Assembly: GCF_000372725.1 (NCBI RefSeq) | Contig: NW_005202427.1 | Location: 1,214,459-1,278,458, forward strand | DNA length: 64,000 bases | Direction: 5' to 3' | DNA from: Emiliania huxleyi CCMP1516 | Lineage: Eukaryota | Shown here: positions 1-64,000 of the stretch, piece by piece | Numbering within the stretch: the first letter of the stretch is position 1 | Layout of the letters: each line of letters starts with the position of its first letter | The notes under the pieces: model-generated | Told to the model about the DNA's origin: nothing | Databases searched by the model: none | The model's input: only the letters and a program-made list of their open reading frames with translations | Made by a program: the position numbers and the translations under genes

Positions 1-2736
1 GCGCTACTTCGGCTCCTTCGTGCAGCGTGTGCTCGACGAGCCGCTGGACGTTCGGCTGCACTACGGCCACCCCGCCCTGCTCGACAAGCTGCACTTCTTC
101 TGGGAACCGTCTTGGAACCTTCTTGGCACATTCTAGGCCACCCCGACCTGCTCGACAAGCTGCACTTCGCCACGCGCGGCGGGGTGAGCAAGGCGTCCAA
201 GGAGATCAACTTGAGCGAGGACATCTTTAGCGGGTACAAGACGGTGCTCGCCGGCGGCTGCGTCGTCTTTCGCGAGTACCACCTCGTGGGCAAGGGGCGG
301 CCCACAAACCTGATGGAGATCACCGGCTTCTTCGCGAAGCTCTCCTCCGGCTCCGCCGCGTCGCTCACGACGCGCGACGTGGCGCGCTTCGCCGCCAGCG
401 CGCCGCTCGTGAAGCTCTTCTCGTACTACTACTCGGCCATCGCCTTTTACGTGCACGACGTGATCGTGATGCACGTGACGGTGCCTCGCCCCGCGCCTGT
501 CCCTCGCCCCGTGCCCGCGCGCGCGAGGGATGGATGGCGAGCACCGCACTCCTCATTGCGGATGGCCGAGCAGGTCCTCATCCCCTACCTGCTCGCGATG
601 CTCGCGCTCGTCGGCCTCGATCACCGCTTCAACAACTACGAGGCGCAGCCCCTCTCGCTCTTCGCCCTGCTCCCGCTGCTGCTCTCGCTCATGACGGCCC
701 TCCCGCTCTTGCGTGTCTGTAACGACTGCCCATCCTCTTCATCACGTGCTTCCCCGTCGTAGGCCGTGCCCGCGCTCTGCATGGTGCTGGTTGAGAGAGG
801 GCCTCGCCGGGCCCTCTCCTTCTTGCTTGGGATGGCCATCACCGCCTCGCCCGTCTACTTCATCTTTGTCGCGCAGACAAAGTCCTTCCACTTTGCGCGC
901 ACCGTCACGGCGGGCGGCAGTTCATTAGCAGCTAATTCGTAGCTTATTTAGTAGCTGATTCGTAGCTTCGTAGTAGCTTATTAGTAGCTTATCAATCACC
1001 ACAGGCGGGCGGCGCGTCCTACTTCGCCGCGCGGCGGAACGCCTCAGTGCTTCACACGCCCTACCACGAGCTGCACGCGCGCTTTGCGCACTCGCACCTC
1101 TACGTCGCCGCCGACGTGTACGTCTTTCTCTGCATGGCGCACGTCTGGTCCGTCTCGGACCGGCTCTTCCTCACGACGTGGCCCACTTGGGCGGTGGCTT
1201 CGTGCTTCGTCCTCGCGCCGCTGCTGTACAACCCGCAGCAGCTCGAGGCGTGGCAGGTCAAGGCGGACGTGCGCGGCTTCTGCGGCTGGGTGACGGGCGG
1301 AGGCTGGGAGGAGTGGTACGCGCGGCTGCACGGGCCGCCCGCGCGCGGGGGCATGGCCGCCGAGGACGCGGCGTGGAACGAGCAGTTCGGACGCGTCTCT
1401 GTCGCGGCGTTTTACTCGTTCATCGCCTACCTCATCCCGCTCCAGACCAATGTCGACAACTTCGCCGCCACGCGGGGGTGGGTGTGCGAGCCGCGCCTCG
1501 TCTGCACGGGCGCAACCTACCTCGCCTCGCTCGTCGCCCTCGCCGCCGCCGACTTGCGCCCCCACCGCTCGGCGCGCGCGCCGTCGAGCCGCCGCCGCCG
1601 CGCCTGCTACGTCGCGGCCGCCACCCTCTGTGCGGCCGCCACCCTGCAGCTCGCGGCGGCGTGCGCCGTTTTGGGGCCGGCGAGCAGCGCCGCTGGAAAG
1701 GCCCTCTGCGCGCCCGACTGCCGTTTGCGGAGGCGCCTCGCTGGCCTGTAGGCCGGCCTCGCTCGCACCGCCTCGCTGCGCAAGCGGCTGTGCGTCGCCG
1801 CCCTGTGCGTCTACGCTTGCGCAGGCGCTGTCGGGTCGGTGCTGGAGACGTCCGCCAATGCGCCCTCTCTGTCTGAACCTCTTTTGAACCCTTCTCCGAG
1901 CCTTGGATAGGTGCTCGAGCTCGCTGCCAACATGCGGGCGACGGCGGACGTCGCCGCGCCGCTGCTGAGGCTCGCCCACAAGGCGCGCGAGAGCGTGGAG
2001 AGACACGCCCTCCCGCGGACACTTCCTACACACTTCATAAGACACGCCCTCCCGCGGACACTTCCTACACACTTCATAAGACACGCCCTCCCGCGGACAC
2101 TTCCTACACACTTCATAAGACACGCCCTCCCGCGGACACTTCCTACACACTTCATAAGACACGCCCTCCCGCGGACACTTCCTACACACTTCATAAGACA
2201 CGCCCTCCCGCGGACACTTCCTACACACTTCATAAGACACGCCCTCCCGCGGACACTTCCTACACACTTCATAAGACACGCCCTCCCGCGGACACTTCCT
2301 ACACACTTCATAAGACACGCCCTCCCGCGGACACTTCCTACACACTTCATAAGACACGCCCTCCCGCGGACACTTCCTACACACTTCATAAGACACGCCC
2401 TCCCGCGGCTGCTCCGCCTCGCCCAGCAAGGCCACCTATGTATATTTATATACCTGGCGCCTCAGGCGCGTGATTATGCCCTCGCCGCCGCGGTCCTGCT
2501 GCCGGTTGGCGCCCTCGCTGCGCTGCGGCTGCCGGGCGTGGTGCACCGGGCGCTCATCTTTCAGCGCTCGTTTGTCGACCTCGACATGCGCCGGCGCAGT
2601 AGTGTTTCCTGCCCCGGGCGCCCCCGCTTGTTTACCCTCCGTGCTCACTACGGGTAGGCACGGGCTCATCCTGTACTCCTCCGTCCTCGCTGCGGTCGCC
2701 CTCGCATACGCGCTCTCCTCGCTGGATTGGGGCTGA
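1..2736 (+). CDS. 1,3-beta-glucan/callose synthase (GT48, FKS-like), 5'-partial, multi-exon
   Basis: Spliced translation RLHYGHPDLLDKLHFATRGGVSKASKEINLSEDIFSGY...EYHLVGKGR...FFAKLSSG is the GT48 catalytic signature, followed by multiple TM segments. Inferred introns include 66-136, 910-1004, 1839-1910 and 1983-2465; stop at 2734-2736. Confidence 0.9.
2001..2408 (+). repeat. 39-bp tandem repeat (~10 copies) inside a glucan synthase intron
   Basis: Unit agacacgccctcccgcggacacttcctacacacttcata repeated essentially perfectly. It lies in the inferred GC-AG intron 1983-2465. Confidence 0.95.
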
Positions 2737-3526
2737 GAGGCGGGTCGCGCAAGCTCCCGATGCCGCGACGGATGGGCAAGGTTTGTGGGGCACCCCGGCA
2801 GGGCTTGGCGCTTGAGTCGGGGAACCAGCTGCTCCATTTGCTCGTCTGTACGTGACCTACTTCGGCATGCACAGTCGTGAGCTGTCGTACGGTGCTGTAG
2901 CTACCCGCAGTACAGCGGTGCTCTCGGTTTCTGTTGGTTTCATGTTTACGTCGGTTGCTTATATACTAAGGTAAGCTAGGTAGCGGGCATACAGCGATGC
3001 AGGCGGGGTACAGCGTACGCACAGTTGTAGAACTAGATGAGCCGGTAACCAAAGACGAAAGGGCAAAATCCGCAACCGTTTTGAGGTGTGATCTGTGGAA
3101 GCTGTCCGGCACGCGGTGCAGCCTGCAGCGAAGTGGCAGATGGCTGAGGAGCGTCGGAGCTCGGAGCTTTAGTGAGTGCGGAGAGCAGGTAAGGTAAGGT
3201 AAGGTAAGGTAAACTCTTCTCCACACACACGAGGTGGTGGTTCGGAGCAGCCTCGTGGACGCAGTGACGTGACCCCCCCCCCCCCCCCCACACACACACC
3301 CCGCTCACCCACGCGCACTGGGCCTTGCACTTTGAATGCCGTGGGGCTCCTGTCGTTATAGACGTGGAGACGCGAGGGTCGCCCCCCCCTTGCCCCACCA
3401 CCCCTCGTGTGTGTGGAGAAGTTTACCTTGCCGCCTTACCTTACGCAAGACAGGAGATGACGGCACGCTGGAGCGACACACAGACACACAAACTCACAAG
3501 ACATTTTCCGTCTAGCATTCTGATAT

Positions 3527-5058
3527 TTACACCTTCCGTCCCCAGCCTTCAGCGCTGGTGAAGCGCGTGGCACAGCCCTGCTGCACCGCATTCGGAGACG
3601 GCCAGCCAGAGTCAAGGGCGGAAGCGTCTTGTCTGAGTCTGCTGGCTGCATGGGCCGCGAGGGAGGCCGCGAGGAAGGGGAGGAAGCCGTGCAGCATTTC
3701 GAAGGAAGGCATGCGCTCGTCACCAGTCCGGACACGCACAAGCACGCCAGAGGATGTTGCCGCGCCCGCGTAGTATGATGCTACGAGCAGCTTGCGGGTG
3801 GAAGGGATGTTAGAGGATCCGAAAACGGCGCCGACCGCTGAACAGAGCGTGAGCAGGGCTGGGCTTGCATCCGCAAACGTGTCCAAGTCACGGGCCAGCG
3901 CTGTCGGCGAGCGGACCCGGACTTCGACGACACGCAGAGAGGCTGCCGAGACGACCAGCAGCGTCATCATGCGTGCGAGGTCAGTTCGACGCGAGGTCAG
4001 TGCCAGGATGGCCACCACCGCGCAGCCCGCCGCAGCGAAAAGAAAGACCGGGCTCGTGTAGAGCTCGGTTAGGAAGGCGGCGCACACCACCACTAGGGCG
4101 AGCGAGACCTGGATCGATGCCAGCTCCGGCCGCGCCGGCAGCGGCCACAAGGCTGGGCGTGGCGGCGCCGGCTTGGCTGGCGGCGAGGGCGGCAAAGAGC
4201 AATCGCACTTGGCAATCGCGCTCCTTGAGCAATCGCGCTTCATGGCCGCGATTTCGCTGGAAGAGAAAATGCCGGCGAATAGGCGGTCCCAGTCGTCCTC
4301 GTCGCCAGGGTCTTCGGTCGGTGCTCCTTGCTGCTGCTGGTACCTCTCCGTATCAACGGGCACATAGACCACACCAGCAGGTGGTGCAGGTGTGTCCACT
4401 GACGGCAGGTCTGGCCAAACTTCCGGCGAGATCATATCTATGTCTGGCCAAAGGCCCGGTGAGGTCATGATTGGAGGCGCCGTGCTCGCTCCCACCGCCG
4501 CCGCCGCCTCTTCCTTTGTCGCCACCGCCTCTGCCGCTGGCGCCACCGCCTTTGCCGCCGCTCCCTTCACCATGGCCTCCACCTCTGCCGCCCACCCCGC
4601 CGTCTGCTCCGCCCAGGAGATAGGGACAGATGCCACCCGTGTCGGTGCTGGCCTCGGACCGGCCTTCCAAGCGACGTCTTCACTCAAATCCCATCGAAAT
4701 GCAACGAGGCTGCCAGCATTATAAACCGGCCATGATGACACCAGGAACCGCCCGGGCGCGCCGGTAGAGTATAAGATCAGCATTACTCGCACTGGCTTGG
4801 TCTGCATCATGGCCGTGGCGAGCGCACCGACTGTCTTGCGACATGTCGCCGGCCCGAACAGCTCCTTTGCTGGGCTGCCAGTGAGCGCTGCCCAGGCGGC
4901 GCAAGCCTCCAATACGATGCCGGTGGGGCTGACAAGCAGCCAGGCTGGCGGCAATGGCGGCAGCGGTGGGGGCGGAGGCGGCGGCGGCGGTGGCGGCGGA
5001 GGAGGAGGCGGTGGCGGCGGCGAGTCAGCACCCCGCCCCGCAACCAGGTCGCCTTTCA
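3527..5058 (-). CDS. PAS/LOV-like domain protein with C-terminal transmembrane helices
   Basis: Long ORF (open to 5266; start uncertain). Poly-Pro, then LFGPATCRKTVGALATAMMQTKPVRVMLILYSTGAPGRFLVSSWPV resembling the LOV/PAS core, then ~5-6 hydrophobic segments. Confidence 0.55.
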
Positions 5059-5274
5059 TTTCGCAACCATAATTGGACGCGCGACGGTTGCACAACCTTC
5101 CGGCCGTGCAGCGGTTTCGTCGCACGTCGGTAATTGCCCCCTCGGGCAATGGAGGGGGGAGGGATAAATTCATGCCAGGGTCGGAATTGCCATGCATGCA
5201 GGGGTGTGATTGCCGGGCCTCGGAGTCCTCTTCACACAAAATTTCATTCAAAAATCGAGGGTGCAAGTGATGCC

Positions 5275-6046
5275 ATGTCCAGCCTCACCGGCTCGGTCAC
5301 AAAATCGCTCCTCGGCAAGGCTGCAGGCACCCTCAAGCCTCGGTCCCGCGCCGCATTCTCTCAGCCGTCCGCGTGCCACATTTTCCTCGTCCGTTCAGGC
5401 GCGGCAGAAAATGTGATGGAATCTCTCTCGCCTCAAATTGATGAGGCCTTCAACGGTGCGCGAGACAACGCGAAGCAAGAGCTCGGTGCCAAGCTCGTTG
5501 GACACGCGGAGAAGGTTGTCCCCGCGGAGAAGGTCGTTCTCATCCCCGCTAGCACACTTGCTCACCATACGCTCTCCCCCACAGGCTATGGAGTCTCTCT
5601 CGTCATCGCTCCTCGAGAAAGCGAATGAGGCGATGGATGGCTCGGGCGGATCCTCGTCGCGTGACGAGGGTGGCGGGCTGTTTTCCTCGTTGAGCACGGC
5701 CGCGATGTCCCAGGCAAAGTCGGCACTCAAAGACGCCATGTCGAGCCAGACCGAGGAGATCAACACTTCTCTTCTAAACAAGGCAAAAGCGATCGCAGAT
5801 GACGCCTTGGTGCGCGCGGATCGCAGGTGACGCCTGGGTACCTGGGCAAAGCTAACCCTGAATTTCACCCGGTCCTAGGCAAAGCTATCGCCGCAAATCG
5901 AGATGGCCTTCGACGAGGCCAGAGACGCAGCGAAGGCATTGTTCTCGACAAATCTGGTCGGCTCGGCCGAGGACACGATGAATTCGCTTTCGTCGAATCT
6001 TGTGAGCTCCGTGACGGGAAAAAAACGAGCTCGCGACGACGACTAG
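5275..6046 (+). CDS. hypothetical helical protein with internal repeat, 4 exons
   Basis: Spliced frame MSSLTGSVTKSLLGK...LSPQIDEAFNGARDNAK...MESLSSSLLEKAN...LSPQIEMAFDEARDAAK...KKRARDDD*. The LSPQI.xAF.xARD.AK motif occurs twice. Confidence 0.6.
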
Positions 6047-6475
6047 TCCTCCTAACTAAGTCAGAGGCGCAGCTAGGGCGTTTCGAGATCGCTGCGATCG
6101 CCGAGGGGCTCTACATTCTAATCTCTCTCTCGCTGGCCCTTTTGCGTCTGATTCGTGAAGCTGTTGCGTCTCCGCCGACAGCTCACGAGCAGAGAGCGCT
6201 TTGAGCGGCGGCCAGAGGGCGGAGGTGTCCGGGTCCGCGCAGGGCCTGGCGCCTCGGCCCTCGCGCGGGGGGCGGCGGCGCGGCCGGTGTTGTGTATGCA
6301 GCGGTAGAGTATGATTGAAAGCGTTTGCGACTCTCCTTTCCTCTACCGCTACCGCTCGACGCGTCAGCCGTCACGTCTCGGCACAGCTCGCACGTCGGCG
6401 AGTTATGCGTCACGTGTGTGCCACTGTGCGCTCGCGGCGGGAGTGGACGACACGCCCGCTCCCTCCAGCCCTGGC

Positions 6476-7762
6476 TCAGGCGGCCAGCGTCGAGATGCGG
6501 AGCTGCCCGTCGGTGCCGCCCGAGACGACCGCGTCGGCGCCGTCCCACGCGACGCAGAGCGCCTTGCCCTTGTGCCGCGGCAGCGAGTGCAGCGCCACTC
6601 GGGGTGAGCGCGTGTCCCAGAGCCGCACTCCGCCGTCGTGGCAGCCGCTGACGAGGAGGTGTTCTCGCACGCCGCACCACGCGACCGACGAGACCCACCC
6701 GTGGTGGGGGATGGCGCCCGTCGGCGCGCCGCCACGCGAGCGCGCGTCCCACAGCCGCAGCTGGTGGTCCGAGTGGCCGGTCGCGACAGTGGCGGGCGAG
6801 AGGGAGACGTCGAGGCAGAGCGCGGCCTTGCCCGACGAGGAGAGGGTCGCGGTGGCGGCGCCGACCGCCGCGTCCCACTCGCGGACCGTCCCGTCCCAGG
6901 AGGCCGAGTAGAGCAGCGCTGCTGTCGGCCACGCCAGCGCAGAGACGCAGTCCGTATGGCCGCAGAGCTGGGCGGCGGCGGCGAGCTCCTCCGGGGCTAC
7001 GGCGGCGGTCACAGCGGACGCGCCGCCGCGGGCGCGCTTGCTGGGCGGGGGCTCGCTGCTCGCCGCCGGCACGCCGTCGGCGGGCGGGCGGAAGAGGAGG
7101 ATGCTGCGGTCCCAGCCTCCCGTCGCGAGGCTGTCGGCGGCGGGCGCTGCAGCGAGACACGCGACGGCGGCGTGGTGGCCAACGCACGAGAGCTGCGCCG
7201 CGCCGCCCGCCGAGCCGCCCGCCGCCCACACGCGCACGGCGCCGTCCTTGGACGCCACCACCGGCCGCTCGCCCAGCCAGGCAACTGCCTTGACAGCGGC
7301 AGCGCCCTCTCCGCCGCCGAGCGCGGCAGCCTGGACGCCCGAGGCGTCCCAGAGGTAGGCGGCGCCGTCGTAGCAGCCCGAGAGCACCGGGTTGCTAGAG
7401 GCTACGCTCGAGCCCGGGGCAGCCAGCGCCAGCGAGGAGATCCAGTCCGGGACCAGCGCCTCGCCCCTCGGCTGCGGTGGCGCGAGGAGCTCGATGTACT
7501 CGAGGGTGATGGTGGACTCGCCCGAGAGACCGCGCGCCGCGAGAGCCTTGCCGAGCGAGCCACGCAGCAGCTCGCCGTCGAGCAGAAAGTCGAACGGCCG
7601 CGCGGGCGACGCGCCGAGAAGGTGGTTCACCACCTCCGAGAGGCCGTAGCGGGAGAGGCGGGTGGGCAGGTCGAGAGGCGTGTCCGATACCACCCACCGC
7701 GGCTCGAGCTTGGTGGTGAAGCGCACGGACGTGTGCGGTTCAGAGGCCTGGCCTTGCGACAT
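6476..7762 (-). CDS. WDR12: ribosome biogenesis protein WDR12/Ytm1 (NLE domain + WD40)
   Basis: N-terminal NLE/UBL motif (RFTT...LSEVVNHLL...PFDFLLDGELLRGSL...E.TITLEY) followed by WD40 repeats (GHTDCVSALAW, SASWDGTVREWD, LWDAR, LWDTR). Intronless. Confidence 0.92.
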   Translation of the reverse strand: MSQGQASEPHTSVRFTTKLEPRWVVSDTPLDLPTRLSRYGLSEVVNHLLGASPARPFDFLLDGELLRGSLGKALAARGLSGESTITLEYIELLAPPQPRGEALVPDWISSLALAAPGSSVASSNPVLSGCYDGAAYLWDASGVQAAALGGGEGAAAVKAVAWLGERPVVASKDGAVRVWAAGGSAGGAAQLSCVGHHAAVACLAAAPAADSLATGGWDRSILLFRPPADGVPAASSEPPPSKRARGGASAVTAAVAPEELAAAAQLCGHTDCVSALAWPTAALLYSASWDGTVREWDAAVGAATATLSSSGKAALCLDVSLSPATVATGHSDHQLRLWDARSRGGAPTGAIPHHGWVSSVAWCGVREHLLVSGCHDGGVRLWDTRSPRVALHSLPRHKGKALCVAWDGADAVVSGGTDGQLRISTLAA

Positions 7763-7879
7763 TGTCGTCGATGCAGCGAGGGACGGGACAGACTGGAGAG
7801 TGTGCCGGCGGGAGCGTAGACAACCAAAAAAAAATTTTTTTGGGTAGGACCTGTAGCACCCATACCGCGTTGGTGTCCA

Positions 7880-7965
7880 AAGAAAGAAAGAAAGAAAGAC
7901 AAACCACGGGAGGGATGGGAGGGAGGACGGCACGCCGCCACCACCAGGGATTTTAAGTTGGGAGA
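7880..7965 (-). mobile_element. 5'-truncated retroposon 'family B' 3' end with (TTTC)n tail and 11-bp target-site duplication
   Basis: Core gggagggatgggag..gacggcacgccgccaccac..agggattttaag shared with 7 other loci. Flanked by gttggtgtcca at 7869-7879 and 7966-7976. An uninterrupted homologous site occurs at ~22066-22095. Confidence 0.75.
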
Positions 7966-8029
7966 GTTGGTGTCCAGCCCCGCCAAGCTGCAGAACATGT
8001 GCAGGCCAGCGCCTATGACGCTCAAGGAG

Positions 8030-8630
8030 TGAGGCGCGGAGCGCCGCGCGCGGAGCGCGCCCCGAAGAAAATTTTGAGGGTTGTGGAGCGTGGAGGGCTG
8101 GAGGGCGATTTCTATTAAGAGTTTGACTCACACGCAGGCCGAATCTCAAGTGGCGGCGCTCCGCACCTACCCAGCGGCGCGCTCCGCGCGTGCTTTCCAG
8201 CGGCGCGCTCCGCGCGTGCTCTGCGCACTGCGGCAGTGCTACTGCATCTTCCGCAGCTCCAGCAGGTATCAGCAGTGAGTTCACCGCCAGTTATCTGCGC
8301 CTCCCTTCATCGTCAGGCCGCGCTCTCACGTCCGCCGGAGCTACCTCGGCTATCGGCACCATTTTACAAGTTTGACCGCCGACATGTCGGCGGTCCGGCT
8401 CAGTCAAGGCAATGTCGCTCGGCGCTCGCTGGCTCCGTGGATGCTTGTGCTGCTGAGCAATCCAGGCGCACTTTGGCAGCCGGCGGCAGCGACTTGCGGC
8501 GTCAGCACTCGAACGGTTGTGTTGATTTGCTCTTGCTCCGCGGTATCTAGCCGGCGCGCTCCGCGCGGGTGTCCAGCTAGCGCGCTCCGCGCGTATGTCC
8601 AGGTAGCACCAGCGCGCTCCGCGCGCACGT
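8030..8630. repeat. cluster of GCGCGCTCCGCGCG motifs
   Basis: Motif at ~8177, 8202, 8554, 8580 and 8611, with reverse-complement copies at ~8033-8060. Confidence 0.7.
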
Positions 8631-9115
8631 ATATATCAGTGCCTATGCTTATAGCCACTAAAAGCTCGTTTCTGCAACTCGGTCCAGCCCGAGCCAGGCT
8701 GTTGTTGCTTGTTCGCCGTACTTACTTAGGTCTTAGCCACTGGCATGGTAGTAGATTAAGTTAGGTCCAGCCCGCGCCTCGCAACCACGGCATGGTAGAT
8801 AGCACACATGCGCGAACAAAAACTTTAGCTCCCCACCCCTCGATGGCGCGAGTTGCATCGGCCATCGCGCGCCTCCCCGCCCGCCTCGGCCCAGTTTCGT
8901 CGCGCTCGCGGCTCCGAAGTCCGCATGTGAGCGATGTGTGTGTCTATCTTTGTGTGTGTGCGTAGGAACGCTACCCTACGCTCTCAACCGGTTTCTCGGC
9001 TTTTCAAACGCTACACTGCGGTTGCGCGGCACGGTGTGTTGCAACACACACACGTACAGCTCTTCTCATCACTTTACCATCTCACTCACGCGCCGCTGCG
9101 TCCACAAGTGCCAAA

Positions 9116-11416
9116 TCATCTCGCCTGCCCTTCATCCGTAAATGAAAAGGGCAAGTCCTCCTCCTCCTCCCCACCGCCCTCCGTCGCCGGAGCGCTCGCC
9201 CCCTCCATCAGCCGGCCCAGCTCCGCCTGCCACGCCTGCATCACATGGCCTGGCAGCGCGCCAGCAAGCATGCCTGCGTGCACAGCCGCGCCCAACGCCA
9301 CCGCCTCCATCGGCGCCACCGTCCTGCGCGGGTCGATGCCAAACAAGTTGGCGACCAGCTTGCGCACCGCCGCCATCTGCGTGGCACCCCCCACCAGGAC
9401 CACCTCCGCGAGCGGCTCCCCTCGCGGGAGGTAGGTTCGCTTGCCGCTCGGCAGGAGCGCCTACGCGGCGGGGGACCATCTTGACAATCCACCTGTGTCA
9501 CAACTGCAGGTGTGAAGAGACGCTGTTCACGCCTACGCGGCGGGGACCAGGCTCCCTCACGCCCCCCGCAGCCCCAGAGGGCCCAGCCCGCTCTGCCAGG
9601 GCACGCCTCCGCCGCGCGCCTCGCCTTCGCCGTCCGCTTCTTTGCTGGCGACGACGGCGCCGCCTGCGCGAGGGTTGCCTCGGACGTGCGACCCAAACGG
9701 AGGGCTCCGGCCACCCTCGCGCAAGCCGGGAGGGCGGGGGCATGCGCGCCTCCCCTGGCAGCGACACTGCGGCAGCGAGCGCAACCTCGTAAAGAGGCGC
9801 CTTGAGCCGCTGCAGCAGCGGCTCGCACGCAGCCTCCATCGCGTCGCGGGTCAGCTCGATCGAGGTGCCTTCGCCGCCCTCGCCGCCGCCCTCACGGTCG
9901 CCCGTCGCCGGCGACTGCGGCGACGGGAAGAGGACCGAGACGCGCTTGACGACCGAGAGCTTGCGCTTCGCCGCCTAGACCCGAGTATGATTGATGAATA
10001 TGTCATGTTTTTGGTGGTATTGTCACAGCTTGCGGCTTGGCCGCCTCGGCGCGCTCGCGCAGAGTGCGCAGCGCGGCCTCGTCGTGGTCGATGGCGGGGA
10101 GGGCGAGCCTCCGCCCCTGGGCCGCGAGGGGGGGGGGGGAGGGGGGGTTAGAGGGAGACGGAAGGCGGCGAGGGGGAGGACTGCGGCTGGGCCCGCGCTG
10201 CTCTGTCGTGCGCTGCTCTGTCGTGCGGAGCCGGCGGGAGAGTGCTCCCCGGCCCCGGTCCTCCTAGTGGTGGAAGAGAGGTCCTCGCCCCCGCAGGCCC
10301 CGCCCCGCCCCCGCAGGCCCCGCCCCGCCCCCGCAGGCCCCGGCAGCACCTCCGCGAGGAGGAGCGCGACGATGGCGGCGTCGAAGTCTGTCCCGCCGAG
10401 GAGCGGGTCCCCCGAGGTGGCGAGCACCTCGGGTTAGGGTTAGGGACAGGGTGAGGGGGAGGGGGAGGGACAGGGTGGGGGTTAGGCCGAGGAGCGGGTC
10501 CCCCGAGGTGGCGAGCACCTCGGGCGAGGCCGCCGAAGCGAGGCCAGGGGCGTGCTGTCAGGCGTGTGCAGCGGCCAGAGCGGCGGCGGTGCGGCGCGGA
10601 TGGGCGGCGGTGAGGCCCGGCCCAGGGCGTGTGGCGCACCTCGACGGCCTAGAAGGCTCCTAGAAGGCTCCTAGAAGGCTCCAGGGCGTGTGGCGCACCT
10701 CGACGGCGCCCTCGTCGCCGAGCCGCAGCACAGACACGTCGTAGGTTCCGGCGCCTAGAGGGCTCCTAGAAGGCTCCTAGAAGGCTCCGGCGCACAGACG
10801 CGTCGTAGGTTCCGGCGCCGAGGTCGAGGACGAGCACCTTGCCGACCGCCCCGCCGAGGCCGTAGGCGAGCGATGCGGCGACCGGCTCCGCGAGCAGCGA
10901 GACCGAGCCGAGCCCGGCGAGCCGGGCCGCTGCGAGCGTCGCCTGCCTCTGAGGCGCGTCGAAGTAGGCGGGCACGGTCACGACTGCGCGGCAGATCTCG
11001 CTCGCCGGGACGTCGAGCGCCCCGAGCAGCTCGGCCAGCACGCACGCGCCGGCCTCCTCCGGACTCAGATCGCCCACCGCAGGAAGCCGAAACATGGCGG
11101 CGCCCTCCTCGTCGCCGACCACCGTATACTGCGCACGTGCAATCTCGGCCTTGCACTGGCGCACGGTCCGCCCAATGAAGCGCTTGGCCGCCACCACCGT
11201 GTTGCGCACGTTCTGGCTGGCCTGAAGGTCGGCGGCCGCGCCCACCAGCACGGTGCCGTCGCCGGTGAAGGCGACGGTGGAAGGTGTCAGCGGCTCGCCG
11301 CGCGCGTTCGGGAGCAGCGACGGCTCGCCGCCTCGCAACAGCGCTATGGCCGAGTTGGTGGTGCCAAGGTCGATGCCGACGAGCAGGCCAGTGGCGAGGC
11401 AGGACGCGAGCAACAT
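9116..11416 (-). CDS. Hsp70-family protein, nucleotide-binding domain only, multi-exon
   Basis: GIDLGTTNS, TVPAYF, LAEPVAASLAYG, DLGAGTYDVSVL, ATSGDPLLGGTDFD, VLVGGATQM, EAVALGAAVHA; stop follows shortly after. Confidence 0.9.
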
Positions 11417-11656
11417 TTTTTCGTGCAGCCACGATCTTTTTCTTTTCTTCTCCGCCCTACCCCAAGCTGGCGAGTAGAGACCACGCTAAATACGTGAATA
11501 TGTGCTAAATATGAACGCACTCGAACACACACTAAATAGCGCACTAAACTATCACTAAAATTCATTCACACGCACTAAATTTAGACCCAGGCGCCCTCCG
11601 CTACCCAACGCGGCCAAAGGATACGAGAACCCCGAGAGGTCTGTGAATTCACGCAC

Positions 11657-13766
11657 ATGCACCCACAGATGTTGCGAGCGGCACGTCCTGTGAGCCGCGT
11701 GTGGCTCCGCAGCCTCCGCCCGGCGCAGCTTACCCTGCGGCACGGATACGCTGCCGGCGGCGGAAGCGGCGGCGGAAGCGGCGGCGGCGTTAGCGGTGGC
11801 GGTGGCGGCGGTCTCGATGGCGGCGGCTTCACAGACATTCGCTCTGATATGTGGCTGTCTGCCCGCATGCCGGCGTGGCTGGTCCCGTACGGCGAGCTTG
11901 CGCGCTGGGATCGCCCGATCGGGACGTGGCTGTTGCTCTGGCCCTGCCTTTGGTCGATAGCGCTCGCGGCGCCGGCCGGCACGCCGCCAGACCCGCTGCT
12001 GTGCAGTCTGTTTGCGGCGGGCGCGGTGGCCATGCGCGGCGCCGGCTGCACGGTCAACGACCTGTGGGACCGCGACTTTGACCGGCGTGTCGAGCGAACG
12101 CGCCACCGACCCCTCGCACGCGGCGCGCTCCAGCCGTCGCAGGCGCTCTGTCCTCTTGCCTCCGTTGGCCAAGAGAGAGGCGGCGGGAAGGGTCACGCCA
12201 GCGCTGCGCCTCCAGGCGATCGGCTTCCTGGGCGCGCAGCTCAGCGTCGCGCTGGGCGTGCTTCTCGCGCTGCCGTTGCCTGCGGTTGCGGCGGGGCTGG
12301 CTAGCACGCCTCTATGGGTGCTCTACCCTCTCGCCAAGCGGGTCACGGACTGGCCTCAGGCAGCCGAGATGCCCAGCGCACGCTCGGGGCGGCAGAGAGA
12401 CTCGAGGTTGTCCCCCGCTCGCAGGCGGTGCTCGGTGCTGCCATCAACTATGGCGCCTTGCTGCGTGCGGGCGCGGCATGGGCTGGTCGGAGGCGTGAGG
12501 GTGGGCGGGGTGTGTGAGCAGGCGGACTGCTCGGCTGGGTGGCGGTGCGCGGCGACGTCGACTGGGCGGTGGTGGTGAGAGAGGGCGAGGGTCCGTCTCC
12601 CGCCCCGCCTTAGCCCTCCGCCCGCAACCCCCCCCCCCCTTTGGCGCAATAGGCTCCTCTGTACGGCGGCGCCTGGCTCTGGACGCTGCACTACGACACC
12701 GTCTACGCGCACCAAGCACGCACCCGCCCTCGCCCGCCCTCCCCACCCCGCCCTCCCTTGCCCGCCCGTCTTTCGCCCCTGCCTTCTCCCTCGCCGCCGC
12801 CCTCCTCCGCCGCCCCTCCGCAGCCGCCCCTCCGCCGCCGCCCGGCTAGGCGCGCCTCGCCCATCGCCCGGCTAGGCGCGCCTCTCCCACCGCCCGCCCG
12901 CATCCGCCACAGGACAGGAGGGACGACGCCGCAGCCGGCGTCCGGTCGACAGCGCTCCGACTAGGCGAGCCGCAGCCGAGATGCAGCCGAGATGCAGCCG
13001 AGATGCAGCCGAGGTGCAGCCGAGGTGCAGCCCGGATGCAGCCGAGGTGCAGCCGAGATGCAGCCGAGGTGCAGCCGAGATGCAGCCGAGGTGCAGCCGA
13101 GGTGCAGCCGAGATGCAGCCGAGATGCAGCCGAGATGCAGCCGAGGTGCAGCCGAGAGGTGTGGCTCCGGAGCGAGCGACGAGACCCCTCACGCCCTCCT
13201 CCCCGCCTAACGCCAAGGCGACAGCACCCTCCCGGCGCTCACCCTCTTCTCGACCGGCGCTATCGGAGGGCTCGCTGGCGCCGGCGCAGGCGCAGGCCTT
13301 GGCGCCGCAGGCAGTCCCGGCGGCTACGTCTACTTTTGCGGCCTCGCCGCCGCGGGCGGGCATCTCGTCTGGCAGCTGCGCACCGTGCGGCTCGACTCGC
13401 CGCCAGACTGCCTGCGCATCTTCCAGTCGAACCGAGACTTTGGCGCGCGCCCTGCAAGCGCCGCGCTCGCGCGCCTAGCTCGCCGCTCCACCCTCGAGGA
13501 GCAAAGTAGGAGCACTCGTCTTCGGCGCCATCGTCGCGGCGCAGCTGCTGCGCGGTGCAGGAGAGGAGGGGGGCAAGGGCGAAACCGCCGAGGGCGTTGG
13601 CGCTGAGGGCGACGCAGAGAATGCAGACAGGCGTGGCAGCCGCGCAAGGGAGAGGCACCTGACAGGTTTTGACGTGTTGAGATCTCTCTGGTGCGGAGAG
13701 GCCGACATTGCGAGCCGGGTTCGGCGTGCAGTTGGGTTCGCGGCCGAGAGAGGGGGTGAGAGCTGA
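11657..13766 (+). CDS. COQ2: 4-hydroxybenzoate polyprenyltransferase (UbiA family), mitochondrial, multi-exon
   Basis: Arg-rich transit peptide; ARWDRPIGTWLLLWPC, MRGAGCTVNDLWDRDFDRRVERTRHRPLARG, YPLAKRVTDWPQ, WTLHYDTVYAHQDRRDD, FQSNRDFG. 3' end approximate. Confidence 0.93.
12972..13157 (+). repeat. 11-bp tandem repeat (GCAGCCGAGRT)n in COQ2 intron
   Basis: ~16 copies of gcagccgagat/gcagccgaggt within inferred intron ~12965-13217. Confidence 0.92.
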
Positions 13767-14233
13767 GAAGACGCGAGCGCTCCGACCTCCGTCTGAGAGC
13801 TGAAGCCGACACGGGTGAGAAAGCGTGCTCTCGCGTGTCGCTCGAGCGGTCGCTCCCAGATCTTAGATATACATTGCATTCGATTGAATCGACGCGCTCA
13901 TGTGTGCATGAGCATGTGCTCTTTTTTGCGTGTGTTAACTAGATCAGGGTGAGGGTCTCTCGTGAGCGACGTGAGTTGGAAGAGCTGAATGCCCACCACC
14001 CGCTGAGCCCCGCGCCGACCTCGTAGCTCGTTTGTTTCGCTCGAGACGCTGAATCGCGCCGGCTCATGAATCGACGCTCTCACGAGATCACGTGTGAATC
14101 GACGCTCAAGGGAGATTAGACTATGCAAAATAGACGTATCGGGGGTGGGAACGTACACACATGCCGGGTCGCCAGGCTCATTTCGGGCTTGCGCGACGGA
14201 TACTCAACAGCGCACTAGCACTGCACATAGACT

Positions 14234-15453
14234 TCACGTGGCCGCAAGCTTTCCCAAGCAGCTGAGGTCCTCCGGGGGCGCCCAGCCACGCGTGACGAGC
14301 TGTGGACGGGGGGCGGGGCGGGGGGGGGGAGGGGGGTAGTGAGACGAGCACGCCCTTGACCCACCCGGCGGGAGGGGAAGGGGCTTACCTCGGGCCCCCC
14401 GTCTGCCTCGAAGACCTTGTTGGCTGCCTCGGACCAGCTAACCTTGTCGGGCAGCGTTCCGCCGTCAATGATGAGGCCGTCTCGCGCAAAGACCTTCTTC
14501 CAGTCGGAGCCAAGGAAGGAGAACTTGGCCGCCGAAATGGGGTGCATCATGTGCTTTGCGACGCCCCAGACGGCGCGCACGATGAACGGGCCATTGATGA
14601 TGTACGTCTTGCACATCGATTCGGGGTAGTGGCCGGAGAGCACCTCGGACGTCTTCCGCATCAGGGTCTGGAACTGCTTGCCCATCACGCTGCTGCTGAG
14701 GCCGGCGCAGTCGATGACCGTCACCACCTTGTAGATGCGCTTCCTGCGCGCCTTCGAGTTGGCCAGATTGCACGCGCGCTTGGCCTCGGCAGAGTACACG
14801 ATGTGCGGGAGGATGTCCTCCACGTCGAAGTGCTTGAAGAGCTCCGCCACCTTGAGCCGCCCGAGCTTGACTAGCTCGACGATGTGACCCTCCTGGTCGT
14901 GCCCGATGGGACCGCTCTCGTTGAGATCCTCGAAGCGCGCGCGGTGCGGCGGCGGGTGTGCCAGCGCGGAAGACGCCGCGTGGCGGTCACGCCAGTCGAG
15001 CGCCTCGGAGAGCTCCACGTACACCGTCTCGGCCCAGTCCTGCCTGTAGGCGTACCCTCGCAGGAAGCACATCAGCAGGTCGTACGGCACGGCGTCGAAA
15101 CGCTCCCCTCCCAGCCACTCTCGCACCGTCGCGAGCACGGCAACCTCGCCATTGAGGAGCGGCTCCCACTCCGACGCCGGTGTGAAGGCCTTCACCTTGG
15201 GGTCCGGAAGCAGGTCGGCCCGTGTCGGGGGCACCGATTCGTCGCGGTAGCTGATCTTCTTGGACTGAAAGAAGCTCGACCGCCGCGATTGGCTTATCAC
15301 GTTGCCAGCACTCGCCCGCTCAGACTGTCGGTACGAGCGGCGCTCGTGCTCGTCGCTGCGGCTCTTGGCGAGCTCGACAGCCTGACTGGCCTCCCTCGCC
15401 TCCCGCTCCGCCCGCTCAATGGCAACGTCAATGCCGGGCTCGGCAGTCGTCAT
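14234..15453 (-). CDS. CRAL-TRIO (Sec14-like) lipid-binding protein
   Basis: LLMCFLRG, GHDQEGHIV, VIDCAGLS, HYPESMCKTYIINGPFIVRAVWGVAKHMMHPISAAKF. One GT-AG intron near 14300-14388. Confidence 0.88.
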
Positions 15454-15631
15454 TTGCACAACTTGAGAATGGGGGGGGCCGACGGCGCAGGTTTGCCCGA
15501 ATTACGTACGTTCCACCGCGAGAAAGAATTCCTTTCGCTCGGGCGACAAAGAAAAGCGCAAGTAATTTTTTTAGGTCCGACCGGCAAGCCAAGGCTCTGC
15601 GCGTGAGGAGGGCTGTGGATGCGCCACACCG

Positions 15632-16262
15632 TGTGAAGAATTCTTAAAATAGAACACTGGCACGACAAGGGCGCGGACTGGCAAACACACATTGCTAAAA
15701 ATCTCTCTCTCTCGGACTGGCGCGGACTGGCACTCACACACATCTCTCTCTCTCTCTCACACAGCCGGCACGCTACTCGAGTAAGAATTTTACAACAAAA
15801 CTCCCTCAGTGGTGTACCTGTGTTAGTGCAGTGCGCGCCAGTCCCGTGATTGATTGATGGGAAAGCGAAACACAGTCCGACCAACGACTGGGACACAGTC
15901 CCTTGCCCAGTGTTGTGCGAGTAAGAATTCTTAAGATACAAGCCTCTCTCACAGCACACTGGCACGACAAGGGCGCGGACTGGCGCGGACTGGCACACAC
16001 ACAGGCTCACCACCGGAGCCGCCTAAGCGACTCCGTTAAGAACGGCAATGCACTCCGCACCATGCACAATGCCGCTCTCCCCGCACGCTAGCTCGTTCAC
16101 CGTCTGCCACGCCACGGCGGTGTGGAGGACGACAGACAAGCGCTGCATCTGCAGCCCGTGCCAGTTCTTGGTGGTCCATGTGACCTCGTCCAGGTGCTGA
16201 GCGTGCGAAAGTTTGTTGCTCAGCTGGTTCGCCGCCTCCCTCAGGGTGCTGCGAACCTCCTT
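15632..16262 (-). mobile_element. stack of 5'-truncated non-LTR retrotransposon 'family A' 3' ends
   Basis: 15924-16262 is the reverse complement of ~19517-19855 with no difference I could see, flanked by tgcgagta (15916-15923, 16263-16270). Further 3'-UTR fragments (gccagtccgcgcc..., ending taagaattctt/taaaattctt) lie at 15632-15920. Confidence 0.8.
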
Positions 16263-16337
16263 TGCGAGTAGGGATCCCTACTCGTAAGAAATAAAGCGCT
16301 CGCGCTCCACAGCCTCCTGTCGCGCAAGTAGAGGAAG

Positions 16338-17268
16338 ATGTTGCTTCGGCTCCGGCCTCTCCGACTCCAACCACGTCTCCAGTGCCGCGGCTGGCACGAT
16401 GTCACGACGCTGAGCCGCCGCGACTGCGCCGACGCCGGCTCATCTCGCGGCCTCCCGCCTCTCCTCCGCTGGCACGCACGGGCGCTTCACGAGCGGCCGA
16501 TGCTGACGGCGGCCGCCGCAGGCGCTGCGGCGGCCGGCCTGGGCGATGCCGTCGCCCAGGGCGTGAGCTGGGCGCTGGGCGTCCACGGCAGCAGCGAGCT
16601 CGACTGGTCGGCACGGCTCGTCCGCTGCGGGTGCGTCGCCAGTTTCGGCGGGCTCGCTGTTGGGTGCGGCGGCGAGGTGTGGTGGCGCGCGCTGAGCAGA
16701 TACTTTCCGGGAGGCACGTACGAGGCGGGCTTGCGCTTCACCCTCGACCAGGCTGTCTTTGCCCCGGTCGTCCTCGGCCTCGCCGCCGCCGCGTGGCCGC
16801 TGGTGGAAGGGCGCGGGGTGAGTGCCGCCCGGGCGCACGTCGACTCGGACTGGCGCGCCGGACTCTCCCTCCCCACCCAGCGTGCTGCCCGCCCCTCATT
16901 TCCAGCGCCACAAACACTGGATTCAGCGTCACAGACTCTGTTGCTCACCCAGGTACCACATGCTTGGCAAAATGTGGACGTTTTGGGGCGGCGCCTCTGC
17001 GGCAAGCTACCTGCTGGCGCCGCCACAGTGGCAGCCCTCCGCGGCGGCGGCGGCCGCCGTGCTGTGGTCGGCCTACGTCTCGTACCGCCTGCACCACCCC
17101 GCGCCGGAGGAGGCCGAGATGGCCAACGCGTCGGCCATCGATGACTACCTGCGCGAGCATCGCTCCGACCGGTACGACGTCAGGGCGGGCGGAGGCGACG
17201 ATGGCCCGACCGGCAGCGCCGTGGATCGCGCGCGGGACCTCCTCAGCGTGCTCAGTCCGGGGAGATAG
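16338..17268 (+). CDS. Mpv17/PMP22 family membrane protein, 2 exons
   Basis: RPMLTAAAAGAAAAGLGDAVAQ, W.R.L, LDQAVFAP, then W.FWG...SYLLAPPQWQ...LWSAYVS. Intron ~16855-16952. Confidence 0.85.
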
Positions 17269-17358
17269 CGTGCCCGCCGAGCTCCCTCTAACGCCCGCCC
17301 ACTATCGAGTCTGTTTTGAGCTGGTGTCGGGGTGCCACCTGGCCGCGCAGTCACCAGT

Positions 17359-18160
17359 CTACATACTACGGCTACCTGCGAGGGTCATATCGGTGCCCAG
17401 GTGCAGTGCCGCACACTTCTCGCTGCCTCCGGCTGTCGGCGCTAGCACCTTGACGGGGACACCCTCGACCATCATCTCCTTGATGTCTGACGGCAAGTCA
17501 CTCGACCGCCACCTGTCCGGATCTAGCGGCATCGGTTCCCACGACCTAGCCTCTTTCGCTGCCTTATCCTCCACAAATTCTCCGCGGTCTCTCCAGTCCA
17601 TAAACGGCCTGAGTGCGTCGTAGTCGAGTCGGCTTTCGCGGCTTGCCCCTCGTCTCACCCCGACGCAAACGGCGGCAAGTCGACGAGACTGTCTCCGGCG
17701 TTGTACCTCACCTCTCGCATCTCAGTGGATTTGCGCCGAGCTGTTCAATCACACGACGAGCGGCGTCTTTCCCCGTCACTACAGTCAGCCGAGTACCGAC
17801 CGGAGTCCTCTGTAGCGCCGCCTTGGCTTCGGTTATGAGTGCGTCGACCTGCTCCCTGTCGACGATCTCGATCAACGTGTTGAGCCTCCCCAGCCGGGAG
17901 AGGCGAACTTGTAGCCGCCCCGCCTCGGTTCGCCGTCGAGGCGAGCGAGGTTGGGGGCGGCCGACTCTGCAGCCGAGACTGCTCATGCCCAGAGGGGCCA
18001 GCCACCGCCAACGGCGGTGCGGCCTCGCGGTGAGCGAGGGCCTCGGTGGCGGATGCTTTGCATAAGTGGTGGGAAGCGCTGCTGCTATCCAACGCAGCGC
18101 TGCCCAATGAGGCGGAACTCTCTCCCAGAAGTGTGTCGCGGGGGAGGTCATGGACCCTCT
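17359..18160 (-). CDS. hypothetical spliced protein (uncertain)
   Basis: Protein-like segments (LIEIVDREQVDALITEAKAALQ...; RESRLDYDALRPFMDWRD...) join in frame via a plausible ag|gtgagg...caag intron at ~17643-17711. No family recognised. Confidence 0.3.
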
Positions 18161-19039
18161 GCCAAGGCGCCGGGCGGTGTTCGCCGGCGCCTCCGTTGAG
18201 CAGTGAGCCTGGGGGTGGGCGCGGGTCGGCCAGATAGCCGGCGGTCCCCACGAGATGAGCCGCCGTGCCGAGGTCCGCGCCCCTCCTGGAGGGTGAAGGC
18301 ATGCCCGCGGTAGTGGGCGTTGCCTGCGTGCTCCAGGGTGTACTGGGCTCCACCCCGTTATGCGCAGTCGAGGGGCGGTGGCCCATCGGCCGGCGGGGTG
18401 GAGCTCCGATCTTGTTGCTTGCCCATCGATGCTGCGTCGGCCTTGCGGCCGGGCTATGCGCTCGAAGGGGAGGGTGGCCGTAGACGCGGTGGCGTCCAAG
18501 CCCGGTGTTGCTAAGAAGTGCTGCCGCTCACGCGACGGGTCTTACGCTTACGTTTACTCAAGGGGGGGGCTGGGGTGAATACGACACTCTGTCGCACTCA
18601 CGGATTGAAGTCAGGAGCCTGTCGGCGGCCCGAGACTGAACGACAGGGCCTCGCTCTGGGCCCTCACACGACTCTGTGTGGCGTTCAGAGAGTTCGTTAC
18701 ACAGTGGGACCGCCCGTCCTCCTCAATTCGATTATCGGGACCCCCGGGGGTCGTTACATGCGCCTCGTCATCTCCGTTGCGAGCTCCATTTGCGGCTCCA
18801 ATCGCCCCAAGTCACCGCGGAGGACTTGTCCAAAACCCTCCTCCGCGACACTCAGCTAGAGGAGCTTGTTGAAGCCAGCCCGCGTTGTGTGCCTGTGTGT
18901 ATGCATATGCGTTTGGAGACTCACAAGTAGGTCCTCTGCGCGCCACGGATTGGTCATCGTCCTGGCGCGTCCCGTGAACGCTCGCGGCCCATGCGTTCTA
19001 GCATGGGCTCGAAATATTCTTTTTCTCGATCTCAAATTT

Positions 19040-19855
19040 CTACTCAAACGTTTGATCAAATGCCTCCGCTCGGCGTGGGGCATGATCATCGAGATGGAGC
19101 CGACTGCACACCTCAGTTACAGTAATCCAAAACAACCTGACGTGGCGGCGGCAAACATCGGCAGGGGGCACAGGCGCCTTGTTGCCGATTTGAAGCTCAC
19201 GAGCTCGCTTGCGAGCCAGGGCAAGGACACGGCCGGCGACGGAGAGCTCGGCTGGAAGGGGGCCTATGTGCGTTTTGGCAACACGGAGACCGGGCTGCTC
19301 AAGTTGGTCAAAGGGCGCGGCAAGTGGTCTCCGTCGGGAGCGACGGCAGCGGCGGTGGCGGGGGAGGAGGAGGAGGCCGAGGAGGAGGGGGAGGAGGGGG
19401 AGGAGGAGGATGCCCCCAAGGGAAAGCTCAAGGAGCTGCCTGGCGATTACCCCTTTGCGCGGCAGCAGGATTGCGATCTACGTTTGTTTGATTTTGAGGC
19501 TTTCGGAGGCTTTGGAAAGGAGGTTCGCAGCACCCTGAGGGAGGCGGCGAACCAGCTGAGCAACAAACTTTCGCACGCTCAGCACCTGGACGAGGTCACA
19601 TGGACCACCAAGAACTGGCACGGGCTGCAGATGCAGCGCTTGTCTGTCGTCCTCCACACCGCCGTGGCGTGGCAGACGGTGAACGAGCTAGCGTGCGGGG
19701 AGAGCGGCATTGTGCATGGTGCGGAGTGCATTGCCGTTCTTAACGGAGTCGCTTAGGCGGCTCCGGTGGTGAGCCTGTGTGTGTGCCAGTCCGCGCCAGT
19801 CCGCGCCCTTGTCGTGCCAGTGTGCTGTGAGAGAGGCTTGTATCTTAAGAATTCT
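19040..19855 (+). mobile_element. 5'-truncated non-LTR retrotransposon 'family A' (CRE-like restriction-like endonuclease C-terminus + 3' UTR)
   Basis: ORF tail EMEP...KQPDV...VADLK...GDY...FEAFGGFGKEV...W...QRLSVVLH (stop 19756) has the PD-(D/E)xK layout of REL-type retroelements. No RT region is present. Other copies lie in the window. Confidence 0.7.
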
Positions 19856-19873
19856 AAATCTCTTTTTCTCGCG

Positions 19874-21298
19874 ATGTCCACCCCACCGCGCCGCCGCTCG
19901 CGCCGCCTCGCCCCCGCCGCCGCCGCCGCTCCCTCGCCAGACACGCCGCCGCCCGCCCGCCTCCTCGACCTCCCCACGGAGCTCCTCGTGCGCGCCATCT
20001 CTCGCTGCGACCCCGCCGACATCGCTCGCACCGCGGCCGTCTCGCTCCTCTTCCACGCCTCGCTTGCGGTGGAGGGCATCCGCTTGCGGGCGCAAGAGCG
20101 CGGCTACGAGCTTCCGGCGCCGCCAGAGGGCGAGGGCTGCGCCGTGCGGTGGCTGTTCTTCGCTGCGCTGCTGTGCGAGTCCAACCCGCCGGCGAGGGCG
20201 GCGGCAGGCGAACTCCACAGCGTTTTCATCGACGGCGAGGGGCGGCTCTCGTCGTGCGGCTCTGCGCCGGACTGGTATCCCGGACTGCTCGGTCACGGCG
20301 AGGGCGTGACGCGGCTGAACACGCCGACCCGCCTCCCGTCGATGCTGGGTGGCGAGCGCGCCGTGAGCGTGGCGGCAGGAGATTACCACAGCCTGGCCCT
20401 CACCAGCAGCAGTGTCTGGAGCTGGGGCTATGGTCTCTACGGCCGGCTGGGCCACGGCGACGAGGAGGAGCAGTGGCAGCCAAAGAAAGTCGAGGCCTTG
20501 ACTGGCCAGCGCGTCGTCGCCGTGTCGGCTGGAGGCGCGCACAGCCTTGCAATAACTGCCGACGGAGCTGTCCGGAGCTGGGGCCATGGAGGCAAAGGCC
20601 GGTTGGGCCACGGCGACGAGCAGAGCCAGCTGGAGCCCAAGAAGGTCGAGGCCTTTGCTGGCCAGCGCGTCGTCGCTGTGTCGGCTGGAAGCTTCCACAG
20701 CCTCGCCATCACCGCCGACGGCGCCGTTTGGAGCTGGGGCAGTGGAGACTGGGGCAAGCTGGGCCACGGCGACGAGCAGAACCGGCTCCTGCCGAAGAAG
20801 GTCAAGGCCTGGGCTGGCCAGCGCGTCGTCACTGTGTCGGCTGGAAGCTTCCACAGCCTCGCCATCACCGCCGACGGCAGCCTCTGGAGCTGGGGCCATG
20901 GACTCTCTGGCCAGCTGGGCCACGGCGACGAGCAGCAGCAGCTGCTGCCCAAGAAGATCGAGGCATTTGCTGGCCAGCGCGTCGTCGCTGTGTCGGCTGG
21001 AGGCCACCACAACCTCGCCATCACCGCCGATGGCGCCGTCTGGAGCTGGGGCTATGAAGGATGGGGCATGTTGGGCCACGGCGACGAGCAGCGCCAGCTG
21101 CTGCCGAAGAAGATCGAGGCCTTTGCCGGTCAGCGCGTTAACGCCGTGTCGGCTGGGCTGTACCACAGCTTCGCCATCACCGCCGACGGCGCTGTCTTTA
21201 CCTGGGGCATGGGCGTTCACGCCTGCCTTGCCCACGGAGAGGACCTGTCGAACCAGCTGCTGCCGAAGAAGGTGGAGGCGTGGGCGCCGGGGCAGTGA
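19874..21298 (+). CDS. F-box-like + RCC1 repeat protein, intronless
   Basis: LLDLPTELLVRAI (F-box-like) followed by ~6-7 RCC1 repeats (VSAGxxHSLAITADGAVWSWGxGxxGxLGHGD). Confidence 0.92.
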   Translation: MSTPPRRRSRRLAPAAAAAPSPDTPPPARLLDLPTELLVRAISRCDPADIARTAAVSLLFHASLAVEGIRLRAQERGYELPAPPEGEGCAVRWLFFAALLCESNPPARAAAGELHSVFIDGEGRLSSCGSAPDWYPGLLGHGEGVTRLNTPTRLPSMLGGERAVSVAAGDYHSLALTSSSVWSWGYGLYGRLGHGDEEEQWQPKKVEALTGQRVVAVSAGGAHSLAITADGAVRSWGHGGKGRLGHGDEQSQLEPKKVEAFAGQRVVAVSAGSFHSLAITADGAVWSWGSGDWGKLGHGDEQNRLLPKKVKAWAGQRVVTVSAGSFHSLAITADGSLWSWGHGLSGQLGHGDEQQQLLPKKIEAFAGQRVVAVSAGGHHNLAITADGAVWSWGYEGWGMLGHGDEQRQLLPKKIEAFAGQRVNAVSAGLYHSFAITADGAVFTWGMGVHACLAHGEDLSNQLLPKKVEAWAPGQ

Positions 21299-21464
21299 TG
21301 CAAGGGCGCAGGGGTTTCTTCTTTCCACTCCCGTGTGAAGGCCGTTTTCTTTTCTCAGCCTCTCTGTTTGCCCTGTGCCCGGGCGAGTAGAGGCACTCGC
21401 ACGCACTCTCGAGGTGCACCACTCTCGAGGTCTCTTCATGGTAGGGGTGCCCTGCTCCGGGCAC

Positions 21465-21680
21465 AGAAAGAAAACGGACAGGACCCCAGGGAGGGATATG
21501 GGAGGACGGCACGCCGCCACCACACAGGGATTTTAAGGAGAGGGGAGCACAGAAAGAAAGAAAGAAAACGGACAAGCCAAGGGAGGGATGGGAGGACGGC
21601 ACGCCGCCACCACACAGGGATTTTAAGGAGAGGGGTGTGGTGCGCTAGCCGTCGCCCACCCTTGGGCGTCCGCCTCTTCC
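21465..21680 (-). mobile_element. two tandem 'family B' retroposon 3' ends
   Basis: Two copies of (gaaa)n...gggagggatgggaggacggcacgccgccaccacacagggattttaaggagagg. Confidence 0.8.
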
Positions 21681-22877
21681 TGCATACGCTCACCCATAGA
21701 ATTGTCACCGCCAGTGAGTGCGAGATAGGGCTAGCGGCTGGCGGCTAGCCTCTGAGGAGAGTGACCAGAGACACCTCACACGACCCCACACACGGTCTAG
21801 TCCGGCCTCGCGGTCGGCGGAGATTGCTAGAGGACGAGCAAGCCTGCTCTAGCCTCACGCGTTCGCCCCTGTCGTCTGTTGTGTTGTTGTGCCCTTGTTT
21901 GTTCCTTTGGCATCTTGGCTGGGGGAGGCGACAGGGGGGGGCGCGGCCTTGAGTTATGTGTACGCCAACTCAGGGTGTGTGGCAGCCACGCTGGCTGTGT
22001 GTCTTGTGAGCTTGTTTGTGTCTGCGTGTCGCTCGTGCGTGTCGTCATCATCTGTCCCGCGTCCACCCATACCGCGTTGGTGTCCAGTCCGAGCCTGACT
22101 GTTGTTCATCTTTCTACATACATACATACATGCGCGAGACAAAGGACGAAGACTGGCACTGTCTGCTGAGTCTCTGGGGCTCTGGCACTGGGGGCGCCCT
22201 TCGCCTCGCCGACTGAACCACCAGCCCCATCTCTCCGTTCTCTCTCAAGACTCTCACACGTGCCGCGGAACCATCCACATCATCGCTGGCTCGCGGCAGT
22301 ACGGACACTCTTCCATCAGCTCGGAGCATGGTCCGCAAGCGCACACGTGACCGCACGGGACCAGTGTGTGTGAGTGTGTGCCTGTGTGGGCCGGGGCGGC
22401 CGCCGCCCTCGCTCTCGCGAAAGGTCGAGGTCGCTCTAGAGAGGTCGCTCGCCGACGCGCGACGGTCGCGCGCGGCGCGCTCGAGCTGCCACGGCTTGGT
22501 TCGCGCCCCTCCTGTCCCCCCTAGATCTCCCCCCCGCGCGCGCGCGCGCGCCCCCCGGCCCCGCGGCTCTTCGTGATACTTTTGAAAAGGGGGAGTTGAA
22601 TTTCGATTTTGCATTTTCCATTTTCGTGGCGAAGGCCAGCAAGGTGGGACGCTGTCCTCCTCCCATCCCTACCAGTGTGGTCGCAACGGGCCGGGGGCCC
22701 GCACAACAAAGCAGTTCTCTCGGCATTTACCGGCTTTGCCTACCACGGCCTCTTCTTACCGGCCTGCCCTCTCGCTCCTCTCACGGGTGCAGTTGAGAGA
22801 GAGCCCGCGGCGAGGTCCTCCCCCTCCCTGGCTCTCGCTGACAGCTCTCGTTGAGTCTCCTCGGCTCGCTGATCGTC

Positions 22878-25800
22878 CTACTCCCGCTCCCACTCGTCCT
22901 TGTTCTCGGCCCCCCACGAGAAGCGCATCATCTTCATCTCCTCCTCGAGCTCGGTGGCCCAGTCGCCTTTGCCCGTCGCGCGCGCGTGGTTGAAGTTGCG
23001 GTGCATGTCGACGATCTTGCGCGCCTCCGGCGACAAGTCCATGTACCGCCCCTGGTACGGCTCGTCGTCGCAGACCTGCGGCGCAGCGCACGAGTGGCGG
23101 CGCAGCGCAGTAGTGGCCCCTGGCGCGAGCCTCGTCTGTGCATCTCGCGCGGGCGGGGAGGGCGGCGCGCGCCTGCTTGATGGCGAGGGCGGGCGAGAGC
23201 TTCTCCTCGGACGGGAAGAGCCGCGAGAAGACCGGGCCGCCTGAGGAAGGTTCCGAGAAGGTTCCGAGAGGGTTCCGAGCAGGTTCCCGAAGGTTCCGAG
23301 AAGAGCGGGCCGCCCGTCTCCTTGGGCAGCATCACGTGCACCTCGCCCGGCTCGTATGTCCACGTCGCCTGCCACACAAGCCGAGCCCCGGTGACGCTCT
23401 CCTGGCGCGGGCGGGCGAGGTGCGGGGCTGTGTCCACGCGCCTCGCCAGCCACCACAGGCTTGTCGAGCGAGCCTGAGAGGGGGGGGGAGGGAGGTCGAA
23501 GGCCTGCGCCGTGAGCCGACGCGAGGGAGGGCGGCGCGGCGAGGGAGGGCGGTGCGGTGGCGAGGCGAGCAAGCCTGCGAGGAGGACGTGTCCAATAGAC
23601 TACTCAATAGACTTCTCACTAGCAAGCCTGCGAGGAGGACGTGTCCGCGCGCCACCATCCGCAGCAGCAGCGGCTTGATCTCGACGCGGATGTCTCTCCG
23701 CGCCATGTCGGGCGGGATGCGCACGAGCAAGTTGATCTCCTGCGGGGCAAGGTCGGAGGGGTGAGGGGTGGCGGCGCGGGGTCGGCGAGCGGCTGCGGCG
23801 GCTTCCTCGTCCGTCTGCGACCACGAGTAGGTCGTGTTTGCCTCGAGCGGAACCTCCGCCTTGCGCAGAGGGAGCAGAGGGAGCAGGGGGAAGGGGGGGG
23901 GGGGGGGGGGAGCAAGTCGGCTGTGGGGCGGGGTGGCCTTGCGCCCGTGCCCCGACCCTCTCGGGCCCGCTAGTCCCACGGCTCGCGCTTCTCTGCTGCT
24001 CGAGCGCAACCTTGATCAGCGCTCCGCCGCCGCCGCCGCGAGAGGGAGGCTTTGCGGCCGGCTCCGCCCGCCGCTGCAGCATGTCTCTCCGCTGCAGCAT
24101 GCCGTTGCCAGGCGCTCCGCCCGGCGAGGGCTGCGGAGGCGGCTTGCGCGTGATCGGCGCCGCCTGGGTCGCACCCGCGGCGGGAGTGGCGCGGGGGTCG
24201 GGGCGAGGCGCGTGCGGAGGCGGGGCGGCAGGACGACGGCTCGCTGCCTCTGGGCTTTGGGGGGGCGAGAGAGGGGGGAGGGGAGAGGTGTGTGAGGGGG
24301 GAGAGCGTGCGATGCCTTTGGGCTGACGAGGGCCAGCTCGTGGTGCGGGAAGGGTTAGGGTTAGGGTTAGGGTCAGGGTTAGTGCCTTTGGGCTGACGAG
24401 GACCAGCTCGTGGTGCGGGAAGGGTTAGGGTTAGGGTTAGGGTCAGGGTCAGGGTTAGTGCCTTTGGGCTGACGAGGACCAACTCGTGGTGCGGGAAGGG
24501 TGAGGGTTAGGGTTAGGGTTAGGGTCAGGGTTAGTGCCTTTGGGCTGACGAGGACCAGCTCGTGGTGCGGGAAGGGTTAGGGTTAGGGTTAGGGTCAGGG
24601 TCAGGGTTAGTGCCTTTGGGCTGACGAGGACCAGCTCGTGGTGCGGGAAGGGTTAGGGTTAGGGTTAGGGTCAGGGTCAGGGTTAGTGCCTTTGGGCTGA
24701 CGAGGACCAGCTCGTGGTGCGGGAAGGGTTAGGGTTAGGGTCAGGGTTAGGGTCAGGGTCAGGGTTAGTGCCTTTGGGCTGACGAGGACCAGCTCGTGGT
24801 GCGGGAAGGGTTAGGGTTAGGGTTAGGGTCAGGGTCAGGGTTAGTGCCTTTGGGCTGACGAGGACCAGCTCGTGGTGCGGGAAGGGTTAGGGTTAGGGTT
24901 AGGGTCAGGGTCAGGGTTAGTGCCTTTGGGCTGACGAGGACCAGCTCGTGGTGCGGGAAGGGTTAGGGTTAGGGTCAGGGTCAGGGTCAGGGTTAGTGCC
25001 TTTGGGCTGACGAGGACCAGCTCGTGGTGCGGGAAGGGTTAGGGATAGGGTTAGGGTCAGGGTCAGGGTTAGTGCCTTTGGGCTGACGAGGACCAGCTCG
25101 TGGTGCGGGAAGGGTTAGGGATAGGGTTAGGGTTAGGGTCAGGGTTAGTGCCTTTGGGCTGACGAGGACCAGCTCGTGGTGCGGGAAGGGTTAGGGTTAG
25201 GGTTAGGGTCAGGGTCAGGGTTAGTGCCTTTGGGCTGACGAGGACCAGCTCGTGGTGCGGGAAGGGTTAGGGTTAGGGTTAGGGTCAGGGTCAGGGTTAG
25301 TGCCTTTGGGCTGACGAGGACCAGCTCGTGGTGCGGGAAAGTGCGCCGGTGCTCCGGGCCGTAGTAGCCTACGAGAGACAGCCGCAAGCTCACACGGCGC
25401 CCCTCCCTCGCAAGCGGCGAGCCCCGTGGCGGTATGCGGCGCCGCCGCGGTGGCAACGCACGCACAAGTCGAAGGCGCTGTCGCCGACGCCGCAGTCGAC
25501 GCAGTGGTAGAAGCGGCGGACCTGTTAATATTAATATTAATGTTAATATTAATATTAATCGACGCAGTGGTAGAAGCGGCGGACCTGTTAATATTAATAT
25601 TAATATTAATGTTAATATTAATATTAGTCGACGCAGTGGTAGAAGCGGCGGACCTGTTAATATTAATATTAATATTAATGTTAATATTAATATTAATCGA
25701 CGCAGTGGTAGAAGCGGCGGACCTGTTAATATTAATATTAATATTAATGTTAATATTAATATTAATCGACGCAGTGGTAGAAGCGGCGGACCTGTTCGCG

Positions 25801-27167
25801 GCACGGCGCGTGAAGAGGCGCTGCTCACGGCCGTGGGAGGGGCCGCAGCCGAGGAGGCACAGTGGAGGCGCAGCCGTCGCAGCTGGCTTGGGAGCCCGGC
25901 AGAGGGTACTCTCGCTCCTCGCCTGATCAGGTCAAGAGTGGAGTGCTGATGAAGCAGGCACGGCACTCGGTCTCCTCTCGCCAGCGGCTCGGTGAGGCCG
26001 AGGAGACGGGCTTGGCGGTGGGGCGGTGGTGGGGTGGAGCAGCGGTCGGGAGTGGAGTGGCGGTCGGGAGTGGAGTGGCGAGCGGGTTGGGTTAGGGATA
26101 GGGTTCGGGTTAGTGGAGTGGCGAGCGGGTTGGGTTAGGGATAGGGTTAGGGTGAGTGGAGTGGCGAGCGGGTTGGGTGGCGGGGCGAGGCTGCGCCTGG
26201 GTCAGAGCCCTACTAACCCCTCCTAACCCTAACCCTAACCCTAGAGGCTGGCCTGGGTCAGAGCCTCCGTCGCTGGAGGAGCTCGACGATGCGTCCGAGG
26301 CAACGCGCCTACAGGGCGGTTCCAACAAGGTTCCAAGAAGGTTCCAAGAAGGTTCCAGGAAGATGCGTCCGAGGCAACGCGCCCCTTGTACGCGGGCACG
26401 GGCTTCCGCCTCCGCCTCCGAGGCCCCTCCGAGCCCTCCGCCCGGGCGCCGTCCACACGCGGCCCCGCCGCTGCTGCCGCTGCTGCTGTTGCTGTTGCTG
26501 CTGCTGCCGGCGGTTGCTCCTCCTTCGTGGGTCGCGGGGTGAGCCGCACGGCTGGTCGCCAGGAGCTGCGTGCCGGCACGGCCACGCCGTTCGAGAAGCC
26601 GTCGCCATTCTCCCCTCCCACCGCCGCTCGCCCCGATAGGCGGCTCTCTGCGAGGCGGCTCTCTGCGAGGCGGCTCTCTGCAGGTGCGACTCGAGCGACT
26701 CGCGTGCCGCCGTCCACCGCCTGCCGTCGCCAAGCCTGCCGTGCGCGCGCCGCCGAAAAGGCACCGCGCCCAGCCGAGGAGTCCGGCACCGCATCAGCCT
26801 GCGCACCATCGTGCTCGGGCAGTGCACAGACAGGAGCATTCTCGCCCGCGAGAGACTCCTGCAGGTGCTGCCTACGGCCGTCGCCGCAAAAGAGAGAGCT
26901 CCAGCCAGCGACCTTCTCCTTGAAGAGGACGAGTCGCAGCTCCGTGGATTCCGCGCCGCTCTCCGGTACGTACAGCGTGTAGGCGCGTGTGCGGCGCGGC
27001 ACGACGGGCGCAAACAGCCGGCGGCGAAGCAGGACGCCCGAGCCTGCGAGCTCGAGTGTCAGGCGGCGGCGGGAGAGGACGACCTTGAGCTGGCTGTGGG
27101 CGGTGCCGGTTGGCACGACGATGCCGCACGTTGCAGTCGCGTTGTCCTGCCTCCACGTGTACGCCAT
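22878..27167 (-). CDS. CS-domain / ZZ zinc finger / CS-domain (NudC-like co-chaperone) protein, many exons
   Basis: MAYTWRQD...LRLVLFKEKVAGWSSLF (CS); SCDGCAST|VRRFYHCVDCG...FDLCVRCH (ZZ); YSWSQTDE|EINLLVRIPPDMARRDIRVEIK...TWTYEPGEVHVMLPKE (CS). Joining these into one gene is inferred from the splice pattern. Confidence 0.7.
24312..25340. repeat. 14-copy array of a ~40-bp exon end separated by TTAGGG/TCAGGG hexamers (period 70-82, mostly 76 bp)
   Basis: tgcctttgggctgacgaggaccagctcgtggtgcgggaa counted 14 times. Linkers are 5-7 telomere-type hexamers. Confidence 0.97.
25496..25796. repeat. 5-copy array of a ~30-bp acceptor/exon start separated by (ATTAAT)n
   Basis: cgacgcagtggtagaagcggcggacctgtt at ~25498, 25561, 25630, 25699 and 25768; period 63-69 bp. 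Confidence 0.97.
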
Positions 27168-27252
27168 GGATGGCCCGAGCGAGGAGGCTGGACCACACCA
27201 ACAGCTCGCCGGCCTCAAAAGAATTTTACGATAAGACACCCTGCACAACACT

Positions 27253-28036
27253 GGAGAGAGATAGGAAGAGGCAGACTACCTAGGGTGGGCGACGGATAGC
27301 GCACCACACACCTCTCCTTAAAATCCCTGTGTGGTGGCGGCGTGCCGTCCTCCCATCCCTCCCTTGGGTTGTCTGTTTTCTTTCTTTCTTTTTGGGCATC
27401 ATCCGTAGAGGCACGAGTGTTCGAAGAGAGAGTGGACCTGAGCAACAACATGACCTGTAGGCAAATGATCGGAGTGGGAGTCAGAAATGTGGTCCTTGCG
27501 CGAGGGGAGCTCGATAGACTCGAGGGGCCAGGATACGCCGCGAGGAGGACGGAGTTGCGCCGAAAGGCGAAAGAAGCCGCGAGAACAAGGGACCGGCAGG
27601 CGGCGGCGTCGCAGGACGAGGCAGAAGAGAACAACGCGACAGAGGAGGAAGTGACATCAAGGGAGAGAACGACGAGGGTGGGACGACCGCGAGGTGGCAT
27701 GAAGGTTGCAGCGAGAATCGGCGAGAGACTGCGAAGAGAGATAGGAAGAGGCAGGACTCCCTAGGGTGGGCGACGGATAGCGCACCACACACCTCTCCTT
27801 AAAATCCCTGTGTGGTGGCGGCGTGCCGTCCTCCCATCCCTCCCTTGGGTTGTCTGTTTTCTTTCTTTCTTTTTTGGAATATCATTTCGTGTGCGTCGCC
27901 CATCTCTCCCTGGAGATGACTGCTCTATTTATTTATTTATGGAATATCATCGCACAAAATGGTGGCGGCGTGCCGTCCTCCCCCATCCCTTACTTGGGTT
28001 GTGCGTGTCCCTTTCTTTCTTTTTCCCTCCTTTGGT
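27253..28036 (+). mobile_element. tandem 'family B' retroposon copies; the second retains the ORF C-terminus
   Basis: 27253-27392 and ~27733-27875 are near-identical and end in (tttc)n. The second is preceded by an open frame ending ...ERLRREIGRGRTP* (27764). A degenerate third copy lies at 27960-28036. Confidence 0.75.
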
Positions 28037-28257
28037 GTGTCTGTTTTCTTTCTTTTAGAAATTCCCTCCCTCGCACATCACTGGAAACGTGAATAGAGAT
28101 CCGCGAAACCGCCGCACCCCCCAGCGGAGGGGGCTCGAGGTGTCGAGGCCAGGGCTCAGGCACAAGAACGAAAAAAATCGAAATCGGCAACGCTTCAAAT
28201 CGGCAACGCTTCAAATCGGCAACGCCAATCGATCTGTCAGGTCCGCCGGTCGTCCAC

Positions 28258-28425
28258 ACGTGACCTCGTCCAGGTGCTGAGCGTGCGAAAGTTTGTTGCT
28301 CAGCTGGTTCGCCGCCCCTCCCTCAGGGTGCTGCGGACCTCCCTTCCAAAGCCTCCCAAAGTCTCGAAATCGAACAGACGCAGGTCGCAATCCCGTTCCC
28401 GCGCGAAGCGGTAATCGCCATGCAG
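28258..28425 (-). mobile_element. degenerate internal fragment of family A retrotransposon
   Basis: Reverse complement matches ~19440-19600 (DY.FAR...DLRLFDFE.., AANQLSNKLSHAQHLDEVT) with indels. Confidence 0.75.
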
Positions 28426-29002
28426 CCGCGTATTGAGCGACCTCGTGCACCTAGCGCGGGTGGGTTGGAGGGGGCTCGCTGCGAGCGGAGGAAGGGCGGT
28501 GTAAGACTGGTGTAAGAAGCCGATCCCCCCGTAATCCGCCTCGTTCCCCCCCTTCGGGCCGCATAAAGCGGCCTCGCCTCGCAGATTCGTTTCTCGCGCC
28601 TGGGTCAGGCGCGCGGGGCATCCCCCGGGTCGCTCGGCCAGCGATCCGAAGAGTGGCCGCTATGCGAGGGGAAGAGCGGGGCCCCTCTCTCGACGCCTCT
28701 GAGCTCTGTCCGGCCCTCCGAGGGGGGAAGGAGAAGGGGATTGCGGGGTCGGCCACGGGCGCCTCAGTTCGGCCCTCCCGAAGGGGGGAGGGGAGCAAGG
28801 GGGTGGGGGGATCGGAGCTCTAAGGGTGGAAGAGAGAAGCACGCCATGAAGCCACGTCCAGAGTCAGCTCGAGCCCCAGTCAGTCTACGAAGTCTGCTTT
28901 GTGAAGCCACCGGGCATGTCGTCTGATTTTGATGTGCTGATGTATGACTTTAACGAGAATTACCGCTCATTTTCAGTGCATCCGGAGCTCTTGCGAACAT
29001 GC

Positions 29003-29755
29003 TCAAAGCCCCCCCCGCTTCATCTTACTGATGAAGCCCCTGACGTCGTCGGCCGTCTTGAGCACGACGAGGCCCTTCTCCCGGCTCGCGAGCCGCTCCT
29101 CGTACGTGTAATTATGGACTCTGCTGCGCGACCCCTCGTCCTCGTGGAAAGTGAAGCCGGCGCAGACGATGGTTGAGCTCGGGAAGATGCGCCGCAAGTG
29201 CCGGATCATCGTCATCCCCGACGAGAGGGTGTGGTTGCGTCTCTGGTGCGAGTACCGAACGATGCGCAGGTCCTCGTGCGGGCCGCCGATGTGAAGCACA
29301 TGCGACGGGTGCGAGGCGAAATGAGACGTCCGAAGCCGCGCGTCGCACGCAAACGACCGCTGGCCCAGCGGGGAGCGGCCATGGCCCTGCGGCTCTGCAC
29401 GCGCGGGCCGTGTGGGCGAGGCAGAGCCGGGCAGGGGGCGGCCTGGCGTGCCCGTGGCCGCATCGTGCGCAGCAGCTGGCGCCATCTCTCTGGCCTCGCG
29501 ATCTCGCGGCGGTGCACGGCGCAGCAGCGGCGACGGCCTTCTGACTGCCGCGCCACAATCCTCGGCGCCCCAGTAGCAATGACTGTTCCATCGCACGGCG
29601 AGCACATCAAGCTGCGCGGAGTGCGCAGGCCAGGTTGCCTTGCAGTCGTTGAATCGGATGCGGGTCCAGTTGGCTAAGGGCCAGTCTGGTGCCGAGTTGA
29701 GGGCCGGGTTGTTTGCGACGAGCAAGAAGCGGGGCGGAAGCTGCTTCACCATCAT
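29003..29755 (-). CDS. divergent GT29 sialyltransferase-like protein
   Basis: LLVANNP...IRFN (reduced L motif), LSSGMTMIRHL...VCAGFTF (S motif), HNYTYE (VS motif HxxxxE). Probably contains an intron; start uncertain. Confidence 0.5.
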   Translation of the reverse strand: MMVKQLPPRFLLVANNPALNSAPDWPLANWTRIRFNDCKATWPAHSAQLDVLAVRWNSHCYWGAEDCGAAVRRPSPLLRRAPPRDREAREMAPAAAHDAATGTPGRPLPGSASPTRPARAEPQGHGRSPLGQRSFACDARLRTSHFASHPSHVLHIGGPHEDLRIVRYSHQRRNHTLSSGMTMIRHLRRIFPSSTIVCAGFTFHEDEGSRSRVHNYTYEERLASREKGLVVLKTADDVRGFISKMKRGGL

Positions 29756-30810
29756 CGTTGCTGCCCACGCTCAACCCAGAGCGTGTTGTCCTGCAGTAGT
29801 GCGCAGCGTTCTGCCGCCGCCGCTGTCGGTGATCGTAGAACGACAGAGAGCCTCTCTCTCTCTCTGTCGCTGCGGGTGGACGTGCCGACGTGGTTCGTGT
29901 CTCGCGTCCAGGCGGGTAGGAGCCACGCAAGTTTGATCGTTACAAGTCCCCCCCCCCCCCCCCCTCCCCCCCGCTCCCCGAGCAGATTTTCAGTGTATGT
30001 AGCTCTTACGAACATACCCGAGGGTGAACTGCTGACAGGGTTTGCGATGAGAAGCGATCCGAACGTGGCATTCGGGTGATTAGATCACTCCCGCCAGCCG
30101 TATAACGCAAGAGCACTGCGACGGATCGGGCTCATGCTAGCATCCACCTCGCGAGCCGACGTTCTGGCTCAGCGAGGTTGCTGCGGAGCACTCGCGGACC
30201 GGTTCTTCTGGCCCAGCGCGAGGCCGCTGCGGGACACACCGGCGGCTCGGTTCGCTCTTCAACGCAAACTCGCGGTCGAGCAAGAAGTCAGATGTGTGTG
30301 TCAAAAGGCGGCGCGGCACGGTAAGGGTCGGCGGTAAGGCGGCGCGGCGGCAACAGACGGCAGGCAGGGCATCGGACGGCGGGACAAACGGCACTGTAGG
30401 AGCGGCGACACGGCGGCACTGTATAGGTAGGAGCGGCGGCACGGCGGCACGGCGGTAACGGACGGCAGGGGGGCGGCGGGCTAAACGGTTTTAGCGCTGA
30501 GGTTGTGACCTCGTGGCCCGTCCACGTGGCCCCGACACTGGTCCACGTGGACATTGAAATTCGTTTCAGCTATTCACGGAGCTTAGTTCCAGTGTTGTGC
30601 GAATCCTCGAGCACTTGGAGCACTTGGAGTGCAGTCATCAACCTCACATCCAGGGCCGGGGAGCTGAGAAGCGCACCCAGCGGGCCGGATGATCGGGATC
30701 GGGTTGCGGGCAAGATAGCCCTAGCCCTGGGGGGTGCGCGTTCGCAGGGAAAGAAAGGGCCGTAAAGTAAACACGGGTCTCCGAGAGGGCTCCGCGTACC
30801 GGGTTCCCCT

Positions 30811-30877
30811 TAAAAGAAAGAAAGAACGACGCCCCAAGGGAGGGATGGGAGGACGGCACGCCGCCACCACACAGGGT
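30811..30877 (-). mobile_element. short 'family B' 3' end
   Basis: aaaagaaagaaagaac...ccaagggagggatgggaggacggcacgccgccaccacacaggg. Confidence 0.75.
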
Positions 30878-30964
30878 TCCCCTTAACTACTTCCTGCTGC
30901 GAGCTCCACAGCCCTTCCAGCGTCGTCGCGGACGTTGAACCGGGACACAGCCTCGCCGCTCGCG

Positions 30965-31750
30965 ATGTTACCGTCACCGTCCTTCATCCTCGCGGCCGCC
31001 GCCGGCTTCGCGACGCCAACTCTCGTCGGGCGCGCGTGGTGCCCGCCTGCGGCGCCTGCCACTCGACTCGTCGAAGCCAGGATGGCGGACGATTTTGGTG
31101 GCTTTGAGGTGGCTGTTCGCGAGTACGTTGCCACGCTCAGCGCCTCCGAGCTGAGCGACGCTGACGCGCCATCGCCGCTCGCGTACGACGAGCTGCGGCG
31201 CAAGGGTCGTGTCGACCTGGTCGAGGGGTGCATGCGCCACGGCGGGTACATAAAAGTGAGCAAGCAGCTGGGACTGCCCCTGCGCCTCGCAGCGCCACCG
31301 CCTGCACCGCCGCCGTCATCCTTTAGCGAGCCGGAGGCGCCCGCCGTTGGCCTCAAGCTCTCTGGTGCGGCGCGCGAGTCGCGGCTCCAGGAGGACATCG
31401 CCGCGGGCGTGGCGGCTCCGTCGCCGCAGGCGCGGCCGCGGCGGCAGCCGCAGCCTGCTCTTGAGCTGGAGAAGCTGCGCCCGGGCCTCGTGAACGAGGC
31501 TGTCGCGGCAGCAGCCCCTCCGACCGCGCAGGCCCGCGAGCCACAGCGAGAGGGCGCGCGGCTGCGGCTCGAAGGCCCGCAGCGCGCAGCGCTCGTAGCG
31601 CTGGCGTGGATCACCGCGCTCGGATACGGCCATGCGTCATCGGGCCTGCTCGACCCGTCGCTGCTGGAGCCGTTGCGGGCAGCGGCTCCCGCGGCGCTGT
31701 GCGCTTGCGTGCTCACCGCAGTGCTCGGTGCCGTCAAAGGCGAGGAATGA
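30965..31750 (+). CDS. hypothetical, probably plastid-targeted membrane protein
   Basis: Signal peptide plus AGF motif (MLPSPSFILAAAAGFATP), globular YDELRRKGRVDLVEGCMRHGGYIKVSKQLGL segment and two C-terminal hydrophobic helices. Confidence 0.65.
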   Translation: MLPSPSFILAAAAGFATPTLVGRAWCPPAAPATRLVEARMADDFGGFEVAVREYVATLSASELSDADAPSPLAYDELRRKGRVDLVEGCMRHGGYIKVSKQLGLPLRLAAPPPAPPPSSFSEPEAPAVGLKLSGAARESRLQEDIAAGVAAPSPQARPRRQPQPALELEKLRPGLVNEAVAAAAPPTAQAREPQREGARLRLEGPQRAALVALAWITALGYGHASSGLLDPSLLEPLRAAAPAALCACVLTAVLGAVKGEE

Positions 31751-32097
31751 TCGGAGTGTTGGAAGGGGCGTGGGCCCGCCGACGAGTGTGGGGCGCCGTG
31801 ACGGTTGAGAGCCTCCTGGTCCCGCGGAGGGCGCAGGCGGAAAACGAAAAGGAAGGGCGAGAGCTCGGATCCTAAACACGTATGTTGAAGAAAATATAGG
31901 GAGAGACAGAGAGCCGACGCGAGGCGGGTGGGACGCCGGGGGGCCTGGCCCCCGCCTGGCCCTGCCCCACGGCCCGTTCGGCCACACCCGACCCACTCGC
32001 CGCCCTCGCACCTCGCTCCGCGCTCCTGGTCCACAGCGCTGTGGAGACCGTGGGGAGATACTATAGACTGTGAGAGTCGACACTCCCCAGTCTGAAC

Positions 32098-34025
32098 TCA
32101 GCGCAGGCTGAGGGCCTCCTCCGAAAACGGCGACGGATGGCAGCGCAGCCAACGCTTGAGCTCCGCCCTGCCCTCCCGCTCGGTGAATCGCTCGTCGGTC
32201 GACCACTTCAGGCTGGTCGACATGTCGATGGACCGCTGGTGCTTGAGCACCATGTAAGCTGGGACAACGTTCTTGGACGAGATCTGCTCGTGCGCCCGCG
32301 CAACGAAGCGATCGATAATGACCTTGCCCGAGGCCGACTTGTCCGCATCACGGAATAGCGACTCGATCTCCGACGACGAGAGGAGAAAGTTCATCGAGGA
32401 GATGCCTTCGATAAAGTCGCTTTCCGAGAGCTCGCCCGTCTGATCGGGGTCACGCACTCGCAGCTGCTCCCCAAGCCGAGCCAGCTGCGCCCGCAAGGCG
32501 CTATTAACTTCGTCGGACGTTGTCACCGCGATCTCCCGATGGTTAGAGCCGTCCCCGTAAGGCTCAGCCCACGGCGCCGGCTGCGCTGGCTGCCCCAGCA
32601 CGTTTGATCCGATCGGGAGCTCCTGAAGAAGGGGTCGGGGGTGGGGTGAGCGCGCGTGCACATGGCGGCATGAGAAGCGAGTGACACCTTGGCCGAACGG
32701 AGGCTGCGGCGGGTGTTGGGCTGAAGCTCCGCGCTGAAGGTCACGCGACCGACGTTGGATTCGTCCGCGAGCATCTCGCAGAACAAGCGGAGATCGGCGA
32801 CGCCGGGCTCTCGCGTGTCGCACTCGTCGAGGAGGGTGCGCTGCAGCTCGGGGTCCACAATCACGTCGGGGGCGAGAGTAGAGAGCATGAACTCAAAATG
32901 AGCGCGGGAGAGCTTGCACTTGCCCGAGGTGTCCCAGCCCCGAATGACGTCGAGCAAGACGCGGCAGCCCGCGCGGTGGGACTCTTGCGCCGAGGTGCTG
33001 CTCCTCGCCTCCTCCTCTGTCGCCGGGGCGGCAGCTTCTCTCTCAGAGTCGCCATCGTCCAGTACAAGCAGCTCGCCGCTCGATCCGGCTGCAGCCGCCT
33101 CCCGAGCCGCCGCCCGCGCCGCCAGGGACGCGGCATGCGCGGCATGCACCTCGGCCGCAACGCGTGCGGCCGTGTCTGGGCGGGTGCCGCCGGCCGCTGC
33201 CATCAGCGCTGCCACCTGTTGTTCGAGCCCCGTGCTCACGGTTGTGCTCCACAGACGGCGCTCGGTGGCGTCGAAGCTTGCGACGGAACGAGTCAGTGGC
33301 GGTCGCTTTCGCAGCAGAGGAGCTCGCCGTCGGTCAATCTGCGCGGTTGCAGGTCGGGATTGACCCGCAATGGTGACGGTCTGCTCGGGCAAGCCTGCCC
33401 TGCGCGACCGCTCCTTGAGCTCCTTGGCGAGGGAAGCGCCGGAAGCGCCCTCGCAAGCGTGGCGTCTCCACCGCAGCTCATCCGCCTCCCGCCTCGCGTC
33501 CTGCTCCTTCCGCCAGACGTCGAGCGTCTGCGCACGCGACGTGGGCGGGCACCGCGGCGGCGGATGGTTGGTGCCGAGCTTGGGAGGGCATCGGTGCATC
33601 ATCGACGGCGTCCGTGGCCGTTGCGGCGAGTAGACGGATGCGGGACCCTTGGGCACATGCACCGTTCGACTGCTGCTCGATAGGCCGACGCTGTCCAAGA
33701 AGTCCACCAGCGACGGCGCGAGCGGTGTGGTACGAGCCGCACCTGCTGTGGCAGCCCTCCGCCTGCTGCCGCCGGCGAGGCGGCGAGCCGCCTCGGGAGT
33801 CCTCGACGGCCGGTGCGAGCCGCCTCGCCGAAGCATGGGCGACGAGGCTGGGCGTCCGAGGTGGCGATATGCGGGGACCGCCGATGCGGATGGGATGGTG
33901 GTGTCGATGCTCGAGAGCGATGCGGCTGAGAGCTGCCGCTTGAGCGACTCGAGCTCCCCGATGAGGGACGCATTTTGACTGCGCACGGCCGTGAGATGCT
34001 CCTCCAAGTCTTCGAGCTCTGCCAT
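32098..34025 (-). CDS. EF-hand calcium-binding protein with N-terminal coiled coil, multi-exon
   Basis: EF-hand loops WDTSGKCKLSRAHF, CDTREPGVADL, RDPDQTGELSESDF and ADKSASGKVIIDRF. Confidence 0.75.
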
Positions 34026-34963
34026 GTCGCGCGCGGGGGAGCGGGAAGGGGAGCGGGCTGACGGGCGGAGACAGCGGCACTGGGCAATCGTGGGCCGTAA
34101 CGTGCGGGGACGGACGCTAGTTGGGAGTGCGATTGCACTTTCGGCATGCCAAGCCGAACCAGAAACCGCTTCACCGACCGCAACTCAAATTGGGCTTCTT
34201 GCTTGGGTACTACGAGTAAATGTATCTTGCTTTGCCAACAACAGCACGTCGAGAGCTCGAGACGTCGTCTGGAAGAACGGTGGTGAAGCTGGACGTGCCC
34301 CGTGCCCTGCTGCTGTTCCTTCGATAGATCAACGTGTGAGTGTTAGAGTTGTTTGGTATTGCTAAAAATCTCTCTCTCTAGATCTAGGTGCCGACGGTCG
34401 ATTTTTGCTCTTGCTCAAGAAATCGAAAAGCTCGGGGGTCGAAAGTAGCAGCTGCGACGAGGAGAGCCCACCTGTCCCCCTGATCGTCCTTCCCAAATCC
34501 TTGCAGGTGGGGACCCTGTCCTCCCCCGGTATCAGTCTGCGAGCGCTGTTTCTTTCTTTTTTTTTGAGCTAGACTTCGTTGTTAATAGGAACAAGCGAAG
34601 GCACACACGACACGACGCCAAACACAGGATTGCACGCACCGCACCGCACCTCGCACCCGCGCCCGCCGCCCCCCCGACCCCCGCCCCGCCCAGGCGGGAA
34701 AGAGATGAGGAGATGGGACAGCAAAGGAGGAGCACAAGCACGTATGGGAGGGTTCAGTAATGCGCCACGCTGCCCGGCGTTTCTCACTTTCCGGGACAGC
34801 CCCGCCCTTGTGAGGCAGGAAAGTGACGGCTACCCCGTACGCCCTGTTGCTTCTACCCCGACGCCGACCGCCCATCCCCCCTCCTCGTTCCCCCCTCGGC
34901 GAGCCGATGATCGCCGAGCCTCTGTCCTGCGCGCCCCCGAGCCCCCCCCCCCCCCACCACCAC

Positions 34964-34995
<32 letters not shown>

Positions 34996-36160
34996 CGCCG
35001 CGCGAGCGCCGCGCGGCGGCACACCCAGCTCAAAAGAAAAAGAAAAAAGGGAATGAGGAGACCAGCGAGGGAGACTCCCCGCCTATGCAAGCCCCAGAGA
35101 GGGGCCGCCATCGCCGAAGCTGTGCCAAAGCATAACTCCAAAACCCGCAGCGGCCCAGGGGGCCTTGGGGGCAGCCTGCCGGACCGCCGCTGCACGGGGC
35201 TAGGCTCCAGAAGATGAGTGGAATTGATGAATCGGGCCGTTGTCCGTGCCTCCCCTCTATACGTCAGAGTGGGACCTACGCCGCGCCGGGAAAGGGGCGC
35301 GCCCGGTCCTCGACGGAGCCGCGCGCCCCAAACGACCCAGGCGGCGAGTAGTCGACCTCGAACCTTCGACATGTAGTTGCCCGTAGTTAGCGCCCGCCCG
35401 CCCCCCCCTCTGTCGCTTCGCAAACGAAAAAACAAAATAAAACCAAGCAAAAGAGAAAGCGAAGCTCAACAACGATTGCGTAAACGGCGTCACAAAGCCC
35501 GCCGGTTTTGATCGACAATCGTGAGATTGACCGCCGTCGACCAGAGAATTGACGGCAGCATGCAGACGATGTGCCAGCTTGCACGGCGCTCGCGCCGCGC
35601 CGGCTGGCTCATCGAGCGCGCTCTTTGGCGCCGTCTGGGCCACGCGCGGCGCCGCGCGTGCCTCGCGCCACTCGCCGCGGCCGGCACCACAGCGCCAAAG
35701 CCGCCTCGCAAACCCCGCGCACAGCACCAGCATGCTGCCCACCAGGCAGCAGAGTGCTGCACCGGCGTGCAGCGGACGCTGCGGCGCTGTGGTGCCGCCT
35801 CCCCGCCCTGTCCACGGAGCAGGCGAGCGGCGGCACGGCCTTCCACCAGCTGCAGGAAGTGCGCACTTCCCAAAGGAAGCACCAGATGCACCTTCAGCAC
35901 ACGCAGCTTTGCGCAGCGCAGCGCACGGGCTGCGCCACGCAAAGCCGACCCTCAGTCTGCCCAAGAGGCTGTCTGCGGAAGGCCTGGCAGCGCGTACTCG
36001 CCTCCTCCGCGGCCATGCCCTGCGCCCGGGCGAGCGAGGAGCGGGGACACAACCATTTCTGGAATCGTGTGTCCCGAAGGAAGTTTTTTTCTTTCGGTTT
36101 ATCAGCGGCGGAGGCAGGCGGCGGAGGCAGGGCGAGGGCCCTCTTCACGTGACAACGATA

Positions 36161-36892
36161 ATGCCGGCGACCGCACGCATCCCCGACGCATTTGCTGGCG
36201 CCGCGGCGGCCATGCCGGAGCCACAACGCGCCCTACTAGTTGATGGCGCCGATCCCTCCACCGTGCCGGCTGAAGAGGTCATGCGCACGCTCGGTGGCGG
36301 CGTCGCAGCGGCCTGCTTCGCCACCGATGTCGTCACGCTCCCCAGACTGCTTTGCCGATCGGCGTGCGAGGCGCTCGCGGCGGCGGTGGATGCGGAGCAC
36401 GACTGCATTCGAGATACAGTTGACGGTGCGCCCGACTGTCAGCTCAATCTGACGTGCGAGGAGCTGTCGGCGCTGATTGGAGCCGCGAACGTCGAAGCCA
36501 TCGCCGCGGTCGCACGCGCGCTCGACCTGCGCGGTGGCGGCGGACGCCAGCGGGAGCTTGCCATGGTCGAAGCGTTTGTGAGGAAATACACGCCAGCGAC
36601 TCGGCCCTGGCACCCCTTTCATCAAGACAGAGCGCGAATTACCGTCAACGTTGCGCTGTCGGACGACTCGCAGCACGGCGGCGGCCGGCTCCTCGGGCTC
36701 TTTGCGGACGGCGTGGTCCGGTTCGATCGAGCCGCGGGCGACGCGACCGTCCACTTCTCGCGGGTCGTCCACGGCGTCTCTCGGATGGAGCACGGCACGA
36801 GGTACGCTCTCATCGTCTTCCTCGGCGAGGAGCCGCCGGTGAGGAGAACGCTTGGGCCCGATGGCGTGTGGACAAGAGCTGTGGACGTGTGA
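36161..36892 (+). CDS. 2OG-Fe(II) oxygenase (prolyl-4-hydroxylase-like)
   Basis: FVRKY...FHQD (HxD)...TVNVALS...GGG...VHGVS...GTRYALIVF. Confidence 0.85.
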   Translation: MPATARIPDAFAGAAAAMPEPQRALLVDGADPSTVPAEEVMRTLGGGVAAACFATDVVTLPRLLCRSACEALAAAVDAEHDCIRDTVDGAPDCQLNLTCEELSALIGAANVEAIAAVARALDLRGGGGRQRELAMVEAFVRKYTPATRPWHPFHQDRARITVNVALSDDSQHGGGRLLGLFADGVVRFDRAAGDATVHFSRVVHGVSRMEHGTRYALIVFLGEEPPVRRTLGPDGVWTRAVDV

Positions 36893-38115
36893 CCCCTCTC
36901 TCGCGGTTTGGAGCTGTTGGGAAAGGCTGGGGCAGTCGACTCGAGTCTCGACGAGCGTGCGTGCGGTGACTCGTTGGCACATGGCAGGCCGCCCGTTGAC
37001 CTCTTCGTACCCTCCGCACATTCCCCTCCCGCCCTCACACGGCGCGGCCGCAAGCAACGGGGGCGGCACGCGCAAACGACATACTAAAAGGCACATGTAC
37101 AAAACGCGAAAATACGATCGGTAACCAGCCTCCGGCGGGGCCCCCCGCTCCCATCCAAACCCGAGACCGGTCTCGATCATAGATAGAGGGGCTCAAGTGT
37201 GACATAAGTCCACACACATACGATACACATACACAAAAAAGCAACTCTCACGACACACGGGCACCGGGTGGAGCGGCGGCGGCGGCGGCAGCGGCACGCG
37301 CGGGCGGACGGATTCGGACGGGGCGGAGCAGCGACGCCTGGGCGGCCGCTGCTCTGTCTGCCAGAGCGCGCCGTCTGCGCAGCTCCGAGCGCCGTCAGGT
37401 GCAGGGAAGCGTGGCGGCGCGGGGACGCGCGGCGGCGGTGGCGAGCAGGCGAGCGGCCCGCGCGCGGCGAGGCGGACAGGTGATCGGCAGGCGGGTGATG
37501 GGCCGGAGAGTGACCGCGCCCAGCGATCGGAGGCGAGCCGATCGTCGCTCGGCCGCAGCTGACCTCGAAGGCGTGCGGAGCGCGACTGTCGGTGTCGGAG
37601 GGCGGCCGTCATGTGGCGAGGAGGGAGGACGACAAGTGCGCGTCGTACGGGTCGCTCTTCATCGGCCAGTCGAGCGGACGGTGGCGTCGGTCAAAGTGAG
37701 GGCCGGTGAGGCCGGCGAGATTCGTTGCGAGATACGGTTCACAAGTTTGGACCCTCTGTGGACGCGCCGCAAAATCAGGCAATTGGAAAGGGGGCTACTG
37801 GGGCGGCCAATTCACACCTCGCGGGACTACTTATGTTTTCGTAAACGTAGTTGTGGCCCCCCGCTACGTCGCACGAGTGCAACCGGGTAGCGGGGGGCTA
37901 AAATGACAGCAACGAAATATCATTCTCGCAAAACCTCTCTCGTCTCTCTCCCTCTCTCTCCACAGCGAGCAGCGGTCTCCAGGAGCAGGTGAGTGGTGAC
38001 GTCCCCACGCGCGCGTGGGCGAAAGAGCGTATTCGCCACCCGCGCAGTCGCTGCGCAGCGATGGGACAGTGGCGTGAGTCGGTGAAGCTCACACTGAACG
38101 GAGCACGTGACCGGT

Positions 38116-38215
38116 NNNNNNNNNNNNNNNNNNNNNNNNNNNNNNNNNNNNNNNNNNNNNNNNNNNNNNNNNNNNNNNNNNNNNNNNNNNNNNNNNNNNN
38201 NNNNNNNNNNNNNNN
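38116..38215. other. assembly gap (100 N); others at 43085-43184 and 48677-48776
   Basis: Runs of N. Confidence 1.
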
Positions 38216-38549
38216 GCTGGGGGACAGGGAGGGGTGGGCCTGTCCTCCTAGGGAGGGGGAACCTTAGCAATACAGAACAATTAGAGAGATAAGATGACGT
38301 CGGGGGCAAGGAGGGAGCTCCCGCAGGATGTAGTTTAGGGTGGTTGGAGTATGAGGGGGGGGGGCAGATTTGGGCGATGGTCTTCAATTGATTGCCTCGT
38401 TCATGCGGGCGCGAGAAGTGCAGACAGGGTTACCAGGTGAGAGAGAATGGCGGGGGGGGGCGGAGGCGAGGCAGCGCGAGCCGCGGCGGCGCGAGCCGCG
38501 GCGGCGCGGGCGGCGGCGGCGCGGGCGGCGGCGAGGGCGGCGTCGCACC

Positions 38550-40287
38550 GGTCCGGTTGTCGCACTCGAGCGCGTGGACGGGGCCGATGCGCGCGGCCTA
38601 ATTAAATCGTAATTAATGAGAGAGTATTTAATTAAGGACGGGGCCGGGGCGCGCGGCCTCAGCGTGGATCTCCTCGACCGCCTTCGAGCGGTCCGCCTCG
38701 CCGGAGGAGCCCGCGCCTAGAAGGTTCCTAGAAGGTTCCTGGAGCTTCCTAGAAGGTTCCTCGCCTCGCCGGAGGAGCCCGCGCCCTCCGTCTCCATCGG
38801 CGTTGGCTCGGCCGGCTTGGCGGCGAGCGCCGCGGCGCCGGCTAGGGTGTGCTCTCCAGTGTCGGCCGGCGCGGCGGCGGCGGCGGCCTTGTCGGCGGCA
38901 ACCTTGTCGGCGGAAGCCTTGTCCGCTGCAGCCTTGTCGCGCGCCTCTTCGAGCCTGTTGTTGTGCGACGCGATGTTTGCCTGCAGCTCTTTTGTGCACA
39001 GGTTCCGCACGTCGAGCACGTCGGGGAAGGAGATCGGGCGGAGGATCTTCGCGCGCTTCTCGGTATCCTTGCGGTACTGGAAGCGCACAAAGTTGACGGC
39101 GAGGTAGGGCGGGAGGCGGGCGATCTGCTCCGTCTTGTCGAAGAGCGCCTCGCGGCCGAGCGCGGCCGAGTGCTTCTCGATCGACTCGGAGAGGGACGCC
39201 TCGACCGCCGTGTAGAGGTGCGCCTGCCCGCGGCAGAGGGTGGTGAGGGAGGAGGCGCTTCGCAGCCGCGGCCCGGCGGCAGGCGCGCCGTCTTCTCGTT
39301 GATGTGGCACTTGAGGACCGTGTCCTTCTCGCGCTTCTCGTACGGCTCCTCGCCACCCGCCTCGGCGCACGCGTACCTCGTCACCTTCTCGACGCCTACG
39401 GGACGCGTCGCGGACATGTCACGCGCGCCCCCAGACACGTCGACCGCTGCCACCTCTCGTCGCCAAAGAGCGCGTCGCCGAGGTTGTCGCGCAGCTCCTG
39501 CTGGTGCGGCAGCAGCGGCGGCGAGGCGTTGTCGAGGTCGGACGGCGCGCCGCCTAGAAGGTTCCTAGAAGGCTCCTAGAAGGCTCCTAGAATGTCCCTG
39601 GAGGTCGGACGGCCCGGCGCCGTCGGGCAGCTTGAGCCGCTGCGCGAGCACATTCGTGACGAGCGTGGACCAGCACTCCTGCGCGTCCTGCTGCACAAAG
39701 CCGCGCCCGCCCTCGGCCTGCTGGGCGAACATCGGGAAGTTCTGCCGAAAGACCGACACGAACTTGAACGGGCGCACCTCCTGCGTCGCGTTGGACCGCT
39801 CGAGCTCGCCGACCAGCTCACGCATCGCAAACAGCAGCGCCTTCTCAGACTCGCCGCCGGTGCCGGCGTACTTTTGCAGCGCGAGCGATACCTCGGGGAT
39901 GCGGATCATCACCTGCAGCGACGAGTTGAGGTAGCAAGTGTTGCCGAGGTTCGTCAGCCCGCCCGGGTTCTTGGACGCGGTGAGCGCGGCGACGTCGACC
40001 GCGGGCATGTCCTCCACGAAGATCGTCTTCTCGGCGGGCGCCTCGGGCACCGCCTCGGCCGAACCCATGAGCATCAGCACCTGGCCCTGCTTGACGCCCA
40101 GCGCCTCCCAGTCCGCGCCGTCCTTGACGGTGCCTCCCTTGACGCCCATGATCTTTTGCCGCTCGACCGGCACGTTGGTGAGCGCGAATAGCTGCGCCTT
40201 GAAGAGGTCGACTGGCGCCGACTTGTCCAGCTCGACGGCCTCGAACTTCTTCTTGCCCCACTTGACGGTGACGTTGATTGTGGACAT
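38550..40287 (-). CDS. USP14: ubiquitin carboxyl-terminal hydrolase 14/Ubp6 (UBL + peptidase C19), 3' end not visible
   Basis: VTVKWGKKKF...FKAQLFALTNVPVERQKIM...MLMGS (UBL); GLTNLGNTCYLNS (Cys box); QQDAQECW; RLPPYLAVNFVRF...KAKILRPISFP.LDV. His box not found before the N gap. Confidence 0.92.
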
Positions 40288-40358
40288 ATATATATATTTG
40301 CGGCGGCGGAACGCGAGACAGCCTGGCTGCGGAAAGAATTTTACCACCCGACGCTGGA

Positions 40359-40460
40359 TGTAGCGCACCACACTCCTCTCCTTGAAATCCCTGTGTGGTG
40401 GCGGCGTGCCGTCCTCCCATCCCTCCCTTGGGTTGTGTGTTTTCTTTCTTTCTTTCTTTT
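40359..40460 (+). mobile_element. 'family B' 3' end just upstream of USP14
   Basis: tagcgcaccacac..ctctccttgaaatccctgtgtggtggcggcgtgccgtcctcccatccctcccttggg...(tttc)n. Confidence 0.8.
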
Positions 40461-40890
40461 GCGGTTGCTGACTGCACTCCAAGTGCTCCAAGCAAACTCC
40501 CTCGCACAACACTGGGCACGGGACTGGCGCGCACTGGCACTAACACAGGTACACCACGGGAGCCGCCTAAGCGACTCCTGCGAGGGTGGCGAGGCACTTA
40601 GCTCCGTGCACCCGCCCACCCCCGCCACAGGCAAGCTCATTCACGACCTGCTCTGCGATGGCCGTGTGAAGAACGACTGAGATACGCTGCTTCTGCAGCC
40701 CCAGCCAGCTCTTGGTGGTCCAAGTCACCTCATCGAGGTACTGGGCCCGCGTCAGCTTGTTCTGTAGCACGTCCGCCGCCCTCCGGAGGATCTCACGGAC
40801 CCCCTTTCCGAACCCGCCGAACGATTCGAACAGCAGCAGCTGCACCTCGACGCCCTTGTCTTCCCTGGCGTAGCGATAATCCCCGGATTC
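40461..40890 (-). mobile_element. family A sister-subfamily retrotransposon 3' end
   Basis: GDYRYARE...LFESFGGFGKGVREILRRAA..LQNKLTRAQYLDEVTWTTKSWLGLQKQRISVVLHTA aligns with the ORF at 19440-19756; the 3' UTR is related. Confidence 0.8.
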
Positions 40891-41322
40891 ACTCCTATGC
40901 ACCTTCGGTGAGGGTACATTGGCGCGTAAAAGGAGAGTCACGGAATCGCGCGCGCCTCCACCAGGAAGGGCTACGCAGTATCCCTGACATCCCAACGCGC
41001 AGTGGAGGAGGAGCGAGGGCAGGTGGCCCGGAAAGCCCAATGAACCCCACAGAAGGGGCAACTGGCCGTGGCATGGAGCCACAGAGGCGACAGCCAAATC
41101 ACGAGAGGGGTGAGGCCGGTCGCCGAGCGTCCAGAGGCCGCCGGGAATCGAGCCACCACCGTCAAGGCGGCAAGGGAGAAAGCACCACCCAACACCGCCG
41201 TGAAGGACGCAGAGGCAGAAGAAGAGGTAGGAGAGGAGAGGATCTCCGTGAGTCTCCTGCGGGAAACTAGTGGCCTATCACGAGTTAGGGCCCCTACCCC
41301 AATCGTTATTGGCGAAGACGTT
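40884..41322. mobile_element. dispersed repeat 'C', with segments recurring inverted at 57430-57455, 58214-58311 and 58752-58852
   Basis: Near-exact reverse-complement matches of ~100-bp blocks. Confidence 0.65.
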
Positions 41323-41406
41323 ATTTTTTGCGCCTAACACGCTCATGTGGAGCGCCGGCCTTTCGCTGTTGTTGTTAGTTGTCCTCCGAGGTGTTGAGCC
41401 AGCGTC

Positions 41407-44400
41407 ATGACTGCGGCCCTGTTCGCTCTCCTCCTCCTTCCAGCGCTCAACGACGACGCTGACCCTCGCACCCTCGTCCGCTGGGCCTCGTCGCGCTGCG
41501 AGCCGGCCGTAAGCGGCTCGTGCGGCCGCGAGCCGCACGGCTACTGCGACGCGTCGGTCGGCCGGTGCGTCTGCTCGCCCGGCCGCTTCGGTCCGCGGTG
41601 CGAGCAGATGCACTACCCGGCCTGCCGGCTGCACCCCGACGGCGAGATGGCGTGCGACACCTTTGTCGGCCTCATGTCCTGCGCGTGCCGCCTCTCGTGC
41701 GAGCAGAGGTACGGCTCGATGGCGCGGTTCAACACGCCTCTCTGCTGGGACGAGTCCGTGTCGGACGAGGAGCTCAGCCGCCGGTCGCTGCAAGCCGACG
41801 GCGGCCGCTCTCCAGCGACCCTCCGCACCCACACACTCCCCACCCTCCCCGACGCAAGCGGCCGCGCCTCGCTATCCCAGGCGCCCTCACCGCCCTCTCG
41901 CTGGTCAACACGTCCGACTTCCCGGCGGCGAGCGCGAGCATCGTCTTCCGCACCGACCAGTGGCCGCTGCGCGGCCGCTGCGCGCGGAAGAACATCGCGC
42001 CTGCCAAGCTCGCCGCCTGCACCTCGCGCACGGCCGTTGGCCACAACAAGGCGACGAGGCAGCGAGGAGAGGGGGGGGCGCCTCCGCTCTCCCCGCGGAC
42101 GCCGCCCGTCGCCGCGCCTCAGGCGAGGAACATGCTCGGCGGCGACCCCGTCCCCAACTGGCGCTGCCCCGGCTCCTGCTCCCACCGCGGCACGTGCCTC
42201 GTCCCCGCCGCCTAGACACTTCTGGGGCCTTCTAGGAACCGTCCAGGAACCTTCTAGGCACGTGCCTCGTCCCCGCCGCCTAGACACTTCTGGGGCCTTC
42301 TAGGAACCGTCCAGGAACCTTCTAGGCACGTGCCTCGTCCCCGCCGCCTAGACACTTCTGGGGCCTTCTAGGAACCGTCTAGGAACCTTCTAGGCACGTG
42401 CCTCGTCCCCGCCGCCGTCCGCTCGGAGCACGCGCGGGAGCAGTACCCGCTGCAGGGCGAGCGCGCCGGCGAGGCCCTGCCCCCGCCTCCGTGTGCGCGT
42501 GGGCGTGTGCCCTCACGCCTGCCGCACCGAGCAGGCGAGATTACCCGAGATTACCCGAGATTGCCCTCACGCCTGCCGCACCGAGCAGGCGAGCCGAGCT
42601 GCGTCTGCCACCGCGGGTATGTCGGCCGCGCCTGCGAGGCTGTCAGCCCGTCCGAGGAGCGCGTGCGCCTCGCGGCAACGCCGCCTGCCGACGCCGCGTC
42701 CGTGACGCGACCGTGAGTCGTGTCCACAGGAGCCGTTCGGCGCGTCGAAGTACGGCTCGCTCTGCCTCAACGGCCGAGGCTGCTCCGGCCACGGCGCGTG
42801 CGTCGCCCGCTTCTGCCTCTGCCACGCCGGTTGGGCGGGCGCAGACTGCTCGCTCCCAAACGCTCCGAGCCGGCCGCTGGCGCCGCCCGCCGCCCTGCCG
42901 AGCGCGCAGCCGATTGGCGGGCGGCGCGTGCCCATCTACATCTACCCGCTGCCGACCGAGATGTCGCTCGAGCACGTCTACATGCGCGACATGCTGCGGC
43001 GAGGCCAGTACTACGCCAACCTCATGTTCCTCGAGGTGACGCGTCCTCCTGCCCAACCTCCTGCCCAACTCGCCATCGCATGTCNNNNNNNNNNNNNNNN
43101 NNNNNNNNNNNNNNNNNNNNNNNNNNNNNNNNNNNNNNNNNNNNNNNNNNNNNNNNNNNNNNNNNNNNNNNNNNNNNNNNNNNNCCCCCAGTCCCTCCCC
43201 CAGTCCCTCCGCCAGCCCCTCCGCCAGTCCCTCCGCCGCGGAGCGGGCGGTGCCGCGCCCACACCCAACCGCCCGCCCCGCAGGCGCTGCTCCGCGACAA
43301 GGCCTCCGTCGTGGCAGACCCGGAGCAGGCGCGAGGCCGGCCTCGGCCCAGCGCCCGCCCGCTGCTCGCCCAGGCCGGCAGCTGCCTCGCCCGCAGGCGG
43401 CCCTCTTCTTCGTGCCGGTGATGCCGATGCAGATGGCGGGCAACTTGTGGCACCCATACGAGTTCCTCGCGCAGACCGCGCGCCACCTCGCGAGCGAGTA
43501 TCCCTTCTGGCGCCGCTCCGGCGGGCGAGCGACCAGCCCTTCCTCGCACGCCGAGTGAGGAGGGGATCAACAACTCACGGCATGTCAATCCATTGGTAGT
43601 CGCGACCACATCTTCTTCCTCACGACGGACCGCGCCGGCTGCTGGAAGCCATTCGAGCTCAACCAGTCCATTGTGCTCACCTACCTCGGCTTCTCTGCGC
43701 CGGAGGCCAACTCTGGCTGCGAGGAGCGGCTGGCTAACCCTCGCCCCGACCCTGGCCCTGACCCTGACCCCTAGGCCAACTTTGGCTTCGAGGAGCGGCT
43801 GCGCTGGGGCGCAAACCCGTCGGGGCCGGAGCGGCGCAACAACGCGTACGACACGCGCGAGGGGTCGGTCGCCACCACGCTGCCCTGCTACGTGCCTGGC
43901 CAGGACATCGTCGCTAGCCCCACCCCTGAGCCATAGCCCATACCCAAAACCCTAACCCGAACCCTAACCCTGACCCTGACCCTGACCCTGACCCTGACCC
44001 TGACCCTGACCCTGACCCTGACCCTGACCCTGCTACTTGCCTGGCCAGGACGTCGTCGTGCCCGTCGACACCGAGGTGAAGGCCGCCGACCAGGCAAAGT
44101 CGCCGCGGCCGGGCGCTCCGTACCAGTGCGCGGGCCGGGCGGGCAAGCTGAAGCTGCTGCACATGGGCGGCTCGATGCAGAACATGGGGCGGATCGAGTA
44201 CTCGCAGGGCGTGCGGCAGCGCATCGCCGAGCTGCACAGCGACGAGCCAGACTTCGTGCTCGGCGGCACCTTCACGCTGGACGACCTGCGCGCCGCCACC
44301 TTTTGCCTCGCGCCGTCGGGCTGGGGCTGGGGCTGGCGCATCACGCTCACCCTGCTGACGCAGTGTGTGCCCGTCATCATCCAGCCGAACGTGACGCAGC

Positions 44401-44810
44401 CGTTCGAGGAGCTGCTGCCGTACGAGGACTTCTCGCTGCGCCTCACCAAGGAGGACATCCCGGCGCTCCCCAAGCTGCTGCGCGCCGTGCCGGACGCGAC
44501 CATCTGCCGGATGCAGACCAGCCTCGCCAAGCACTACCGCGCGCTGCTCTGGCAGAAGCCGCACGGGCCGCAGCACCCGAGCGCCTACGACCTGACGATG
44601 ATCGCGCTCTGCCGGCGAGAGCTTCGCCCCACCACCCCGCCGCTTCCGGCCTCCTGGCACCTCACACCCCCTCCCCTCCTCGCACGCAGGCGGGCCAAGA
44701 GCTTGGCAGTCAGGCTGTCCAGATCCCCCGATACGGCGCGCGCATACCTGGCACGTCACACGCCAGAATGCGCCGATACGCTCGAGGCGGCGGGCGTCGC
44801 GTTCACCTGA
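41407..44810 (+). CDS. secreted/Golgi EGF-like + exostosin (GT47) glycosyltransferase, many exons, spans a gap
   Basis: Signal peptide; EGF-like CxCxxGxxGxxC repeats; PIYIYPLP, VADPEQA.LFFVP, YPFWRRSGGRDHIFFLTTDRAGC, DVVVP, FCLAPSGWGWG.R, CVPVIIQ...QPFEELLPY. Confidence 0.9.
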
Positions 44811-45589
44811 CAGCAGCTGTGATTTGTATAATAATATGTGCGGCAGACAAGGCAGACTCTATACTTTTACAACTTTTGGAATATCTTTTCTTCGTGCGGA
44901 GAGAGAGAGAGAGAGAGCAGGTGTGCTTCTTAGCCCCCCCGGCCCTGGCGGATGTGCGGTTGATGACTGCACTCCAAAGTCCATTTGTCCCATCTCCAAC
45001 GCGTCCAAGTGTGTCCGCTCCAAGTGCAGAGAGGACAGAAGAGCCTTTTCCCGCCCTCCTAGACCTCTCTCGGTTGCCTCTATTCCCGCCCTCCCACTCC
45101 TCTCTTGCATTATTTTTCTTGGTGTCGCGCGGCGGCGGGTGTGGTGTTTCTGCTTTCTCTATGAAACACATAGTCTATGTCTCTCTTCACTCTCTCCTTG
45201 ACCGCGACAGGACTTGAGTCTTGTCGATGTCCGTTCACCGTTGTCCCCCGACTTTGAAGTTAGATTGAAAACAAATGGGCCCTACGCGCGAGATTGATTC
45301 TGAGACCCAACCCCTGGATAGTGGACAGCGGGCCCAGCCCCCAGCGCCCGGCGGGCCGGGAGGCGCAGCATGTGCATGTCAGCCATCGCGCCCATCGGGC
45401 CCATGCCGCATGCGATCGGCATGCAGCGCCCAGAGGCGCGGAGAGCGCGGTCGCTCTCTCACACATTCGCCCTCGCTCCCTCCCTCCTCCCTCTCCCCTC
45501 TCTCTCAGGCGCCTGGGGGACGTCGCCCTCCGACCGGCATCGACCTTCTCCCTGAGATGTGAGAACCTCAGAGACAAAGCGATCGCGGC

Positions 45590-46269
45590 TCAGCTGGTCT
45601 TCTTCTTCTCGTCCGAACCCATGCCCAACATGCACCACCCAGCCACCAGACACACACCTCCAAGAGGAGTGACAGGCCTGTCAGTCAGCGGAAACAGCTG
45701 AGGAGAGTGATCAGGAGAGTCTATTGTTACTCCAGAGGATGCAGACCCCAAGAGCCTCGGGGCGCCGAGCGCGAGGGAGTAGATGCTGCCTGAGCATGAA
45801 AGGAGGGAGGGTTGGACGTCGCCACCCTCGCTCTACCGACCAGACCGATCGATTGATTGCCCGAGAAGAGGACGGAGCCGCCGGTCCACAGACAGGCCAC
45901 GAGGTAGTACGGTGTGCCTCCCGCGCTGCCTTGCATTCGAGAGCTCACCGCAAGCAAGGCGACCGCGTGCAAAAGCTGATAGACGCACGCAGTCCGCCAT
46001 GACTGCAAAGCACCTCGAGCCTCCAGTGAGCCATGTAGAGCATGGGCGCCTGATTCGAAATCACCAAACCTGCACGGGGGCCACTCTCTCTATATGCCGC
46101 CACACGGCCACACGGACGGCACACCTAACGCCCCTGCAGCGATGGCGCTCGCTCCCAGCGCAGCAGCGCAGCGCCGAACCGTGGTGGCTGCCGCGGCTTC
46201 GGCGGCAGCCACGCCCGCAGGATTCCGACTGCTCGCCTGTTGCACAATAGGCGGCACTGCGGGCAACAT
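45590..46269 (-). CDS. TMEM256: TMEM256/DUF423 family membrane protein, 4 exons
   Basis: Spliced: LGASAIAAGALG|AHAL...WRTACVYQLLHAVALL...GSVLFSG|SIYSLAL...LG|PVTPLGGVCLVAGW. Start codon uncertain. Confidence 0.85.
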
Positions 46270-46720
46270 GGATCGAGGCCCAGCGCCTTGGCCGTGAGTT
46301 GCGGTCTCACCGATGTGGAATAGCGCCGCACTGCGTCGCGTATGCGGTTGGGAATGAAATCGACGTACGCGCCGACCGCAGTGCCGTCGTCGCGGAACGC
46401 ATACGGTGGCGGCGATGCCGAGCCTCCGTCGACAACGGGCATTGTATTGCTCACGGGATGGACGTCCATCCCAACTTGTTTTCTTCTTTAAACCTTGAAA
46501 ACAGGCGGATCCAGTGCCTAGCTCGCCGCCCAGGCACGAACCGGCCAGGGCCGGTGTGACGACGCAGAGCCGAGTGCCCCTTCACGGCGGGCCGTCTTCG
46601 CACCCACCTCGCGAGCCGACATACTGGATTTTGCAAAAGCGAGGGGGGGAGGGGGGGCATGCGGCAGTCAGTTATGAAAATTAAATCCCCAAAATTCTTT
46701 TTGCTAGAACGGCGGTGATC

Positions 46721-47262
46721 ATGCTGTGTGGAGTCTCGCCTCGCCTGCCTCGCACGATCCTCCTCCTCCTCCTCCTCCTGCACGGATCGCCCGCTGCGGC
46801 CCTCTTCGTCGGACCCCGCGTGCCCGGCGCGCCGCTGCGGGCGGCGCCCCCAGTGTTTGCTCCGCTGACGCTGCTGCGCTCCACGCCCGCTGCCGCCGCC
46901 GCAGCGCTTGTCGCGGGCACCGCCTCGTCCGCGTCCGCGGCGGCGGAGAGCGGTGCGATCGCGAATCAGTTGGACGACAGGCTTGTCGTCGGCTTCGTGC
47001 TAGTGCGCGCCCCTGCCCACACCTTCACAGCCGCGCGTTCCTTTTATGCGCTTGCTCCCACCGTCTCTCCTTCCCCATTCCGCGCGTTCCTCTCACATCT
47101 CTGCGCCGCCGCCGCCCCCAGGTTCTTCTCGTCGCCACGGCCGCGCTCCAGTTCTCCCTCGGGGATGTGGCTGCGGACGAGGCCAACTTGCCCTCCTCGA
47201 GCGCCCGCATCAACGACCTGCGGCAGAAGCGGTCAAACTTCCTGCGCGGCCCTCCGCAGTGA
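46721..47262 (+). CDS. small hypothetical, probably plastid-targeted membrane protein, 2 exons
   Basis: Signal peptide + ALF motif + Ala-rich segment; TM helix LVVGFVL|VLLVATAALQFSLGDVAADEA. Confidence 0.6.
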
Positions 47263-47552
47263 GAGGGAGCCTTGGGCATGCTGGCGTTGCGTCTCGTGAT
47301 GTGCGCGCGGGTGGAATGGCTGCCGCTGGGACCACCGACCGCGGTTCCTGGTCTTCGTTTTAGATGGCCCCTCCGTGTGAGCATCTTCCACCCTGCGCAA
47401 AACCAAAGGTGTAGAGGAAAGGGGAGAAGAGGTAGGCGCAGATAAAAAGAAATTGCCCCGCCACGTGCTAGTGTGCGGGCGAGGTGTGCAGCTGCATTTG
47501 CGCGCGCCCGACCCGCAGCAGCTGGAGGCCCTCACCGCGAGTGCTTGTCGCG

Positions 47553-49990
47553 ATGGCCGACGCCGAGGCCGACAAGCGCGCAGAGGCCGAGATTGAAATC
47601 TGGAAGGTCAAGAAGCTCGTCAAGAACCTCGAGGCGGCACGCGGGTGCGCAGCGCCGACGCCCTGCCGCGATAGCCTGGGCGGGATGCACTGCGCCGCGT
47701 GGCGAGGAGGAGACCGGGCGGCCACGGATCAGCTCCGCCCTCACCGGGCCTCGCTCGCAGGAACGGCACGTCGATGATCTCGCTGATTCTGCCGCCGGGC
47801 AGCCAGATCTCTCAGGCGTCCAAGATGCTTGCCGAGGAGTACGGCACGGCGTCCAACATCAAGTCGCGCGTGAATCGCCTCTCCGTCCTCTCGGCCATCA
47901 CCTCGACCCAGCAGCGGCTCAAGCTCTTCTCCAAGGTTCCTCCGAACGGTCTCGTCATCTACTGCGGCACGATCCTGACCGACGAAAACAAGGAGCGGAA
48001 GGTCAACATCGACTTCGAGCCCTTCAAGCCGATCAACACGTCCCTGTACCTGTGCGACAACAAGTTCCACACCGAGGCGCTGCAGGAGCTCCTCATGTCG
48101 GACGACAAGTTCGGGTTCATCATCATGGACGGTCCGGCCCCGACACCGCTCCCTCCGCCTGACACACGGCCTCACACACAACCTCACACACCACCGCCGC
48201 AACGCCGCCCCGCGACGGCGCCGCCCCGCCCGCCGCCCTTGACCGCTCCTCGTCCGGTGCCCGAGCGGGCGGACGCCGCCGCCAGCCCACCCCCTCGCCC
48301 CTCTGCCGGCAGGTAACGGCTGCTTGTACGGCACTCTGGCGGGCAACCACCGAGAGGTGATCCACAAGTTCTCGGTCGACCTGCCGAAGAAGCACGGCCG
48401 CGGCGGCCAGTCGGCGCTGCGCTTCGCGCGGCTGCGGCTCGAGAAGCGTCAAAACTACGTGACCAAGTGCGCCGAGATGGCGACGCAGATGTTCATCACC
48501 AACGACAAGTGCAACGTGTCTGGGCTGGTGCTGGCCGGCTCGGCAGACTTCAAGGTGGTGCTCTCCGAGTCGGACAAGTTCGACCAGCGGCTCGCGGCAA
48601 AGGCAGCCCGCGCCCTCCCCACCCTCCCCACCCTCCCCTACCTCCCCACCCTCCCCGCCCTCACCACCACTCCCAANNNNNNNNNNNNNNNNNNNNNNNN
48701 NNNNNNNNNNNNNNNNNNNNNNNNNNNNNNNNNNNNNNNNNNNNNNNNNNNNNNNNNNNNNNNNNNNNNNNNNNNNCGCCTCCCCCGGCCCGCGCCACCT
48801 GTCGGCCCGCCTCCCTCTGCCGCCTCCCTCTACCGCCTCCCTCTGCCGCCTCCCTCTGCCGCCTCCCTCTGCCGCCTACCTCTGCCGCCTCCCTCTGCCG
48901 CCTCCCTCTGCCGCCTCCCTCTGCCGCCTCCCTCTGCCGCCTACCTCTGCCGCCTCCCTCTGCCGCCTCCCTCTGCCGCGAAGGTGCTCAAGACGGTGGA
49001 CGTGTCGTACGGCGGAGAGAACGGCTTCAACCAGGCGCGAGCTGGGCAGTCGCGAGGTAGTCGAGGGGTGAGGAGGCACTCCCTACAGAGAGGGCACAGG
49101 CGGGTTGAGTTCCCAGCCGTGCGCAGATAGCCGTGCAGACGGGGGGCGGCGCGGTCGCGGCATGCTGCCGCGGTGAGGCGTTCCTTCGTTTGTGCGGGCA
49201 GGCGATTGAGCTGTCGGCCGAGACGCTGGGCAACGTCAAGTTCGTGCAGGAGAAGAAGCTCATCTCGCAGTACTTTGAGCAGATCTCGCAGGACACGGGC
49301 AAGTTTTGCTTTGGGATCGACGACACGCTCAAGGGGCTCGAGATGGGCGCCGTGCAGATCCTCATCGTGTGGGAGAACCTTCAGGAAGGCCAGGAACCTT
49401 CTAGGAACCTTCTAGGCGCCGTGCAGATCCTCATCGTGTGGGAGAACCTGGCGACCTTGCGGTACACGCTCAAGGACGCAAACAGTGGCGCGCGGCGGCC
49501 TCGCGCCCCTCCCCCCGCAAGCCGCGCGCCCGTCACCCCGCCGCCGCCGCTCGCGTGCAGGGGAGGAGGAGGTGAGGCACATGTCGCCCGAGCAGGAGGC
49601 CGACAAGTCCAACTTCGTCTCCAAGGCACCGCCCGCTCGGTGCCCTCCCGCCCGCCACACCTCGCTCTGACGGGCCGCCTAGCATTCGCCGCGCAGGAGG
49701 GCGCCGACCTCGAGGTGGTCGACAAGGTGCAGCTGGTCGAGTGGTTCGCGTCCAACTACAAAAACTTTGGCGCGACGCTCGAGTTTGTGACAAACCGCTC
49801 GCAAGAGGGCGCGCCGCCCGCCGCCGCCCTGCGCCGCCCCTCTCCAGCGCGGGGGGCGCGGCCTGACGCAGCCCTCTCCCGCCCCGCGACAGGCTCGCAG
49901 TTTGTCAAGGGGTTTGGCGGGGTGGGAGGCATCCTCCGGTACAAGGTCGATTTCATGGAGCACGACTACGACAACGACGACTCGGACTAG
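47553..49990 (+). CDS. ETF1: eukaryotic peptide chain release factor 1 (eRF1), 9 exons, gap in an intron
   Basis: [82 protein letters not shown]. Confidence 0.98.
48808..48978 (+). repeat. 13-bp tandem repeat (CGCCTCCCTCTGC)n in eRF1 intron
   Basis: ~13 copies directly before the acceptor at ~48983. Confidence 0.9.
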
Positions 49991-50651
49991 CCGCTCCGCG
50001 CGGGGAGCCACCGGGGAGCCACCGCCGCCGGACCGGCCGCGGAGGGGGACGGGGCCGCGTCCCGCCAACGGCAGCCGCGCCCGCCGTTCGCACGCCACCG
50101 GGCGGTTCCGGGACGCGGGAGCCGCGTGCCTCGACCCCTCCGACGGCGTGATGGCGCGGTCTTCGGAGAAGATTCATTGTATCTATAATCTATAATCTGT
50201 GGTGTGTCGACCCCCTCGCTGCGCATGTCCCGGGAGACTACGTGTTGTGGCGTCCAGAAGAACGTTCACATGAAAAAATTACTCCCGTATGCCATACCGT
50301 GTGTGTAGTGTGTGTGTGGTTGCTTTGAGCCCCCACCATCACACGCCTCTGCGGCGTGCGGGTTGCGCGCCGCGCCGCAAGAGCTCCAAGGCGCGCTCGG
50401 GGCCCGGCTCTGACCGAGCCGGTAGAGAGCAGCACACGCGCCGTCTCAATACGCCAGTCGACACCCACCCCCTGCGCGTCCCCGCCGGCGCGCCGGCTCG
50501 ATAACGATACACCAGAGCCCGCCACGGCGTGGCGTCGCCGCCATCCAGCCGCGTCACCCCCCCGCCGCGCCATCCGAGGCCCGAGAGCCCTCCAGAGGCG
50601 TCCTTTACGGGGCTGGGAGGCCCGAGATGATCGACGCCTCCAGCCGACGCA

Positions 50652-51536
50652 TCAGTCGACGGGCGTGGCGTCGGGCATGTCATCGTCGGCGGCGTGTGCG
50701 CTGCTCCGGATCTGGCGCGCCGTCGACTTGCACTCCTTGAGGGTGCTGAAGGTGGTGGGGGTCTTGCAGACGGGGCACTGGCTGCGCCGGCTGCCAACCA
50801 GCCAGCTGTGGATGCCCTTGTGCGAGAAGACGCAGCGGGGGGTGTGGCCGGGCAGATGCGCCGCGCTCATCGGCCGCAGCTCGCCCTTGTCGCTCATCCG
50901 CGTCTGCAGGATGGGGCAAGTGAAGTTGAGCGTCTGCTGCGTCATGACGGGATCGTCGTCGTCGCCAGAGCCGGAACCGCCGGCAATCCGCTCCCGCAGG
51001 CTCGCCAGCTGGCGCGCATCGGGGTGCGCCCGGAAGGCGGCGTCGCCCCTGTCGCCGCTGCCTCCCGCCCGCTGCCGCGAGGCGGCGCTCTCGAGGTGCT
51101 CCTTGAAGCCGGCCTCGAGCTCGTCGGGCGCGCTCGGCGCGGCGGAGGAGAGGTAGTCGTTGACGCTTCCGACTGGAGGGCGGGACGGCGACGGGCGCTC
51201 TCAGCGCAGCGATTGGGGCGGGCGTGGACCGTCAGGAGCGCGCGCACGTGCATTCGCGGCGGCCTCCGAGCTGATCAGGTCGCGCAGCACCGCCTCGCAC
51301 TTGTCGAGCATCGCGAGGGTGCGCTCATCGCCCAGGTCGGCCCGGCTGTCCACCAGGTCGTTCGCCTTCTCGATGAGCCTAGCGCGGGGAGAGCGCGGCT
51401 CTCGGAGGCGGCGGGTAGGCCGCGCTCGCCGCGGCGGCGCACGCCTGTCGATGCAGACTTTGGTGTTTGACTTGAAAGTGCCGGCCTCCTGCACGATCTT
51501 GTGCGAGGCGTTCTGCGCGTGCACGGTGGCGGCCAT
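50652..51536 (-). CDS. NSMCE2: SUMO E3 ligase Nse2/Mms21 (SP-RING), 3 exons
   Basis: Helical N-terminus, then DDDPVMTQQTLNFTCPIL...P....CVFS...I...L.....CPV.C, the typical Nse2 layout. One ligand position appears divergent. Confidence 0.7.
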
Positions 51537-51685
51537 CCCTTGGAGGAGCGGAGGAGCGGGAGTGGGAGTTGGCGGGCGAAATTCTTTTTCTACGGAATTC
51601 CTTACCAGCATCTTTTTCTTTCTCCTCGCGGCGCGGTTTGTTTTGTTCCTCTTTCGCGAGCGAGTTTCTCGTCTTTCCACGTGCT

Positions 51686-53380
51686 ATGAGCAGGAAGCGC
51701 AAGCAGCGGCCGCCTCCTTCCACCGAGGCTGCGGGCGGCGACCCGCTGGCCGCCACGCTTGCCCGCTGGCTCAAGAGCCGCGGCGTCGTCTGGTCTAGCG
51801 CGCGCGTCGCGACAACGAGGGAGGGCGTGGTGGCGGGCTACGGCTGTGTCGCGCTCCAGCCTCTGCGGCGAGGCGAGGAGCTCTTCCGCGTGCCGCGCGC
51901 CGCGTGCCTCGGCGCAACCTCCGCGGGCGCCGACGCGGACGGCACGGACGGCGACTGTCAGCGGCGCCTCGCCCTCGCGCTTCTCGAGGCCACTGCCGAC
52001 TGGGCGCCGTTCCTCGCGATGCTGACGCCGGCGCGGTGCCCGTGGGTGTGGAGCGAGTCGGAGCGGCGGCAGCTCGACGGCACGGAGCTCGAGCCCGTCG
52101 TCGAGGCCAAGCTCCGCGCGCTCGCCGAGGAGCACGCCTCGCTCCCGCAGGCCGTGGCGGAAGCCTGCGGCGCGGAGCGGTACGCGGAGCTCTGCGCGCT
52201 CGCCGCGTCGCACGCCAACCCGTGGTGGGGCGGCTGCATCGCCCCCTTCAACACGACGCTCAACTGGGCGCGCCGGCCAAACGTCTCCTTTGAGCCGCGC
52301 GGCTCGAAGTGGGTGGTGGGCGTCGCGACGAGGTCCGCCACACCAGCCTCCCCGCCCGACCCTATCGCAGCAGCCGCCCGCCACGCCCGCCTTCTCGACA
52401 TGGAGGCCGCTGTCGCCACACTGTGTCACTTCCCTGCCGCAGGCGCATCCGCGCGGGCGAGGAGCTGACCCAGGCCTACGGCGGCGCCACGGCACGCCCT
52501 CGCCATGCCTGCCTCGGATGTGCCTCGGATGGCAGTCGTGCCGCGCCACCTGACGTGCCTGGCGCTGCGGACTTGGTAGGCGGACCTCGTCTACAGGTGC
52601 GGCTTCGCCCCGCCCCCCGCCGCAGAGGGGGAGGAGGACGGGAGCGGCAGCGACGACAGCGACGACGGCGACGGCGACGACGTCGTTCAGGTCTCGCTCG
52701 GGGCGCTGGCGCGGGCCGTGCACGCCGCGAGCGGTGGCGGCGGGGAGGAGGGCGGCGGGGAGGAGGGCGGCGGTTCTTCCCGGCTGGTGCGGGAGCGAAG
52801 CGGTGCGCTCGAGCGGAGCGGCGCCGTCGAGCCCAGCCCGTGGGACGGCGTCGACCAGCTCACATTCGAGCTCGGTCCGCGCGGCGAGGGCACTGCTCGG
52901 CTGGTGGGGGCGGCCTTGCTGCTGCTGGCGCCGGAGGCGGAGTGGCGGCGCGCCGTCGGCGCGCTGGACGCGGGCGGCGCGGAGGGCGGCGCGGGGGACG
53001 ACGACCGTGCGGCGGCGGCGCTGCTCGGCGGCGTGGTTGGCGCGAGCGAGTCGGAGCGGCGCTCGCTGGCTCGGGTCGGCGAGGAGGAGGGCGGCGAGGA
53101 GGGCGACCCGTGGCCGAGCCTGCTGCACGCCGCTCTCCTGGGCGGCGGCGGGCGGCGGGCGGTGATGGAGCGCGCGCGGCAGGTGGCTGCCGCCGCGGTC
53201 GCCGACAGGGAGGCCGCCCTCGGCCTCGCTCCGACCATGTCTCGGCTGCAAGGCGTCAGTGCCGAGGTGCACTGCGTCTGCTCCCGCCTCCGCGCGTGCG
53301 AGCGGTCCGTCCTGCGCTCCGCGGCCGACGCGCTTTCCGCCCCGCCCGAGGCGGCGGTGTCGGCGCGCTTGTTCGGGTGA
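51686..53380 (+). CDS. SET-domain lysine methyltransferase (SETD6/Rubisco-LSMT-like), multi-exon
   Basis: WLKSRGV, AGYGCVA...GEELFRVPR, W.PFLAML, P.VWSE.E..QLDGT, APF...LNW...PNV, IRAGEELTQAYG...LVYRCGF. Confidence 0.8.
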
Positions 53381-53520
53381 CGCCAGCTTGTTCGGGGAGG
53401 GGGGGGACGGTGTGCCAAAAAGAAAATCGGGCCCTCTCTTCTCCTACCCGACCTACCTGCCAGCCAGAGCGGCTCGGCCCCCCCCCCCCCCTCTCTCTTC
53501 TCCCGTTGCACCTACCTGCC

Positions 53521-56500
53521 ATGTCCATCTCCAAGTCCTTTCGCTACCAGGCCGAGTCTAGCGGGCTGCACCCAGACAGGTCGCTCTGCCCCTATTGTGG
53601 AGCGCGAAAGCGAATGCACGTCTGCCGCTGGGCGTGGCCGAGCAGCCGAAACAGCAGCAGAGCCGTAATCAGTGCGGCATCGCCTGCAGCTGCCCAGGCA
53701 CACAGCGGCGGCAGCGTCCGCATCAACCTGTCCGAGCTTACGCCTGCTGTTCCCGAGGCTGCCGGCCATTCTCCGGTCGAGTCGGACTGGCTCAGCGACG
53801 GGCCTCGCGTTGGGGCTAGGGTGCTGCGGCGCCTCAAGGGCCACGGGCACGTCCATGCCGTGGTTCAGCTCTACCTGCCGGCGGGCGCGGATGACGAGCC
53901 CGCGCTTTGGCGCATCCGGCATGCGGACGGGGATGAAGAGGATCTGGTGCGCACACCCAGCCTCATCGCCGTCAGCACCGCCTCGTCGCTGCACCGCCCC
54001 TCGGGACCGCTATGCCTCACCCTCCCCTCGCCTCCGCTCGCACAGGAGGAGTACGAGCTGCTCGAGGCGCTGCAGCGCTTCGCCACCAGTCGTGCGGGCA
54101 GGGCCAGGGCGGCGGCGGAGGCGGCGGGTGGACACGCGCGGGTGGCGGGGCAGGCGGAGACGTCAAGCTCGGGAGGGCCAGTGCGGGCGGCAGCGGCGGC
54201 AGGGGTTGCGGACGACGCGGAGGGAGAGACGGCGGAGGAGGCGGAGGCGGAGGCGGGCTCAGCAGGTTTTACCGCCTCGCCGCCGCCTCCGCCGCCTCCG
54301 CCGCACAGGGAGGCTGCACCCGCCGCGCCGCTCGTGACAGAGGCGGAGGGGCTACGCTTGCACCTCTCCAGCAGCAGCAGCACCGGGTACAAGGGCGTGC
54401 GCGCGGACAGGAGCCGCTTCAAGGCGCAGCGCAGGGTGGGTGGAAGGCTGCTCTCCATCGGCACCTTCAACACGGCGGTGGAGGCGGCGGTGGCGTGGGC
54501 GCGTGCGGTCGGCGAGTACCAGCCTCCGACGGTGGCGACGGAGGCGGACGGGCTGCGGCTGCACCTCTCGAGCAGCAGCAACGCCGGCTACAGGTGCGTG
54601 TTCCAGCACGCCTCTGGCCGCAGGAGCCGCTTCCAGGCGCAGCACAAGGTGAACGGACGAAAGGTCTCCCTCGGCTACTTCGACACGGCGGTGGAGGCGG
54701 CGGTGGCGTACGCGCGGGCGGTCGGGCAGACGGAGGCGGCAGGCGCGGCGGAGGAGGGCGACGAAGTAGGCGGCGAGGAGGAGGGCGGCGAGGAGGGCGG
54801 GTGGAGCGGTGGCGGCGAGGAGGAGAGCCACTTCCAGGTGGGAGGCCGCGTCGCTGTACAGTACTCTGACGGCGCCTTGTACCCGGGCGAGATCGTGGGC
54901 TTTGACGGTGCGTCGAGCCTGTACTCGGTGCGGTGCGACGACGGCGAGTTGCTGGAGGACGTCTCGCTGCACGAGATGCTGCGAGAGGTGGGAGAGGGCG
55001 AGTGGGAGGAGCAGGAGCGAGCGAGCGGGGAGGGGATGGAGGTGGAGGAGGCGGAGGCGGCAGCGGGCTCAGCAGGGCCTCCGCCGCACAGGGAGGCTGC
55101 ACCCGCCGCGCCGCTCGTGACAGAGGCGGAGGGACTGCAGCTGCACCTCTCGAGCAGCACCAGCACCGGCTACAGTGGCGTGCGCGCGGACAGGAGCCGC
55201 TTCAAGGCGCAGCGCAGGGTGGGTGGAAGGATGGTCTACTTGGGCTCCTTCGCCACGGCGGTGGAGGCGGCGGTGGCGTACGCGCGGGCGGGCGGCGAGT
55301 ACCAGCCTCCGGCTCCTCCGACGGTGGCGACAGAGGCGGAGGGGCTGCGGCTGCACCTCTCGAGCAGCAGCAGCACCGGCTACAAGAACGTGGGCAAGCT
55401 ACCCTCTGGCCGCTACCAGGTGCAGCACAAGGTGGGCGGAAGGCAGGTCTACTTGGGCTCCTTCGCCACGGCGGTGGAGGCGGCGGTGGCGTACGCGCGG
55501 GCGAAGGCGGGAAAGGCGAGAGGGCCAGAGCGGGCCGCGGAGGAGGCAGGGTCGGCGGAGGGCGCGGAGGCGGAGGGGATGGAGGTGGAGCAGGCGGAGG
55601 AAGCGGAGGCGGAGGGCTCAGCAGGCGGGGAGAAGGGAGAGAGGGCGGAGGAGGCGGAGGCGGGCTCAGCAGGTTTTACCGCCTCGCCGCCGCCTCCGCC
55701 GCCTCCGCCGCACAGGGAGGCTGCACCCGCCGCGCCGCTCGTGACAGAGGCGGAGGGACTGCAGCTGCACCTCTCGAGCAGCACCAGCACCGGGTACAGT
55801 GGCGTGCGCGCGGACAGGAGCCGCTTCAAGGCGCAGCGCAGGGTGGGTGGAAGGATGGTCTACTTGGGCTCCTTCGCCACGGCGGTGGAGGCGGCGGTGG
55901 CGTACGCGCGGGCGGTCGGGCAGGCGGAGGCGGCAGGCGCGGCGGCGGTGCCGGCGGAGGAGGGCGACGAAGTAGGCGGCGAGGAGGAGGGCGGCGAGGA
56001 GGAGGAAGAGGCTGTGGAGGCCAGGGAGATGGAGGCGATGGAGGCAGAGGAGGCGGAGGAGGCAGCGGCGGCGGCGGCGGAGGAGGAGGAGGGCGCAGAG
56101 GGGGCGCCGGAGGAGGAAGAGGCGGCGGAGGCCGCAGGCACGGCGGCCGTTTCCGCCGCCGCGCCGCTCGTGACAGAGGCGGAGGGGCTGCGTCTGCACC
56201 TCTCCAGCAGCAACGCCACCGGCTACAAGGGCGTGTACGAGCACTCTGGCCGCTTCAAGGCGCAGCGCAGGGTGGGTGGAAGGCTGGGCTCCATCGGCAA
56301 GTTCGACACGGCGGTGGAGGCGGCGGTGGCGTACGCGCGTGCGGTCGGCGAGTACCAGCCTCCGGCTCCTCCGACGGTGGCGACTGAGGCGGAGGGGCTG
56401 CGTCTGCACCTCTCTAGCAGCGGCGGCACCGGCTACAAAGGAGTAGCGCGGCGCCCCTCTGGCCGCTTCTCGGCGCAGCACTGGGTGGACGGAAGGCTGG

Positions 56501-57342
56501 TAGGCCTCGGCTACTTCGACACGGCGGTGGAGGCGGCGGTGGCGTACGCGCGGGCGGTCGGGCAGGCGGAGGCGGCAGGCGCGGGAGGGCCAGCGCGGGC
56601 AGCAGCGGCGGCGGGGGAGGCGGAGGCGGGGGAGACGGAGGAGGAAGAGGCTGTGGAGGCCAGGGAGATGGAGGCGATGGAGGCAGAGTAGGCGGAGGAG
56701 GCAGCGGCGGCGGCGGAGGAGGAGGATGTGCCGCCGCAGGCCGAGGGGTTGCGTTTGCACCTCTCCGGCTGCACGGGCTCCGCTGGCCTGGCTGCCGGCT
56801 CTCCGTGCTGGGCCAAGCTACGCGGCTCGCCTTGGTGGCCTGCACTCATCAGCGCGGAGGAGGGCGAGTCGGTGCGGGTGCGCTTCTGCGGCACGGGCAA
56901 CGTGGCGACACTCGAGCGCGCGAGCTGCATCAAGTCGCTCCGCGAGGACGAGCGCCTCTTCGACGCCACGCGCTGGGGCAAGGACTTTGGGCGGCCAAAG
57001 TGGAAGCACCTTCGCGCGCCCTTTGCGAGTGCCGTCGCTCAGGCACTCGAGGTCGAGGCGGCCCTCCCGCATGCGCCGCCGGGCGCGCTAAGCCGAGGAC
57101 CGGCCGGAAGCTCCGCAGACAACGCGAGGCGGTGCGACGAGCGGCCGCCCAAGCGTCGTCGCACCTCGGCTGCGCAGGAGGCGGTGCAGATGGTGGCAGA
57201 CCTGGAGACGGCGGACGCGGAGCTCGACGCGCCGCCTGTGCGGAGGTGCGCCGTCACGCTCGACCGCTGCTTGCCCAGCAGCGCCAACCGCGGCGCGGCC
57301 CCTCCTCGCCTCGGCATCGGCGACGGGTGGGCCGCCTCGTAA
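53521..57342 (+). CDS. Tudor-like + 7x AP2-like DNA-binding repeats + PWWP chromatin protein; in-frame TAG at 56689-56691
   Basis: Repeat EAEGLRLHLSSSxxTGYKGV...RFKAQ...LGxFxTAVEAAVAYARA x7; Tudor-like FQVGGRVAVQYSDGALYPGEI...YSVRCDDGE; PWWP CWAKLRGSPWWPA...VRFCG. Intron ~53947-54045. Confidence 0.82.
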
Positions 57343-58942
57343 TGTTGTTCAAGTGTTCACCCCAGCCCATAGGCAAAGCCGTACGTAAAATGGCTAGCGG
57401 GCGAGCTCTAAACATTCACGTCTACAAAGTATTCGCCGATAACGATTGGGGTAGCGGGCTTGTTGTGCGAGTATATGGGCCAAAAGCGTCGAAAATGTCC
57501 CAAAAAGCGTGTCTAGAGTTTGTTGCAGCCCCACAGCTGGCGCGCGCTGCCAGGAAGCACCGCTCGCGTGTCGGCGGCACTCCCTGGCACCCAGGGAGTG
57601 CCGCGAACCGACCAGACCGAATGGGCTCGACGCCGCGCTCGCTGTGGGGCTGCAACAAAGTCGCCGCCGAGCGTGCCACCGACGGCGTCCTGGCGGAGGT
57701 GGTGGAGTTTGAGACCTGAGGCTGCGGAGGTGACGCCTGAGGTACCGGGCCGTGCACGGCGACTCAGCCGGCGACCGCCACGGGCTCAGACGAGACTTGT
57801 CGACTCGTTACGGCTCAGCTTCACCGTGGTCATCGGGCGTCTGTCGACGTCAGGACCACCATACAGCTCGCGGGTTTGAGGTCGCAAGAGCCAAGATGGT
57901 GGCGTTTGGACATCCCAACCATCACACAAGACAGCCTGTAGGTGATGGCGGGACGGCGCAGTGTTTGTGGCACTCGGCAGTAGGCACCCGCGGCACGGCC
58001 CCGCTGTCGGCTCTCACGGGCTGCGGAACCGGCCCCAGAGGGAGCCGGTCCGGGCGAGTGTGGCAGCTCCTGCGCTAGTATGGGCACCCTCTATCATAGC
58101 ACTACTGATCCTGGTCATTAGAGCTGCCAGGGATAGCGTCAGGAGCCGGTAGGAGTCAAAACCTCTCATATTTGAGACATCGTGTCCCATATACTCGCAC
58201 AACGAGCCAGCGGTAGGGGCCCTAACTCGTGATAGGCCACTAGTTTCCCGCAGGAGACTCACGGAGATCCTCTCCTCTCCTACCTCTTCTTCTGCCTCTG
58301 CGTCCTTCACGGACTCTCCGTGGACATCTTTTACTTCATCTTTTACGGAAGTTTGAACTTCCGTGTGTGTCGGGCGCTCCCGCCCGCTCGCTGCTCTGAT
58401 GAGCGCGGCTTCCGCTGCTCTCTCCTGCTCACCTGGCCATGACGCCGCTCCTCGTCCTTGGCCGCGCCAGGCTCTCCTTCCTACTGCGCCAGCCCTTCGG
58501 CTGCACCAGTTCTTTCTTCTCCGTGCAGGATCTGTGCGTCTGCGCCATTGTTGCTGTTGCTGGCGACTGTCCTTGGCAGCAGTGCACGATGGGCGATGGC
58601 CTCATCTGCTTGCCTGCGATGCTCTGCGGTCGCCTCGGCCCTGCCACAGCGGCCTCGTCCACCTGGAGACCTGAGTCGGTGGCTCCACAGCCCGCTCTGA
58701 GGAATGCTGTTGCATCTCAACTCGTGGCGTGCCTCTCTCTTCTCTCCGTCAGGGATACTGCGTAGCCCTTCCTGGTGGAGGCGCGCGCGATTCCGTGACT
58801 CTCCTTTTACGCGCCAATGTACCCTCACCGAAGGTGCATAGGAGTGAATCCGAGTGAAACTAGTTCGGGCATTCGCGAAGGTTGGTGTATGTGCCGCGCC
58901 GCGTCCCTACGGCATCGAGACCCCGCGGTAAACCATTGTATT

Positions 58943-59930
58943 ATGCTCGCCCTGCTTCTCGCCCCGGTGCGCCAGTGCAACCATCAGCGGATCAGCGTCA
59001 GCCAGACCCGCGTTACCTCCCTCAGCTCGAGAGCTCTGCCGCACGCTGGGTGCAGCTTGTCCTTTGCAGGTCCCGCGTTTTCGCCCGTGCTGCCCACTGC
59101 ACGGCTCGGCAGCACTGCTGTGAGGCCTCACTGTGCTGTCGTGGCGAGTTCTGGGGCCATGATAGGGTCACAGTGCGGCCCGGTTGTGGATGCAGCCCCG
59201 GTCGTGTTTCGTATGAACTTCGCAGAACGCGTCTAGCCATAAGGCGGACGTGGGCGCCCGCACGACCGCAGTGCAGCTCGTCAACAGCCACAACGGTCGT
59301 CAGCTGTCTGCCGGCGCCGACAGCGTGAATAACACCATCCGCGTGAATGCTACGCGGGCTGCACGTGCGCGTTTGCGGGCCTGTGCCGACAACGTCTCGC
59401 TCCTCTTCTATAGCGACGAATGGGTCAAGGGCGGGCCCGTGCCGGACAACGACGCGCGGCTGGTCGCGCTGCTCAATCAGATGAACAATAGCAAATGCGT
59501 CGTGCCGCCGCCCTTTGGCAAACTAAAGGCGTTCAAGCTCTCGGAATCACTCGCCAAACGGCACCGCAGCGGTGCGATCGTCGACGTATTTCGGATCGCC
59601 ATGGAGGACCACAGCGCCAGGGCGGTGACTACATCCAACGTACATCACACCGACTCGTTGGTCGATAAGCCGGCGCCAAAGGAAAGATCAAAGGCGTTCA
59701 AGTTGCCGTCGGCAGGCTTCTACGCTGTCCACGCGGCGCTTTTGCTCTGCAGCTCGGTGTCGCTCTTTGGCTTTCAGGACAGCCCCCAAAAGACCTTTCA
59801 CTACTGGGGCAACCAATCAGCACTCGACGCCTCCGGCAGCAGACGCTTCCACAACTTTGAAGCCGAGCACGAGTACTATCAGCGCAGGCTGAAGGACAGC
59901 GCGCGCGTGTGTGTCGCACAGGGTTCGTGA
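58943..59930 (+). pseudogene. GT29 sialyltransferase with a 1-nt frameshift in sialylmotif L
   Basis: CAVVASSG...G..VDAAPVVFRMN / HKADVGARTT (L), PSAGFYAVHAALLLCSSVSLFGF (S), FHYW (III), HNFEAE (VS). Frames are offset at gtctagccataag (~59231-59243). Confidence 0.75.
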
Positions 59931-60187
59931 TTTCACATGGAAACAGCGAATCGATTTCACTTTCACTTTCACTTCACATTTCATGTGAAACGAAATTTCA
60001 CTTTTCCGCGAGCGAGTGCCGAGTGTGAACGTGAATAAGGACGGATGCTCCCACCGAGTTCCGACACTCTGACACTCACTTCACACTGGCGTGCTGTGGG
60101 CGAATACGGTGCCGATGGTGGGATGAACTCTCTCAGCAGGCGAGTATTGGGAGTATTTGCAGTCGAGAGTATCATTCTCGACGCATT

Positions 60188-60643
60188 GGGAGGGCGGCCG
60201 CGGCGGTGTAGCTGTAGGGGCGGCGGCGAGCTCCCGGTGGCAAATACTCGCCTCACAGTCCAAGATGGCGGCTCGCGCCCCCGGCCGTGCTCTGGCGTGC
60301 CTCTCTAGTCCCGCCTGCCACCCAGATACCGAGGGCGGGGCGCACTCTTCGACTTGGGCTATTATCTGGCCTCGGGAGGGCGGCCGCGGCGGTGTAGGGG
60401 CGGCGGCGAGCTCCCGGTGGCAAATACTCGCCTCACAGTCCAAGATGGCGGCTCGCGCCCCCGGCCGTGCTCTGGCGTGCCTCTCTAGTCCCGCCTGCCA
60501 CCCAGATACCGAGGGCGGGGCGCACTCTTCGACTTGGGCTATTATCTGGCCTCGGGAGGGCGGCGGCGGCGGTGTAGGGGCGGCGGCGAGCTCCCGGTGG
60601 CAAATACTCGCCTCACAGTCCAAGATGGCGGCTCGCGCCCCCG
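60188..60643. repeat. 180-bp tandem repeat, ~2.5 copies
   Basis: caaatactcgcctcacagtccaagatggcggc at 60241, 60421 and 60601; copies nearly identical. Confidence 0.95.
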
Positions 60644-61282
60644 ATTTTTTTTTGCCCAAATCACCCCGTTTTTGCCCATTTTCGGTCACCCGTCAAAATA
60701 TCTGAAGATCTGACCGGGGGATTCTCCCCAAACCTTGCTCAGCTGATCCAGCACGGGCCGTAGGCCAGCCCTGGGCAAAGAAACCAGTACCTCATCGGGC
60801 TTCCCTGAGCGTCACAGCTCGGTGATCGCGCCGGCCGGACACCACTGTAACGTCCGTTCCGGGCGTTTGAACGCGACCTTCGGGGGCAAAGACATGGGCT
60901 CTATGGCTCAGACTGGACTCCTCTTGGTCCCTTCTGATGCCCTAGGCCACACCTGGGCCTTACCTGGGGTCGTAGGGGCCGGGCAGGGTTTGCCCCCCCC
61001 CAACTGGCCCGAAGAACCTTAATGCCCGCAACCCTGGCGAGGTACTCCCACGCCTCTCGGGGTTTTTGTCTGGCCGAGTCAACCTGCTGGGGCGAGCCTC
61101 GGCGAGACTGCGTCAGCTGTTCCCACAGCAGGCTGGAAGTACCTCGCGCGCCGCGTCACCCGGAGGCGTCACAGTACGGGTAGGCCAGCCACGCCAACGC
61201 CAAACGCGCATATCCAGCAGTGCCCCCTAGTCCCAGTCCGATCCTTCTCGCTCTCTCCTCCCTGTCCGAAGCGAAGCACTAC

Positions 61283-63509
61283 ATGATGCAGCCGGGCTTC
61301 GCGCGCGGCTGTGCCTCTGGCGCCGGGCTCGCCACGGCCTGCGCGCTCGTCCTGGCCTTCCTCGCGTGGCGACAGCTGCCCGCCCAGCCCGGCCAAACCG
61401 GCGGCTCGTGGGGCTCGAATGGCATCAGCGAATCGTCGTCGGGTGCACTCTTCCGCGCCGTAAAGGTGCGTTCGTACCAGGGTCCGCGGCGCTTCGCGGA
61501 CTGGCGGCCGAGGCCGGATGCCAAGAAGGGAGCGCCGTCAAAGGAGTGCAGGCAGTGGGCGGTGGTCACCTCGATCTTCCCGCCGACACAGACGGTGCGG
61601 CAGCTCGCCGCTCTACCATCGTGGTGCGTGGTCGTGGCGGGCGACAAGAAGGGCCCCGTCGAGTACAACCTCTCTGGCGTCCTCTACCTGACGCCAGCCA
61701 TGCAGGCAGCTTGGACCTCCTCCCTGCGGCTTGGATCTCCTCCCTGCGGCGCTGGCCTCGCTTCGCGCCCCCCGCTCCACGGCTCGCCCCGCGCACCGCT
61801 GCCCAGCCCGCCTTCTCTCGGCTTGGCAGGAGGCGCTCCCCTTCGAGTCCAAGGCGGAGCTGCGCTGGAACCACTTTGGCCGCAAGAACCTCGGCTTCCT
61901 CTATGCGATCCAGCACGGCGCCCGCTGGGTGTACGACACCGACGACGACAACGAGCTCCTCTTCCCGGGCCCGCGCGCGATCCCGATCCCGCCGCCCGAC
62001 GCGCTCGCCGACGAGGTGTACACGTCCGCGCGCCTCTACAACCTCTACCACCACCTCGCCGTCCTCCCGGGCAAGGCGCGCAGCCCACCACACACCGCCA
62101 CGCCCACACACCGCCACGCCACCACACACCGCCACGCCCACACGCCACCACACACCGCGCTCCACCATCACACCGCACGCCACCATCGCACCACCGCTGC
62201 ACCCAGCCGCCTGCACCCCGGATCCCCGCCGCCCCCCCCCCCGAGCCCGGCGCGCCTCTAACGCCCGAGATTACCCGAGATTACCCGAGATTACCCGAGC
62301 CCGGCGCGCCTCTAACGCCCGGCCCTCGAGCCCGGCCCACCCGCGTCGCAGGCGCACCTCCCCTGGCGCACCTGGCCGCGCGGCTTCCCGCTCGAGTCCA
62401 TCAAGGACAACGCAACCACGTCCGCCGCCTTCCGCCGGCGCGCCCGGCCCTCGCGCCACATCCAAACCCTGGCCCTGACTCTTACCCTGCCCTGGCCAGA
62501 ACACCCTAGGCGCGCCTGGCCCTCGCGCCGCATCGGCGTCTTCCAGTCCCTCGCGAACCACGACCCCGACGTGGACGGAATCTACCGGCTCACCCAGGAC
62601 CTGCCCCTCTCCTTCAAGCCCTCCCTCGCCGGCACCGGAACCTCGTCCGCAGCGCTCGCAGGCCGGCCCCTCCCCTCTCCGTGGAGGCCCGGCGAGGCGG
62701 CGCCCGAGGCGGCGCGGCCTCCGCGCACCGGCCCCGCGCCGAGCCGGCAAGGCTCTGGCCGCTCGCTGGCCGAGCAGGGCGGGGGCGGCGGGCAGGGCGC
62801 GGTGGCGGCGGCCAGCAGGGGCGGTCGGCGGCTGAGCGGCGCGGAGGGGCGCGCCGCGCCGCCTCCGCTCCACAGTGCCGCCGCCGCCGCTGGCGGCGGC
62901 GGCGGCGGCGCGGCGCATGCGGCGAGGCCATCTGCAGCGCGGGCGGGCGGCGGCGCCTCCTCGCGCGCTATCACTCTGCGCGAGGGCAGCATGATGCCGT
63001 ACAACGCCCAGGCGACGCTGCACGCGCAGCGCGCCCTCTGGTCGCTCCTGCTCCCGTGCTCCGTGCACGGGCGGGTGACCGACATCTGGCGCGCCTACTT
63101 CGCGCAGCGGCTGCTCTGGGACGTCGGGCTGCGGCTCGCCTTCTCGCCGCCGTGGGTGGTCCAGTTCCGCAACGCGCACAACTACCTCGCCGACTTCAAC
63201 TCGGAGGTGCCTCTCTATCAGCAGGCGGGCGCGCTGGTCGGGGCGCTGCTCCGCTGGCAGCCGGCGGCGAGGACGCTGCCCGGCCGCTTCGAGGAGCTCT
63301 ACGTCCACATGTACGAGCTCGGCATCGTCGGCCTCTCCGACGTGCGGCTGGCCCAGGCTTGGCTCGCCGACCTCGACCGCATCGGCTACCCCTTCCCGCC
63401 GATCCTCGACCGGCCTCCGCGGGCGGTCAAGCCGGCGAGGAGCGGCGGGGTGCGAGAGAGGCATGGAGAGAGGAGGGCCGCGACGAGTGGCGCCGGCCAG
63501 GCTACGTAG
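61283..63509 (+). CDS. STELLO-like (DUF288) Golgi glycosyltransferase, multi-exon
   Basis: N-terminal TM; WAVVTSIFPPT, WCVVVAGDKKGP, WNHFGRKNLGFLYAIQHGARWVYDTDDDN, WPRGFPLE, QSLANHDPDVDGIYRLT, PYNAQAT, RVTDIWR.YFAQRLLW, QFRNAHNYLADF..E. Confidence 0.93.
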
Positions 63510-63733
63510 AGACTAGAGTCCAAAACGTGAGGAGCCGCCGAGGTCCTGAGCGCTGAGGAGGGCGCAGAGAGGAGTTTTTGTCCGGCGCGTGGTCTCTCTC
63601 ATAAATGATTCTAGGGGACTCTTCTCTTCAGTCCACGACGAGCCTCTCTCGGACTCGGTCGCCTCGACCGTGTTCACACGCACATCATGCGCTTGGTGGG
63701 CCGCGGCGGCCGGGGCGGCGCAGCCGCAGGAGG

Positions 63734-64000
63734 TTACCTCGTGCCCCGCAAGGTGAGATCATACGTCCGTCGCTTCCGAGGGTCCGAGAGCACCGCGTGC
63801 GCCTCCTGGAGTCGCTTGAACGACTCCTCTGCCAGCGCCTCGCCATTCTTGTCGGGGTGGAGCTTACGTGCTAGCTTTCGGAACGCCTTTCGGACCTCCT
63901 CCTCGCTCGCCGTGCGCGGCAGCGAGAGCACCGTGTAGTGTGTCTCCGCGCGCAGCACTGCTCTCATCAGCTGAGCCAGCTGCGTGTCCTCTGGCGTCTG
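63734..64000 (-). CDS. DnaJ-domain protein, 5'-partial
   Basis: HYTVL...ASEEEVRKAFRKLARKLHPDKN...FKRLQEAHAVLSDPRKRRTYD. Confidence 0.9.
   Translation of the reverse strand, partial: QTPEDTQLAQLMRAVLRAETHYTVLSLPRTASEEEVRKAFRKLARKLHPDKNGEALAEESFKRLQEAHAVLSDPRKRRTYDLTLRGTR

Follow-up and report, generated by a model that had tools for sequence, protein, structure and literature searches.

Echo introns in the window

The stretch of DNA analysed here (the window, 64,000 nt of Emiliania huxleyi CCMP1516) carries 13 loci, listed in a preliminary description of the sequence, at which an intron opens with a copy of the first bases of the exon that follows it. All 13 intervals are exact and the echo pattern is confirmed as real, with two of the echoes (910 and 1839) weak; the loci fall in eight genes rather than in the seven unrelated ones that had been counted. 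Twelve intervals run from GC to AG and one from GT to AG, the donor being provided by the duplication as proposed. In coordinate order, and with the shared G before the donor included, the duplications measure 33, 10, 10, 28, 18, 22, 24, 24, 21, 24, 29, 35 and 26 nt, with 0–2 mismatches between the two copies. A foreign filler is present at 13 of 13 loci. It supplies the acceptor AG at 11 of them, as had been suggested for all; at 38598 and 43706 the duplication begins with AG, and thus both splice sites of these two introns come from the duplication. An open frame is regained once each of the 13 intervals is removed. Anchored alignment scores range from 6 to 32 against a maximum of 7.5 among 156 mismatched pairings, loci 910 (score 7) and 1839 (score 6) lying within this null range and being weak taken singly. 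With array copies counted, an automatic scan returned 23 echo sites across the window; it returned none in any of 20 triplet shuffles and 0–2 in 20 shuffles of 12-nt blocks, an excess over shuffled controls that bears out the pattern. Echo-type cases in the 64 kb number 13–15, and an RNA or outgroup test covers 8 of the 13 listed loci. No description of this architecture was found in the literature searched.

Distribution of the events among genes

The first echo intron (66..136; GC-AG, 71 nt, 33-nt duplication, 11-mer filler) lies in the 1,3-β-glucan (callose) synthase gene on the plus strand; it is missing from six genomic orthologue ORFs and is found in the ENA ORFs P0002, P0025 and P0026, with polymorphic filler. 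The echo is weak at 910..1004 (95 nt, 10-nt duplication, AT-rich 11-mer filler) and at the GT-AG intron 1839..1910 (72 nt, decayed duplication, degenerate 11-mer filler). The former intron is missing from P0004, P0027 and P0006, P0002 and P0026 read into it, and Pfam profile positions are continuous over it (607 to 610); the latter corresponds to a 24-residue gap relative to P0004. A lineage-specific GC-AG intron beyond the 13, at 697..762, carries a decayed echo (score 6, p 0.045) and is missing from P0004 and P0006. At 2001..2408 an intron-internal event combines an 18-nt duplication with a 21-nt filler into a 39-nt unit present in 10.5 tandem copies.

Three events mark the Hsp70 gene on the minus strand. 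A 39-nt duplication with telomere-like filler spans an acceptor at 10395..10524 (6 intron and 33 exon nt), and a 27-nt duplication with 11-mer filler spans a donor at 10622..10707 (9 exon and 18 intron nt, 59-nt unit). The echo intron itself, at 10755..10818, is 64 nt long with a 28-nt duplication, and P0101 (6 contigs) and P0128 read into it.

Between 23 and 26 kb, also on the minus strand, sequence comparison predicts echo introns at 23241..23313 (73 nt, 18-nt duplication) and 26309..26382 (74 nt, 22-nt perfect duplication), both with AG-free 11-mer filler. Two events here are intron-internal, 23568..23646 (26-nt duplication, 12-mer filler, 53-nt unit) and 26068..26178 (25-nt duplication, telomeric filler, 43-nt unit, 2.6 copies). 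Two others cross a donor: 24313..25339 holds 13.5 tandem copies of a unit of about 76 nt, made of a 39-nt duplication and telomeric filler, and 26195..26265 consists of a 15-nt duplication in a 56-nt unit whose telomeric filler is reversed (G-rich sense). The event at 25496..25796, a 31-nt duplication with internal AG|GT and TTAATA filler (69-nt unit, 4.4 copies), is either exonic or at an old acceptor.

Four lineage-specific introns lie in the USP14/Ubp6 gene on the minus strand, and the transcript protein P0044 spans the three of them that are among the 13 listed loci. The 60-nt intron 38598..38657 (24-nt duplication beginning with AG, AT-rich filler) appears as a 60-nt RNA skip in X11 and X14 and is missing from P0048. 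The 68-nt intron 38717..38784 (24-nt perfect duplication, 11-mer filler) gives a 68-nt RNA skip and is present in DNA runs X1 and X7; P0048 is without the insertion, but the stretch is loosely conserved. At 39554..39620 the 67-nt intron (21-nt duplication with 2 mismatches, 11-mer filler) gives a 67-nt RNA skip, is missing from P0046–P0050 and P0054, and is present in DNA runs X1 and X7 and in P0106 on 15 contigs. The GC-AG intron at 39396..39463, beyond the 13, bears a decayed echo (score 8, p 0.006), gives a 68-nt RNA skip and is missing from P0046–P0049.

The remaining events are on the plus strand. In the exostosin GT47 gene, the locus 42190..42393 is an echo locus as described, although it comprises three tandem 68-nt units with a 24-nt duplication and not one intron; none was seen among the RNA joints shown. 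A 32-nt duplication crosses an acceptor at 42508..42593 (GAGATTACCC filler, 54-nt unit, 4-nt microhomology). The 69-nt echo intron 43706..43774 (29-nt duplication beginning with AG, telomere-like filler) is present in DNA run X7. The neighbouring event at 43883..44058, a 31-nt duplication with internal AG|GA and 114-nt telomeric filler, predicts a 145-nt GA-AG intron (43904–44048), and RNA pieces start at 44041. The eRF1 gene holds a 69-nt echo intron (49347..49415) with a 35-nt perfect duplication and 11-mer filler, which is skipped in RNA and likewise in DNA runs X1 and X7. This site is filled in P0139 and empty in L001 and in five read-through ORFs on eight contigs, and the intron is missing from three assemblies. 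Its presence appears polymorphic within the species, although the empty allele could be an assembler collapse, since short-read assembly can merge the two copies of an exact 35-nt repeat. More generally, duplications of at least 31 nt can make short-read assemblers drop such introns. In the STELLO-family gene a 72-nt echo intron with a 26-nt duplication and telomere-like filler is predicted from sequence comparison at 62438..62509; at 62240..62321 lies an intron-internal event (28-nt duplication, GAGATTACCC filler, 54-nt unit, 4- and 6-nt microhomology).

Splicing, independent DNA and relatives

RNA contigs from two studies skip the introns at 38598, 38717, 39554 and 49347 exactly. At these four loci the splice site is taken from the duplication and the mRNA is unaltered, which agrees, together with the open frames, with the earlier proposal that splicing restores the protein. 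Independent DNA carries eight loci (66, 910, 10755, 38598, 38717, 39554, 43706 and 49347), with allelic differences in the filler and in the first copy. An assembly artefact of the reference, to which gaps and long tandem arrays in the window and the three assemblies without the eRF1 intron might point, is refuted for these eight loci and is extremely improbable as an overall explanation; the copy numbers given for the arrays are those of the reference.

Genomic ORFs of Isochrysis-type relatives are uninterrupted at six of the seven sites compared (66, 910, 1839, 38598, 38717 and 39554), the exception being 10755 in Hsp70. These are therefore gains, and the empty sites anticipated in relatives were found everywhere in this comparison except at 10755, the one position where an ancient intron is possible. 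Five more lineage-specific introns outside the 13 bear decayed echoes, with a mean score of 4.4 against 1.8 (p about 0.002). Echo scores of 12 outgroup-absent introns exceed those of four introns shared with outgroups (p 0.009), and the shared introns display no echo (mean 1.9, null 1.8). Taken together, RNA, independent DNA and relatives support the view that a duplication, a repeat tract and a second duplication were inserted and survived as a GC-AG intron.

In Hsp70 the relatives P0102–P0104 stop matching at the 3′ end of the 10755 duplication, and the outgroup intron apparently starts at, or within 4 nt of, that end; 10755 may for this reason be a displaced old intron. Here the position suggests an old intron that the second copy is without, an observation that counts against break repair, and a pure DNA duplication fails to explain it unless the old intron was lost first. 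Remodelling, in which a broken old intron is healed from spliced mRNA and shifts 20–35 nt upstream with repeat filler and no net gain, fits this locus, since the relatives apparently carry an intron where the duplication ends on its 3′ side, and similar residues follow on in the first copy. As a general rule it is excluded by six of the seven sites compared, where the ORFs of relatives cross the whole duplicated stretch. In addition, five duplications hold intron letters, which mRNA cannot template, and the shared introns lack an echo; remodelling is accordingly an unlikely source of the events.

A wider class of repeat-filled duplications

The catalogue of the window, drawn together with its classes by hand, contains 24 events in which a repeat filler lies between two copies of a duplication of 10–39 nt (median 26 nt). 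Nine to 11 of the 24 are intron-internal or cross old splice sites. These non-exonic events are shorter, are without the G|G start, include copied intron letters and display junction microhomology. Units below 59 nt account for none of 15 exonic and six of nine other events (p 0.0006), and an (A)G|G start for 13 of 15 and two of nine, respectively (p 0.003); both contrasts survive the reassignment of two uncertain events. Since such events are also found within introns and over old splice sites, the 5′ echo geometry is a survival filter and not the mutation itself, and the echo introns are the splice-filtered subset of the wider class. In the 14 spliced events the lengths of duplication and filler are anti-correlated (rho −0.90), as a length window would give. 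The intron letters inside the duplications at 10395, 10622, 24313, 26195 and 42508 indicate that the template of the duplication is genomic DNA. In-register microhomology in the nine non-exonic events reaches 26 nt against 6.7 expected (p 0.0001), 10 of the 26 nt coming from one event, whereas at the 5′ junctions of the 15 exonic events it is not above chance (9 against 5.9 expected, p 0.16).

One 11-mer is shared by 11 of the 24 fillers; seven are TTAGGG-like and degenerate, and 17 belong to five other repeat types. Among 15 fillers of several unrelated repeat types the longest common substring averages 7 nt, with a maximum of 26 that corresponds to repeat units. Terminal inverted repeats are absent from 14 of these 15 fillers (best 2–6 of 8), the single match of 8 of 8 being in the 38598 filler, a self-complementary AT tract. 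Every family repeat tract found is genic, and with one exception the tracts follow the direction of transcription (TTAATA reads both ways); the five TAG-type fillers of the listed introns end in register on AG. The 11-mer pattern gave no match in viral contigs and one unrelated match in prokaryote genomes, and none of the fillers was traced back to a source tract.

Proposed mechanism

The placement of a 20–115-nt repeat filler between duplications of 10–39 nt probably reflects repair of a staggered break primed on a repeat tract, and coding insertions would persist as introns because the duplication gives a GC or GT donor and the filler or duplication an AG. Opposite-strand nicks about 26 nt apart in a transcribed gene would leave 3′ overhangs. 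A 3′ end would then anneal over a few bases to a repeat tract elsewhere (11-mer, telomeric or of another type), as the microhomology suggests, and copy two to five repeat units before the ends are joined and filled, leaving the target duplicated. Our best guess for the polymerase is a Pol-theta-like or SDSA-like repair enzyme copying genomic repeats. Exonic survivors, judging from the contrast between classes, would be those that start with G|G[C/T], reach at least about 59 nt and have a usable AG at the right end, splicing then restoring the exact mRNA as observed at four loci. The intronic copy and filler would subsequently mutate, as the alleles at 66, 39554 and 49347 display and as is presumed for the decayed cases, and the echo thereby fades. 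Unequal exchange between copies would produce tandem arrays and could also precisely delete a young intron.

The family tracts being genic and, with one exception, sense-oriented could point elsewhere, since random breaks would not give such tracts and RNA templates would. A non-LTR reverse transcriptase might nick transcribed genes and use as template either telomeric RNA or the 3′ tail of a repeat-bearing intron that has been spliced out. The product would be a 5′-truncated filler flanked by a target-site duplication of long and variable length; each new intron would become a template, making this a self-propagating introner composed only of repeats. The fillers in register on AG fit this alternative, and several 3′-anchored fragments of a very abundant element (depth over 100,000) lie in the window. 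Motifs of this element are presumably those of the endonuclease end of a non-LTR retrotransposon, a label without Pfam or Atlas support. Long variable duplications with short truncated inserts are typical of non-LTR elements, according to the accessible text of PMC9977147. However, several non-exonic fillers are without a terminal AG, one is reversed, microhomology occurs on both sides, sense orientation among non-exonic events is 5 of 6 (p 0.11), and the search for an element ending in a repeat tail of this kind found none; RNA templating is thus a tentative alternative, clearly less probable than break repair.

Telomerase might also help to heal staggered breaks, a process put forward for short interstitial telomeric sequences, and this would account for the TTAGGG-like fillers. 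TTAGGG is the telomere repeat in this alga (bioRxiv 2024.05.26.595999, in the part accessible), interstitial tracts are pervasive in Calcidiscus (PMC13518057), and interstitial telomeric insertions can duplicate their target and display in-register bases (PMC7215372, accessible text). Nevertheless, five other repeat types are beyond one telomerase RNA and the telomeric fillers are degenerate; in the same portion of PMC7215372, plain duplication is given for 3 of 66 horse insertions and no human insertion is exonic. This healing is improbable as the common origin, slightly more so than remodelling. A degenerate MITE-like introner family, its body decayed into simple repeats, would share the duplication donor and insert acceptor of Symbiodinium and P. 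glacialis classes 1, 4 and 5, and could explain the common 11-mer. Yet the duplications of 10–39 nt contrast with the fixed 2–8 nt left by transposases, and the youngest-looking events have pure repeat fillers. A DNA-transposon introner was rejected, with no shared body, terminal inverted repeat or target-site duplication of fixed length, and the decayed version is very improbable.

Significance and comparison with known systems

How new spliceosomal introns arise has been an open question for a long time, and the only accepted route to mass intron gain is, to our knowledge, through introners derived from transposons. The events described here would represent a second high-volume route readable from the sequence itself. 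Each young event keeps its own target duplication, which makes the site, filler source, relative age and splicing filter measurable genome-wide; relative age is readable from mismatches between the copies, and long-read Gephyrocapsa/Emiliania and Isochrysis genomes exist. Abundant short (10–11-bp) intronic repeats are a feature of E. huxleyi. The echo events would link these repeats with two further oddities of this alga, which is of global importance, namely its GC donors (about 60%) with heavy intron retention (PMC4028052) and an intron content that exceeds that of other haptophytes (PMC8379373). A bolder and rather doubtful reading is a self-feeding, transposon-free intron factory, in which reverse transcription would copy repeat-bearing intron tails and telomeric RNA into staggered nicks of transcribed genes, every surviving insert being a functional GC-AG intron and a template for a further one. 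Such a factory might have built a large share of E. huxleyi introns, the intronic repeats and much of the GC-donor majority, and might still be running in natural populations.

The preliminary claim that the structure matches neither known mechanism was too strong, as the introner geometry of Symbiodinium and Polarella and the break-repair model of Daphnia both resemble it. As in the Daphnia gains, read as staggered-break repair, filler is bounded by a direct repeat of the adjacent exon, and the position is absent in outgroups at six of seven sites (10755 excepted). Exon-intron repeats in Daphnia are 4–12 bp long (33 cases among 90 gains), with fillers that the accessible account gives as mostly non-repetitive and of unknown origin, whereas in E. 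huxleyi the duplications span 10–39 nt, a small set of recurrent repeat families provides the filler, and 13–15 cases occur in 64 kb. Similarly, in the accessible part of bioRxiv 2020.10.14.339549, the introners of Symbiodinium and Polarella use the 5′ end of the duplication as donor (often GC) and the insert as acceptor, leave the mRNA unchanged and include classes with both splice sites inside the duplication. Those introners (classes 1, 4, 5, 6, 8 and 10) have duplications fixed at 3–8 nt and share homologous bodies, and those of Symbiodinium also have inverted ends, in contrast to the long, variable duplications and unrelated low-complexity fillers of E. huxleyi. A pan-eukaryote introner survey filtered out low-complexity families by design (bioRxiv 2022.06.06.494994, accessible part).

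A duplicated exon segment that gives the splice sites recalls tandem duplication at AG|GT, and at 38598, 43706, 25496 and 43883 the duplication contains donor and acceptor alike, as in that model. The model includes no foreign filler in the accessible text of PMC3443670, whereas the E. huxleyi duplications would not by themselves reach the length of an intron, and the filler makes up the difference. Short interstitial telomeric sequences likewise arise by one-step insertion of repeats at a break, in some cases duplicating the target and displaying in-register bases (PMC7215372, accessible text). Unlike them, E. huxleyi displays duplication as the rule and mostly non-telomeric fillers, and its insertions turn into introns when they are exonic. 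The long variable duplications and short 5′-truncated inserts are shared with non-LTR and Penelope-like insertions; for the E. huxleyi events no parent element carrying such repeat tails was found, and the accessible part of PMC9977147 reports no intron formation. Set against the Symbiodinium and Polarella introners and the Daphnia gains, the E. huxleyi events differ in duplication length, in their repeat filler and in density.

Anatomy of the echo introns

Echo introns, in which a copy of the start of the next exon is followed by a repeat filler ending in AG, are a real, spliced and lineage-specific intron class whose density within this window is unusual. The 13 intervals of the preliminary description, named here by their start coordinates, are all present where it had placed them and each copies at its 5′ end the start of the next exon, with GC..AG boundaries in 12 and GT..AG in one. 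By ungapped extension the duplications measure 10–35 nt with 0–2 mismatches. Anchored alignment scores are 6–32 in the 13 true pairs against at most 7.5 in 156 mismatched pairs, the scores of loci 910 and 1839 lying within the range of this null. The expected excess over shuffled sequence was borne out within the window, an automatic scan returning 23 echo sites (array copies counted) where 20 triplet shuffles gave none and 20 block shuffles 0–2; all statistics rest on this one window, which was picked for the pattern. The loci are spread over eight genes rather than the seven first counted, namely glucan synthase, Hsp70, USP14, eRF1, STELLO and exostosin by Pfam, one gene that matches CS and zinc-finger profiles weakly and one unnamed gene. 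One exon of the window is 100% identical to a database protein from Emiliania huxleyi CCMP1516. Their phase distribution (4, 7, 2) is no different from that expected of the available G|GY sites (p 0.28). Fillers are no more alike within genes (6.7 nt) than across genes (7.0 nt), thus leaving local templating unsupported. A mirror class, in which the end of an intron copies the exon before it, was rejected as a general pattern, with one clear case in 23 introns. Excluded from every count were an intron ending at 1751, whose donor is uncertain, and two duplication-filler-duplication events with non-repeat fillers, at 8682–8764 (GT..AG, outside annotated genes) and 9458–9545, with duplications of 15 and 16 nt, respectively. 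The public CCMP1516 gene models P0001 and P0045 skip or mistranslate echo regions, which makes echo introns a source of annotation error; in P0001 a translated filler of the 11-mer family, the main one, is also present further upstream.

Splicing and presence in independent DNA

Four of 20 listed sequencing runs were compared with window positions 38216–50000, and 15 of 97 joints, where a contig skips window sequence, were listed. In RNA contigs from two studies, the sequence skipped is exactly 60 nt at 38598, 68 nt at 38717, 67 nt at 39554 and 69 nt at 49347, as the preliminary description had predicted, while loci 42190 and 43706, in the same segment, are absent among the 15 joints listed. 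Across all three USP14 sites (38598, 38717 and 39554), the transcript-type protein P0044 agrees with the sequence predicted after splicing. Two DNA runs contain 38717 and 39554 and one contains 43706. In addition, ORFs called from contigs read into the echo introns at 66, 910, 10755, 38598, 39554 and 49347, that at 39554 being seen in an ORF on 15 contigs. With 8 of the 13 loci found outside the reference assembly, there is virtually no chance that the pattern originated as an assembly artefact. Decay of the intronic copy is visible among these outside copies, some of which carry an altered filler or an altered first copy. The JGI ORFs P0043 and P0112 are without 39554 and 38717, yet read into neighbouring introns; since P0113 shows partly spliced RNA in the JGI set, neither was taken for an empty allele.

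Outgroup comparison and intron gain

ORFs from genomic contigs were recognised in the protein collection by their reading into shared introns. Glucan synthase site 66 is read straight through in P0003 (which clusters with Isochrysis galbana), P0004, P0005 and three more distant ORFs, site 910 is uninterrupted in P0004, P0027, P0006, P0007 and P0008, and site 1839 in P0004. Similarly, USP14 site 39554 is uninterrupted in P0046–P0050 and P0054, P0049 clustering with I. galbana, and sites 38717 and 38598 in P0048. Empty sites in relatives, as gain predicts, were therefore found at six of the seven listed sites with a non-eRF1 outgroup; gain is thus shown, and most of these introns are very probably gains. 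In a set of 23 introns confirmed by RNA or homologues, the echo score is higher in the 12 absent from outgroups than in the four shared with them (p 0.009), and these four have no echo. Five outgroup-absent introns missing from the preliminary description have a decayed echo (mean score 4.4 versus 1.8, p about 0.002). It is confined to these five, and no significant echo emerges when all 15 unlisted verified introns are pooled (p 0.13). The decayed echoes suggest that the same process also acted in earlier rounds.

The exception is the Hsp70 locus 10755. The Hsp70 relatives P0102–P0104, compared as translations only, lose their match directly after the residues where the duplication ends, implying an outgroup intron no more than 4 nt from the 3′ end of the duplication. 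This putative intron is not present at the second copy of the duplication in E. huxleyi, and 10755 may be an old intron shifted upstream or a gain beside a lost intron. Displacement of old introns, which this locus may exemplify, is improbable as a general rule beside the six empty sites.

Filled and empty forms at the eRF1 locus

DNA runs X1 and X7 skip the echo intron at 49347 but keep the adjacent eRF1 introns, and contig L001, which matches the window at 99–100% identity, has a single copy of the 35-nt target and retains four neighbouring introns. The eRF1 query favoured neither the filled nor the empty form. Read-through eRF1 ORFs comprise five empty ones (on 8 contigs) and one filled, P0139, with a frameshift in the first copy of the duplication. 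The empty form is probably a genuine allele, reflecting presence/absence variation. It could instead be a collapse of the exact 35-nt repeat during assembly, as the exact repeat at 49347, alone among the tested loci, is longer than the contig assembler's 31-letter word, and P0139, the one filled eRF1 record outside the reference, has a broken repeat. In the best 80 eRF1 loci, ancient introns interrupt the gene around residues 30, 268 and 340, with none at 316, a comparison not used as evidence at 316 since loci split there would rank below the best 80. In the unspliced 3′ half of eRF1 (window 49109–49990), a frame of 293 residues remains open across four introns and ends at the true stop codon. 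Downstream of eRF1, L001:1270–1561 is absent from the window and is either a structural allele difference or a chimera.

A wider class of events and its origin

Unbiased repeat scans with hand curation of this one window yielded 24 duplication-filler-duplication events, with duplications of 10–39 nt (median 26). Their fillers are of GGAACCTTCTA type in 11 events, telomere-like in 7, GAGATTACCC in 2, AT-rich in 2 and of other types in 2. The 11-mer, searched outside the window, gave no viral loci and one unrelated bacterial locus. Fifteen events were classed as exonic and nine as intronic or spanning an old splice site. Units shorter than 59 nt account for 0/15 exonic against 6/9 non-exonic events (p 0.0006) and (A)G|G starts for 13/15 against 2/9 (p 0.003); with two doubtful events reclassed, the respective values are p 0.003 and 0.00004. 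Filler length is anti-correlated with duplication length in the 14 spliced events. Intron letters occur in five of the duplications, whose template was therefore DNA rather than mRNA. Post hoc, the five listed introns with a TAG-bearing 11-mer are 64–69 nt long, with the preceding AG at 58 or less, and the four with AG-free units are 71–74 nt long. All family tracts fall within genes, whose approximate extents cover 61% of the window, and all but one are oriented with transcription; tandem arrays have grown from five events. At 43904–44048, a predicted GA-AG intron has a CCCTGA/CCCTAA filler rich in CTRAC branch-point-like motifs, which may explain the survival of telomeric fillers in the C-rich sense orientation.

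In-register microhomology amounts to 26 nt against 6.7 expected in the nine non-exonic events (p 0.0001), and at the 5′ junctions of the 15 exonic events there is no significant excess (p 0.16). On balance we lean towards DNA repair as the origin. A staggered break would leave 3′ overhangs of about 26 nt, one overhang end would be extended on a repeat tract via microhomology, and fill-in would then duplicate the target; exonic survival would be limited to events with a fitting donor, length and acceptor. G|GC, frequent in GC-rich codons, is usable as a donor because the spliceosome accepts GC donors, used at about 60% of junctions in this alga according to a passage of PMC4028052. Ancient eRF1 introns also use GC donors, thus this tolerance is not limited to new introns. 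Priming of the retrotransposon type, on intron or telomeric RNA, is a less likely but credible source: passages of PMC9977147 describe long variable duplications left by non-LTR elements. Telomerase as the main agent is very unlikely; the telomere-like fillers would suit it, and target duplication is rare at the telomeric insertions treated in part of PMC7215372. Descent from a decayed MITE is more doubtful still.

Other repeats in the window

Fragments of a very-high-copy element lie at 16050–16260, 19400–19760, 28240–28450 and 40570–40900, with a depth above 100,000 in DNA runs. The high-copy element has 531 relatives, most of them short and C-terminus-aligned, and its copies terminate close to AAGAATT motifs immediately upstream of genes. 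Its motifs are reminiscent of CRE-type non-LTR retrotransposons at their restriction-like endonuclease end, and this abundant 3′-anchored element has no family label in Pfam or Atlas. A short dispersed repeat (about 60–90 nt) near gene ends, at 7900–7960, 21490–21640, 27290–27370, 27770–27860, 30830–30880 and 40390–40440, also has very high DNA-run depth and may be a non-autonomous mobile element. The unit GCAGCCGAGAT is repeated 17 times at 12972–13157, close to the 5′ end of an intron, and a single unit starts another intron of the same gene at 12360; it forms a donor-side repeat family without clear flanking duplication.

Relation to known systems

Full-text searches of the literature listed no paper on this architecture, which may still have been described in print. 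The parts of haptophyte genome papers on intron, splice and repeat content describe none, and huxleyi is not mentioned in passages of bioRxiv 2022.06.06.494994, PMC12130899 or the review PMC11282704. The first of these, an introner survey, filtered out low-complexity families. Direct repeats near splice sites are treated in general terms in a passage of PMC11782384. The tandem-duplication model, as outlined in part of PMC3443670, requires AG|GT and has no filler. The preliminary description held that echo introns match neither known mechanism, which is too strong: they do not belong to the introners, yet share the geometry of some of them and work like break-repair gain. In dinoflagellate introners a fixed 3–8-nt duplication serves as donor (passages of bioRxiv 2020.10.14.339549). 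The Daphnia gains through break repair, described in part of PMC4202315, work alike, with repeats of 4–12 bp in contrast to the duplications of 10–39 nt found here.

Follow-up and report, generated by a model that had tools for sequence, protein, structure and literature searches.

Tandem 11-mer tracts in genes of Emiliania huxleyi form the acceptor half of short introns that take their donor half from a copy of the following exon

The window analyzed here, 64,000 nucleotides of contig NW_005202427.1 from Emiliania huxleyi CCMP1516, carries nine tracts of an 11-mer repeat which a sequence-only reading had listed, and each was confirmed at its coordinates. Pfam domains on the motif strand place them in genes for a glucan synthase (+), Hsp70 (−), a UCH/USP14-like protein (−) and eRF1 (+), with EGF and exostosin GT47 domains on the + strand around 42213; this covers the host strand of seven of the nine sites. 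For the tract at 23241 the strand comes from a codon model only (18.5 vs 3.0). That at 26309 is probably in a CS-domain gene, to judge by a weak match to this domain approximately 500 nt upstream on the − strand (E 0.0014, below the cut-off); here the codon model slightly prefers the other strand (−2.2 vs −7.8), and a homology search with the gene gave no match at E 1e-10.

The main feature of these loci escaped the earlier reading: every tract is preceded by a copy (X), 17–34 nt long, of the start of the next exon. The layout is X-tract-AG|X, which at the nine sites makes an intron unit of 59–74 nt with a GC donor. The 11-mer tract is the acceptor half of an intron of about 68 nt, and the donor half is a copy of the following exon; since X supplies the donor, tract plus duplication amount to a whole new intron.

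In the 1,3-beta-glucan synthase gene the 71-nt intron-shaped unit at 66–136 (+) begins with a 32-nt X (66–97) providing a G|GC donor, continues with an 11-mer tract ending in TAG and is followed by the second copy at 137–168; we infer its splicing from restoration of the frame. Two units lie on the − strand of the Hsp70 gene, of 64 nt (10755–10818, present too in metagenome locus L009) and 59 nt (10649–10707), each with a 27-nt duplication and a GGAGCC-type tract. The 73-nt unit at 23241–23313 (−, strand by codon model) has a 17-nt duplication and a degenerate tract ending in CAG, and the 74-nt unit of the probable CS-domain gene (26309–26382, −) a 21-nt exact duplication and a variant tract ending in TAG. 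The USP14-like gene contains GC-AG introns of 68 nt (38717–38784, −) and 67 nt (39554–39620, −), in which the tract accompanies a 23-nt exact and a 20-nt diverged duplication, respectively. In the EGF/exostosin GT47 gene a 68-nt duplication-plus-tract unit is present in three head-to-tail copies (42190–42393, +), and a second such whole-unit array is found in metagenome locus L095. The 69-nt GC-AG intron of the eRF1 gene (49347–49415, +), composed of a 34-nt exact duplication and tract, is in frame and lacks a stop codon.

The layout is shared by siblings with other fillers. These include a 60-nt intron of the USP14-like gene with an AT-rich filler (38598–38657, −), an older 68-nt intron of that gene in which the duplication has decayed to 13 identical nucleotides of 20 and the filler is of a different family (39396–39463, −), a 69-nt unit of the exostosin gene with a C-rich, telomere-like filler ending in TAG (43706–43774, +), and, upstream of a STELLO domain, a 72-nt unit whose telomere-like filler is degenerate (62438–62509, +). 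In the Hsp70 gene a 39-nt duplication surrounds another telomere-like filler (10395–10524, −), with a possible AG|GT register predicted within the duplicated segment.

At one mismatch or fewer the motif gives 25 matches in the window against 1.22 expected, a number reached by none of 100 shuffles, and all 25 sit inside the nine tracts. A looser scan, for 22-nt matches with four mismatches or fewer in any phase and on both strands, returned the nine sites and nothing from two Markov controls, so that within the window the statement that none is intergenic holds. Three of the window loci recur, tracts included, in independent metagenome contigs, which makes an assembly artefact unlikely.

Splicing and polymorphism were read from assembled proteins and contigs. 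Three of the nine sites (eRF1 and USP14) were checked against transcript-derived proteins and all three are excised exactly, at the GY...AG bounds of U2-type GC/GT-AG spliceosomal introns, although at eRF1 strains without the unit could mimic splicing; at the other six, intron status rests on layout and frame. The unit at 38717–38784 is missing at exactly its bounds from proteins P0134 and P0221. At 39554–39620 it is the downstream copy that is read into protein, so the donor must lie where the upstream copy begins. The YAG of the tract is the one used in these proteins, in agreement with the earlier suggestion that the tract carries the acceptor.

Alleles without the unit were also seen. The eRF1 unit is absent from seven of seven intron-retaining ORFs of one protein cluster, though incomplete splicing of the source RNA or collapse during assembly could account for these ORFs; the filled ORF had no exact sequence in the protein collection. 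In DNA there is one clean empty site: locus L077 has a 63-nt duplication plus tract which L079 cleanly lacks; the tract here is of the opposite strand and overlies an acceptor already present (one further L077/L079 site is unclean). Polymorphism of this kind, with a cleanly empty allele, is one of the marks of introners and is found here, though the empty alleles could instead be reversions. Protein P0223, which lacks the 38717 unit and keeps both neighbouring introns, was not counted as an empty allele, since partly spliced transcripts exist (P0222, P0224, P0225).

The survey was extended to 113 distinct marine-metagenome tracts, from contigs carrying two exact units, with duplications called at a score of at least 12 and flank-swapped controls. 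A duplication adjoins 103 of the 113 tracts vs 7 of 558 controls, that is, the direct repeat above background by which break-repair intron gain is recognized. In 73 of the 103 the motif strand offers a donor-acceptor register exactly where X starts (GC 52, GT 19, GA 2); a formal one is available near that point on the opposite strand as well in 36 of 103, so that register alone is no proof of strand. Duplications measure 19–35 nt (10th–90th percentile) and fillers 34–52 nt. Among 66 clean cases unit length ranges from 59 to 86 (quartiles 66/68/71), with a standard deviation of 4.6 vs 9.5 after permutation (0/10000), and the length of X falls as that of the filler rises (rho −0.81), the total staying near 68 nt whatever the split.

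One might suppose that such units began as plain tandem duplications of approximately 68 nt of exon, the 3' half being later overwritten, whether through slippage or through ectopic conversion involving other introns. Introns are known to be gained by tandem duplication (PMC3443670), and the whole-unit arrays show active local duplication. Yet deviations within the tracts match the local exon continuation in 86 of 353 instances (24%) against 25% in the control; they do so at chance level, which upholds the claim that the tracts do not come from local slippage and means that a template in trans is needed. Moreover, 30 of the 66 clean cases have duplications without mismatch which already bear full tracts, and A stands at −2 in just 26 of 70 sites, which would leave most plain duplicates without an acceptor. 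Local slippage was rejected on these grounds, as was overwritten tandem duplication, which we regard as very improbable. Nor are both splice sites generally drawn from a duplicated AG|GY, as that route would have it: 73 of 103 use the AG of the filler, and a minority fit.

The sequence-only reading had proposed a common template in trans and named a telomerase-like RNA of some 1.5 units or a retroelement 3' tail as possible sources. On such a view the RNA, or the repetitive tail of a non-LTR element, would be reverse-transcribed at breaks, as for interstitial telomeric sequences. In its favor, junctions show in-register microhomology at the primer end of the kind expected of telomerase (1.9 vs 0.30 nt at the 5' junction, 40 of 66 clean cases in register), resembling that at interstitial telomeric insertions (PMC2246262); the exact consensus is found in 131 in-register units; and telomere-like fillers share the layout within the window. 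Against it, at least seven filler families as well as unique fillers occur in the X-filler-AG|X layout, among them telomeric ones, other 10–11-mers and a complex, non-tandem 37-mer. The last recurs at nine sites among the loci, all on the strand of the 11-mer, and once in the window, and it is the closest approach to a shared body of the introner type; a near-identical body as such is lacking, only simple-repeat filler being shared and the 5' part being site-specific.

Rare variants also cluster within tracts and within genes, which is likewise at odds with a dedicated template. In locus L104 an atypical 3' end is common to two sites, separated by 277 nt, and a rare unit recurs in each of the three tracts. 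Rare 9-mers are common to 5 of 27 same-gene pairs vs 0.6 expected (p 0.0006), in a test designed after a first one had failed significance (p 0.054 and 0.16) and with three of the five pairs from L104. A tendency for the upstream member to be the older did not reach significance (15 vs 9, p 0.31), and the exon starts of same-gene pairs are no more alike than random. Inspection of the 113 tracts from contigs with two exact units revealed no shared element body on their 5' side; in viral contigs neither the 24-nt double unit nor the 37-mer filler core had an exact match, and Rfam gave no match in the window. Three 11-mer introns (z 0.2–1.1) and two 37-mer-family stretches fold no better than shuffles. 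The need for a template in trans stands, but a single telomerase-like RNA is unlikely in view of the many fillers, the non-tandem 37-mer and the same-gene variants, and we judge a dedicated template of any such kind improbable.

The tracts had been said to lie always in sense. Within the window this is borne out for seven sites by Pfam and for two by weaker evidence; beyond it the claim fails, yet the strand bias is strong. By Pfam, host gene and motif share a strand in 30 cases and differ in one (L111), and tracts are oriented 144 same vs 7 opposite, opposite-strand examples being L111, L029, L048, L059 and L077. Counts of 95/31/14 for sense and antisense classes were discarded, the classifier having misassigned clear sense cases through free end gaps; its codon scores and variant counts were kept. 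In L048, L059 and L077 tracts not serving as acceptor end in other phases; this is what one would expect of ends placed by microhomology, from which splicing then selects those in the TAG phase. No copy lies outside genes in the window, though only approximately 24–36% of tiles look coding. Pure insertion followed by selection predicts many neutral noncoding copies, so some targeting would be needed.

Such observations invite an RNA-driven origin, by partial reverse splicing or target-primed reverse transcription: the free 3' end (AG) of an excised intron would be joined to, or primed at, a G|GY of a transcript or R-loop, about 40 nt would be copied, and closure downstream would duplicate X. 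Reverse splicing into R-loop DNA has been proposed (PMC10996645). Without recourse to selection this would explain the 30:1 strand bias and the restriction to genes in the window. It would equally explain the AG end, the recurrence of terminal variants (a 15-nt one at 10 of 121 tract ends; one form counted was terminal six times and internal never) and a fidelity which peaks at the 3' end (mismatch 9, 11, 15, 26 and 42% by unit). We nevertheless consider it rather unlikely: the opposite-strand tracts exist, several tracts end away from AG, one filler family is unstranded (8 same, 10 opposite), and fillers of 34–52 nt may reach beyond the branch point.

The explanation towards which we lean, without great conviction, is repair of a staggered break in a gene with approximately 35–50 nt copied off the 3' end of an intron already present, those insertions that can be spliced being then kept, with a 17–40-nt X as donor half. 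Two nicks 17–40 nt apart would duplicate X, and microhomology-primed templated synthesis by a putative polymerase-theta-like or SDSA-like activity would copy the filler. Donors would be existing family members, sometimes a neighbour in one gene, and selection presumably retains insertions that splice out cleanly. The scarcity of copies outside genes points to some link with transcription. Recombination between the two copies of X would explain both the arrays (42190–42393 and L095) and precise loss. The tracts are probably traces of a repair process still at work, one which makes new introns by copying the ends of others. It is possible, if doubtful, that E. huxleyi has a transposon-free, self-seeding intron factory, in which the 3' ends of spliced-out introns are RNA-copied into breaks in transcribed exons and the donor comes from the duplicated exon, and that this accounts for a large share of its introns and for the GC-donor majority.

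The 2013 E. huxleyi genome paper reportedly describes stranded 10–11-bp tandem repeats enriched in introns with a positional bias; to our knowledge it offers no reading in terms of exon duplication or intron birth. Our literature search found no description of these duplication-plus-filler introns. They resemble intron gain at staggered breaks in that a direct repeat, read as fill-in, flanks the new intron. In PMC3443670 those repeats are described as short, mitochondrial inserts serve as evidence and the table of that review has five sure events, whereas here the repeat is 19–35 nt and makes up the donor third to half of the intron, the fillers fall into recurring nuclear families, and the sites of a small sample exceed 100. 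That review also describes tandem duplication of AGGT-containing segments, where the 5' part of the intron likewise copies the adjacent exon; this fits the minority with AG|GY in X, but most E. huxleyi sites take AG from foreign filler.

Introners of the Symbiodinium type, with the acceptor in the element and the donor from the target-site duplication, are alike in the sourcing of splice sites, in exact restoration of the mRNA and in presence/absence between isolates (PMC9860276). Introners have 3–9 bp duplications, a fixed body and often terminal inverted repeats, whereas the E. huxleyi units have a duplication of 19–35 nt, no fixed body or length, a 5' end varying with microhomology, and a filler that is mostly simple repeat. 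Interstitial telomeric sequences share in-register insertion, 1–8 nt of microhomology and sometimes target duplication, the latter at 6 of 130 loci in rodents and 4 of 25 in primates (PMC2246262) vs 103 of 113 here; in the sections consulted they are not described as introns, and most E. huxleyi fillers are non-telomeric.

The origin of new spliceosomal introns is a long-standing question for which current surveys credit transposons; both introner surveys removed simple-repeat families on purpose. In this cultured, bloom-forming alga of global importance, new introns appear to arise often, to be recent and to be polymorphic. The target, the two junctions and at times the donor copy can be read in the sequence, making the mechanism directly testable. 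GC donors, at 56–65%, have been ascribed to genome GC content (PMC4028052); a donor recruited from the exon mirrors exon composition (GC 52, GT 19, GA 2), which offers a cause for this majority. Gene models that seek GT mis-splice such sites: one reference eRF1 model, P0125, lacks two residues at the junction of the 49347–49415 intron.

All nine 11-mer tracts that the sequence-only reading had claimed are present in the window where it placed them. Its statement that none is intergenic also holds, since a phase-free fuzzy scan of the window gave no sites beyond the nine; all 25 motif matches (≤1 mismatch; 1.22 by chance) lie inside them. What that reading overlooked is a 17–34-nt copy (X) of the 3' following sequence, which precedes the tract, or filler, at 9/9 sites. 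X begins with GC, usually preceded by a G, and YAG closes the tract. If the upstream X is excised together with the tract, AG included, a single X and the original reading frame remain (layout X-filler-AG|X). Unit length is 59–74 nt, the site at 42190 consisting of three 68-nt units in tandem. The units at 49347–49415, 39620–39554 and 38784–38717 are exactly absent from transcript-derived proteins, some named as MMETSP transcripts; at 39620 the X copies differ and the protein has the sequence of the downstream copy. In the eRF1 and USP14-like genes 5 of the 12 mapped introns (leaving out one gap-spanning eRF1 intron and the final USP14 intron) carry the duplication, and a sixth shows X in a wild allele. 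Old introns of this type can lose their signature by deletion, because the metagenome allele L020 of the ordinary-looking intron 39288–39224 (-) has 14 extra 5' nt matching the next exon. The eRF1 reference protein model P0125 is two residues short at the 49347–49415 junction, as GT-seeking annotation of a filled allele would give; its sister model P0124 is intact.

A scan of marine metagenomes with two exact 11-mer units returned at least 125 loci, with 156 tracts among the matches listed; removal of 28 repeats and 15 contig-edge tracts left 113. A flanking duplication (score ≥12) accompanies 103 of these 113 listed tracts versus 7/558 controls, the 103 including about three repeated or allelic entries and four of the window's own sites. 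Among the same matches listed, donor and acceptor fall in exact register where X begins in 73/103 when the motif strand is read (donors GC 52, GT 19, GA 2); the opposite strand gives a formal register in 36/103. In the 66 clean cases among the matches listed, X is 19–35 nt, a range that resembles nucleosome linker lengths and may be a lead to the mechanism, and the filler 34–52 nt; the two are inversely related (rho -0.81), and total length (quartiles 66/68/71) has an sd of 4.6 versus 9.5 with X and filler lengths permuted. The duplication is free of mismatches in 30 of these 66 listed cases.

The tracts had been said to lie always on the host sense strand. In the window Pfam sets the motif strand as host strand for seven: glucan synthase, Hsp70 (two tracts), USP14-like (two), EGF/exostosin and eRF1. 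The eRF1 cluster includes proteins named Emiliania huxleyi CCMP1516, and one USP14 match carrying that name is 98% identical, which places the window in this species or a very close relative. A Pfam NAD-GH match (E 3e-21) opposite Hsp70 at 10820–11416 (+) is presumably the known antisense artefact. A codon model favours the motif strand for tract 23241 and is slightly against it for tract 26309, where a weak upstream CS-domain match supports it. Across the 103 tracts among the matches listed, one best-scoring frame per strand gave 30 Pfam matches on the motif strand, of which that to GlgS is probably spurious, versus 1 on the opposite strand; a codon model correct on 67/67 held-out tiles favours the motif strand in 84, and a fuzzy census of the matches listed found 7 tracts opposite to their locus's main tract versus 144 in the same direction, main tracts counted. 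Sense orientation thus predominates strongly, with exceptions. The opposite-strand Pfam case, L111, nevertheless forms an exact GC...AG unit, since in reverse, too, the motif ends in a pyrimidine run and TAG; L029, L048 and L059 resemble it. The 2013 E. huxleyi genome paper reportedly described intronic 10–11-bp repeats with strand bias, so the original observation was probably already known; the present finding exceeds it.

Some units differ between alleles. A 63-nt duplication with an opposite-strand tract is present in locus L077 and cleanly absent from L079, which keeps a third tract and its 38-nt duplication, arguing against assembly collapse; a second difference between the two has no clean empty site. 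The 69-nt unit at 49347–49415 is absent from 7/7 eRF1 ORFs that read through four neighbouring introns. Most simply these are genomic empty alleles; alternatively they may be partly spliced RNA. In L104 a young site and an older one 277 nt upstream carry the same unusual 3' end, and since this matches the exon start adjacent to the older site, the sequence suggests copying of this end between the two introns. Rare 9-mers are common to 5/27 same-gene tract pairs (0.6 expected), three of the five being L104; an earlier, cruder test of same-gene sharing gave no significance.

We conclude that these are a real, large and apparently ongoing class of intron gains with long target duplication and templated filler. 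For units with the layout, splicing, junctions and polymorphism observed here, the best reading, which we think a little likelier to be right than wrong, is break repair with a templated copy of an intron end, followed by selection for splicing. In this reading, which presumes the break, the enzyme and the kind of template, a staggered break in the gene would be followed by microhomology-primed copying from the 3' end of an intron already present; closure would duplicate X, and units cut out exactly by the spliceosome would survive. At the 5' junction of 40 in-register cases among the matches listed, the end of X matches the repeat phase over 1.9 nt versus 0.30 for the remaining phases. Where tracts depart from consensus, they do not track the local exon (86/353 matching among the matches listed; control 25%); an overwritten tandem duplication fits less well than break repair and seems very improbable. 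Against break repair, neutral copies are scarce, with none in the window although only about 24–36% of tiles look coding. This scarcity keeps alive an RNA route via excised intron ends, which we regard as unlikely.

The units behave like break-repair intron gains and like those introners (transposon-derived intron families) that take their donor from the target, yet they show neither the fixed body nor the short duplication of introners (cf. PMC3443670, PMC9860276). Two introner surveys state that simple-repeat families were taken out, and their main text does not mention Emiliania (cf. PMC9860276). Related literature consulted comprised PMC3443670, PMC9860276, PMC12130899, PMC2246262, PMC10996645, PMC4028052 and PMC6157073. 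Full-text literature searches, covering main texts, gave no description of the X-filler-AG|X layout, nor did the main-text portions of PMC13334186, PMC12480563, PMC8775090 and PMC6142364.

The 11-mer is a single family within a general process; one dedicated template, as the sequence-only reading had implied, is a poorer fit than break repair and appears improbable. In a survey of 109 uncurated rows, of which 44 had periodic spacers, the layout recurred, mostly at 58–80 nt, around further kinds of filler: telomere-like repeats, AT-rich stretches, additional 10- and 11-mers, unique sequences and one non-tandem 37-mer. One 10-mer family is strand-unbiased (8 vs 10). The 37-mer, which has short terminal direct repeats and lies in 67–78-nt intron-shaped units always on the sense-like strand, is the most introner-like family seen; it occurs once in the window (9458–9545 (-)) and at nine sites in metagenome loci among the matches listed (L012, L026, L028, L032, L034, L040, L054, L102), all on the 11-mer's strand. 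Units of 65–73 nt in L013, L036, L046, L048 and L078 have unique, non-repetitive, lower-GC fillers of 35–52 nt. Telomere-like fillers (10395–10524, 24313–25339, 43704–43801, 43883–44058, 62437–62534 and 26195–26265) show their C-rich strand in the host's sense direction at 5/6 window sites, an orientation that would supply a branch-point-like motif.

Whole units have also been amplified into arrays, both in the window (24313–25339, 13.5 x 76 nt; 25496–25796, 4.4 x 69; 2001–2408, 10.5 x 39) and in L013, L034, L036, L063 and L095; where L061 carries a single unit, L095 carries two. Other repeats in the window comprise the repeated ends of a mobile-element family with common flanks (15670–16050, 19760–19810, 21465–21635, 27350–28055 and 40400–41300) and two coding tandem repeats, of 156 nt at 20414–21279 (+) and 201–213 nt at 54336–56561 (+), which we take to be RCC1-like and AP2-like, respectively.

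Follow-up and report, generated by a model that had tools for sequence, protein, structure and literature searches.

Target duplications with short repeat filler in genes of Emiliania huxleyi: spliced elements with a probable origin in break repair

Introduction

The origin of new spliceosomal introns is a long-standing question, and a 2012 review counts only 5 clear cases of intron gain by break repair (PMC3443670). The window analysed here, a 64-kb stretch of the E. huxleyi CCMP1516 genome, raises this question anew, as telomere-like and other short repeats lie there between the two copies of short duplications. What are these elements, and which template supplied their repeats? The initial annotation had ascribed all of them to a single telomerase-like chemistry acting at internal breaks, possibly with several alternative RNA templates. 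In this alga the scars have stayed legible, which opens the geometry of the breaks, the template and the filter of splicing to statistical reading.

Elements in the window

Twenty-one elements were found in the window (about 1 per 3 kb, or some 10^4 genome-wide by extrapolation if the window is typical), each a 12-53-nt duplication flanking a repeat linker. The linkers include telomeric (TTAGGG-like), 11-mer, 10-mer and AT-rich repeats. The scored set, drawn from the window and 115 metagenome loci, comprised 180 non-telomeric and 11 telomeric elements, the latter scored by hand and 7 of them from the window; the empty (pre-insertion) site was deduced from the second copy of the duplication. 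Inserts were 22-114 nt long, with putative templates 60-900 nt distant, and the linkers of 51 perfect copies were 11% off consensus. Copy identity was set aside as a clock, as units recombine into arrays. The idea that breaks favour CpG-rich DNA was rejected, CpG being 0.135 in duplicated targets and 0.162 in flanks (n=113, with detection bias possible). The 11-mer pattern matched no viral contig and no prokaryote genome (0 hits in each); it did match AT-richer loci of other organisms (L003, L063, L082, L106). Apart from the loci treated below, the elements were as follows.

65..168, plus strand: 33-nt duplication with 11-mer linker, period 71
23224..23314, minus strand: 18-nt duplication with 11-mer linker, period 73
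23568..23646, minus strand: 26-nt duplication with AT-rich linker, period 53
24313..25339, unstranded: unit of duplication and telomeric linker (76 nt), 13.5 copies; G-strand linker end GGTTAG
25496..25796, unstranded: unit of duplication and TTAATA linker (69 nt), 4.4 copies
26068..26178, unstranded: unit of duplication and telomeric linker (43 nt), 2.6 copies
26188..26265, unstranded: duplication with telomeric linker in opposite orientation, period 56
26288..26383, minus strand: 22-nt duplication with 11-mer linker, period 74
62240..62321, unstranded: 28-nt duplication with ATTACCCGAG linker, period 54
62437..62534, plus strand: 26-nt duplication with degenerate telomeric linker, period 72, end CCCTAG|GC

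Splicing of the elements

The duplication-plus-repeat elements that were open to an RNA check are spliceosomal introns. Four were skipped in RNA contigs in 4/4 runs from 4 studies, among the joints listed (15 of 40, with the row 38890-42406 excluded as a repeat artefact). Two further elements, both telomeric and in the exostosin gene, were taken as removed from an exact exon sum, which equals the RNA contig span (402 nt) only with both taken out and otherwise comes to 471, 547 or 616 nt. This check covers 6 of the 21 window elements and uses assembled contigs, 3 of the 4 runs being presumed, by guess, to be RNA. These loci hold the following features.

39618..40287, minus strand: first exon of a USP14/UBP6-like gene, 98% to E. 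huxleyi CCMP1516 EMIHUDRAFT_199805
38576..38659, minus strand: 24-nt duplication with AT-rich linker; 60-nt GC-AG intron of the USP14-like gene, skipped in 4/4 runs
38694..38785, minus strand: 24-nt duplication with 11-mer linker; 68-nt intron, skipped in 4/4 runs
39534..39621, minus strand: 21-nt duplication with 11-mer linker; 67-nt GC-AG intron, skipped in 4/4 runs; also in genomic locus L014
42189..42416, plus strand: unit of 24-nt duplication and 11-mer linker (68 nt), about 3.4 copies, exostosin gene
42508..42593, plus strand: 32-nt duplication with ATTACCCGAG linker, period 54
43704..43801, plus strand: 29-nt duplication with degenerate telomeric linker; 69-nt GC-AG intron whose acceptor CCCTAG was created at the junction
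43883..44058, plus strand: 31-nt duplication with 114-nt telomeric linker; 145-nt intron, donor probably GA
44028..44810, plus strand: exostosin GT47 coding region 3' of the 145-nt element (PF03016)
49346..49449, plus strand: 35-nt perfect duplication with 11-mer linker; 69-nt GC-AG intron of eRF1, skipped in 4/4 runs

Any of the 5 USP14 introns, if kept in, gave a shorter ORF. The initial annotation had overlooked the intron nature of the elements, which shapes one junction and the length.

The scored set carries the same signature. An in-register G[TC]..AG was present in 152/180 elements, against 52% in the null. Among 11-mer elements the donor was GC in 70/98, close to the 56-65% given for this species in PMC4028052; GA donors also occur in it. 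The 11-mer linkers ended at TAG/G in 80/86 clean ends, and the first in-register acceptor was CTAG in 84/98 sense-strand cases; a minority had AG/GY inside the copy, where a duplicated proto-splice site could give both donor and acceptor. Host sequence makes up about 40% of each intron. Period quartiles were 66-71 nt with an SD of 7.2, against 13.6 if copy and linker lengths were independent (rho -0.81). Between 4 and 5 of 14 RNA-supported introns resemble duplication-plus-linker elements. The broader idea that most introns are decayed elements was not borne out: 4/14 RNA-supported introns exceeded the shuffled 95th percentile in the likeness of their 5' end to the next exon, and three of these were known elements.

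The Hsp70 locus has these features.

10820..11416, minus strand: first exon of an Hsp70/DnaK-like gene (PF00012)
10395..10524, minus strand: 39-nt duplication with 52-nt degenerate telomeric linker, period 91, across the Hsp70 intron acceptor
10428..10698, minus strand: predicted Hsp70 intron of 271 nt, or three abutting introns (59+121+91)
10622..10707, minus strand: 27-nt duplication with 11-mer linker (GGAGCC variant), across the Hsp70 intron donor
10728..10819, minus strand: 28-nt duplication with 11-mer linker (GGAGCC variant); predicted 64-nt GC-AG intron

The predicted 271-nt intron contains the telomeric element and one 11-mer element. Only removal of 10428..10698 restores VEVLATSGDPLLGGTDFD as in a homologue, scoring 280 bits against at most 257 for three other donor/acceptor pairs; a single 271-nt intron was preferred to a reading in which three insertions had entered exons independently. 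The linkers of 10622..10707 and 10728..10819 have the GGAGCC variant in common.

Linker junctions overlap the target by more than chance

Both junctions from which a start at GGG/AGGG had been deduced are real. In Hsp70, the copy 10395-10433 ends cacctcggg/TTAGGG and its partner reads cacctcggg/CGAGG, the 39-nt duplication being perfect. In the exostosin gene (minus strand, 44028/44027), gtagcaggg/TCAGGG stands against the partner gtagcaggg/CAGC, so that the linker starts with the variant TCAGGG rather than TTAGGG. These two are the best of the telomeric cases and not the rule, since 7/11 telomeric overlaps measured 0-1 nt (1 nt at the junction at 25284).

The wider claim of microhomology held when chance was taken from simulated random insertions. 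Telomeric overlaps averaged 1.64 nt (n=11) against 0.64 (p=0.001), and 1.22 nt (n=9, p=0.04) without the two cited cases. At the splice-free end of 11-mer linkers the mean was 1.97 nt (n=61 strict of 131) against 0.59-0.61; these linkers overlap at both ends, the TAG end being confounded with the splice-site consensus. Overlap was also seen at the junctions of both scored 10-mer classes. The four other overlaps quoted in the initial annotation were all located, at 49346, 23224 (minus strand), 62240 and 42508, that at 23224 measuring 7 nt against the local variant unit and 1 nt against the consensus unit.

The 11-mer linkers resemble their neighbours

A fixed RNA template would give neither local sharing of variants nor copies that contain exon sequence, and the 11-mer linkers have both, so that a single telomerase-like chemistry for all classes does not fit them. 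Rare variant units were common to 9/34 same-locus linker pairs against 2.3 expected (p=0.0008), and per locus to 5/12 against 2.0 expected (p=0.025, within two main assemblies). One linker (locus L018) contains a 39-nt inverted copy of the neighbouring linker including 4 exon bases; another (locus L084) has a 29-nt inverted match to its neighbour that takes in 6 exon bases and was seen nowhere else but in the orthologous locus L053. Read-through into an exon is confined to these two cases, and GTGC is a common exon start (8/94). Variant sharing could also stem from later gene conversion. This outcome covers the 11-mer class, the 10-mer classes being too few.

It is unlikely that the linkers were written at nicks by a target-primed, LINE-type reverse transcriptase with the 3' ends of excised introns, or the tail of a LINE, as template. 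Such copying would leave the target duplicated, fix the 3' end at TAG and let the 5' end vary, with microhomology there; the duplication-plus-linker anatomy does resemble 5'-truncated retroposition, the TAG 3' end was fixed in 80/86 linkers, and all 11 start phases were used. However, the two inverted copies pass the splice site into exon bases, which are absent from excised intron RNA, most LINEs leave shorter duplications than the 12-53 nt found here, and the sense strand of the telomeric linkers is mostly the C-rich one. No common unique sequence was evident by eye beside 38 tracts without duplication (244 kb of loci), and no RT domain was present in the 45 scanned of the window's 125 long ORFs.

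We regard as improbable the original proposal that a telomerase(-like) reverse transcriptase with several RNA templates wrote all linker classes de novo at breaks. It accords with the junction overlaps of the 11-mer linkers and of the two 10-mer classes scored, with a TAG end common to 11-mer and telomeric linkers, and with 247/389 scored 11-mer units identical across loci; no long 11-mer array was seen as a possible DNA donor (longest tract 253 nt), and a fixed-end RNA template would likewise leave the TAG end strongly biased to one strand. Yet TAG is the splice acceptor, the end register differs in at least six 11-mer linkers, each of the dozens of unit variants would call for a template of its own, and the same-locus rare variants and inverted read-through into neighbours' exons weigh against it. 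For the 11-mers we therefore prefer copying from a nearby linker.

Telomerase is the likely source of the telomeric linkers

For the TTAGGG class, the part assigned to telomerase is upheld by overlap above chance and a fixed end register. On the G-strand, 8/11 telomeric linkers end in GGTTAG (p=0.006) and 10/11 in TAG (p=8e-5); the set excludes a weak telomere-like case (L009), with which the strict end register is 8/12 (p=0.014). The GGTTAG end (8/11) matches the template boundary of human telomerase; a haptophyte telomerase RNA template was not among the matches listed in the literature search. TTAGGG is the telomere repeat reported for G. huxleyi and haptophytes, and the linker repeat is thus the organism's own, though many units are variants. 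The G-strand lies mostly on the strand opposite the gene, the linkers being mostly C-rich on the sense strand. They are often degenerate (TCAGGG, ACAGGG), and two neighbours, the 26068..26178 element and the 24313 array, have the rare ATAGGG variant in common, which fits copying as well as telomerase.

Alternatively, all classes, the telomeric one included, might be DNA-templated captures from existing arrays by end joining, with telomerase taking no direct part, which we think doubtful. A GGTTAG end in 8/11 is unexpected from random capture (p=0.006), although the captured 5' end of a telomere C-strand would show that register too. Capture would suit the degenerate units, the uneven spread of telomeric linkers (7 in the 64-kb window against 4 in 244 kb of metagenome loci) and the ATAGGG and TCAGGG variants common to neighbours, and Nergadze et al. 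2007 also name fragment capture as an alternative (PMC2246262).

That the elements are artefacts of assembly, or old introns into which slipping microsatellites later moved, is largely refuted and very improbable: the draft assembly has gaps and units amplify into arrays, but all three elements in the L014 overlap recur there (3/3; genomic DNA, independent population and assembly, 97.7%), and the 5' part of the introns copies the following exon almost perfectly (3% of 3512 nt mismatched).

Proposed mechanism

Taken together, the elements likely formed when a staggered DNA break was repaired with short repeat filler, and were kept if spliceable. In the order of events that we infer, nicks offset by 12-53 nt would leave 3' tails, and fill-in would duplicate the target. 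One 3' end would be extended first, priming on 0-6 nt of microhomology. For TTAGGG linkers, telomerase may perform this extension and stop at GGTTAG; for 11-nt linkers the growing end may switch template to an older linker in the vicinity, present as DNA or as unspliced RNA and reached directly or by fold-back, and, by extension from that case, 10-nt linkers may also arise by switching onto a nearby linker. After the ends rejoin, an exonic scar would persist only if one period is spliceable, with the donor G/GC or G/GT coming from the copy and the acceptor from the linker CTTCTAG or an AG within the copy; a period near 68 nt would restore the message exactly. The 11-mer would then act as a self-copying intron seed without an enzyme of its own.

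More tentatively, these steps may amount to an enzyme-free factory, in which acceptor-bearing repeats are copied from an intron into a neighbouring exon during break repair and telomerase adds its own class, and which could have yielded thousands of new introns and much of the GC-AG majority. PMC4028052 ascribes this majority to GC content alone; the element model would offer a mechanism for it. It also predicts sites of gene-model failure, and may explain the pervasive interstitial telomeric tracts of another coccolithophore (PMC13518057).

Comparison with known systems

The elements vary on known routes of intron gain, and no matching description was found in the literature search. The 2013 genome paper by Read et al. 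reportedly notes intronic repeats of 10-11 bp, in which case the repeats as such may already be published.

The interstitial telomeric sequences attributed to double-strand breaks by Nergadze et al. 2007 (PMC2246262) likewise consist of TTAGGG tracts with in-register microhomology, and overlaps of at least 3 nt occur at about 33% of their loci against 4/11 here. Target duplication is rare among them (4.6% in rodents, 16% in primates), whereas it is the defining criterion of our elements, and the inserts here, unlike theirs, are genic and spliced.

In intron gain by tandem duplication of an AGGT-like site (PMC3443670), the donor likewise comes from the duplicated exon segment, and the message is restored exactly once a single period has been taken out. 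Here, however, the copies are separated by a foreign linker, which usually provides the acceptor, most donors are GC, and the linker brings very short duplications to spliceable length. New introns with direct repeats were also ascribed to staggered breaks in 2014 (PMC4202315), with exon-intron repeats of 4-12 bp (33 cases) against 12-53 nt here; our fillers come from a few recurring repeat families.

Introner elements of Micromonas, Aureococcus and Pelagomonas (10.1101/2021.10.25.465678) are likewise many, recent and related, and have in common with our elements GC donors and precise splicing by way of the target duplication. The elements here lack terminal inverted repeats and a constant length or 5' end, and copies resemble their neighbours. 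Derivation from a DNA-transposon introner was rejected on the variable 5' phase, variable linker length and 12-53-nt duplication.

Among repair enzymes, Pol theta makes flank-templated and snap-back inserts (PMC5068794), and CST/Pol alpha produces small tandem duplications at 3'-overhang breaks (PMC8355091). The former resemble our linkers in being microhomology-primed, copied from the flank, sometimes inverted and error-prone, and the latter resemble our duplications. Pol theta inserts are mostly <25 nt and copied from a few bases off the break, with snap-back minor (PMC5068794), against 22-114 nt and 60-900 nt here. Compared with both systems (PMC5068794, PMC8355091), the elements described here stand apart in their strong preference for repeat tracts and their fixation as introns.

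Elements of common build in the window and in metagenome loci

Repeat scans of the window identified 21 elements of common build, in which a short-tandem-repeat linker separates two copies of a duplication (12-53 nt; copy plus linker is one period). Their linkers were telomeric (7), the 11-mer GGAACCTTCTA (9), the 10-mer ATTACCCGAG (2) or AT-rich units (3), and 4 of the 21 had expanded to arrays. The USP14-like exon of the window is 98% identical to E. (Gephyrocapsa) huxleyi EMIHUDRAFT_199805. Further repeats and frames were as follows.

24313-25339, 25496-25796, 42189-42416 and 2001-2408: arrays of whole units, 3-13 times, with several in-register splice sites
12972-13157: UbiA gene, 11-mer GCAGCCGAGAT x17, related to the 10-mer linkers, no duplication detected
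15654-16000, 21465-21635, 27813-28060 and 40390-40540: dispersed repeats whose ends are related, found too in loci L007 and L049 and in numerous RNA contigs; the family may be a small mobile element
52294-56691: 1465-aa open frame with ~70-aa repeats (210-213 nt period), the sole Pfam match weak and Tudor-like
60188-60640: 180-nt tandem repeat, ~2.5 copies, then a T run

For comparison, 115 metagenome loci (244 kb; 80 with flanks) were retrieved by a 23-base 11-mer pattern, giving a set skewed toward perfect 11-mer tracts; locus L014 is orthologous to window 38508-40365 (97.7% identity). De-duplication left 180 non-telomeric elements in the automatic catalogue, of which 131 belong to the 11-mer class and some are mis-bounded; 11 telomeric elements were hand-scored. 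Locus L018 (2030-4620) packs six elements of three linker families into 2.6 kb. AT-richer contigs that seem to come from other organisms (L063, L003, L082, L106) carry these 10-11-nt repeats or related ones, which in L063 interrupt seemingly coding stretches.

Elements spliced as introns

RNA contigs established that the duplication-plus-linker elements tested are introns. At 38576, 38694, 39534 and 49346, exactly one period was skipped in 4/4 runs from four studies (15 listed of 40 joints; one run recorded as RNA, three presumed RNA). Graph collapse does not account for the skips, two of the copies being shorter than 31 nt. Three of these four elements are present in L014, DNA of another population. 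In an exostosin RNA contig, two anchors are separated by 402 nt, and the predicted exons total 402 only if both telomeric elements are removed. In-register splice sites were found in 152/180 catalogue elements, against 52% by chance. The 11-mer linkers stop at TAG|G in 80/86 clean ends, their donors are GC in 70/98, and the period stays near 68 nt while copy and linker length trade off.

The accessible text on E. huxleyi introns gives 56-65% GC donors and high retention, with no element-based explanation there (PMC4028052). GA donors, reported at 4% in E. huxleyi, fit several elements in which AG|GA is the sole option (window 43883-44027, L050/L096, L093, L084). The ordinary-looking 65-nt intron at window 39220-39284 has a counterpart, L014 2585-2660, whose 5' end copies the next exon far better; this may be an element either decaying or re-duplicating. 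In Hsp70, the telomeric element duplicates the acceptor and the element at 10622 the donor, and a single 271-nt removal is predicted to restore a conserved motif. Positions 10428-10698 may comprise three introns (59+121+91) that abut, the exons between them having zero length, which makes them a recursive-splicing candidate.

Microhomology and telomeric linkers

The initial annotation had inferred telomerase-like priming at breaks for all linker classes, from GGG/AGGG microhomology and possibly with several RNA templates. The overlaps it quoted, at Hsp70 (10431), exostosin (minus strand near 44028) and four other junctions, were reproduced as given, and junction microhomology indeed exceeded chance. 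The null (~0.6 nt) was simulated on local sequence, since random insertion may overlap from either side. At the 11-mer end unconstrained by splicing, 71/131 junctions were clean and 61 were kept once overlaps >8 nt and copies mismatched within their final 8 nt had been removed; the mean overlap was 1.97 nt, with at least 3 nt in 20/61 (3% expected). The 10-mer classes agreed in small samples (n=3 and 10). Telomeric starts averaged 1.64 nt (p=0.001, n=11), or 1.22 nt (p=0.04) minus the two named cases. Junction microhomology is thus real, yet not obligatory. Overlap at the second junction (AG|G) is largely splice consensus, given the in-register sites and TAG|G linker ends, and is no evidence of priming.

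Telomeric G-strand linkers end in GGTTAG in 8/11 and TAG in 10/11 (chance 32% each). The G-strand mostly lies opposite to the gene, so host splicing rarely accounts for this register (with a possible exception in L040). Human telomerase releases at GGTTAG. Published work describes haptophyte telomeres as TTAGGG made by telomerase. Telomerase at breaks is supported for the TTAGGG class by the GGTTAG end, but not as the source of the 11-mer class, which appears copied locally. Counting against it, variant units, regional clustering and a shared ATAGGG variant suggest that some telomeric linkers are later copies.

Probable local copying of 11-mer linkers

Same-locus 11-mer elements (10-mers being too few for the comparison) shared rare variant units in 11/41 pairs overall (2.6 expected); the two main assemblies alone gave 9/34 pairs (2.3) and 5/12 loci (2.0). 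At p<0.05, 13/67 linkers were closer to a neighbour than to other loci; they represent about six loci and include reciprocal pairs. One antisense linker in L018 reproduces, inverted and over 39 nt, the intron end of the next element together with GTGC from that element's exon; the inverted linker of L084 includes GAGAGA from a neighbour's exon. Both are as expected if DNA had been the template for fold-back synthesis or if unspliced RNA had been copied. Gene conversion could account for the shared variants, hardly for the exon bases.

Retro-copying is unlikely, these exon bases being a poor fit to excised introns as templates. Linkers written by a multi-template telomerase are quite improbable, as the inverted linkers are unlike the product of a fixed template RNA. 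Pure DNA capture is equally improbable.

Proposed mechanism and known systems

We consider it probable that a staggered break is mended with filler primed at the break end, which telomerase would supply for TTAGGG linkers and template switching for all others; splicing would then filter the repaired products. Known chemistry, at shorter range, includes duplication where breaks have 3' overhangs (PMC8355091) and error-prone inserts copied from the flank (PMC5068794). The proposed combination, in which a recurrent repeat supplies its own acceptor and passes from one intron to those nearby, was not found in searches of the full-text literature or in passages of coccolithophore genome papers. Each part has precedent: telomerase-made interstitial telomeric sequences, duplication introns, break-repair introns and introners.

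What the first reader, a model, noticed from the sequence alone, without database searches (positions are those of the whole stretch)
24312..25340. CRISPR-looking intronic array: exon end x14 interleaved with telomere hexamers
Seen: the last ~36 nt of an exon (FPHHELVLVSPK) plus its GC donor is repeated 14 times, separated by 5-7 TTAGGG/TCAGGG/ATAGGG units. Only the last copy continues into ordinary intron sequence (aaag|gcatcgc). Inference: one telomeric insertion with a ~40-bp target duplication, later amplified by unequal exchange. It leaves 14 candidate donors and a 1-kb G-quadruplex-prone template strand inside a gene.
Basis: partly seen in the sequence, partly recalled or inferred. Interest (0 to 1): 0.7.

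Follow-up and report, generated by a model that had tools for sequence, protein, structure and literature searches.

The report
Repair-scar minisatellite inside an algal intron
In the alga Emiliania huxleyi, the end of an exon is repeated 14 times with telomere repeats in between, inside an intron that other samples of the alga splice out correctly; it is one of about twenty similar inserts nearby, likely scars of DNA-break repair, and at least one of these is itself spliced out as a complete, likely new, intron.

Summary
Real, and neither CRISPR nor a chromosome end. Fourteen copies of a 39-nt exon-end-plus-GC-donor alternate with 13 telomere-type spacers (24313-25339) in an E. huxleyi CS/ZZ-finger gene. 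An orthologous allele (L001) has only two copies around one filler, so this is a 'target duplication + repeat filler' insert, later amplified into a variable minisatellite. RNA contigs give one exon-end copy joined to the next exon, so the 5'-most donor is used. One is presence/absence polymorphic. Eleven are intron-sized (60-74 nt) inside reading frames, including Hsp70, eRF1 and glucan synthase; one is RNA-confirmed as an intron. Best reading: staggered-break repair with repeat-templated filler, filtered by splicing; the enzyme is unproven. Closest known: Daphnia break-repair introns and mammalian interstitial telomeres. The scan noted the same build before in other protist genomes; added here are splicing and polymorphism evidence. 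Ratchet-like splicing of the 76-nt units is possible but untested.

The parts
24313..25339 (-). The array: 14 copies of a 39-nt exon-end + GC donor, 13 telomere-type fillers (G-rich strand = + = template strand)
   Evidence: two copies only in L001
25304..25368 (-). Exon 5 (GYYGPEHRRTFPHHELVLVSPK), end of a ZZ-type zinc finger; its last 36 nt are the duplicated target
   Evidence: RNA joints, mapped
24164..25303 (-). Intron 5, 1140 nt here (253 nt in L001): AAAG|GC donor at 25303 to CCCAG acceptor at 24164; holds 13 of the 14 copies
   Evidence: (laid on L001)
24011..24163 (-). Exon 6 (AAPITRK...ALIK)
   Evidence: RNA pieces; matches P0001/P0002
22881..27167 (-). Host gene: CS (p23/NudC-like) domain, ZZ-type finger, second CS domain; 3' half not checked with RNA beyond the exon 6-7 joint
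25496..25796 (-). Sister element: acceptor + exon-4 start x5 with TTAATA filler; absent (empty site) in L001 and DNA run X4, present in X2 and X8
26309..26382 (-). Sister element that is a whole intron: 22-nt copy of the next exon start + 11-mer filler ending in TAG; spliced in 5 of 5 RNA-type runs, joint absent from 3 of 3 DNA runs
26195..26265 (-). Sister element: exon-2 end + GC donor duplicated around a telomere filler (x2 here, x3 in L001)
26068..26178 (-). Sister element wholly inside intron 2, telomere filler (x3 here, x2 in L001)
23568..23646 (-). Sister element: exon end + donor duplicated around a 27-nt filler
   Evidence: not checked with RNA
23241..23313 (-). Sister element: predicted whole intron, exon-start copy + 11-mer filler
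   Evidence: agrees with model P0001; not checked with RNA

Best explanation
The array is a variable-number minisatellite inside intron 5 of an E. huxleyi gene, grown from a two-copy insert (exon end, telomere-type filler, exon end) that likely arose when a staggered DNA break was repaired with filler copied from a simple repeat. Inferred steps: (1) nicks about 40 nt apart open the exon end; (2) a 3' end ending in AGG primes on telomere-type repeat by microhomology and is extended; (3) rejoining duplicates the target; (4) the insert survives because the 5'-most donor and exon are untouched, so splicing removes everything added; (5) the two 39-nt copies then allow slippage or unequal exchange, giving 2 to 14 copies. 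Shown: anatomy, the two-copy allele, copy-number differences at 5 of 5 elements shared with L001, an empty site for a sister element, correct splicing from the first donor in other samples. The same process, landing in exons at G|GC with a filler that ends in TAG, makes whole introns of 60-74 nt (one shown spliced, ten predicted). For telomere fillers I lean to telomerase or capture of telomere ends (fixed end phase); for the class as a whole to templating on the genome's abundant simple repeats. No function is needed; the array is most likely tolerated, not selected.
For: Two-copy allele with one 61-nt filler. Empty versus filled site for the TTAATA element: filled in window, X2, X8; empty in L001, X4. 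22 duplicate+filler elements in 64 kb, curated; shuffles gave 0-3 and 0 in 10. Junction bases in register with the filler: 31 and 20 over 17 elements against 5.9+/-2.9 and 6.3+/-2.8, reached by 0 and 2 of 2000 random draws. 6 of 7 telomere-type fillers end at GG(T/C)NAG on the G strand, also where that strand is antisense. RNA records X11-6 and X12-9 hold exon 5 once, joined to exon 6. Only donor 1 of 14 keeps the frame. Removal of the intron-type inserts restores frames in Hsp70, eRF1 and glucan-synthase genes.
Against: No empty allele of the focal element was seen (3 DNA runs; the tool skipped the repeat and hid 172 rows), so its insertion is inferred from sisters. In the window the focal left junction shows only 1 in-register base; the 3-base AGG match needs the L001 flank. 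The element list for one search was hand-made and 2 of 19 were dropped for lack of a repeat family. L001 is a metagenome contig and may have collapsed the array. Duplications of 13-39 nt are longer than the 4-12 bp reported for Daphnia (PMC4202315) and also fit retroposon target duplications. Variant hexamers (TCAGGG, ATAGGG) and non-telomeric fillers argue against plain telomerase. It is unknown whether the RNA samples carry a 14-copy allele. Newness of the intron-type inserts was not tested against other haptophytes.
Confidence: 0.7

Rival explanations
1. The inserts are 5'-truncated tails of retroelements (LINE- or Penelope-like, or telomerase-like reverse transcriptases with several template RNAs) laid down by target-primed reverse transcription, with the duplicate as target-site duplication.
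For: Recurrent filler families, long variable duplications, priming microhomology stronger on one side (31 vs 20), fixed end phase of telomere fillers.
Against: In none of the 21 elements displayed does a filler carry a shared unique body or poly(A); fillers differ in internal order; at least five repeat families, including the near-palindromic TTAATA. No genome was held to look for full-length elements.
Confidence: 0.17
2. Add-on for the splicing step: the 1.1-kb intron is removed ratchet-wise. Each 76-nt unit is an intron-sized piece with a GC donor, branch-point-like motifs from the C-rich telomere strand and an AAAG|GC junction, so successive excisions regenerate the donor and end in the same mRNA.
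For: Unit length 70-82 nt matches RNA-confirmed introns of this gene (69, 75 nt in L001); six CTRAY-type motifs and three AGs per unit (the branch consensus is recalled); an AAG acceptor is used at intron 6 (loose ends at L001 142 in X1, X5, X11, and X3); the TTAATA array has the same AG|GT build.
Against: Two other AGs (GAG, CAG) lie before the AAG in each unit and would frameshift; contigs cannot show intermediates; one-step splicing gives the same mRNA.
Confidence: 0.25
3. The copy number is an assembly over-expansion of a short (2-4 copy) insert.
For: L001 has two copies; 7 of 13 units are identical; no read spanning the array was seen.
Against: Seven distinct unit types; the rare ATAGGG spacer of unit 10 is found letter for letter in run X3; L001 has more copies than the window at two other elements, so it does not simply collapse.
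Confidence: 0.1
4. The array is a selected regulatory device (donor competition or G-quadruplex pausing that tunes expression).
For: 14 of the window's 30 plus-strand G4 motifs lie in it; folding with quadruplexes -50.4 versus -18.6 kcal/mol without; donors 2-14 would give frameshifts or stops.
Against: Copy number is not conserved (2 in L001); the same build occurs with fillers that cannot form G4; no alternative donor joint was listed in 5 RNA-type runs.
Confidence: 0.05

Closest known systems
Short interstitial telomeric sequences inserted at double-strand breaks (Nergadze et al. 2007, PMC2246262; passages read)
   Same: Telomere hexamers inside a chromosome, target duplication, break end in register with the repeat.
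   Different: There duplications are a minority (6 of 130 rodent, 4 of 25 primate loci); here duplication is the rule of the class surveyed, fillers include four non-telomeric families, and target plus filler is re-amplified as a unit at a splice site.
Daphnia pulex neo-introns from staggered-break repair (PMC4202315; passages read)
   Same: Insert flanked by a direct repeat of the adjacent exon end; polymorphic among alleles; spliced as a new intron.
   Different: Repeats there are 4-12 bp and fillers AT-rich and of mixed origin; here duplications are 13-39 nt, fillers come from a few recurrent repeat families, the 11-mer itself supplies the TAG acceptor, and 11 candidates lie in 64 kb.
Intron gain by tandem genomic duplication at AG|GT (review PMC3443670; passages read)
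   Same: Each unit of the focal array spans one AG|GC to the next and could be excised without changing the exon.
   Different: Here a repeat filler is added, the site was already a donor, and there are 13 such units in series.
Introner elements (recalled; only search listings seen)
   Same: Many near-simultaneous new introns with a common look.
   Different: Introners are copies of one element with short target duplications; here a third to a half of each intron is copied from the local exon and the filler is simple repeat.
CRISPR array (features recalled)
   Same: Constant repeat alternating with spacers of similar length.
   Different: Spacers are near-identical telomere repeats, the 'repeat' is coding exon, the host is a eukaryote.

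Membership tests
CRISPR array | Unique, foreign-derived spacers | tested here: not met
   13 spacers are telomere hexamer runs, 8 with the same sequence
CRISPR array | Non-coding repeat with leader and cas genes nearby | tested here: not met
   Repeat is an exon end spliced into mRNA; flanks are exons of a CS/ZZ gene; cas genes elsewhere in the window were not searched for
True telomere / chromosome end | Repeats run to the end of the molecule | tested here: not met
   Unique gene sequence on both sides in window and L001; RNA joins across
Break-repair interstitial telomeric sequence | Telomere repeat of the host inside a chromosome | tested here: met
   TTAGGG is the G. huxleyi telomere repeat (10.1101/2024.05.26.595999, passage)
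Break-repair interstitial telomeric sequence | Orthologous empty site | tested here: inconclusive
   None seen for the focal element in L001 or 3 DNA runs; seen for the TTAATA sister
Break-repair interstitial telomeric sequence | Break end in register with the repeat | tested here: met
   AGG in the L001 flank, 1 base in the window; class-wide excess
Break-repair interstitial telomeric sequence | Direct role of telomerase | not testable with these tools
   End phase in 6 of 7 fillers is suggestive; no haptophyte telomerase RNA template found listings
Staggered-break neo-intron | Insert + duplicate is excised exactly as an intron | tested here: met
   For the sister at 26309-26382 (5 of 5 RNA-type runs, 0 of 3 DNA runs). 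The focal array is not a new intron: it sits at an existing donor
Staggered-break neo-intron | Intron absent from other alleles or relatives | tested here: inconclusive
   No intron-less allele of 26309-26382 in L001 or 3 DNA runs; other haptophyte genomes not available
Introner / retroposon insertion | Shared unique element body across sites | tested here: not met
   Only simple-repeat fillers among the elements shown; genome-wide search impossible
Minisatellite (VNTR) | Tandem 10-100-nt units with copy number differing between alleles | tested here: met
   14 versus 2 copies; sister elements 5/1, 3/2, 2/3, 2/3, with the caveat of assembly collapse
Recursive (ratchet) splicing | Intermediates or lariats at internal AG|GY sites | not testable with these tools
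   Only assembled contigs were available

The most novel reading that the evidence does not exclude
E. huxleyi runs an active, genome-wide insertion process in which broken ends are extended on a handful of simple-repeat templates (telomere hexamer, 11-mer, 10-mer) and rejoined with a 13-40-nt duplication. Because the 11-mer is primed at GG and reads TTCTAG on the sense strand, the product is a ready-made GC-AG intron: an intron factory without a transposon, which at this window's density (11 per 64 kb) would mean tens of thousands of young introns and could help explain the species' GC donors and repeat-filled introns. Arrays like this one would be its amplified products, removed from RNA unit by unit.
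Probability: 0.35. Interest if true: 0.8.

Novelty: new variant of a known kind. Interest (0 to 1): 0.58.

Why it matters
Where new introns come from is still open: PMC3443670 counts five clear break-repair gains. Here the same footprint is dense, polymorphic between samples and RNA-verifiable in a cultured species with long-read genomes, so the mechanism can be counted and dated with existing data. It also explains gene-model errors at such sites (P0001, P0002) and offers highly variable markers. The array by itself is a tolerated minisatellite; its special value is as a natural test of ratchet splicing and of donor choice among 14 near-identical donors.

Tried and rejected
No whole genome was held, so all class counts are for 64 kb. 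Protein search for longer homologues found none among 7989 candidates (weak evidence). Viral contigs: no match to the 11-mer pattern; one match to the telomere-variant pattern, L002, is an unrelated hexamer run without the exon duplicate in the 351 nt read. Reads were laid on L001, not on the window's array, so 14 copies were not tested directly. Contig depths were not used as copy number. The GT donor of model P0002 (HHEL|AAPI) is rejected: RNA carries VLVSPK. My first guess for the acceptor (near 24250) was wrong; RNA puts it at 24164. Size contrast (11 of 11 intron-type inserts within 60-76 nt versus 0 of 9 others) is descriptive only: lists hand-made, bounds chosen after seeing the data, focal and TTAATA units left out, variance test not significant (P 0.11). 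From the 32 rows (14 loci) I dropped two plain tandem repeats (60315-60494, 48876-48966) and the TTAATA acceptor duplication. One of seven telomere-type fillers (62438) does not end in the common phase. PMC2784329 (passages) did not hold the intron-repeat description I expected. Read et al. 2013 (Nature) was not held.

Full report
Observation. The array is as described. Between 24313 and 25339 there are 14 copies of a 39-nt unit and 13 spacers of 31-43 nt made of TTAGGG and variants (Tandem Repeats Finder score 1902). On the minus strand the unit is the last 36 nt of an exon (FPHHELVLVSPK) plus GCA. The 13 repeat units fall into 7 types. Unique sequence continues on both sides, so this is not a chromosome end, and the spacers are near-identical, so it is not a CRISPR array.

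Host. Exon 1 is 100% identical over 75% of its length to a protein that its sources name as an Emiliania huxleyi CCMP1516 model, and 98% identical to a second model. The gene has CS domains (PF04969, E 5e-9) and a weak ZZ zinc-finger match (E 0.004, below the curated cut-off). TTAGGG is this species' telomere repeat (10.1101/2024.05.26.595999, passage), and GC donors are its majority class, 56-65% (PMC4028052, passages).

A second allele. One metagenome contig matched the exon end (L001). It is the same locus at about 96% identity. There the element has two copies around one 61-nt filler, and the unique flank ends in AGG, in register with the filler. Four other elements in the same 2 kb also differ in copy number, window/L001: 5/1, 3/2, 2/3, 2/3. 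The 5/1 case is an empty site: the TTAATA-filled element is absent from L001 and from DNA run X4 and present in X2 and X8. That shows directly that this build is an insertion with a target duplication. No empty allele of the focal element itself was seen in L001 or in the 3 DNA runs, and a short-read assembly could have collapsed L001. Against simple over-expansion of the window, run X3 holds the rare ATAGGG spacer of unit 10 letter for letter.

Splicing. Five RNA-type runs were laid on L001. All five show the exon 5-exon 6 junction AAAG|GC to CCCAG|GCG. In three (X1, X5, X3) the contig ends too early to tell which copy gave the donor. In two (X11 record 6, X12 record 9) exon 5 appears once and joins exon 6, which means the 5'-most donor (window 25303). 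The intron is 1140 nt in the window and 253 nt in L001. Any other donor would shift the frame or bring in stops. Whether these samples carry 14 copies is unknown.

The class. A survey of local duplications and a scan for self-copy introns give, after curation, 22 elements in 64 kb, 7 of them in this gene: a unique 13-39-nt duplicate around a simple-repeat filler (telomere type, an 11-mer family, a 10-mer, TTAATA, others). Shuffles gave 0-3 and 0 in 10. The duplicate's ends are in register with the filler well beyond chance: 31 and 20 bases over 17 of 19 elements, against about 6 each (hand-made list). Six of seven telomere-type fillers end at the same phase on the G strand, also where that strand is antisense and splicing cannot have selected it; that vertebrate telomerase stops at this phase is recalled. 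Of the five introns of this gene fully spanned by L001 and confirmed by RNA, four carry such an element in the window. Eleven elements sit in reading frames as G|GC...YAG|GC units of 60-74 nt; removing them leaves an open frame in all 11, in three cases within Pfam-matched Hsp70, eRF1 and glucan-synthase sequence. One of them (26309-26382) is spliced exactly in 5 of 5 RNA-type runs and the joint is absent from 3 of 3 DNA runs. The other ten are predictions.

Mechanism. Most likely (0.7) a staggered break is repaired by extending a 3' end on a simple-repeat template, primed by microhomology, and rejoining so that the target is duplicated. Splicing then filters the products: they last inside introns, at exon ends where the first donor or last acceptor stays intact (the focal case), or in exons when they happen to be a spliceable intron. 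The duplicate then seeds expansion. The break, the polymerase and the expansion route are inferred. Retroelement tails are the main rival (0.17). A separate, untested possibility (0.25) is that the long intron is removed unit by unit: each unit is intron-sized, carries six branch-like motifs and ends in AAAG|GC, and this gene uses an AAG acceptor at intron 6. The G-rich template strand is predicted to form quadruplexes, but nothing points to selection for that.

Comparison. It works like the interstitial telomeric insertions of mammals (PMC2246262, passages) and the staggered-break introns of Daphnia (PMC4202315, passages), with features of the tandem-duplication route (PMC3443670, passages). 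It differs in longer duplications, recurrent filler families that supply the acceptor, density, and re-amplification. That E. huxleyi introns are rich in repeats is in print (10.1101/283549, passage), as is an intron-length allele (PMC2784329, passage). I recall that Read et al. 2013 report 10-11-bp tandem repeats in its introns, but the paper and its supplement were not held and may say more. Searches listed no paper describing exon-duplicate-plus-filler introns in this species; I saw listings only, and the library lacks most subscription papers. Earlier notes of this scan describe the same build in other protist genomes, in one case stating that splicing had not been seen.

Verdict. A real intronic minisatellite, ordinary on its own, but the most amplified example of a dense and testable insertion process that also appears to make introns. 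New variant of a known kind; interest 0.58.

Noticed in passing
window 10395-10819 (minus): Hsp70-family gene with three duplicate+filler elements in 430 nt: one telomere-type at an acceptor, two 11-mer type, one splitting the DLGAGTYDVS motif.
   Followed up: partly
window 49347-49415 and 66-136: Predicted self-made introns inside eRF1 and glucan-synthase genes; in the latter the intronic copy has already mutated while the exonic copy keeps HGHPD-type coding.
   Followed up: partly
window 2001-2408 and 42189-42416: Two more amplified duplicate+filler arrays (39 nt x10.5; 68 nt x3.4).
   Followed up: partly
window 27255-27400, with copies at 7879-7957, 21465-21681, 27735-27880, 27960-28055, 30812-30876, 40361-40455: Dispersed ~140-nt repeat ending in a T-rich tract, upstream of the host gene; arranged differently in L001. 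Possibly a mobile-element end.
   Followed up: no
P0001, P0002: Both public gene models mis-splice this gene: one skips the zinc-finger exons, the other uses a GT donor that RNA does not support.
   Followed up: yes
window 43706-43774, 26195-26265, 62438-62509: Telomere-type fillers that begin with the CCTAG/CTAG start typical of the 11-mer family, hinting at a shared template or enzyme.
   Followed up: no
window 20414-21212 and 55119-56561: Coding repeats of 156 nt (look RCC1-like, recalled) and 213 nt (look AP2-like, recalled).
   Followed up: no
L002 2990-3170: Degenerate TCAGGG-type hexamer run in an AT-rich viral-collection contig, without an exon duplicate in the part read.
   Followed up: no

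Follow-up and report, generated by a model that had tools for sequence, protein, structure and literature searches.

A predicted GC-AG intron in the Emiliania huxleyi eRF1 gene and a class of probable new introns built from an exon duplication and a shared filler

The 64-kb stretch of Emiliania huxleyi DNA analyzed here (the window) contains a gene for eRF1, identified by the Pfam domains eRF1_1/2/3 and a PDB eRF1 match (E = 3e-210), and the transcript-derived protein P0127 is an exact fit to the window's exons (Table 1; a slash marks a splice junction throughout). Within the gene, positions 49347-49380 and 49416-49449 are identical over 34 nt, as a sequence-only reading of this DNA had claimed, and the spacer is as that reading wrote it; identity at a lag of 69 nt runs one base further left, so that the exact repeat measures 35 bp. 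The two copies of this exon piece, which we term an echo, are separated by a 34-bp filler of an 11-mer repeat. Copy 1 ends in GAACCT, in register with the 11-mer unit, and copy 2 begins with the G of the acceptor AG. The arrangement is not due to chance: block-shuffled windows yielded no echo-plus-filler match in either of two runs (2 shuffles and 3 shuffles).

Table 1. Coordinates of the eRF1 locus and of other echo loci; echo introns are predictions, and positions are those of the window unless a metagenome contig (L) is named
Feature	Position	Strand	Remarks
eRF1 gene	47553..49990	+	hosts insert; 431-aa product by transcript P0127; exact P0127 mapping, Pfam, PDB
predicted echo intron, 69 nt	49347..49415	+	GC..AG, phase 1, in frame, stop-free
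copy 1 of 35-bp exon piece	49346..49380	+	source of G/GC donor
filler of GGAACCTTCTA 11-mer family	49381..49415	+	ends CCTTCTAG, gives acceptor
copy 2 of 35-bp piece	49415..49449	+	coding copy after predicted splicing
alternative imprecise placement, 75 nt	49352..49426	+	GT..AG, in frame, deletes V-Q; matches public model P0131
echo intron, 71 nt	66..136	+	GC..AG, 11-mer filler, 1,3-beta-glucan synthase gene
echo intron, 59 nt	10649..10707	-	GC..AG, 11-mer filler
echo intron, 64 nt	10755..10818	-	GC..AG, 11-mer filler
echo intron, 73 nt	23241..23313	-	GC..AG, 11-mer-variant filler
echo intron, 74 nt	26309..26382	-	GC..AG, 11-mer filler, putative coding context
echo intron, 68 nt	38717..38784	-	GC..AG, same insert in metagenome L015
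echo intron, 67 nt	39554..39620	-	GC..AG, diverged echo
echo unit grown to three 68-nt copies, 204 nt	42190..42393	+	GC..AG, putative coding context
echo intron, 69 nt	43706..43774	+	GC..AG, telomere-like C-rich filler
telomere-repeat-filler echo unit, 13 copies	24313..25290	-	AG/GY inside echo on minus strand
AT-only-filler echo unit, 5 echo copies	25496..25796	-	AG/GY inside echo on minus strand
TCTTCACACCT-containing filler	9474-9529	-	
TCTTCACACCT-containing filler	L020:691-845		
TCTTCACACCT-containing filler	L061:571-617		

Among 36 equivalent 69-nt removals in eRF1, only that of 49347-49415 starts with GC or GT and ends with AG (GCGCCG..TTCTAG). It leaves an 18-residue stretch identical to E. 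huxleyi eRF1 transcripts, although these one-copy transcripts may derive from empty alleles. Retention adds 23 aa and no stop, an in-frame insertion that the sequence-only reading had anticipated and that translation bears out. Public model P0131 lacks V-Q, as the 75-nt GT..AG call would give. The neighboring eRF1 introns also start with GC, and the available part of one study gives GC as the commoner donor in E. huxleyi, at 56-65% across several counts (PMC4028052). From its sequence the 69-nt insert is likely to be a newly gained GC-AG intron; because it is in frame and stop-free, its splicing is something that we infer.

The genomic frame at 49109-49990 is open for 293 aa through four eRF1 introns. 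It is therefore reported as a protein by prokaryote-style gene callers, and ORFs called on unspliced DNA are therefore recognizable by their translated introns. With this frame as the query for such ORFs, a first search returned a cluster of seven, all (7/7) without the 23 aa, and a second a cluster of 13, of which six cross the eRF1 site (five empty, one filled). In total, 12 of the 13 distinct unspliced-DNA ORFs are empty and one is filled, a 12:1 ratio that refers to distinct sequences, not population frequencies, and to translated ORFs, not DNA. Each empty ORF could be a pre-mRNA that retains the neighboring introns but not the insert, and a short-k assembly might collapse the 35-bp repeat in "empty" contigs, although metagenome assemblies do keep such structures. 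One empty ORF, P0267, matches the read-through ORF of the window except that exactly the 23 aa are missing; it is the same haplotype with the insert absent. The filled ORF, P0273, reads MGAVQ, after which it continues in the +1 frame of the window, across copy 1 and filler, as far as its stop; it carries the insert in an independent contig, with a copy-1 frameshift that would truncate eRF1 unless spliced, or that is an assembly error. Related eRF1 proteins (P0003-P0007, P0133, and P0134), including one encoded on a 21.6-kb contig, read straight through the insert site. In the P0008 cluster (46 members), whose eRF1 is more distant, an unrelated intron sits a few bases further downstream, an independent gain near the echo site. 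P0130 was dropped as evidence for an empty allele: its single intact copy is uninformative, because a one-copy gene model may reflect a correct GC-AG splice. The eRF1 intron at 48603-48983 contains a 13-mer tandem array and a 100-N gap, and the public models P0130 and P0131 both lose frame across it.

Judged from these translations, the insert is polymorphic and most other eRF1 copies lack it. The proposal of a recent intron arising by exon duplication gains support from the 12 of 13 unspliced-DNA ORFs that have no intron; the site does not hold an intron of unrelated sequence in all strains and relatives, and a single copy is not its only state, since the insert is present in the independent contig of P0273. 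The sequence-only reading had also argued that zero divergence between the copies implies a very recent event. Recency stands, on the polymorphism and P0267, but not zero divergence as dating evidence: 35 bp of identity dates little by itself, because 44 of the 88 family members described below are also mismatch-free. The polymorphism and the same-haplotype empty allele are better evidence of recency than copy identity is.

We consider it improbable that the eRF1 insert goes unspliced or poorly spliced and that this allele persists with an in-frame duplication-insertion of 23 aa in domain 3. The open, stop-free frame would allow this, the donor TGG/GCGCCG is weak, and intron retention is common in E. 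huxleyi according to the available part of PMC4028052. However, no protein with a doubled eRF1 motif was present among the 279 fetched, the only independent filled ORF (P0273) is frameshifted in copy 1 and would be truncated if unspliced, and lengths divisible by three are not enriched across the family.

The GGAACCTTCTA family is represented in the window by 11 arrays at nine loci, and all nine (9/9) combine an exon echo with a G/GC..AG placement. In a codon model trained on ~2.2 kb, eRF1 included, post-removal frame continuity was best at 9/9 of these sites, the coding score was positive at 6/9, and the sense strand was preferred at 7/9. At the glucan synthase site (66-136), copy 1 has drifted to GHPA and copy 2 keeps the conserved GHPD, the D of which is present in 117/118 homologous motifs; the predicted intron copy is therefore the drifted one. 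Gene model P0283 lacks residues at this site, and an Isochrysis-type cluster reads straight through it. All three environmental ORFs (3/3) are filled there, with fillers that differ. This site and P0273, as a second filled variant of eRF1, are what could be said for an old filled state in the species, with empty alleles being precise losses by copy-copy recombination, a loss that a direct repeat eases. We regard such a history of the eRF1 site as highly improbable, since its empty alleles span several haplotypes, relatives have no intron there, and the two copies are identical; it would alter the age of the insert, not its origin by duplication.

Other echoes in the window have telomeric, AT-only, or other fillers. 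In the hand-picked non-11-mer cases, AG/GY lies inside the duplicated piece in 7/7, with filler still present; the echo at 43706 starts at AG/GY, and that at 15670 is without AG/GY. Three window echoes have expanded, to 13, 5, and 4 echo copies. Interstitial telomere-type repeats serve as fillers on either strand (24313-25290, 26069-26250, and 43733-44030). A second recurrent filler family, containing TCTTCACACCT, lies between echoes at unlinked loci. The window also contains a 156-bp coding repeat at 20381-21330, which we take to resemble RCC1 repeats, and a 210-bp repeated domain at 54300-56700, presumably AP2-like.

Metagenome and viral contigs were searched with a 24-nt array pattern, which matched 116 metagenome loci, mostly from two assemblies, and gave 0 matches in the viral contigs. 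From 134 arrays, 13 near a contig end were dropped (121 left), as were 22 duplicates, leaving 99 unique arrays. Measured against a mismatched-pair null, the echo exceeds the 99th percentile in 89/99, and 88/99 have gapless echoes of 15-48 bp (median 27), 44 of them with 0 mismatches and the others with up to 5. The total insert has a median of 68 nt and measures 60-80 nt in 75/88. A GY..AG placement exists for 66/88 gapless echoes (49 GC and 17 GT), compared with 19% for random lags; on the opposite strand a GY..AG-like rule holds in 22/88, a count without a null. The base after AG/G in copy 1 is C or T in 64/67, against a background of 60%. Insert lengths are even modulo 3 (27/30/31; n = 88). 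Echo and filler lengths are inversely related (rho -0.71, a value to which ambiguous boundaries contribute), and the standard deviation of total length is 7.8, compared with 12.7 were echo and filler independent (minimum 10.5 in 5000 permutations).

For codon modeling, the 66 GY..AG sites were reduced to 64 by removing one with length >100 and one with short flanks. The 11-mer repeat lies on the sense strand in 56/64, and the frame is continuous after removal in 56/64. Of 46 inserts whose length is not a multiple of three, 40 give a continuous frame only when removed and 4 only when retained. By these models the inserts lie within coding regions, and most of them would shift the frame if kept, a pattern in keeping with splicing. 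One contig, L015, matches window 38508-39239 at 98.8% and has the insert 38717-38784 base-for-base. An assembly or library artefact is hardly credible: the draft sequence of the window is interrupted by three 100-N gaps, including one in eRF1, but the filler is read at the eRF1 site in the independent contig of P0273, the L015 insert is identical, and 88 further metagenome-contig cases have splice signals on the coding strand.

Echoes with fillers other than the 11-mer numbered 48, or 39 after removal of nine with short flanks; GY..AG was found in 25/39, compared with 10.4 expected, and their lengths centered near 69. Non-periodic pyrimidine-rich fillers ending in a T-run and AG occur at L040:639-661, L072:584-627, and L056:618-654, and a GAGCCGCCGT stretch is common to two of these; in sequence, all three resemble intron 3' ends that have been copied. 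It is common for several echo introns to occur at spacings of no more than a few hundred bases (L002, L006, L013, L082, L095, and L097; window 10649-10818), which suggests clustering by gene. Contig L107, which is AT-rich and unlike the alga, has an 11-mer array between two long inverted arms at 205-445 and no direct echo, and L003 is likewise AT-rich and echo-less; the L107 arrangement may be chance or may be a clue to a source element.

The two ends of the filler differ. The exit is at TAG/G, with CCTTCTAG in 49/66 and recurring CTCCTAG-type variants, whereas the entry phase is spread over all 11 positions and 5' microhomology averages 2.0 nt versus 0.33 (n = 50). A test for a shared body beside the arrays, limited by short contigs and a one-pattern sample, found none among the 99 (two weak pairs, neither upstream-to-upstream). 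No sequence motif was seen at the far end of the duplication (n = 32). CpG was not enriched in the duplicated piece (P = 0.17, n = 62); nicks at methylated linkers, the idea behind that comparison, were discarded for lack of a CpG excess. RNA structure of one echo intron was no better than that of shuffles (z +1.07). The eRF1 filler has TC...CTAG ends, a Helitron-like feature; a Helitron-like reading was rejected because the fillers do not share a start and because so long a duplication is at odds with it.

On balance, we favor staggered-break repair with templated filler, followed by selection for spliceable events, as the origin of these inserts, whose duplication and shared filler, polymorphism, and splice signals on the coding strand are matters of observation. 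Two opposite-strand nicks 15-48 bp apart, or an equivalent broken fork, would be followed by overhang fill-in that duplicates the segment. One end would prime on an existing GGAACCTTCTA array via ~2 nt of microhomology, in any phase, and 2-5 array units would be copied before rejoining at the G of TAG/G. Where the segment starts with G/GY and the total is ~60-76 nt, copy 1 would provide the donor and the filler would provide pyrimidines and AG; splicing of such inserts would restore the mRNA exactly, and other exon events would be purged. Later, copy 1 would drift, filler units might be gained or lost, the unit could expand by unequal exchange, and copy-copy recombination could delete the intron precisely. 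Telomeric, AT-only, and pyrimidine-rich fillers would act likewise, often via AG/GY inside the duplicated piece. No donor array for the fillers was identified.

If repair were blind and selection acted afterwards, neutral copies that cannot be spliced should be numerous outside exons, and few are seen: a spliceable placement exists at 9/9 window loci and in the metagenome at 66/99 arrays gapless, with a gapped one in 15 of the other 33. A coding-DNA bias of assembled contigs may add to the scarcity, but the shortfall counts against this route. The fixed TAG/G exit and ragged entry are just as compatible with an RNA template whose 3' end is defined. Under an RNA-templated route, which we judge possible though rather unlikely, reverse transcriptase would prime at a nick on RNA whose 3' end is fixed at ...CUAG and copy 20-55 nt, with a second-strand nick giving the 15-48-bp duplication; the template might, for example, come from a spliced-out echo intron, as its 3' tail, or from a non-autonomous retroelement, as its repeat tail. 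If this were so, introns of the echo class would seed new ones. This target-primed route stays alive because copies without splice signals are few, the AG end is fixed, and the strand bias is strong (56/64 on the sense strand); the ragged 5' end with microhomology, the variable duplication length, and several non-repeat fillers that resemble intron 3' ends and recur at unlinked loci also agree with it. Against it, there is no longer body beside the arrays (two weak pairs among 99), no reverse transcriptase partner was seen in data short of a whole genome, and the far end of the duplication has no motif. Moreover, where a telomeric or AT-only filler lacks a terminal AG, an AG/GY inside the echo is used instead (7/7 by hand), which suggests that duplication is a general process whose products are sifted by selection.

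In its boldest form the RNA-templated route would be a self-seeding, transposase-free process, which we consider unlikely. The 3' tail of an excised intron, or a DNA copy of it, ending at AG would be copied into a staggered break near a cryptic exon G/GY. Such a process would be splice-aware and ongoing, would have made thousands of E. huxleyi introns, and would explain GC donors and short tandem repeats; if true, the donor half of the intron would derive from the duplicated exon and its acceptor half from the copied tail.

The eRF1 insert is real, recent, and polymorphic, and it belongs to a class of probable new introns that is abundant; the main point is this class and its shared filler rather than the single eRF1 intron. 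The origin of spliceosomal introns outside transposon bursts is a long-standing open question, with few cases whose origin can be read; in each echo intron it is readable, half being neighboring exon and half recognizable filler. Nine loci with one filler family and about as many others per 64 kb would amount to thousands genome-wide, by a rough extrapolation from one window. In this bloom-forming marine alga, which is culturable and abundant worldwide, alleles with and without the insert occur side by side, so that intron gain and precise intron loss, the selection of splice sites, and the minimal length of an intron become measurable in populations and mutation-accumulation lines. The class would help explain the majority of GC donors, as donors recruited from exon sequence of 65% GC. 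Echo introns are also a source of wrong gene models, as in P0131 without V-Q and P0283 at the glucan synthase site.

Known routes of intron gain were compared through the available parts of each source. Staggered breaks in Daphnia give intron-flanking repeats of 4-12 bp in 33 cases (PMC4202315), and Daphnia pulex neointrons have been attributed to staggered double-strand breaks (Li et al. 2009, via PMC3443670). The repeat-flanked insert in eRF1 and in 88/99 arrays resembles that type of gain, as do presence/absence polymorphism and absence in relatives, here at the protein level only. However, echo repeats are 15-48 bp instead of 4-12 bp, make up ~40% of the intron, and supply the donor, and in the echo class one filler family recurs in scores of genes that are not linked, always ending at a fixed 3' point and bringing the total to about 68 nt. 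In the Rogers model of tandem genomic duplication (PMC3443670), exon duplication likewise makes an intron and leaves the coding sequence unchanged, and the 7/7 hand-picked non-11-mer echoes use AG/GY inside the duplicated piece as in that model, yet hold filler. The eRF1 segment, by contrast, is without AG/GT(GC), and the only precise placement takes the AG of the filler; the foreign filler also lifts a 35-bp duplication to a spliceable length.

Introners (PMC9860276, PMC12130899) likewise comprise many sequence-sharing new introns in genes, with one splice site carried and the other recruited from duplicated target DNA, as in 66/88 cases here. The supplement of PMC9860276 lists five E. huxleyi Introner families with 653 elements, mean lengths of 70, 70, 37, 37, and 37 nt, and TSD/TIR entries of "?" or N; compared by table rows and not by sequences, these may overlap some of our fillers. 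The pipeline described there required similarity at both ends, and low-complexity families were removed by hand (PMC9860276). The 11-mer motif was not found in the part of that supplement available, and E. huxleyi is not named in the main text, as available, of the 2025 follow-up (PMC12130899). In contrast to the two-ended similarity of Introners, the 5' halves of echo introns are each host's own exon, with no shared body. The echo-intron listings show no terminal inverted repeat, the duplication is 15-48 bp and not 3-9 bp, and unit number varies.

Polymerase theta end joining makes templated insertions, with fillers usually copied from beside the break. Small tandem duplications also arise at breaks with 3' overhangs in cells (PMC8355091). 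The echo class resembles both in duplication size and microhomology-joined templated filler, but its filler comes from one repeat shared genome-wide, and the literature on these processes, in the portions covered, makes no link to intron birth. Target-primed insertions of the non-LTR type have a fixed 3' end, a ragged 5' end with microhomology, and a duplication of variable length, and in some copies a longer shared body of the element survives on the 5' side of the repeat tail. The echo family has the first three of these features, but a longer body was found in none of the 99 arrays. Insertion templated by telomerase at a break leaves the organism's telomere repeat as filler. The telomere is given as TTAGGG (10.1101/2024.05.26.595999, part available). 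The 11-mer is not this repeat, and telomere-type fillers occur at other window echoes. The E. huxleyi genome paper of Read et al. 2013 reportedly describes dense 10-11-bp tandem repeats in introns. No literature description of the echo-plus-filler anatomy was found in a search that had most subscription papers, including that one, outside its reach, and the available parts of PMC2784329, PMC4226036, PMC6142364, PMC8469720, and PMC11782384 hold nothing on the class. As far as these sources go, echo introns resemble staggered-break gains in their working, the Rogers model in their duplicated-exon logic, and TSD-borrowing Introners in their use of the donor; they differ from these routes in combining a long exon echo with a recurrent, fixed-end filler.
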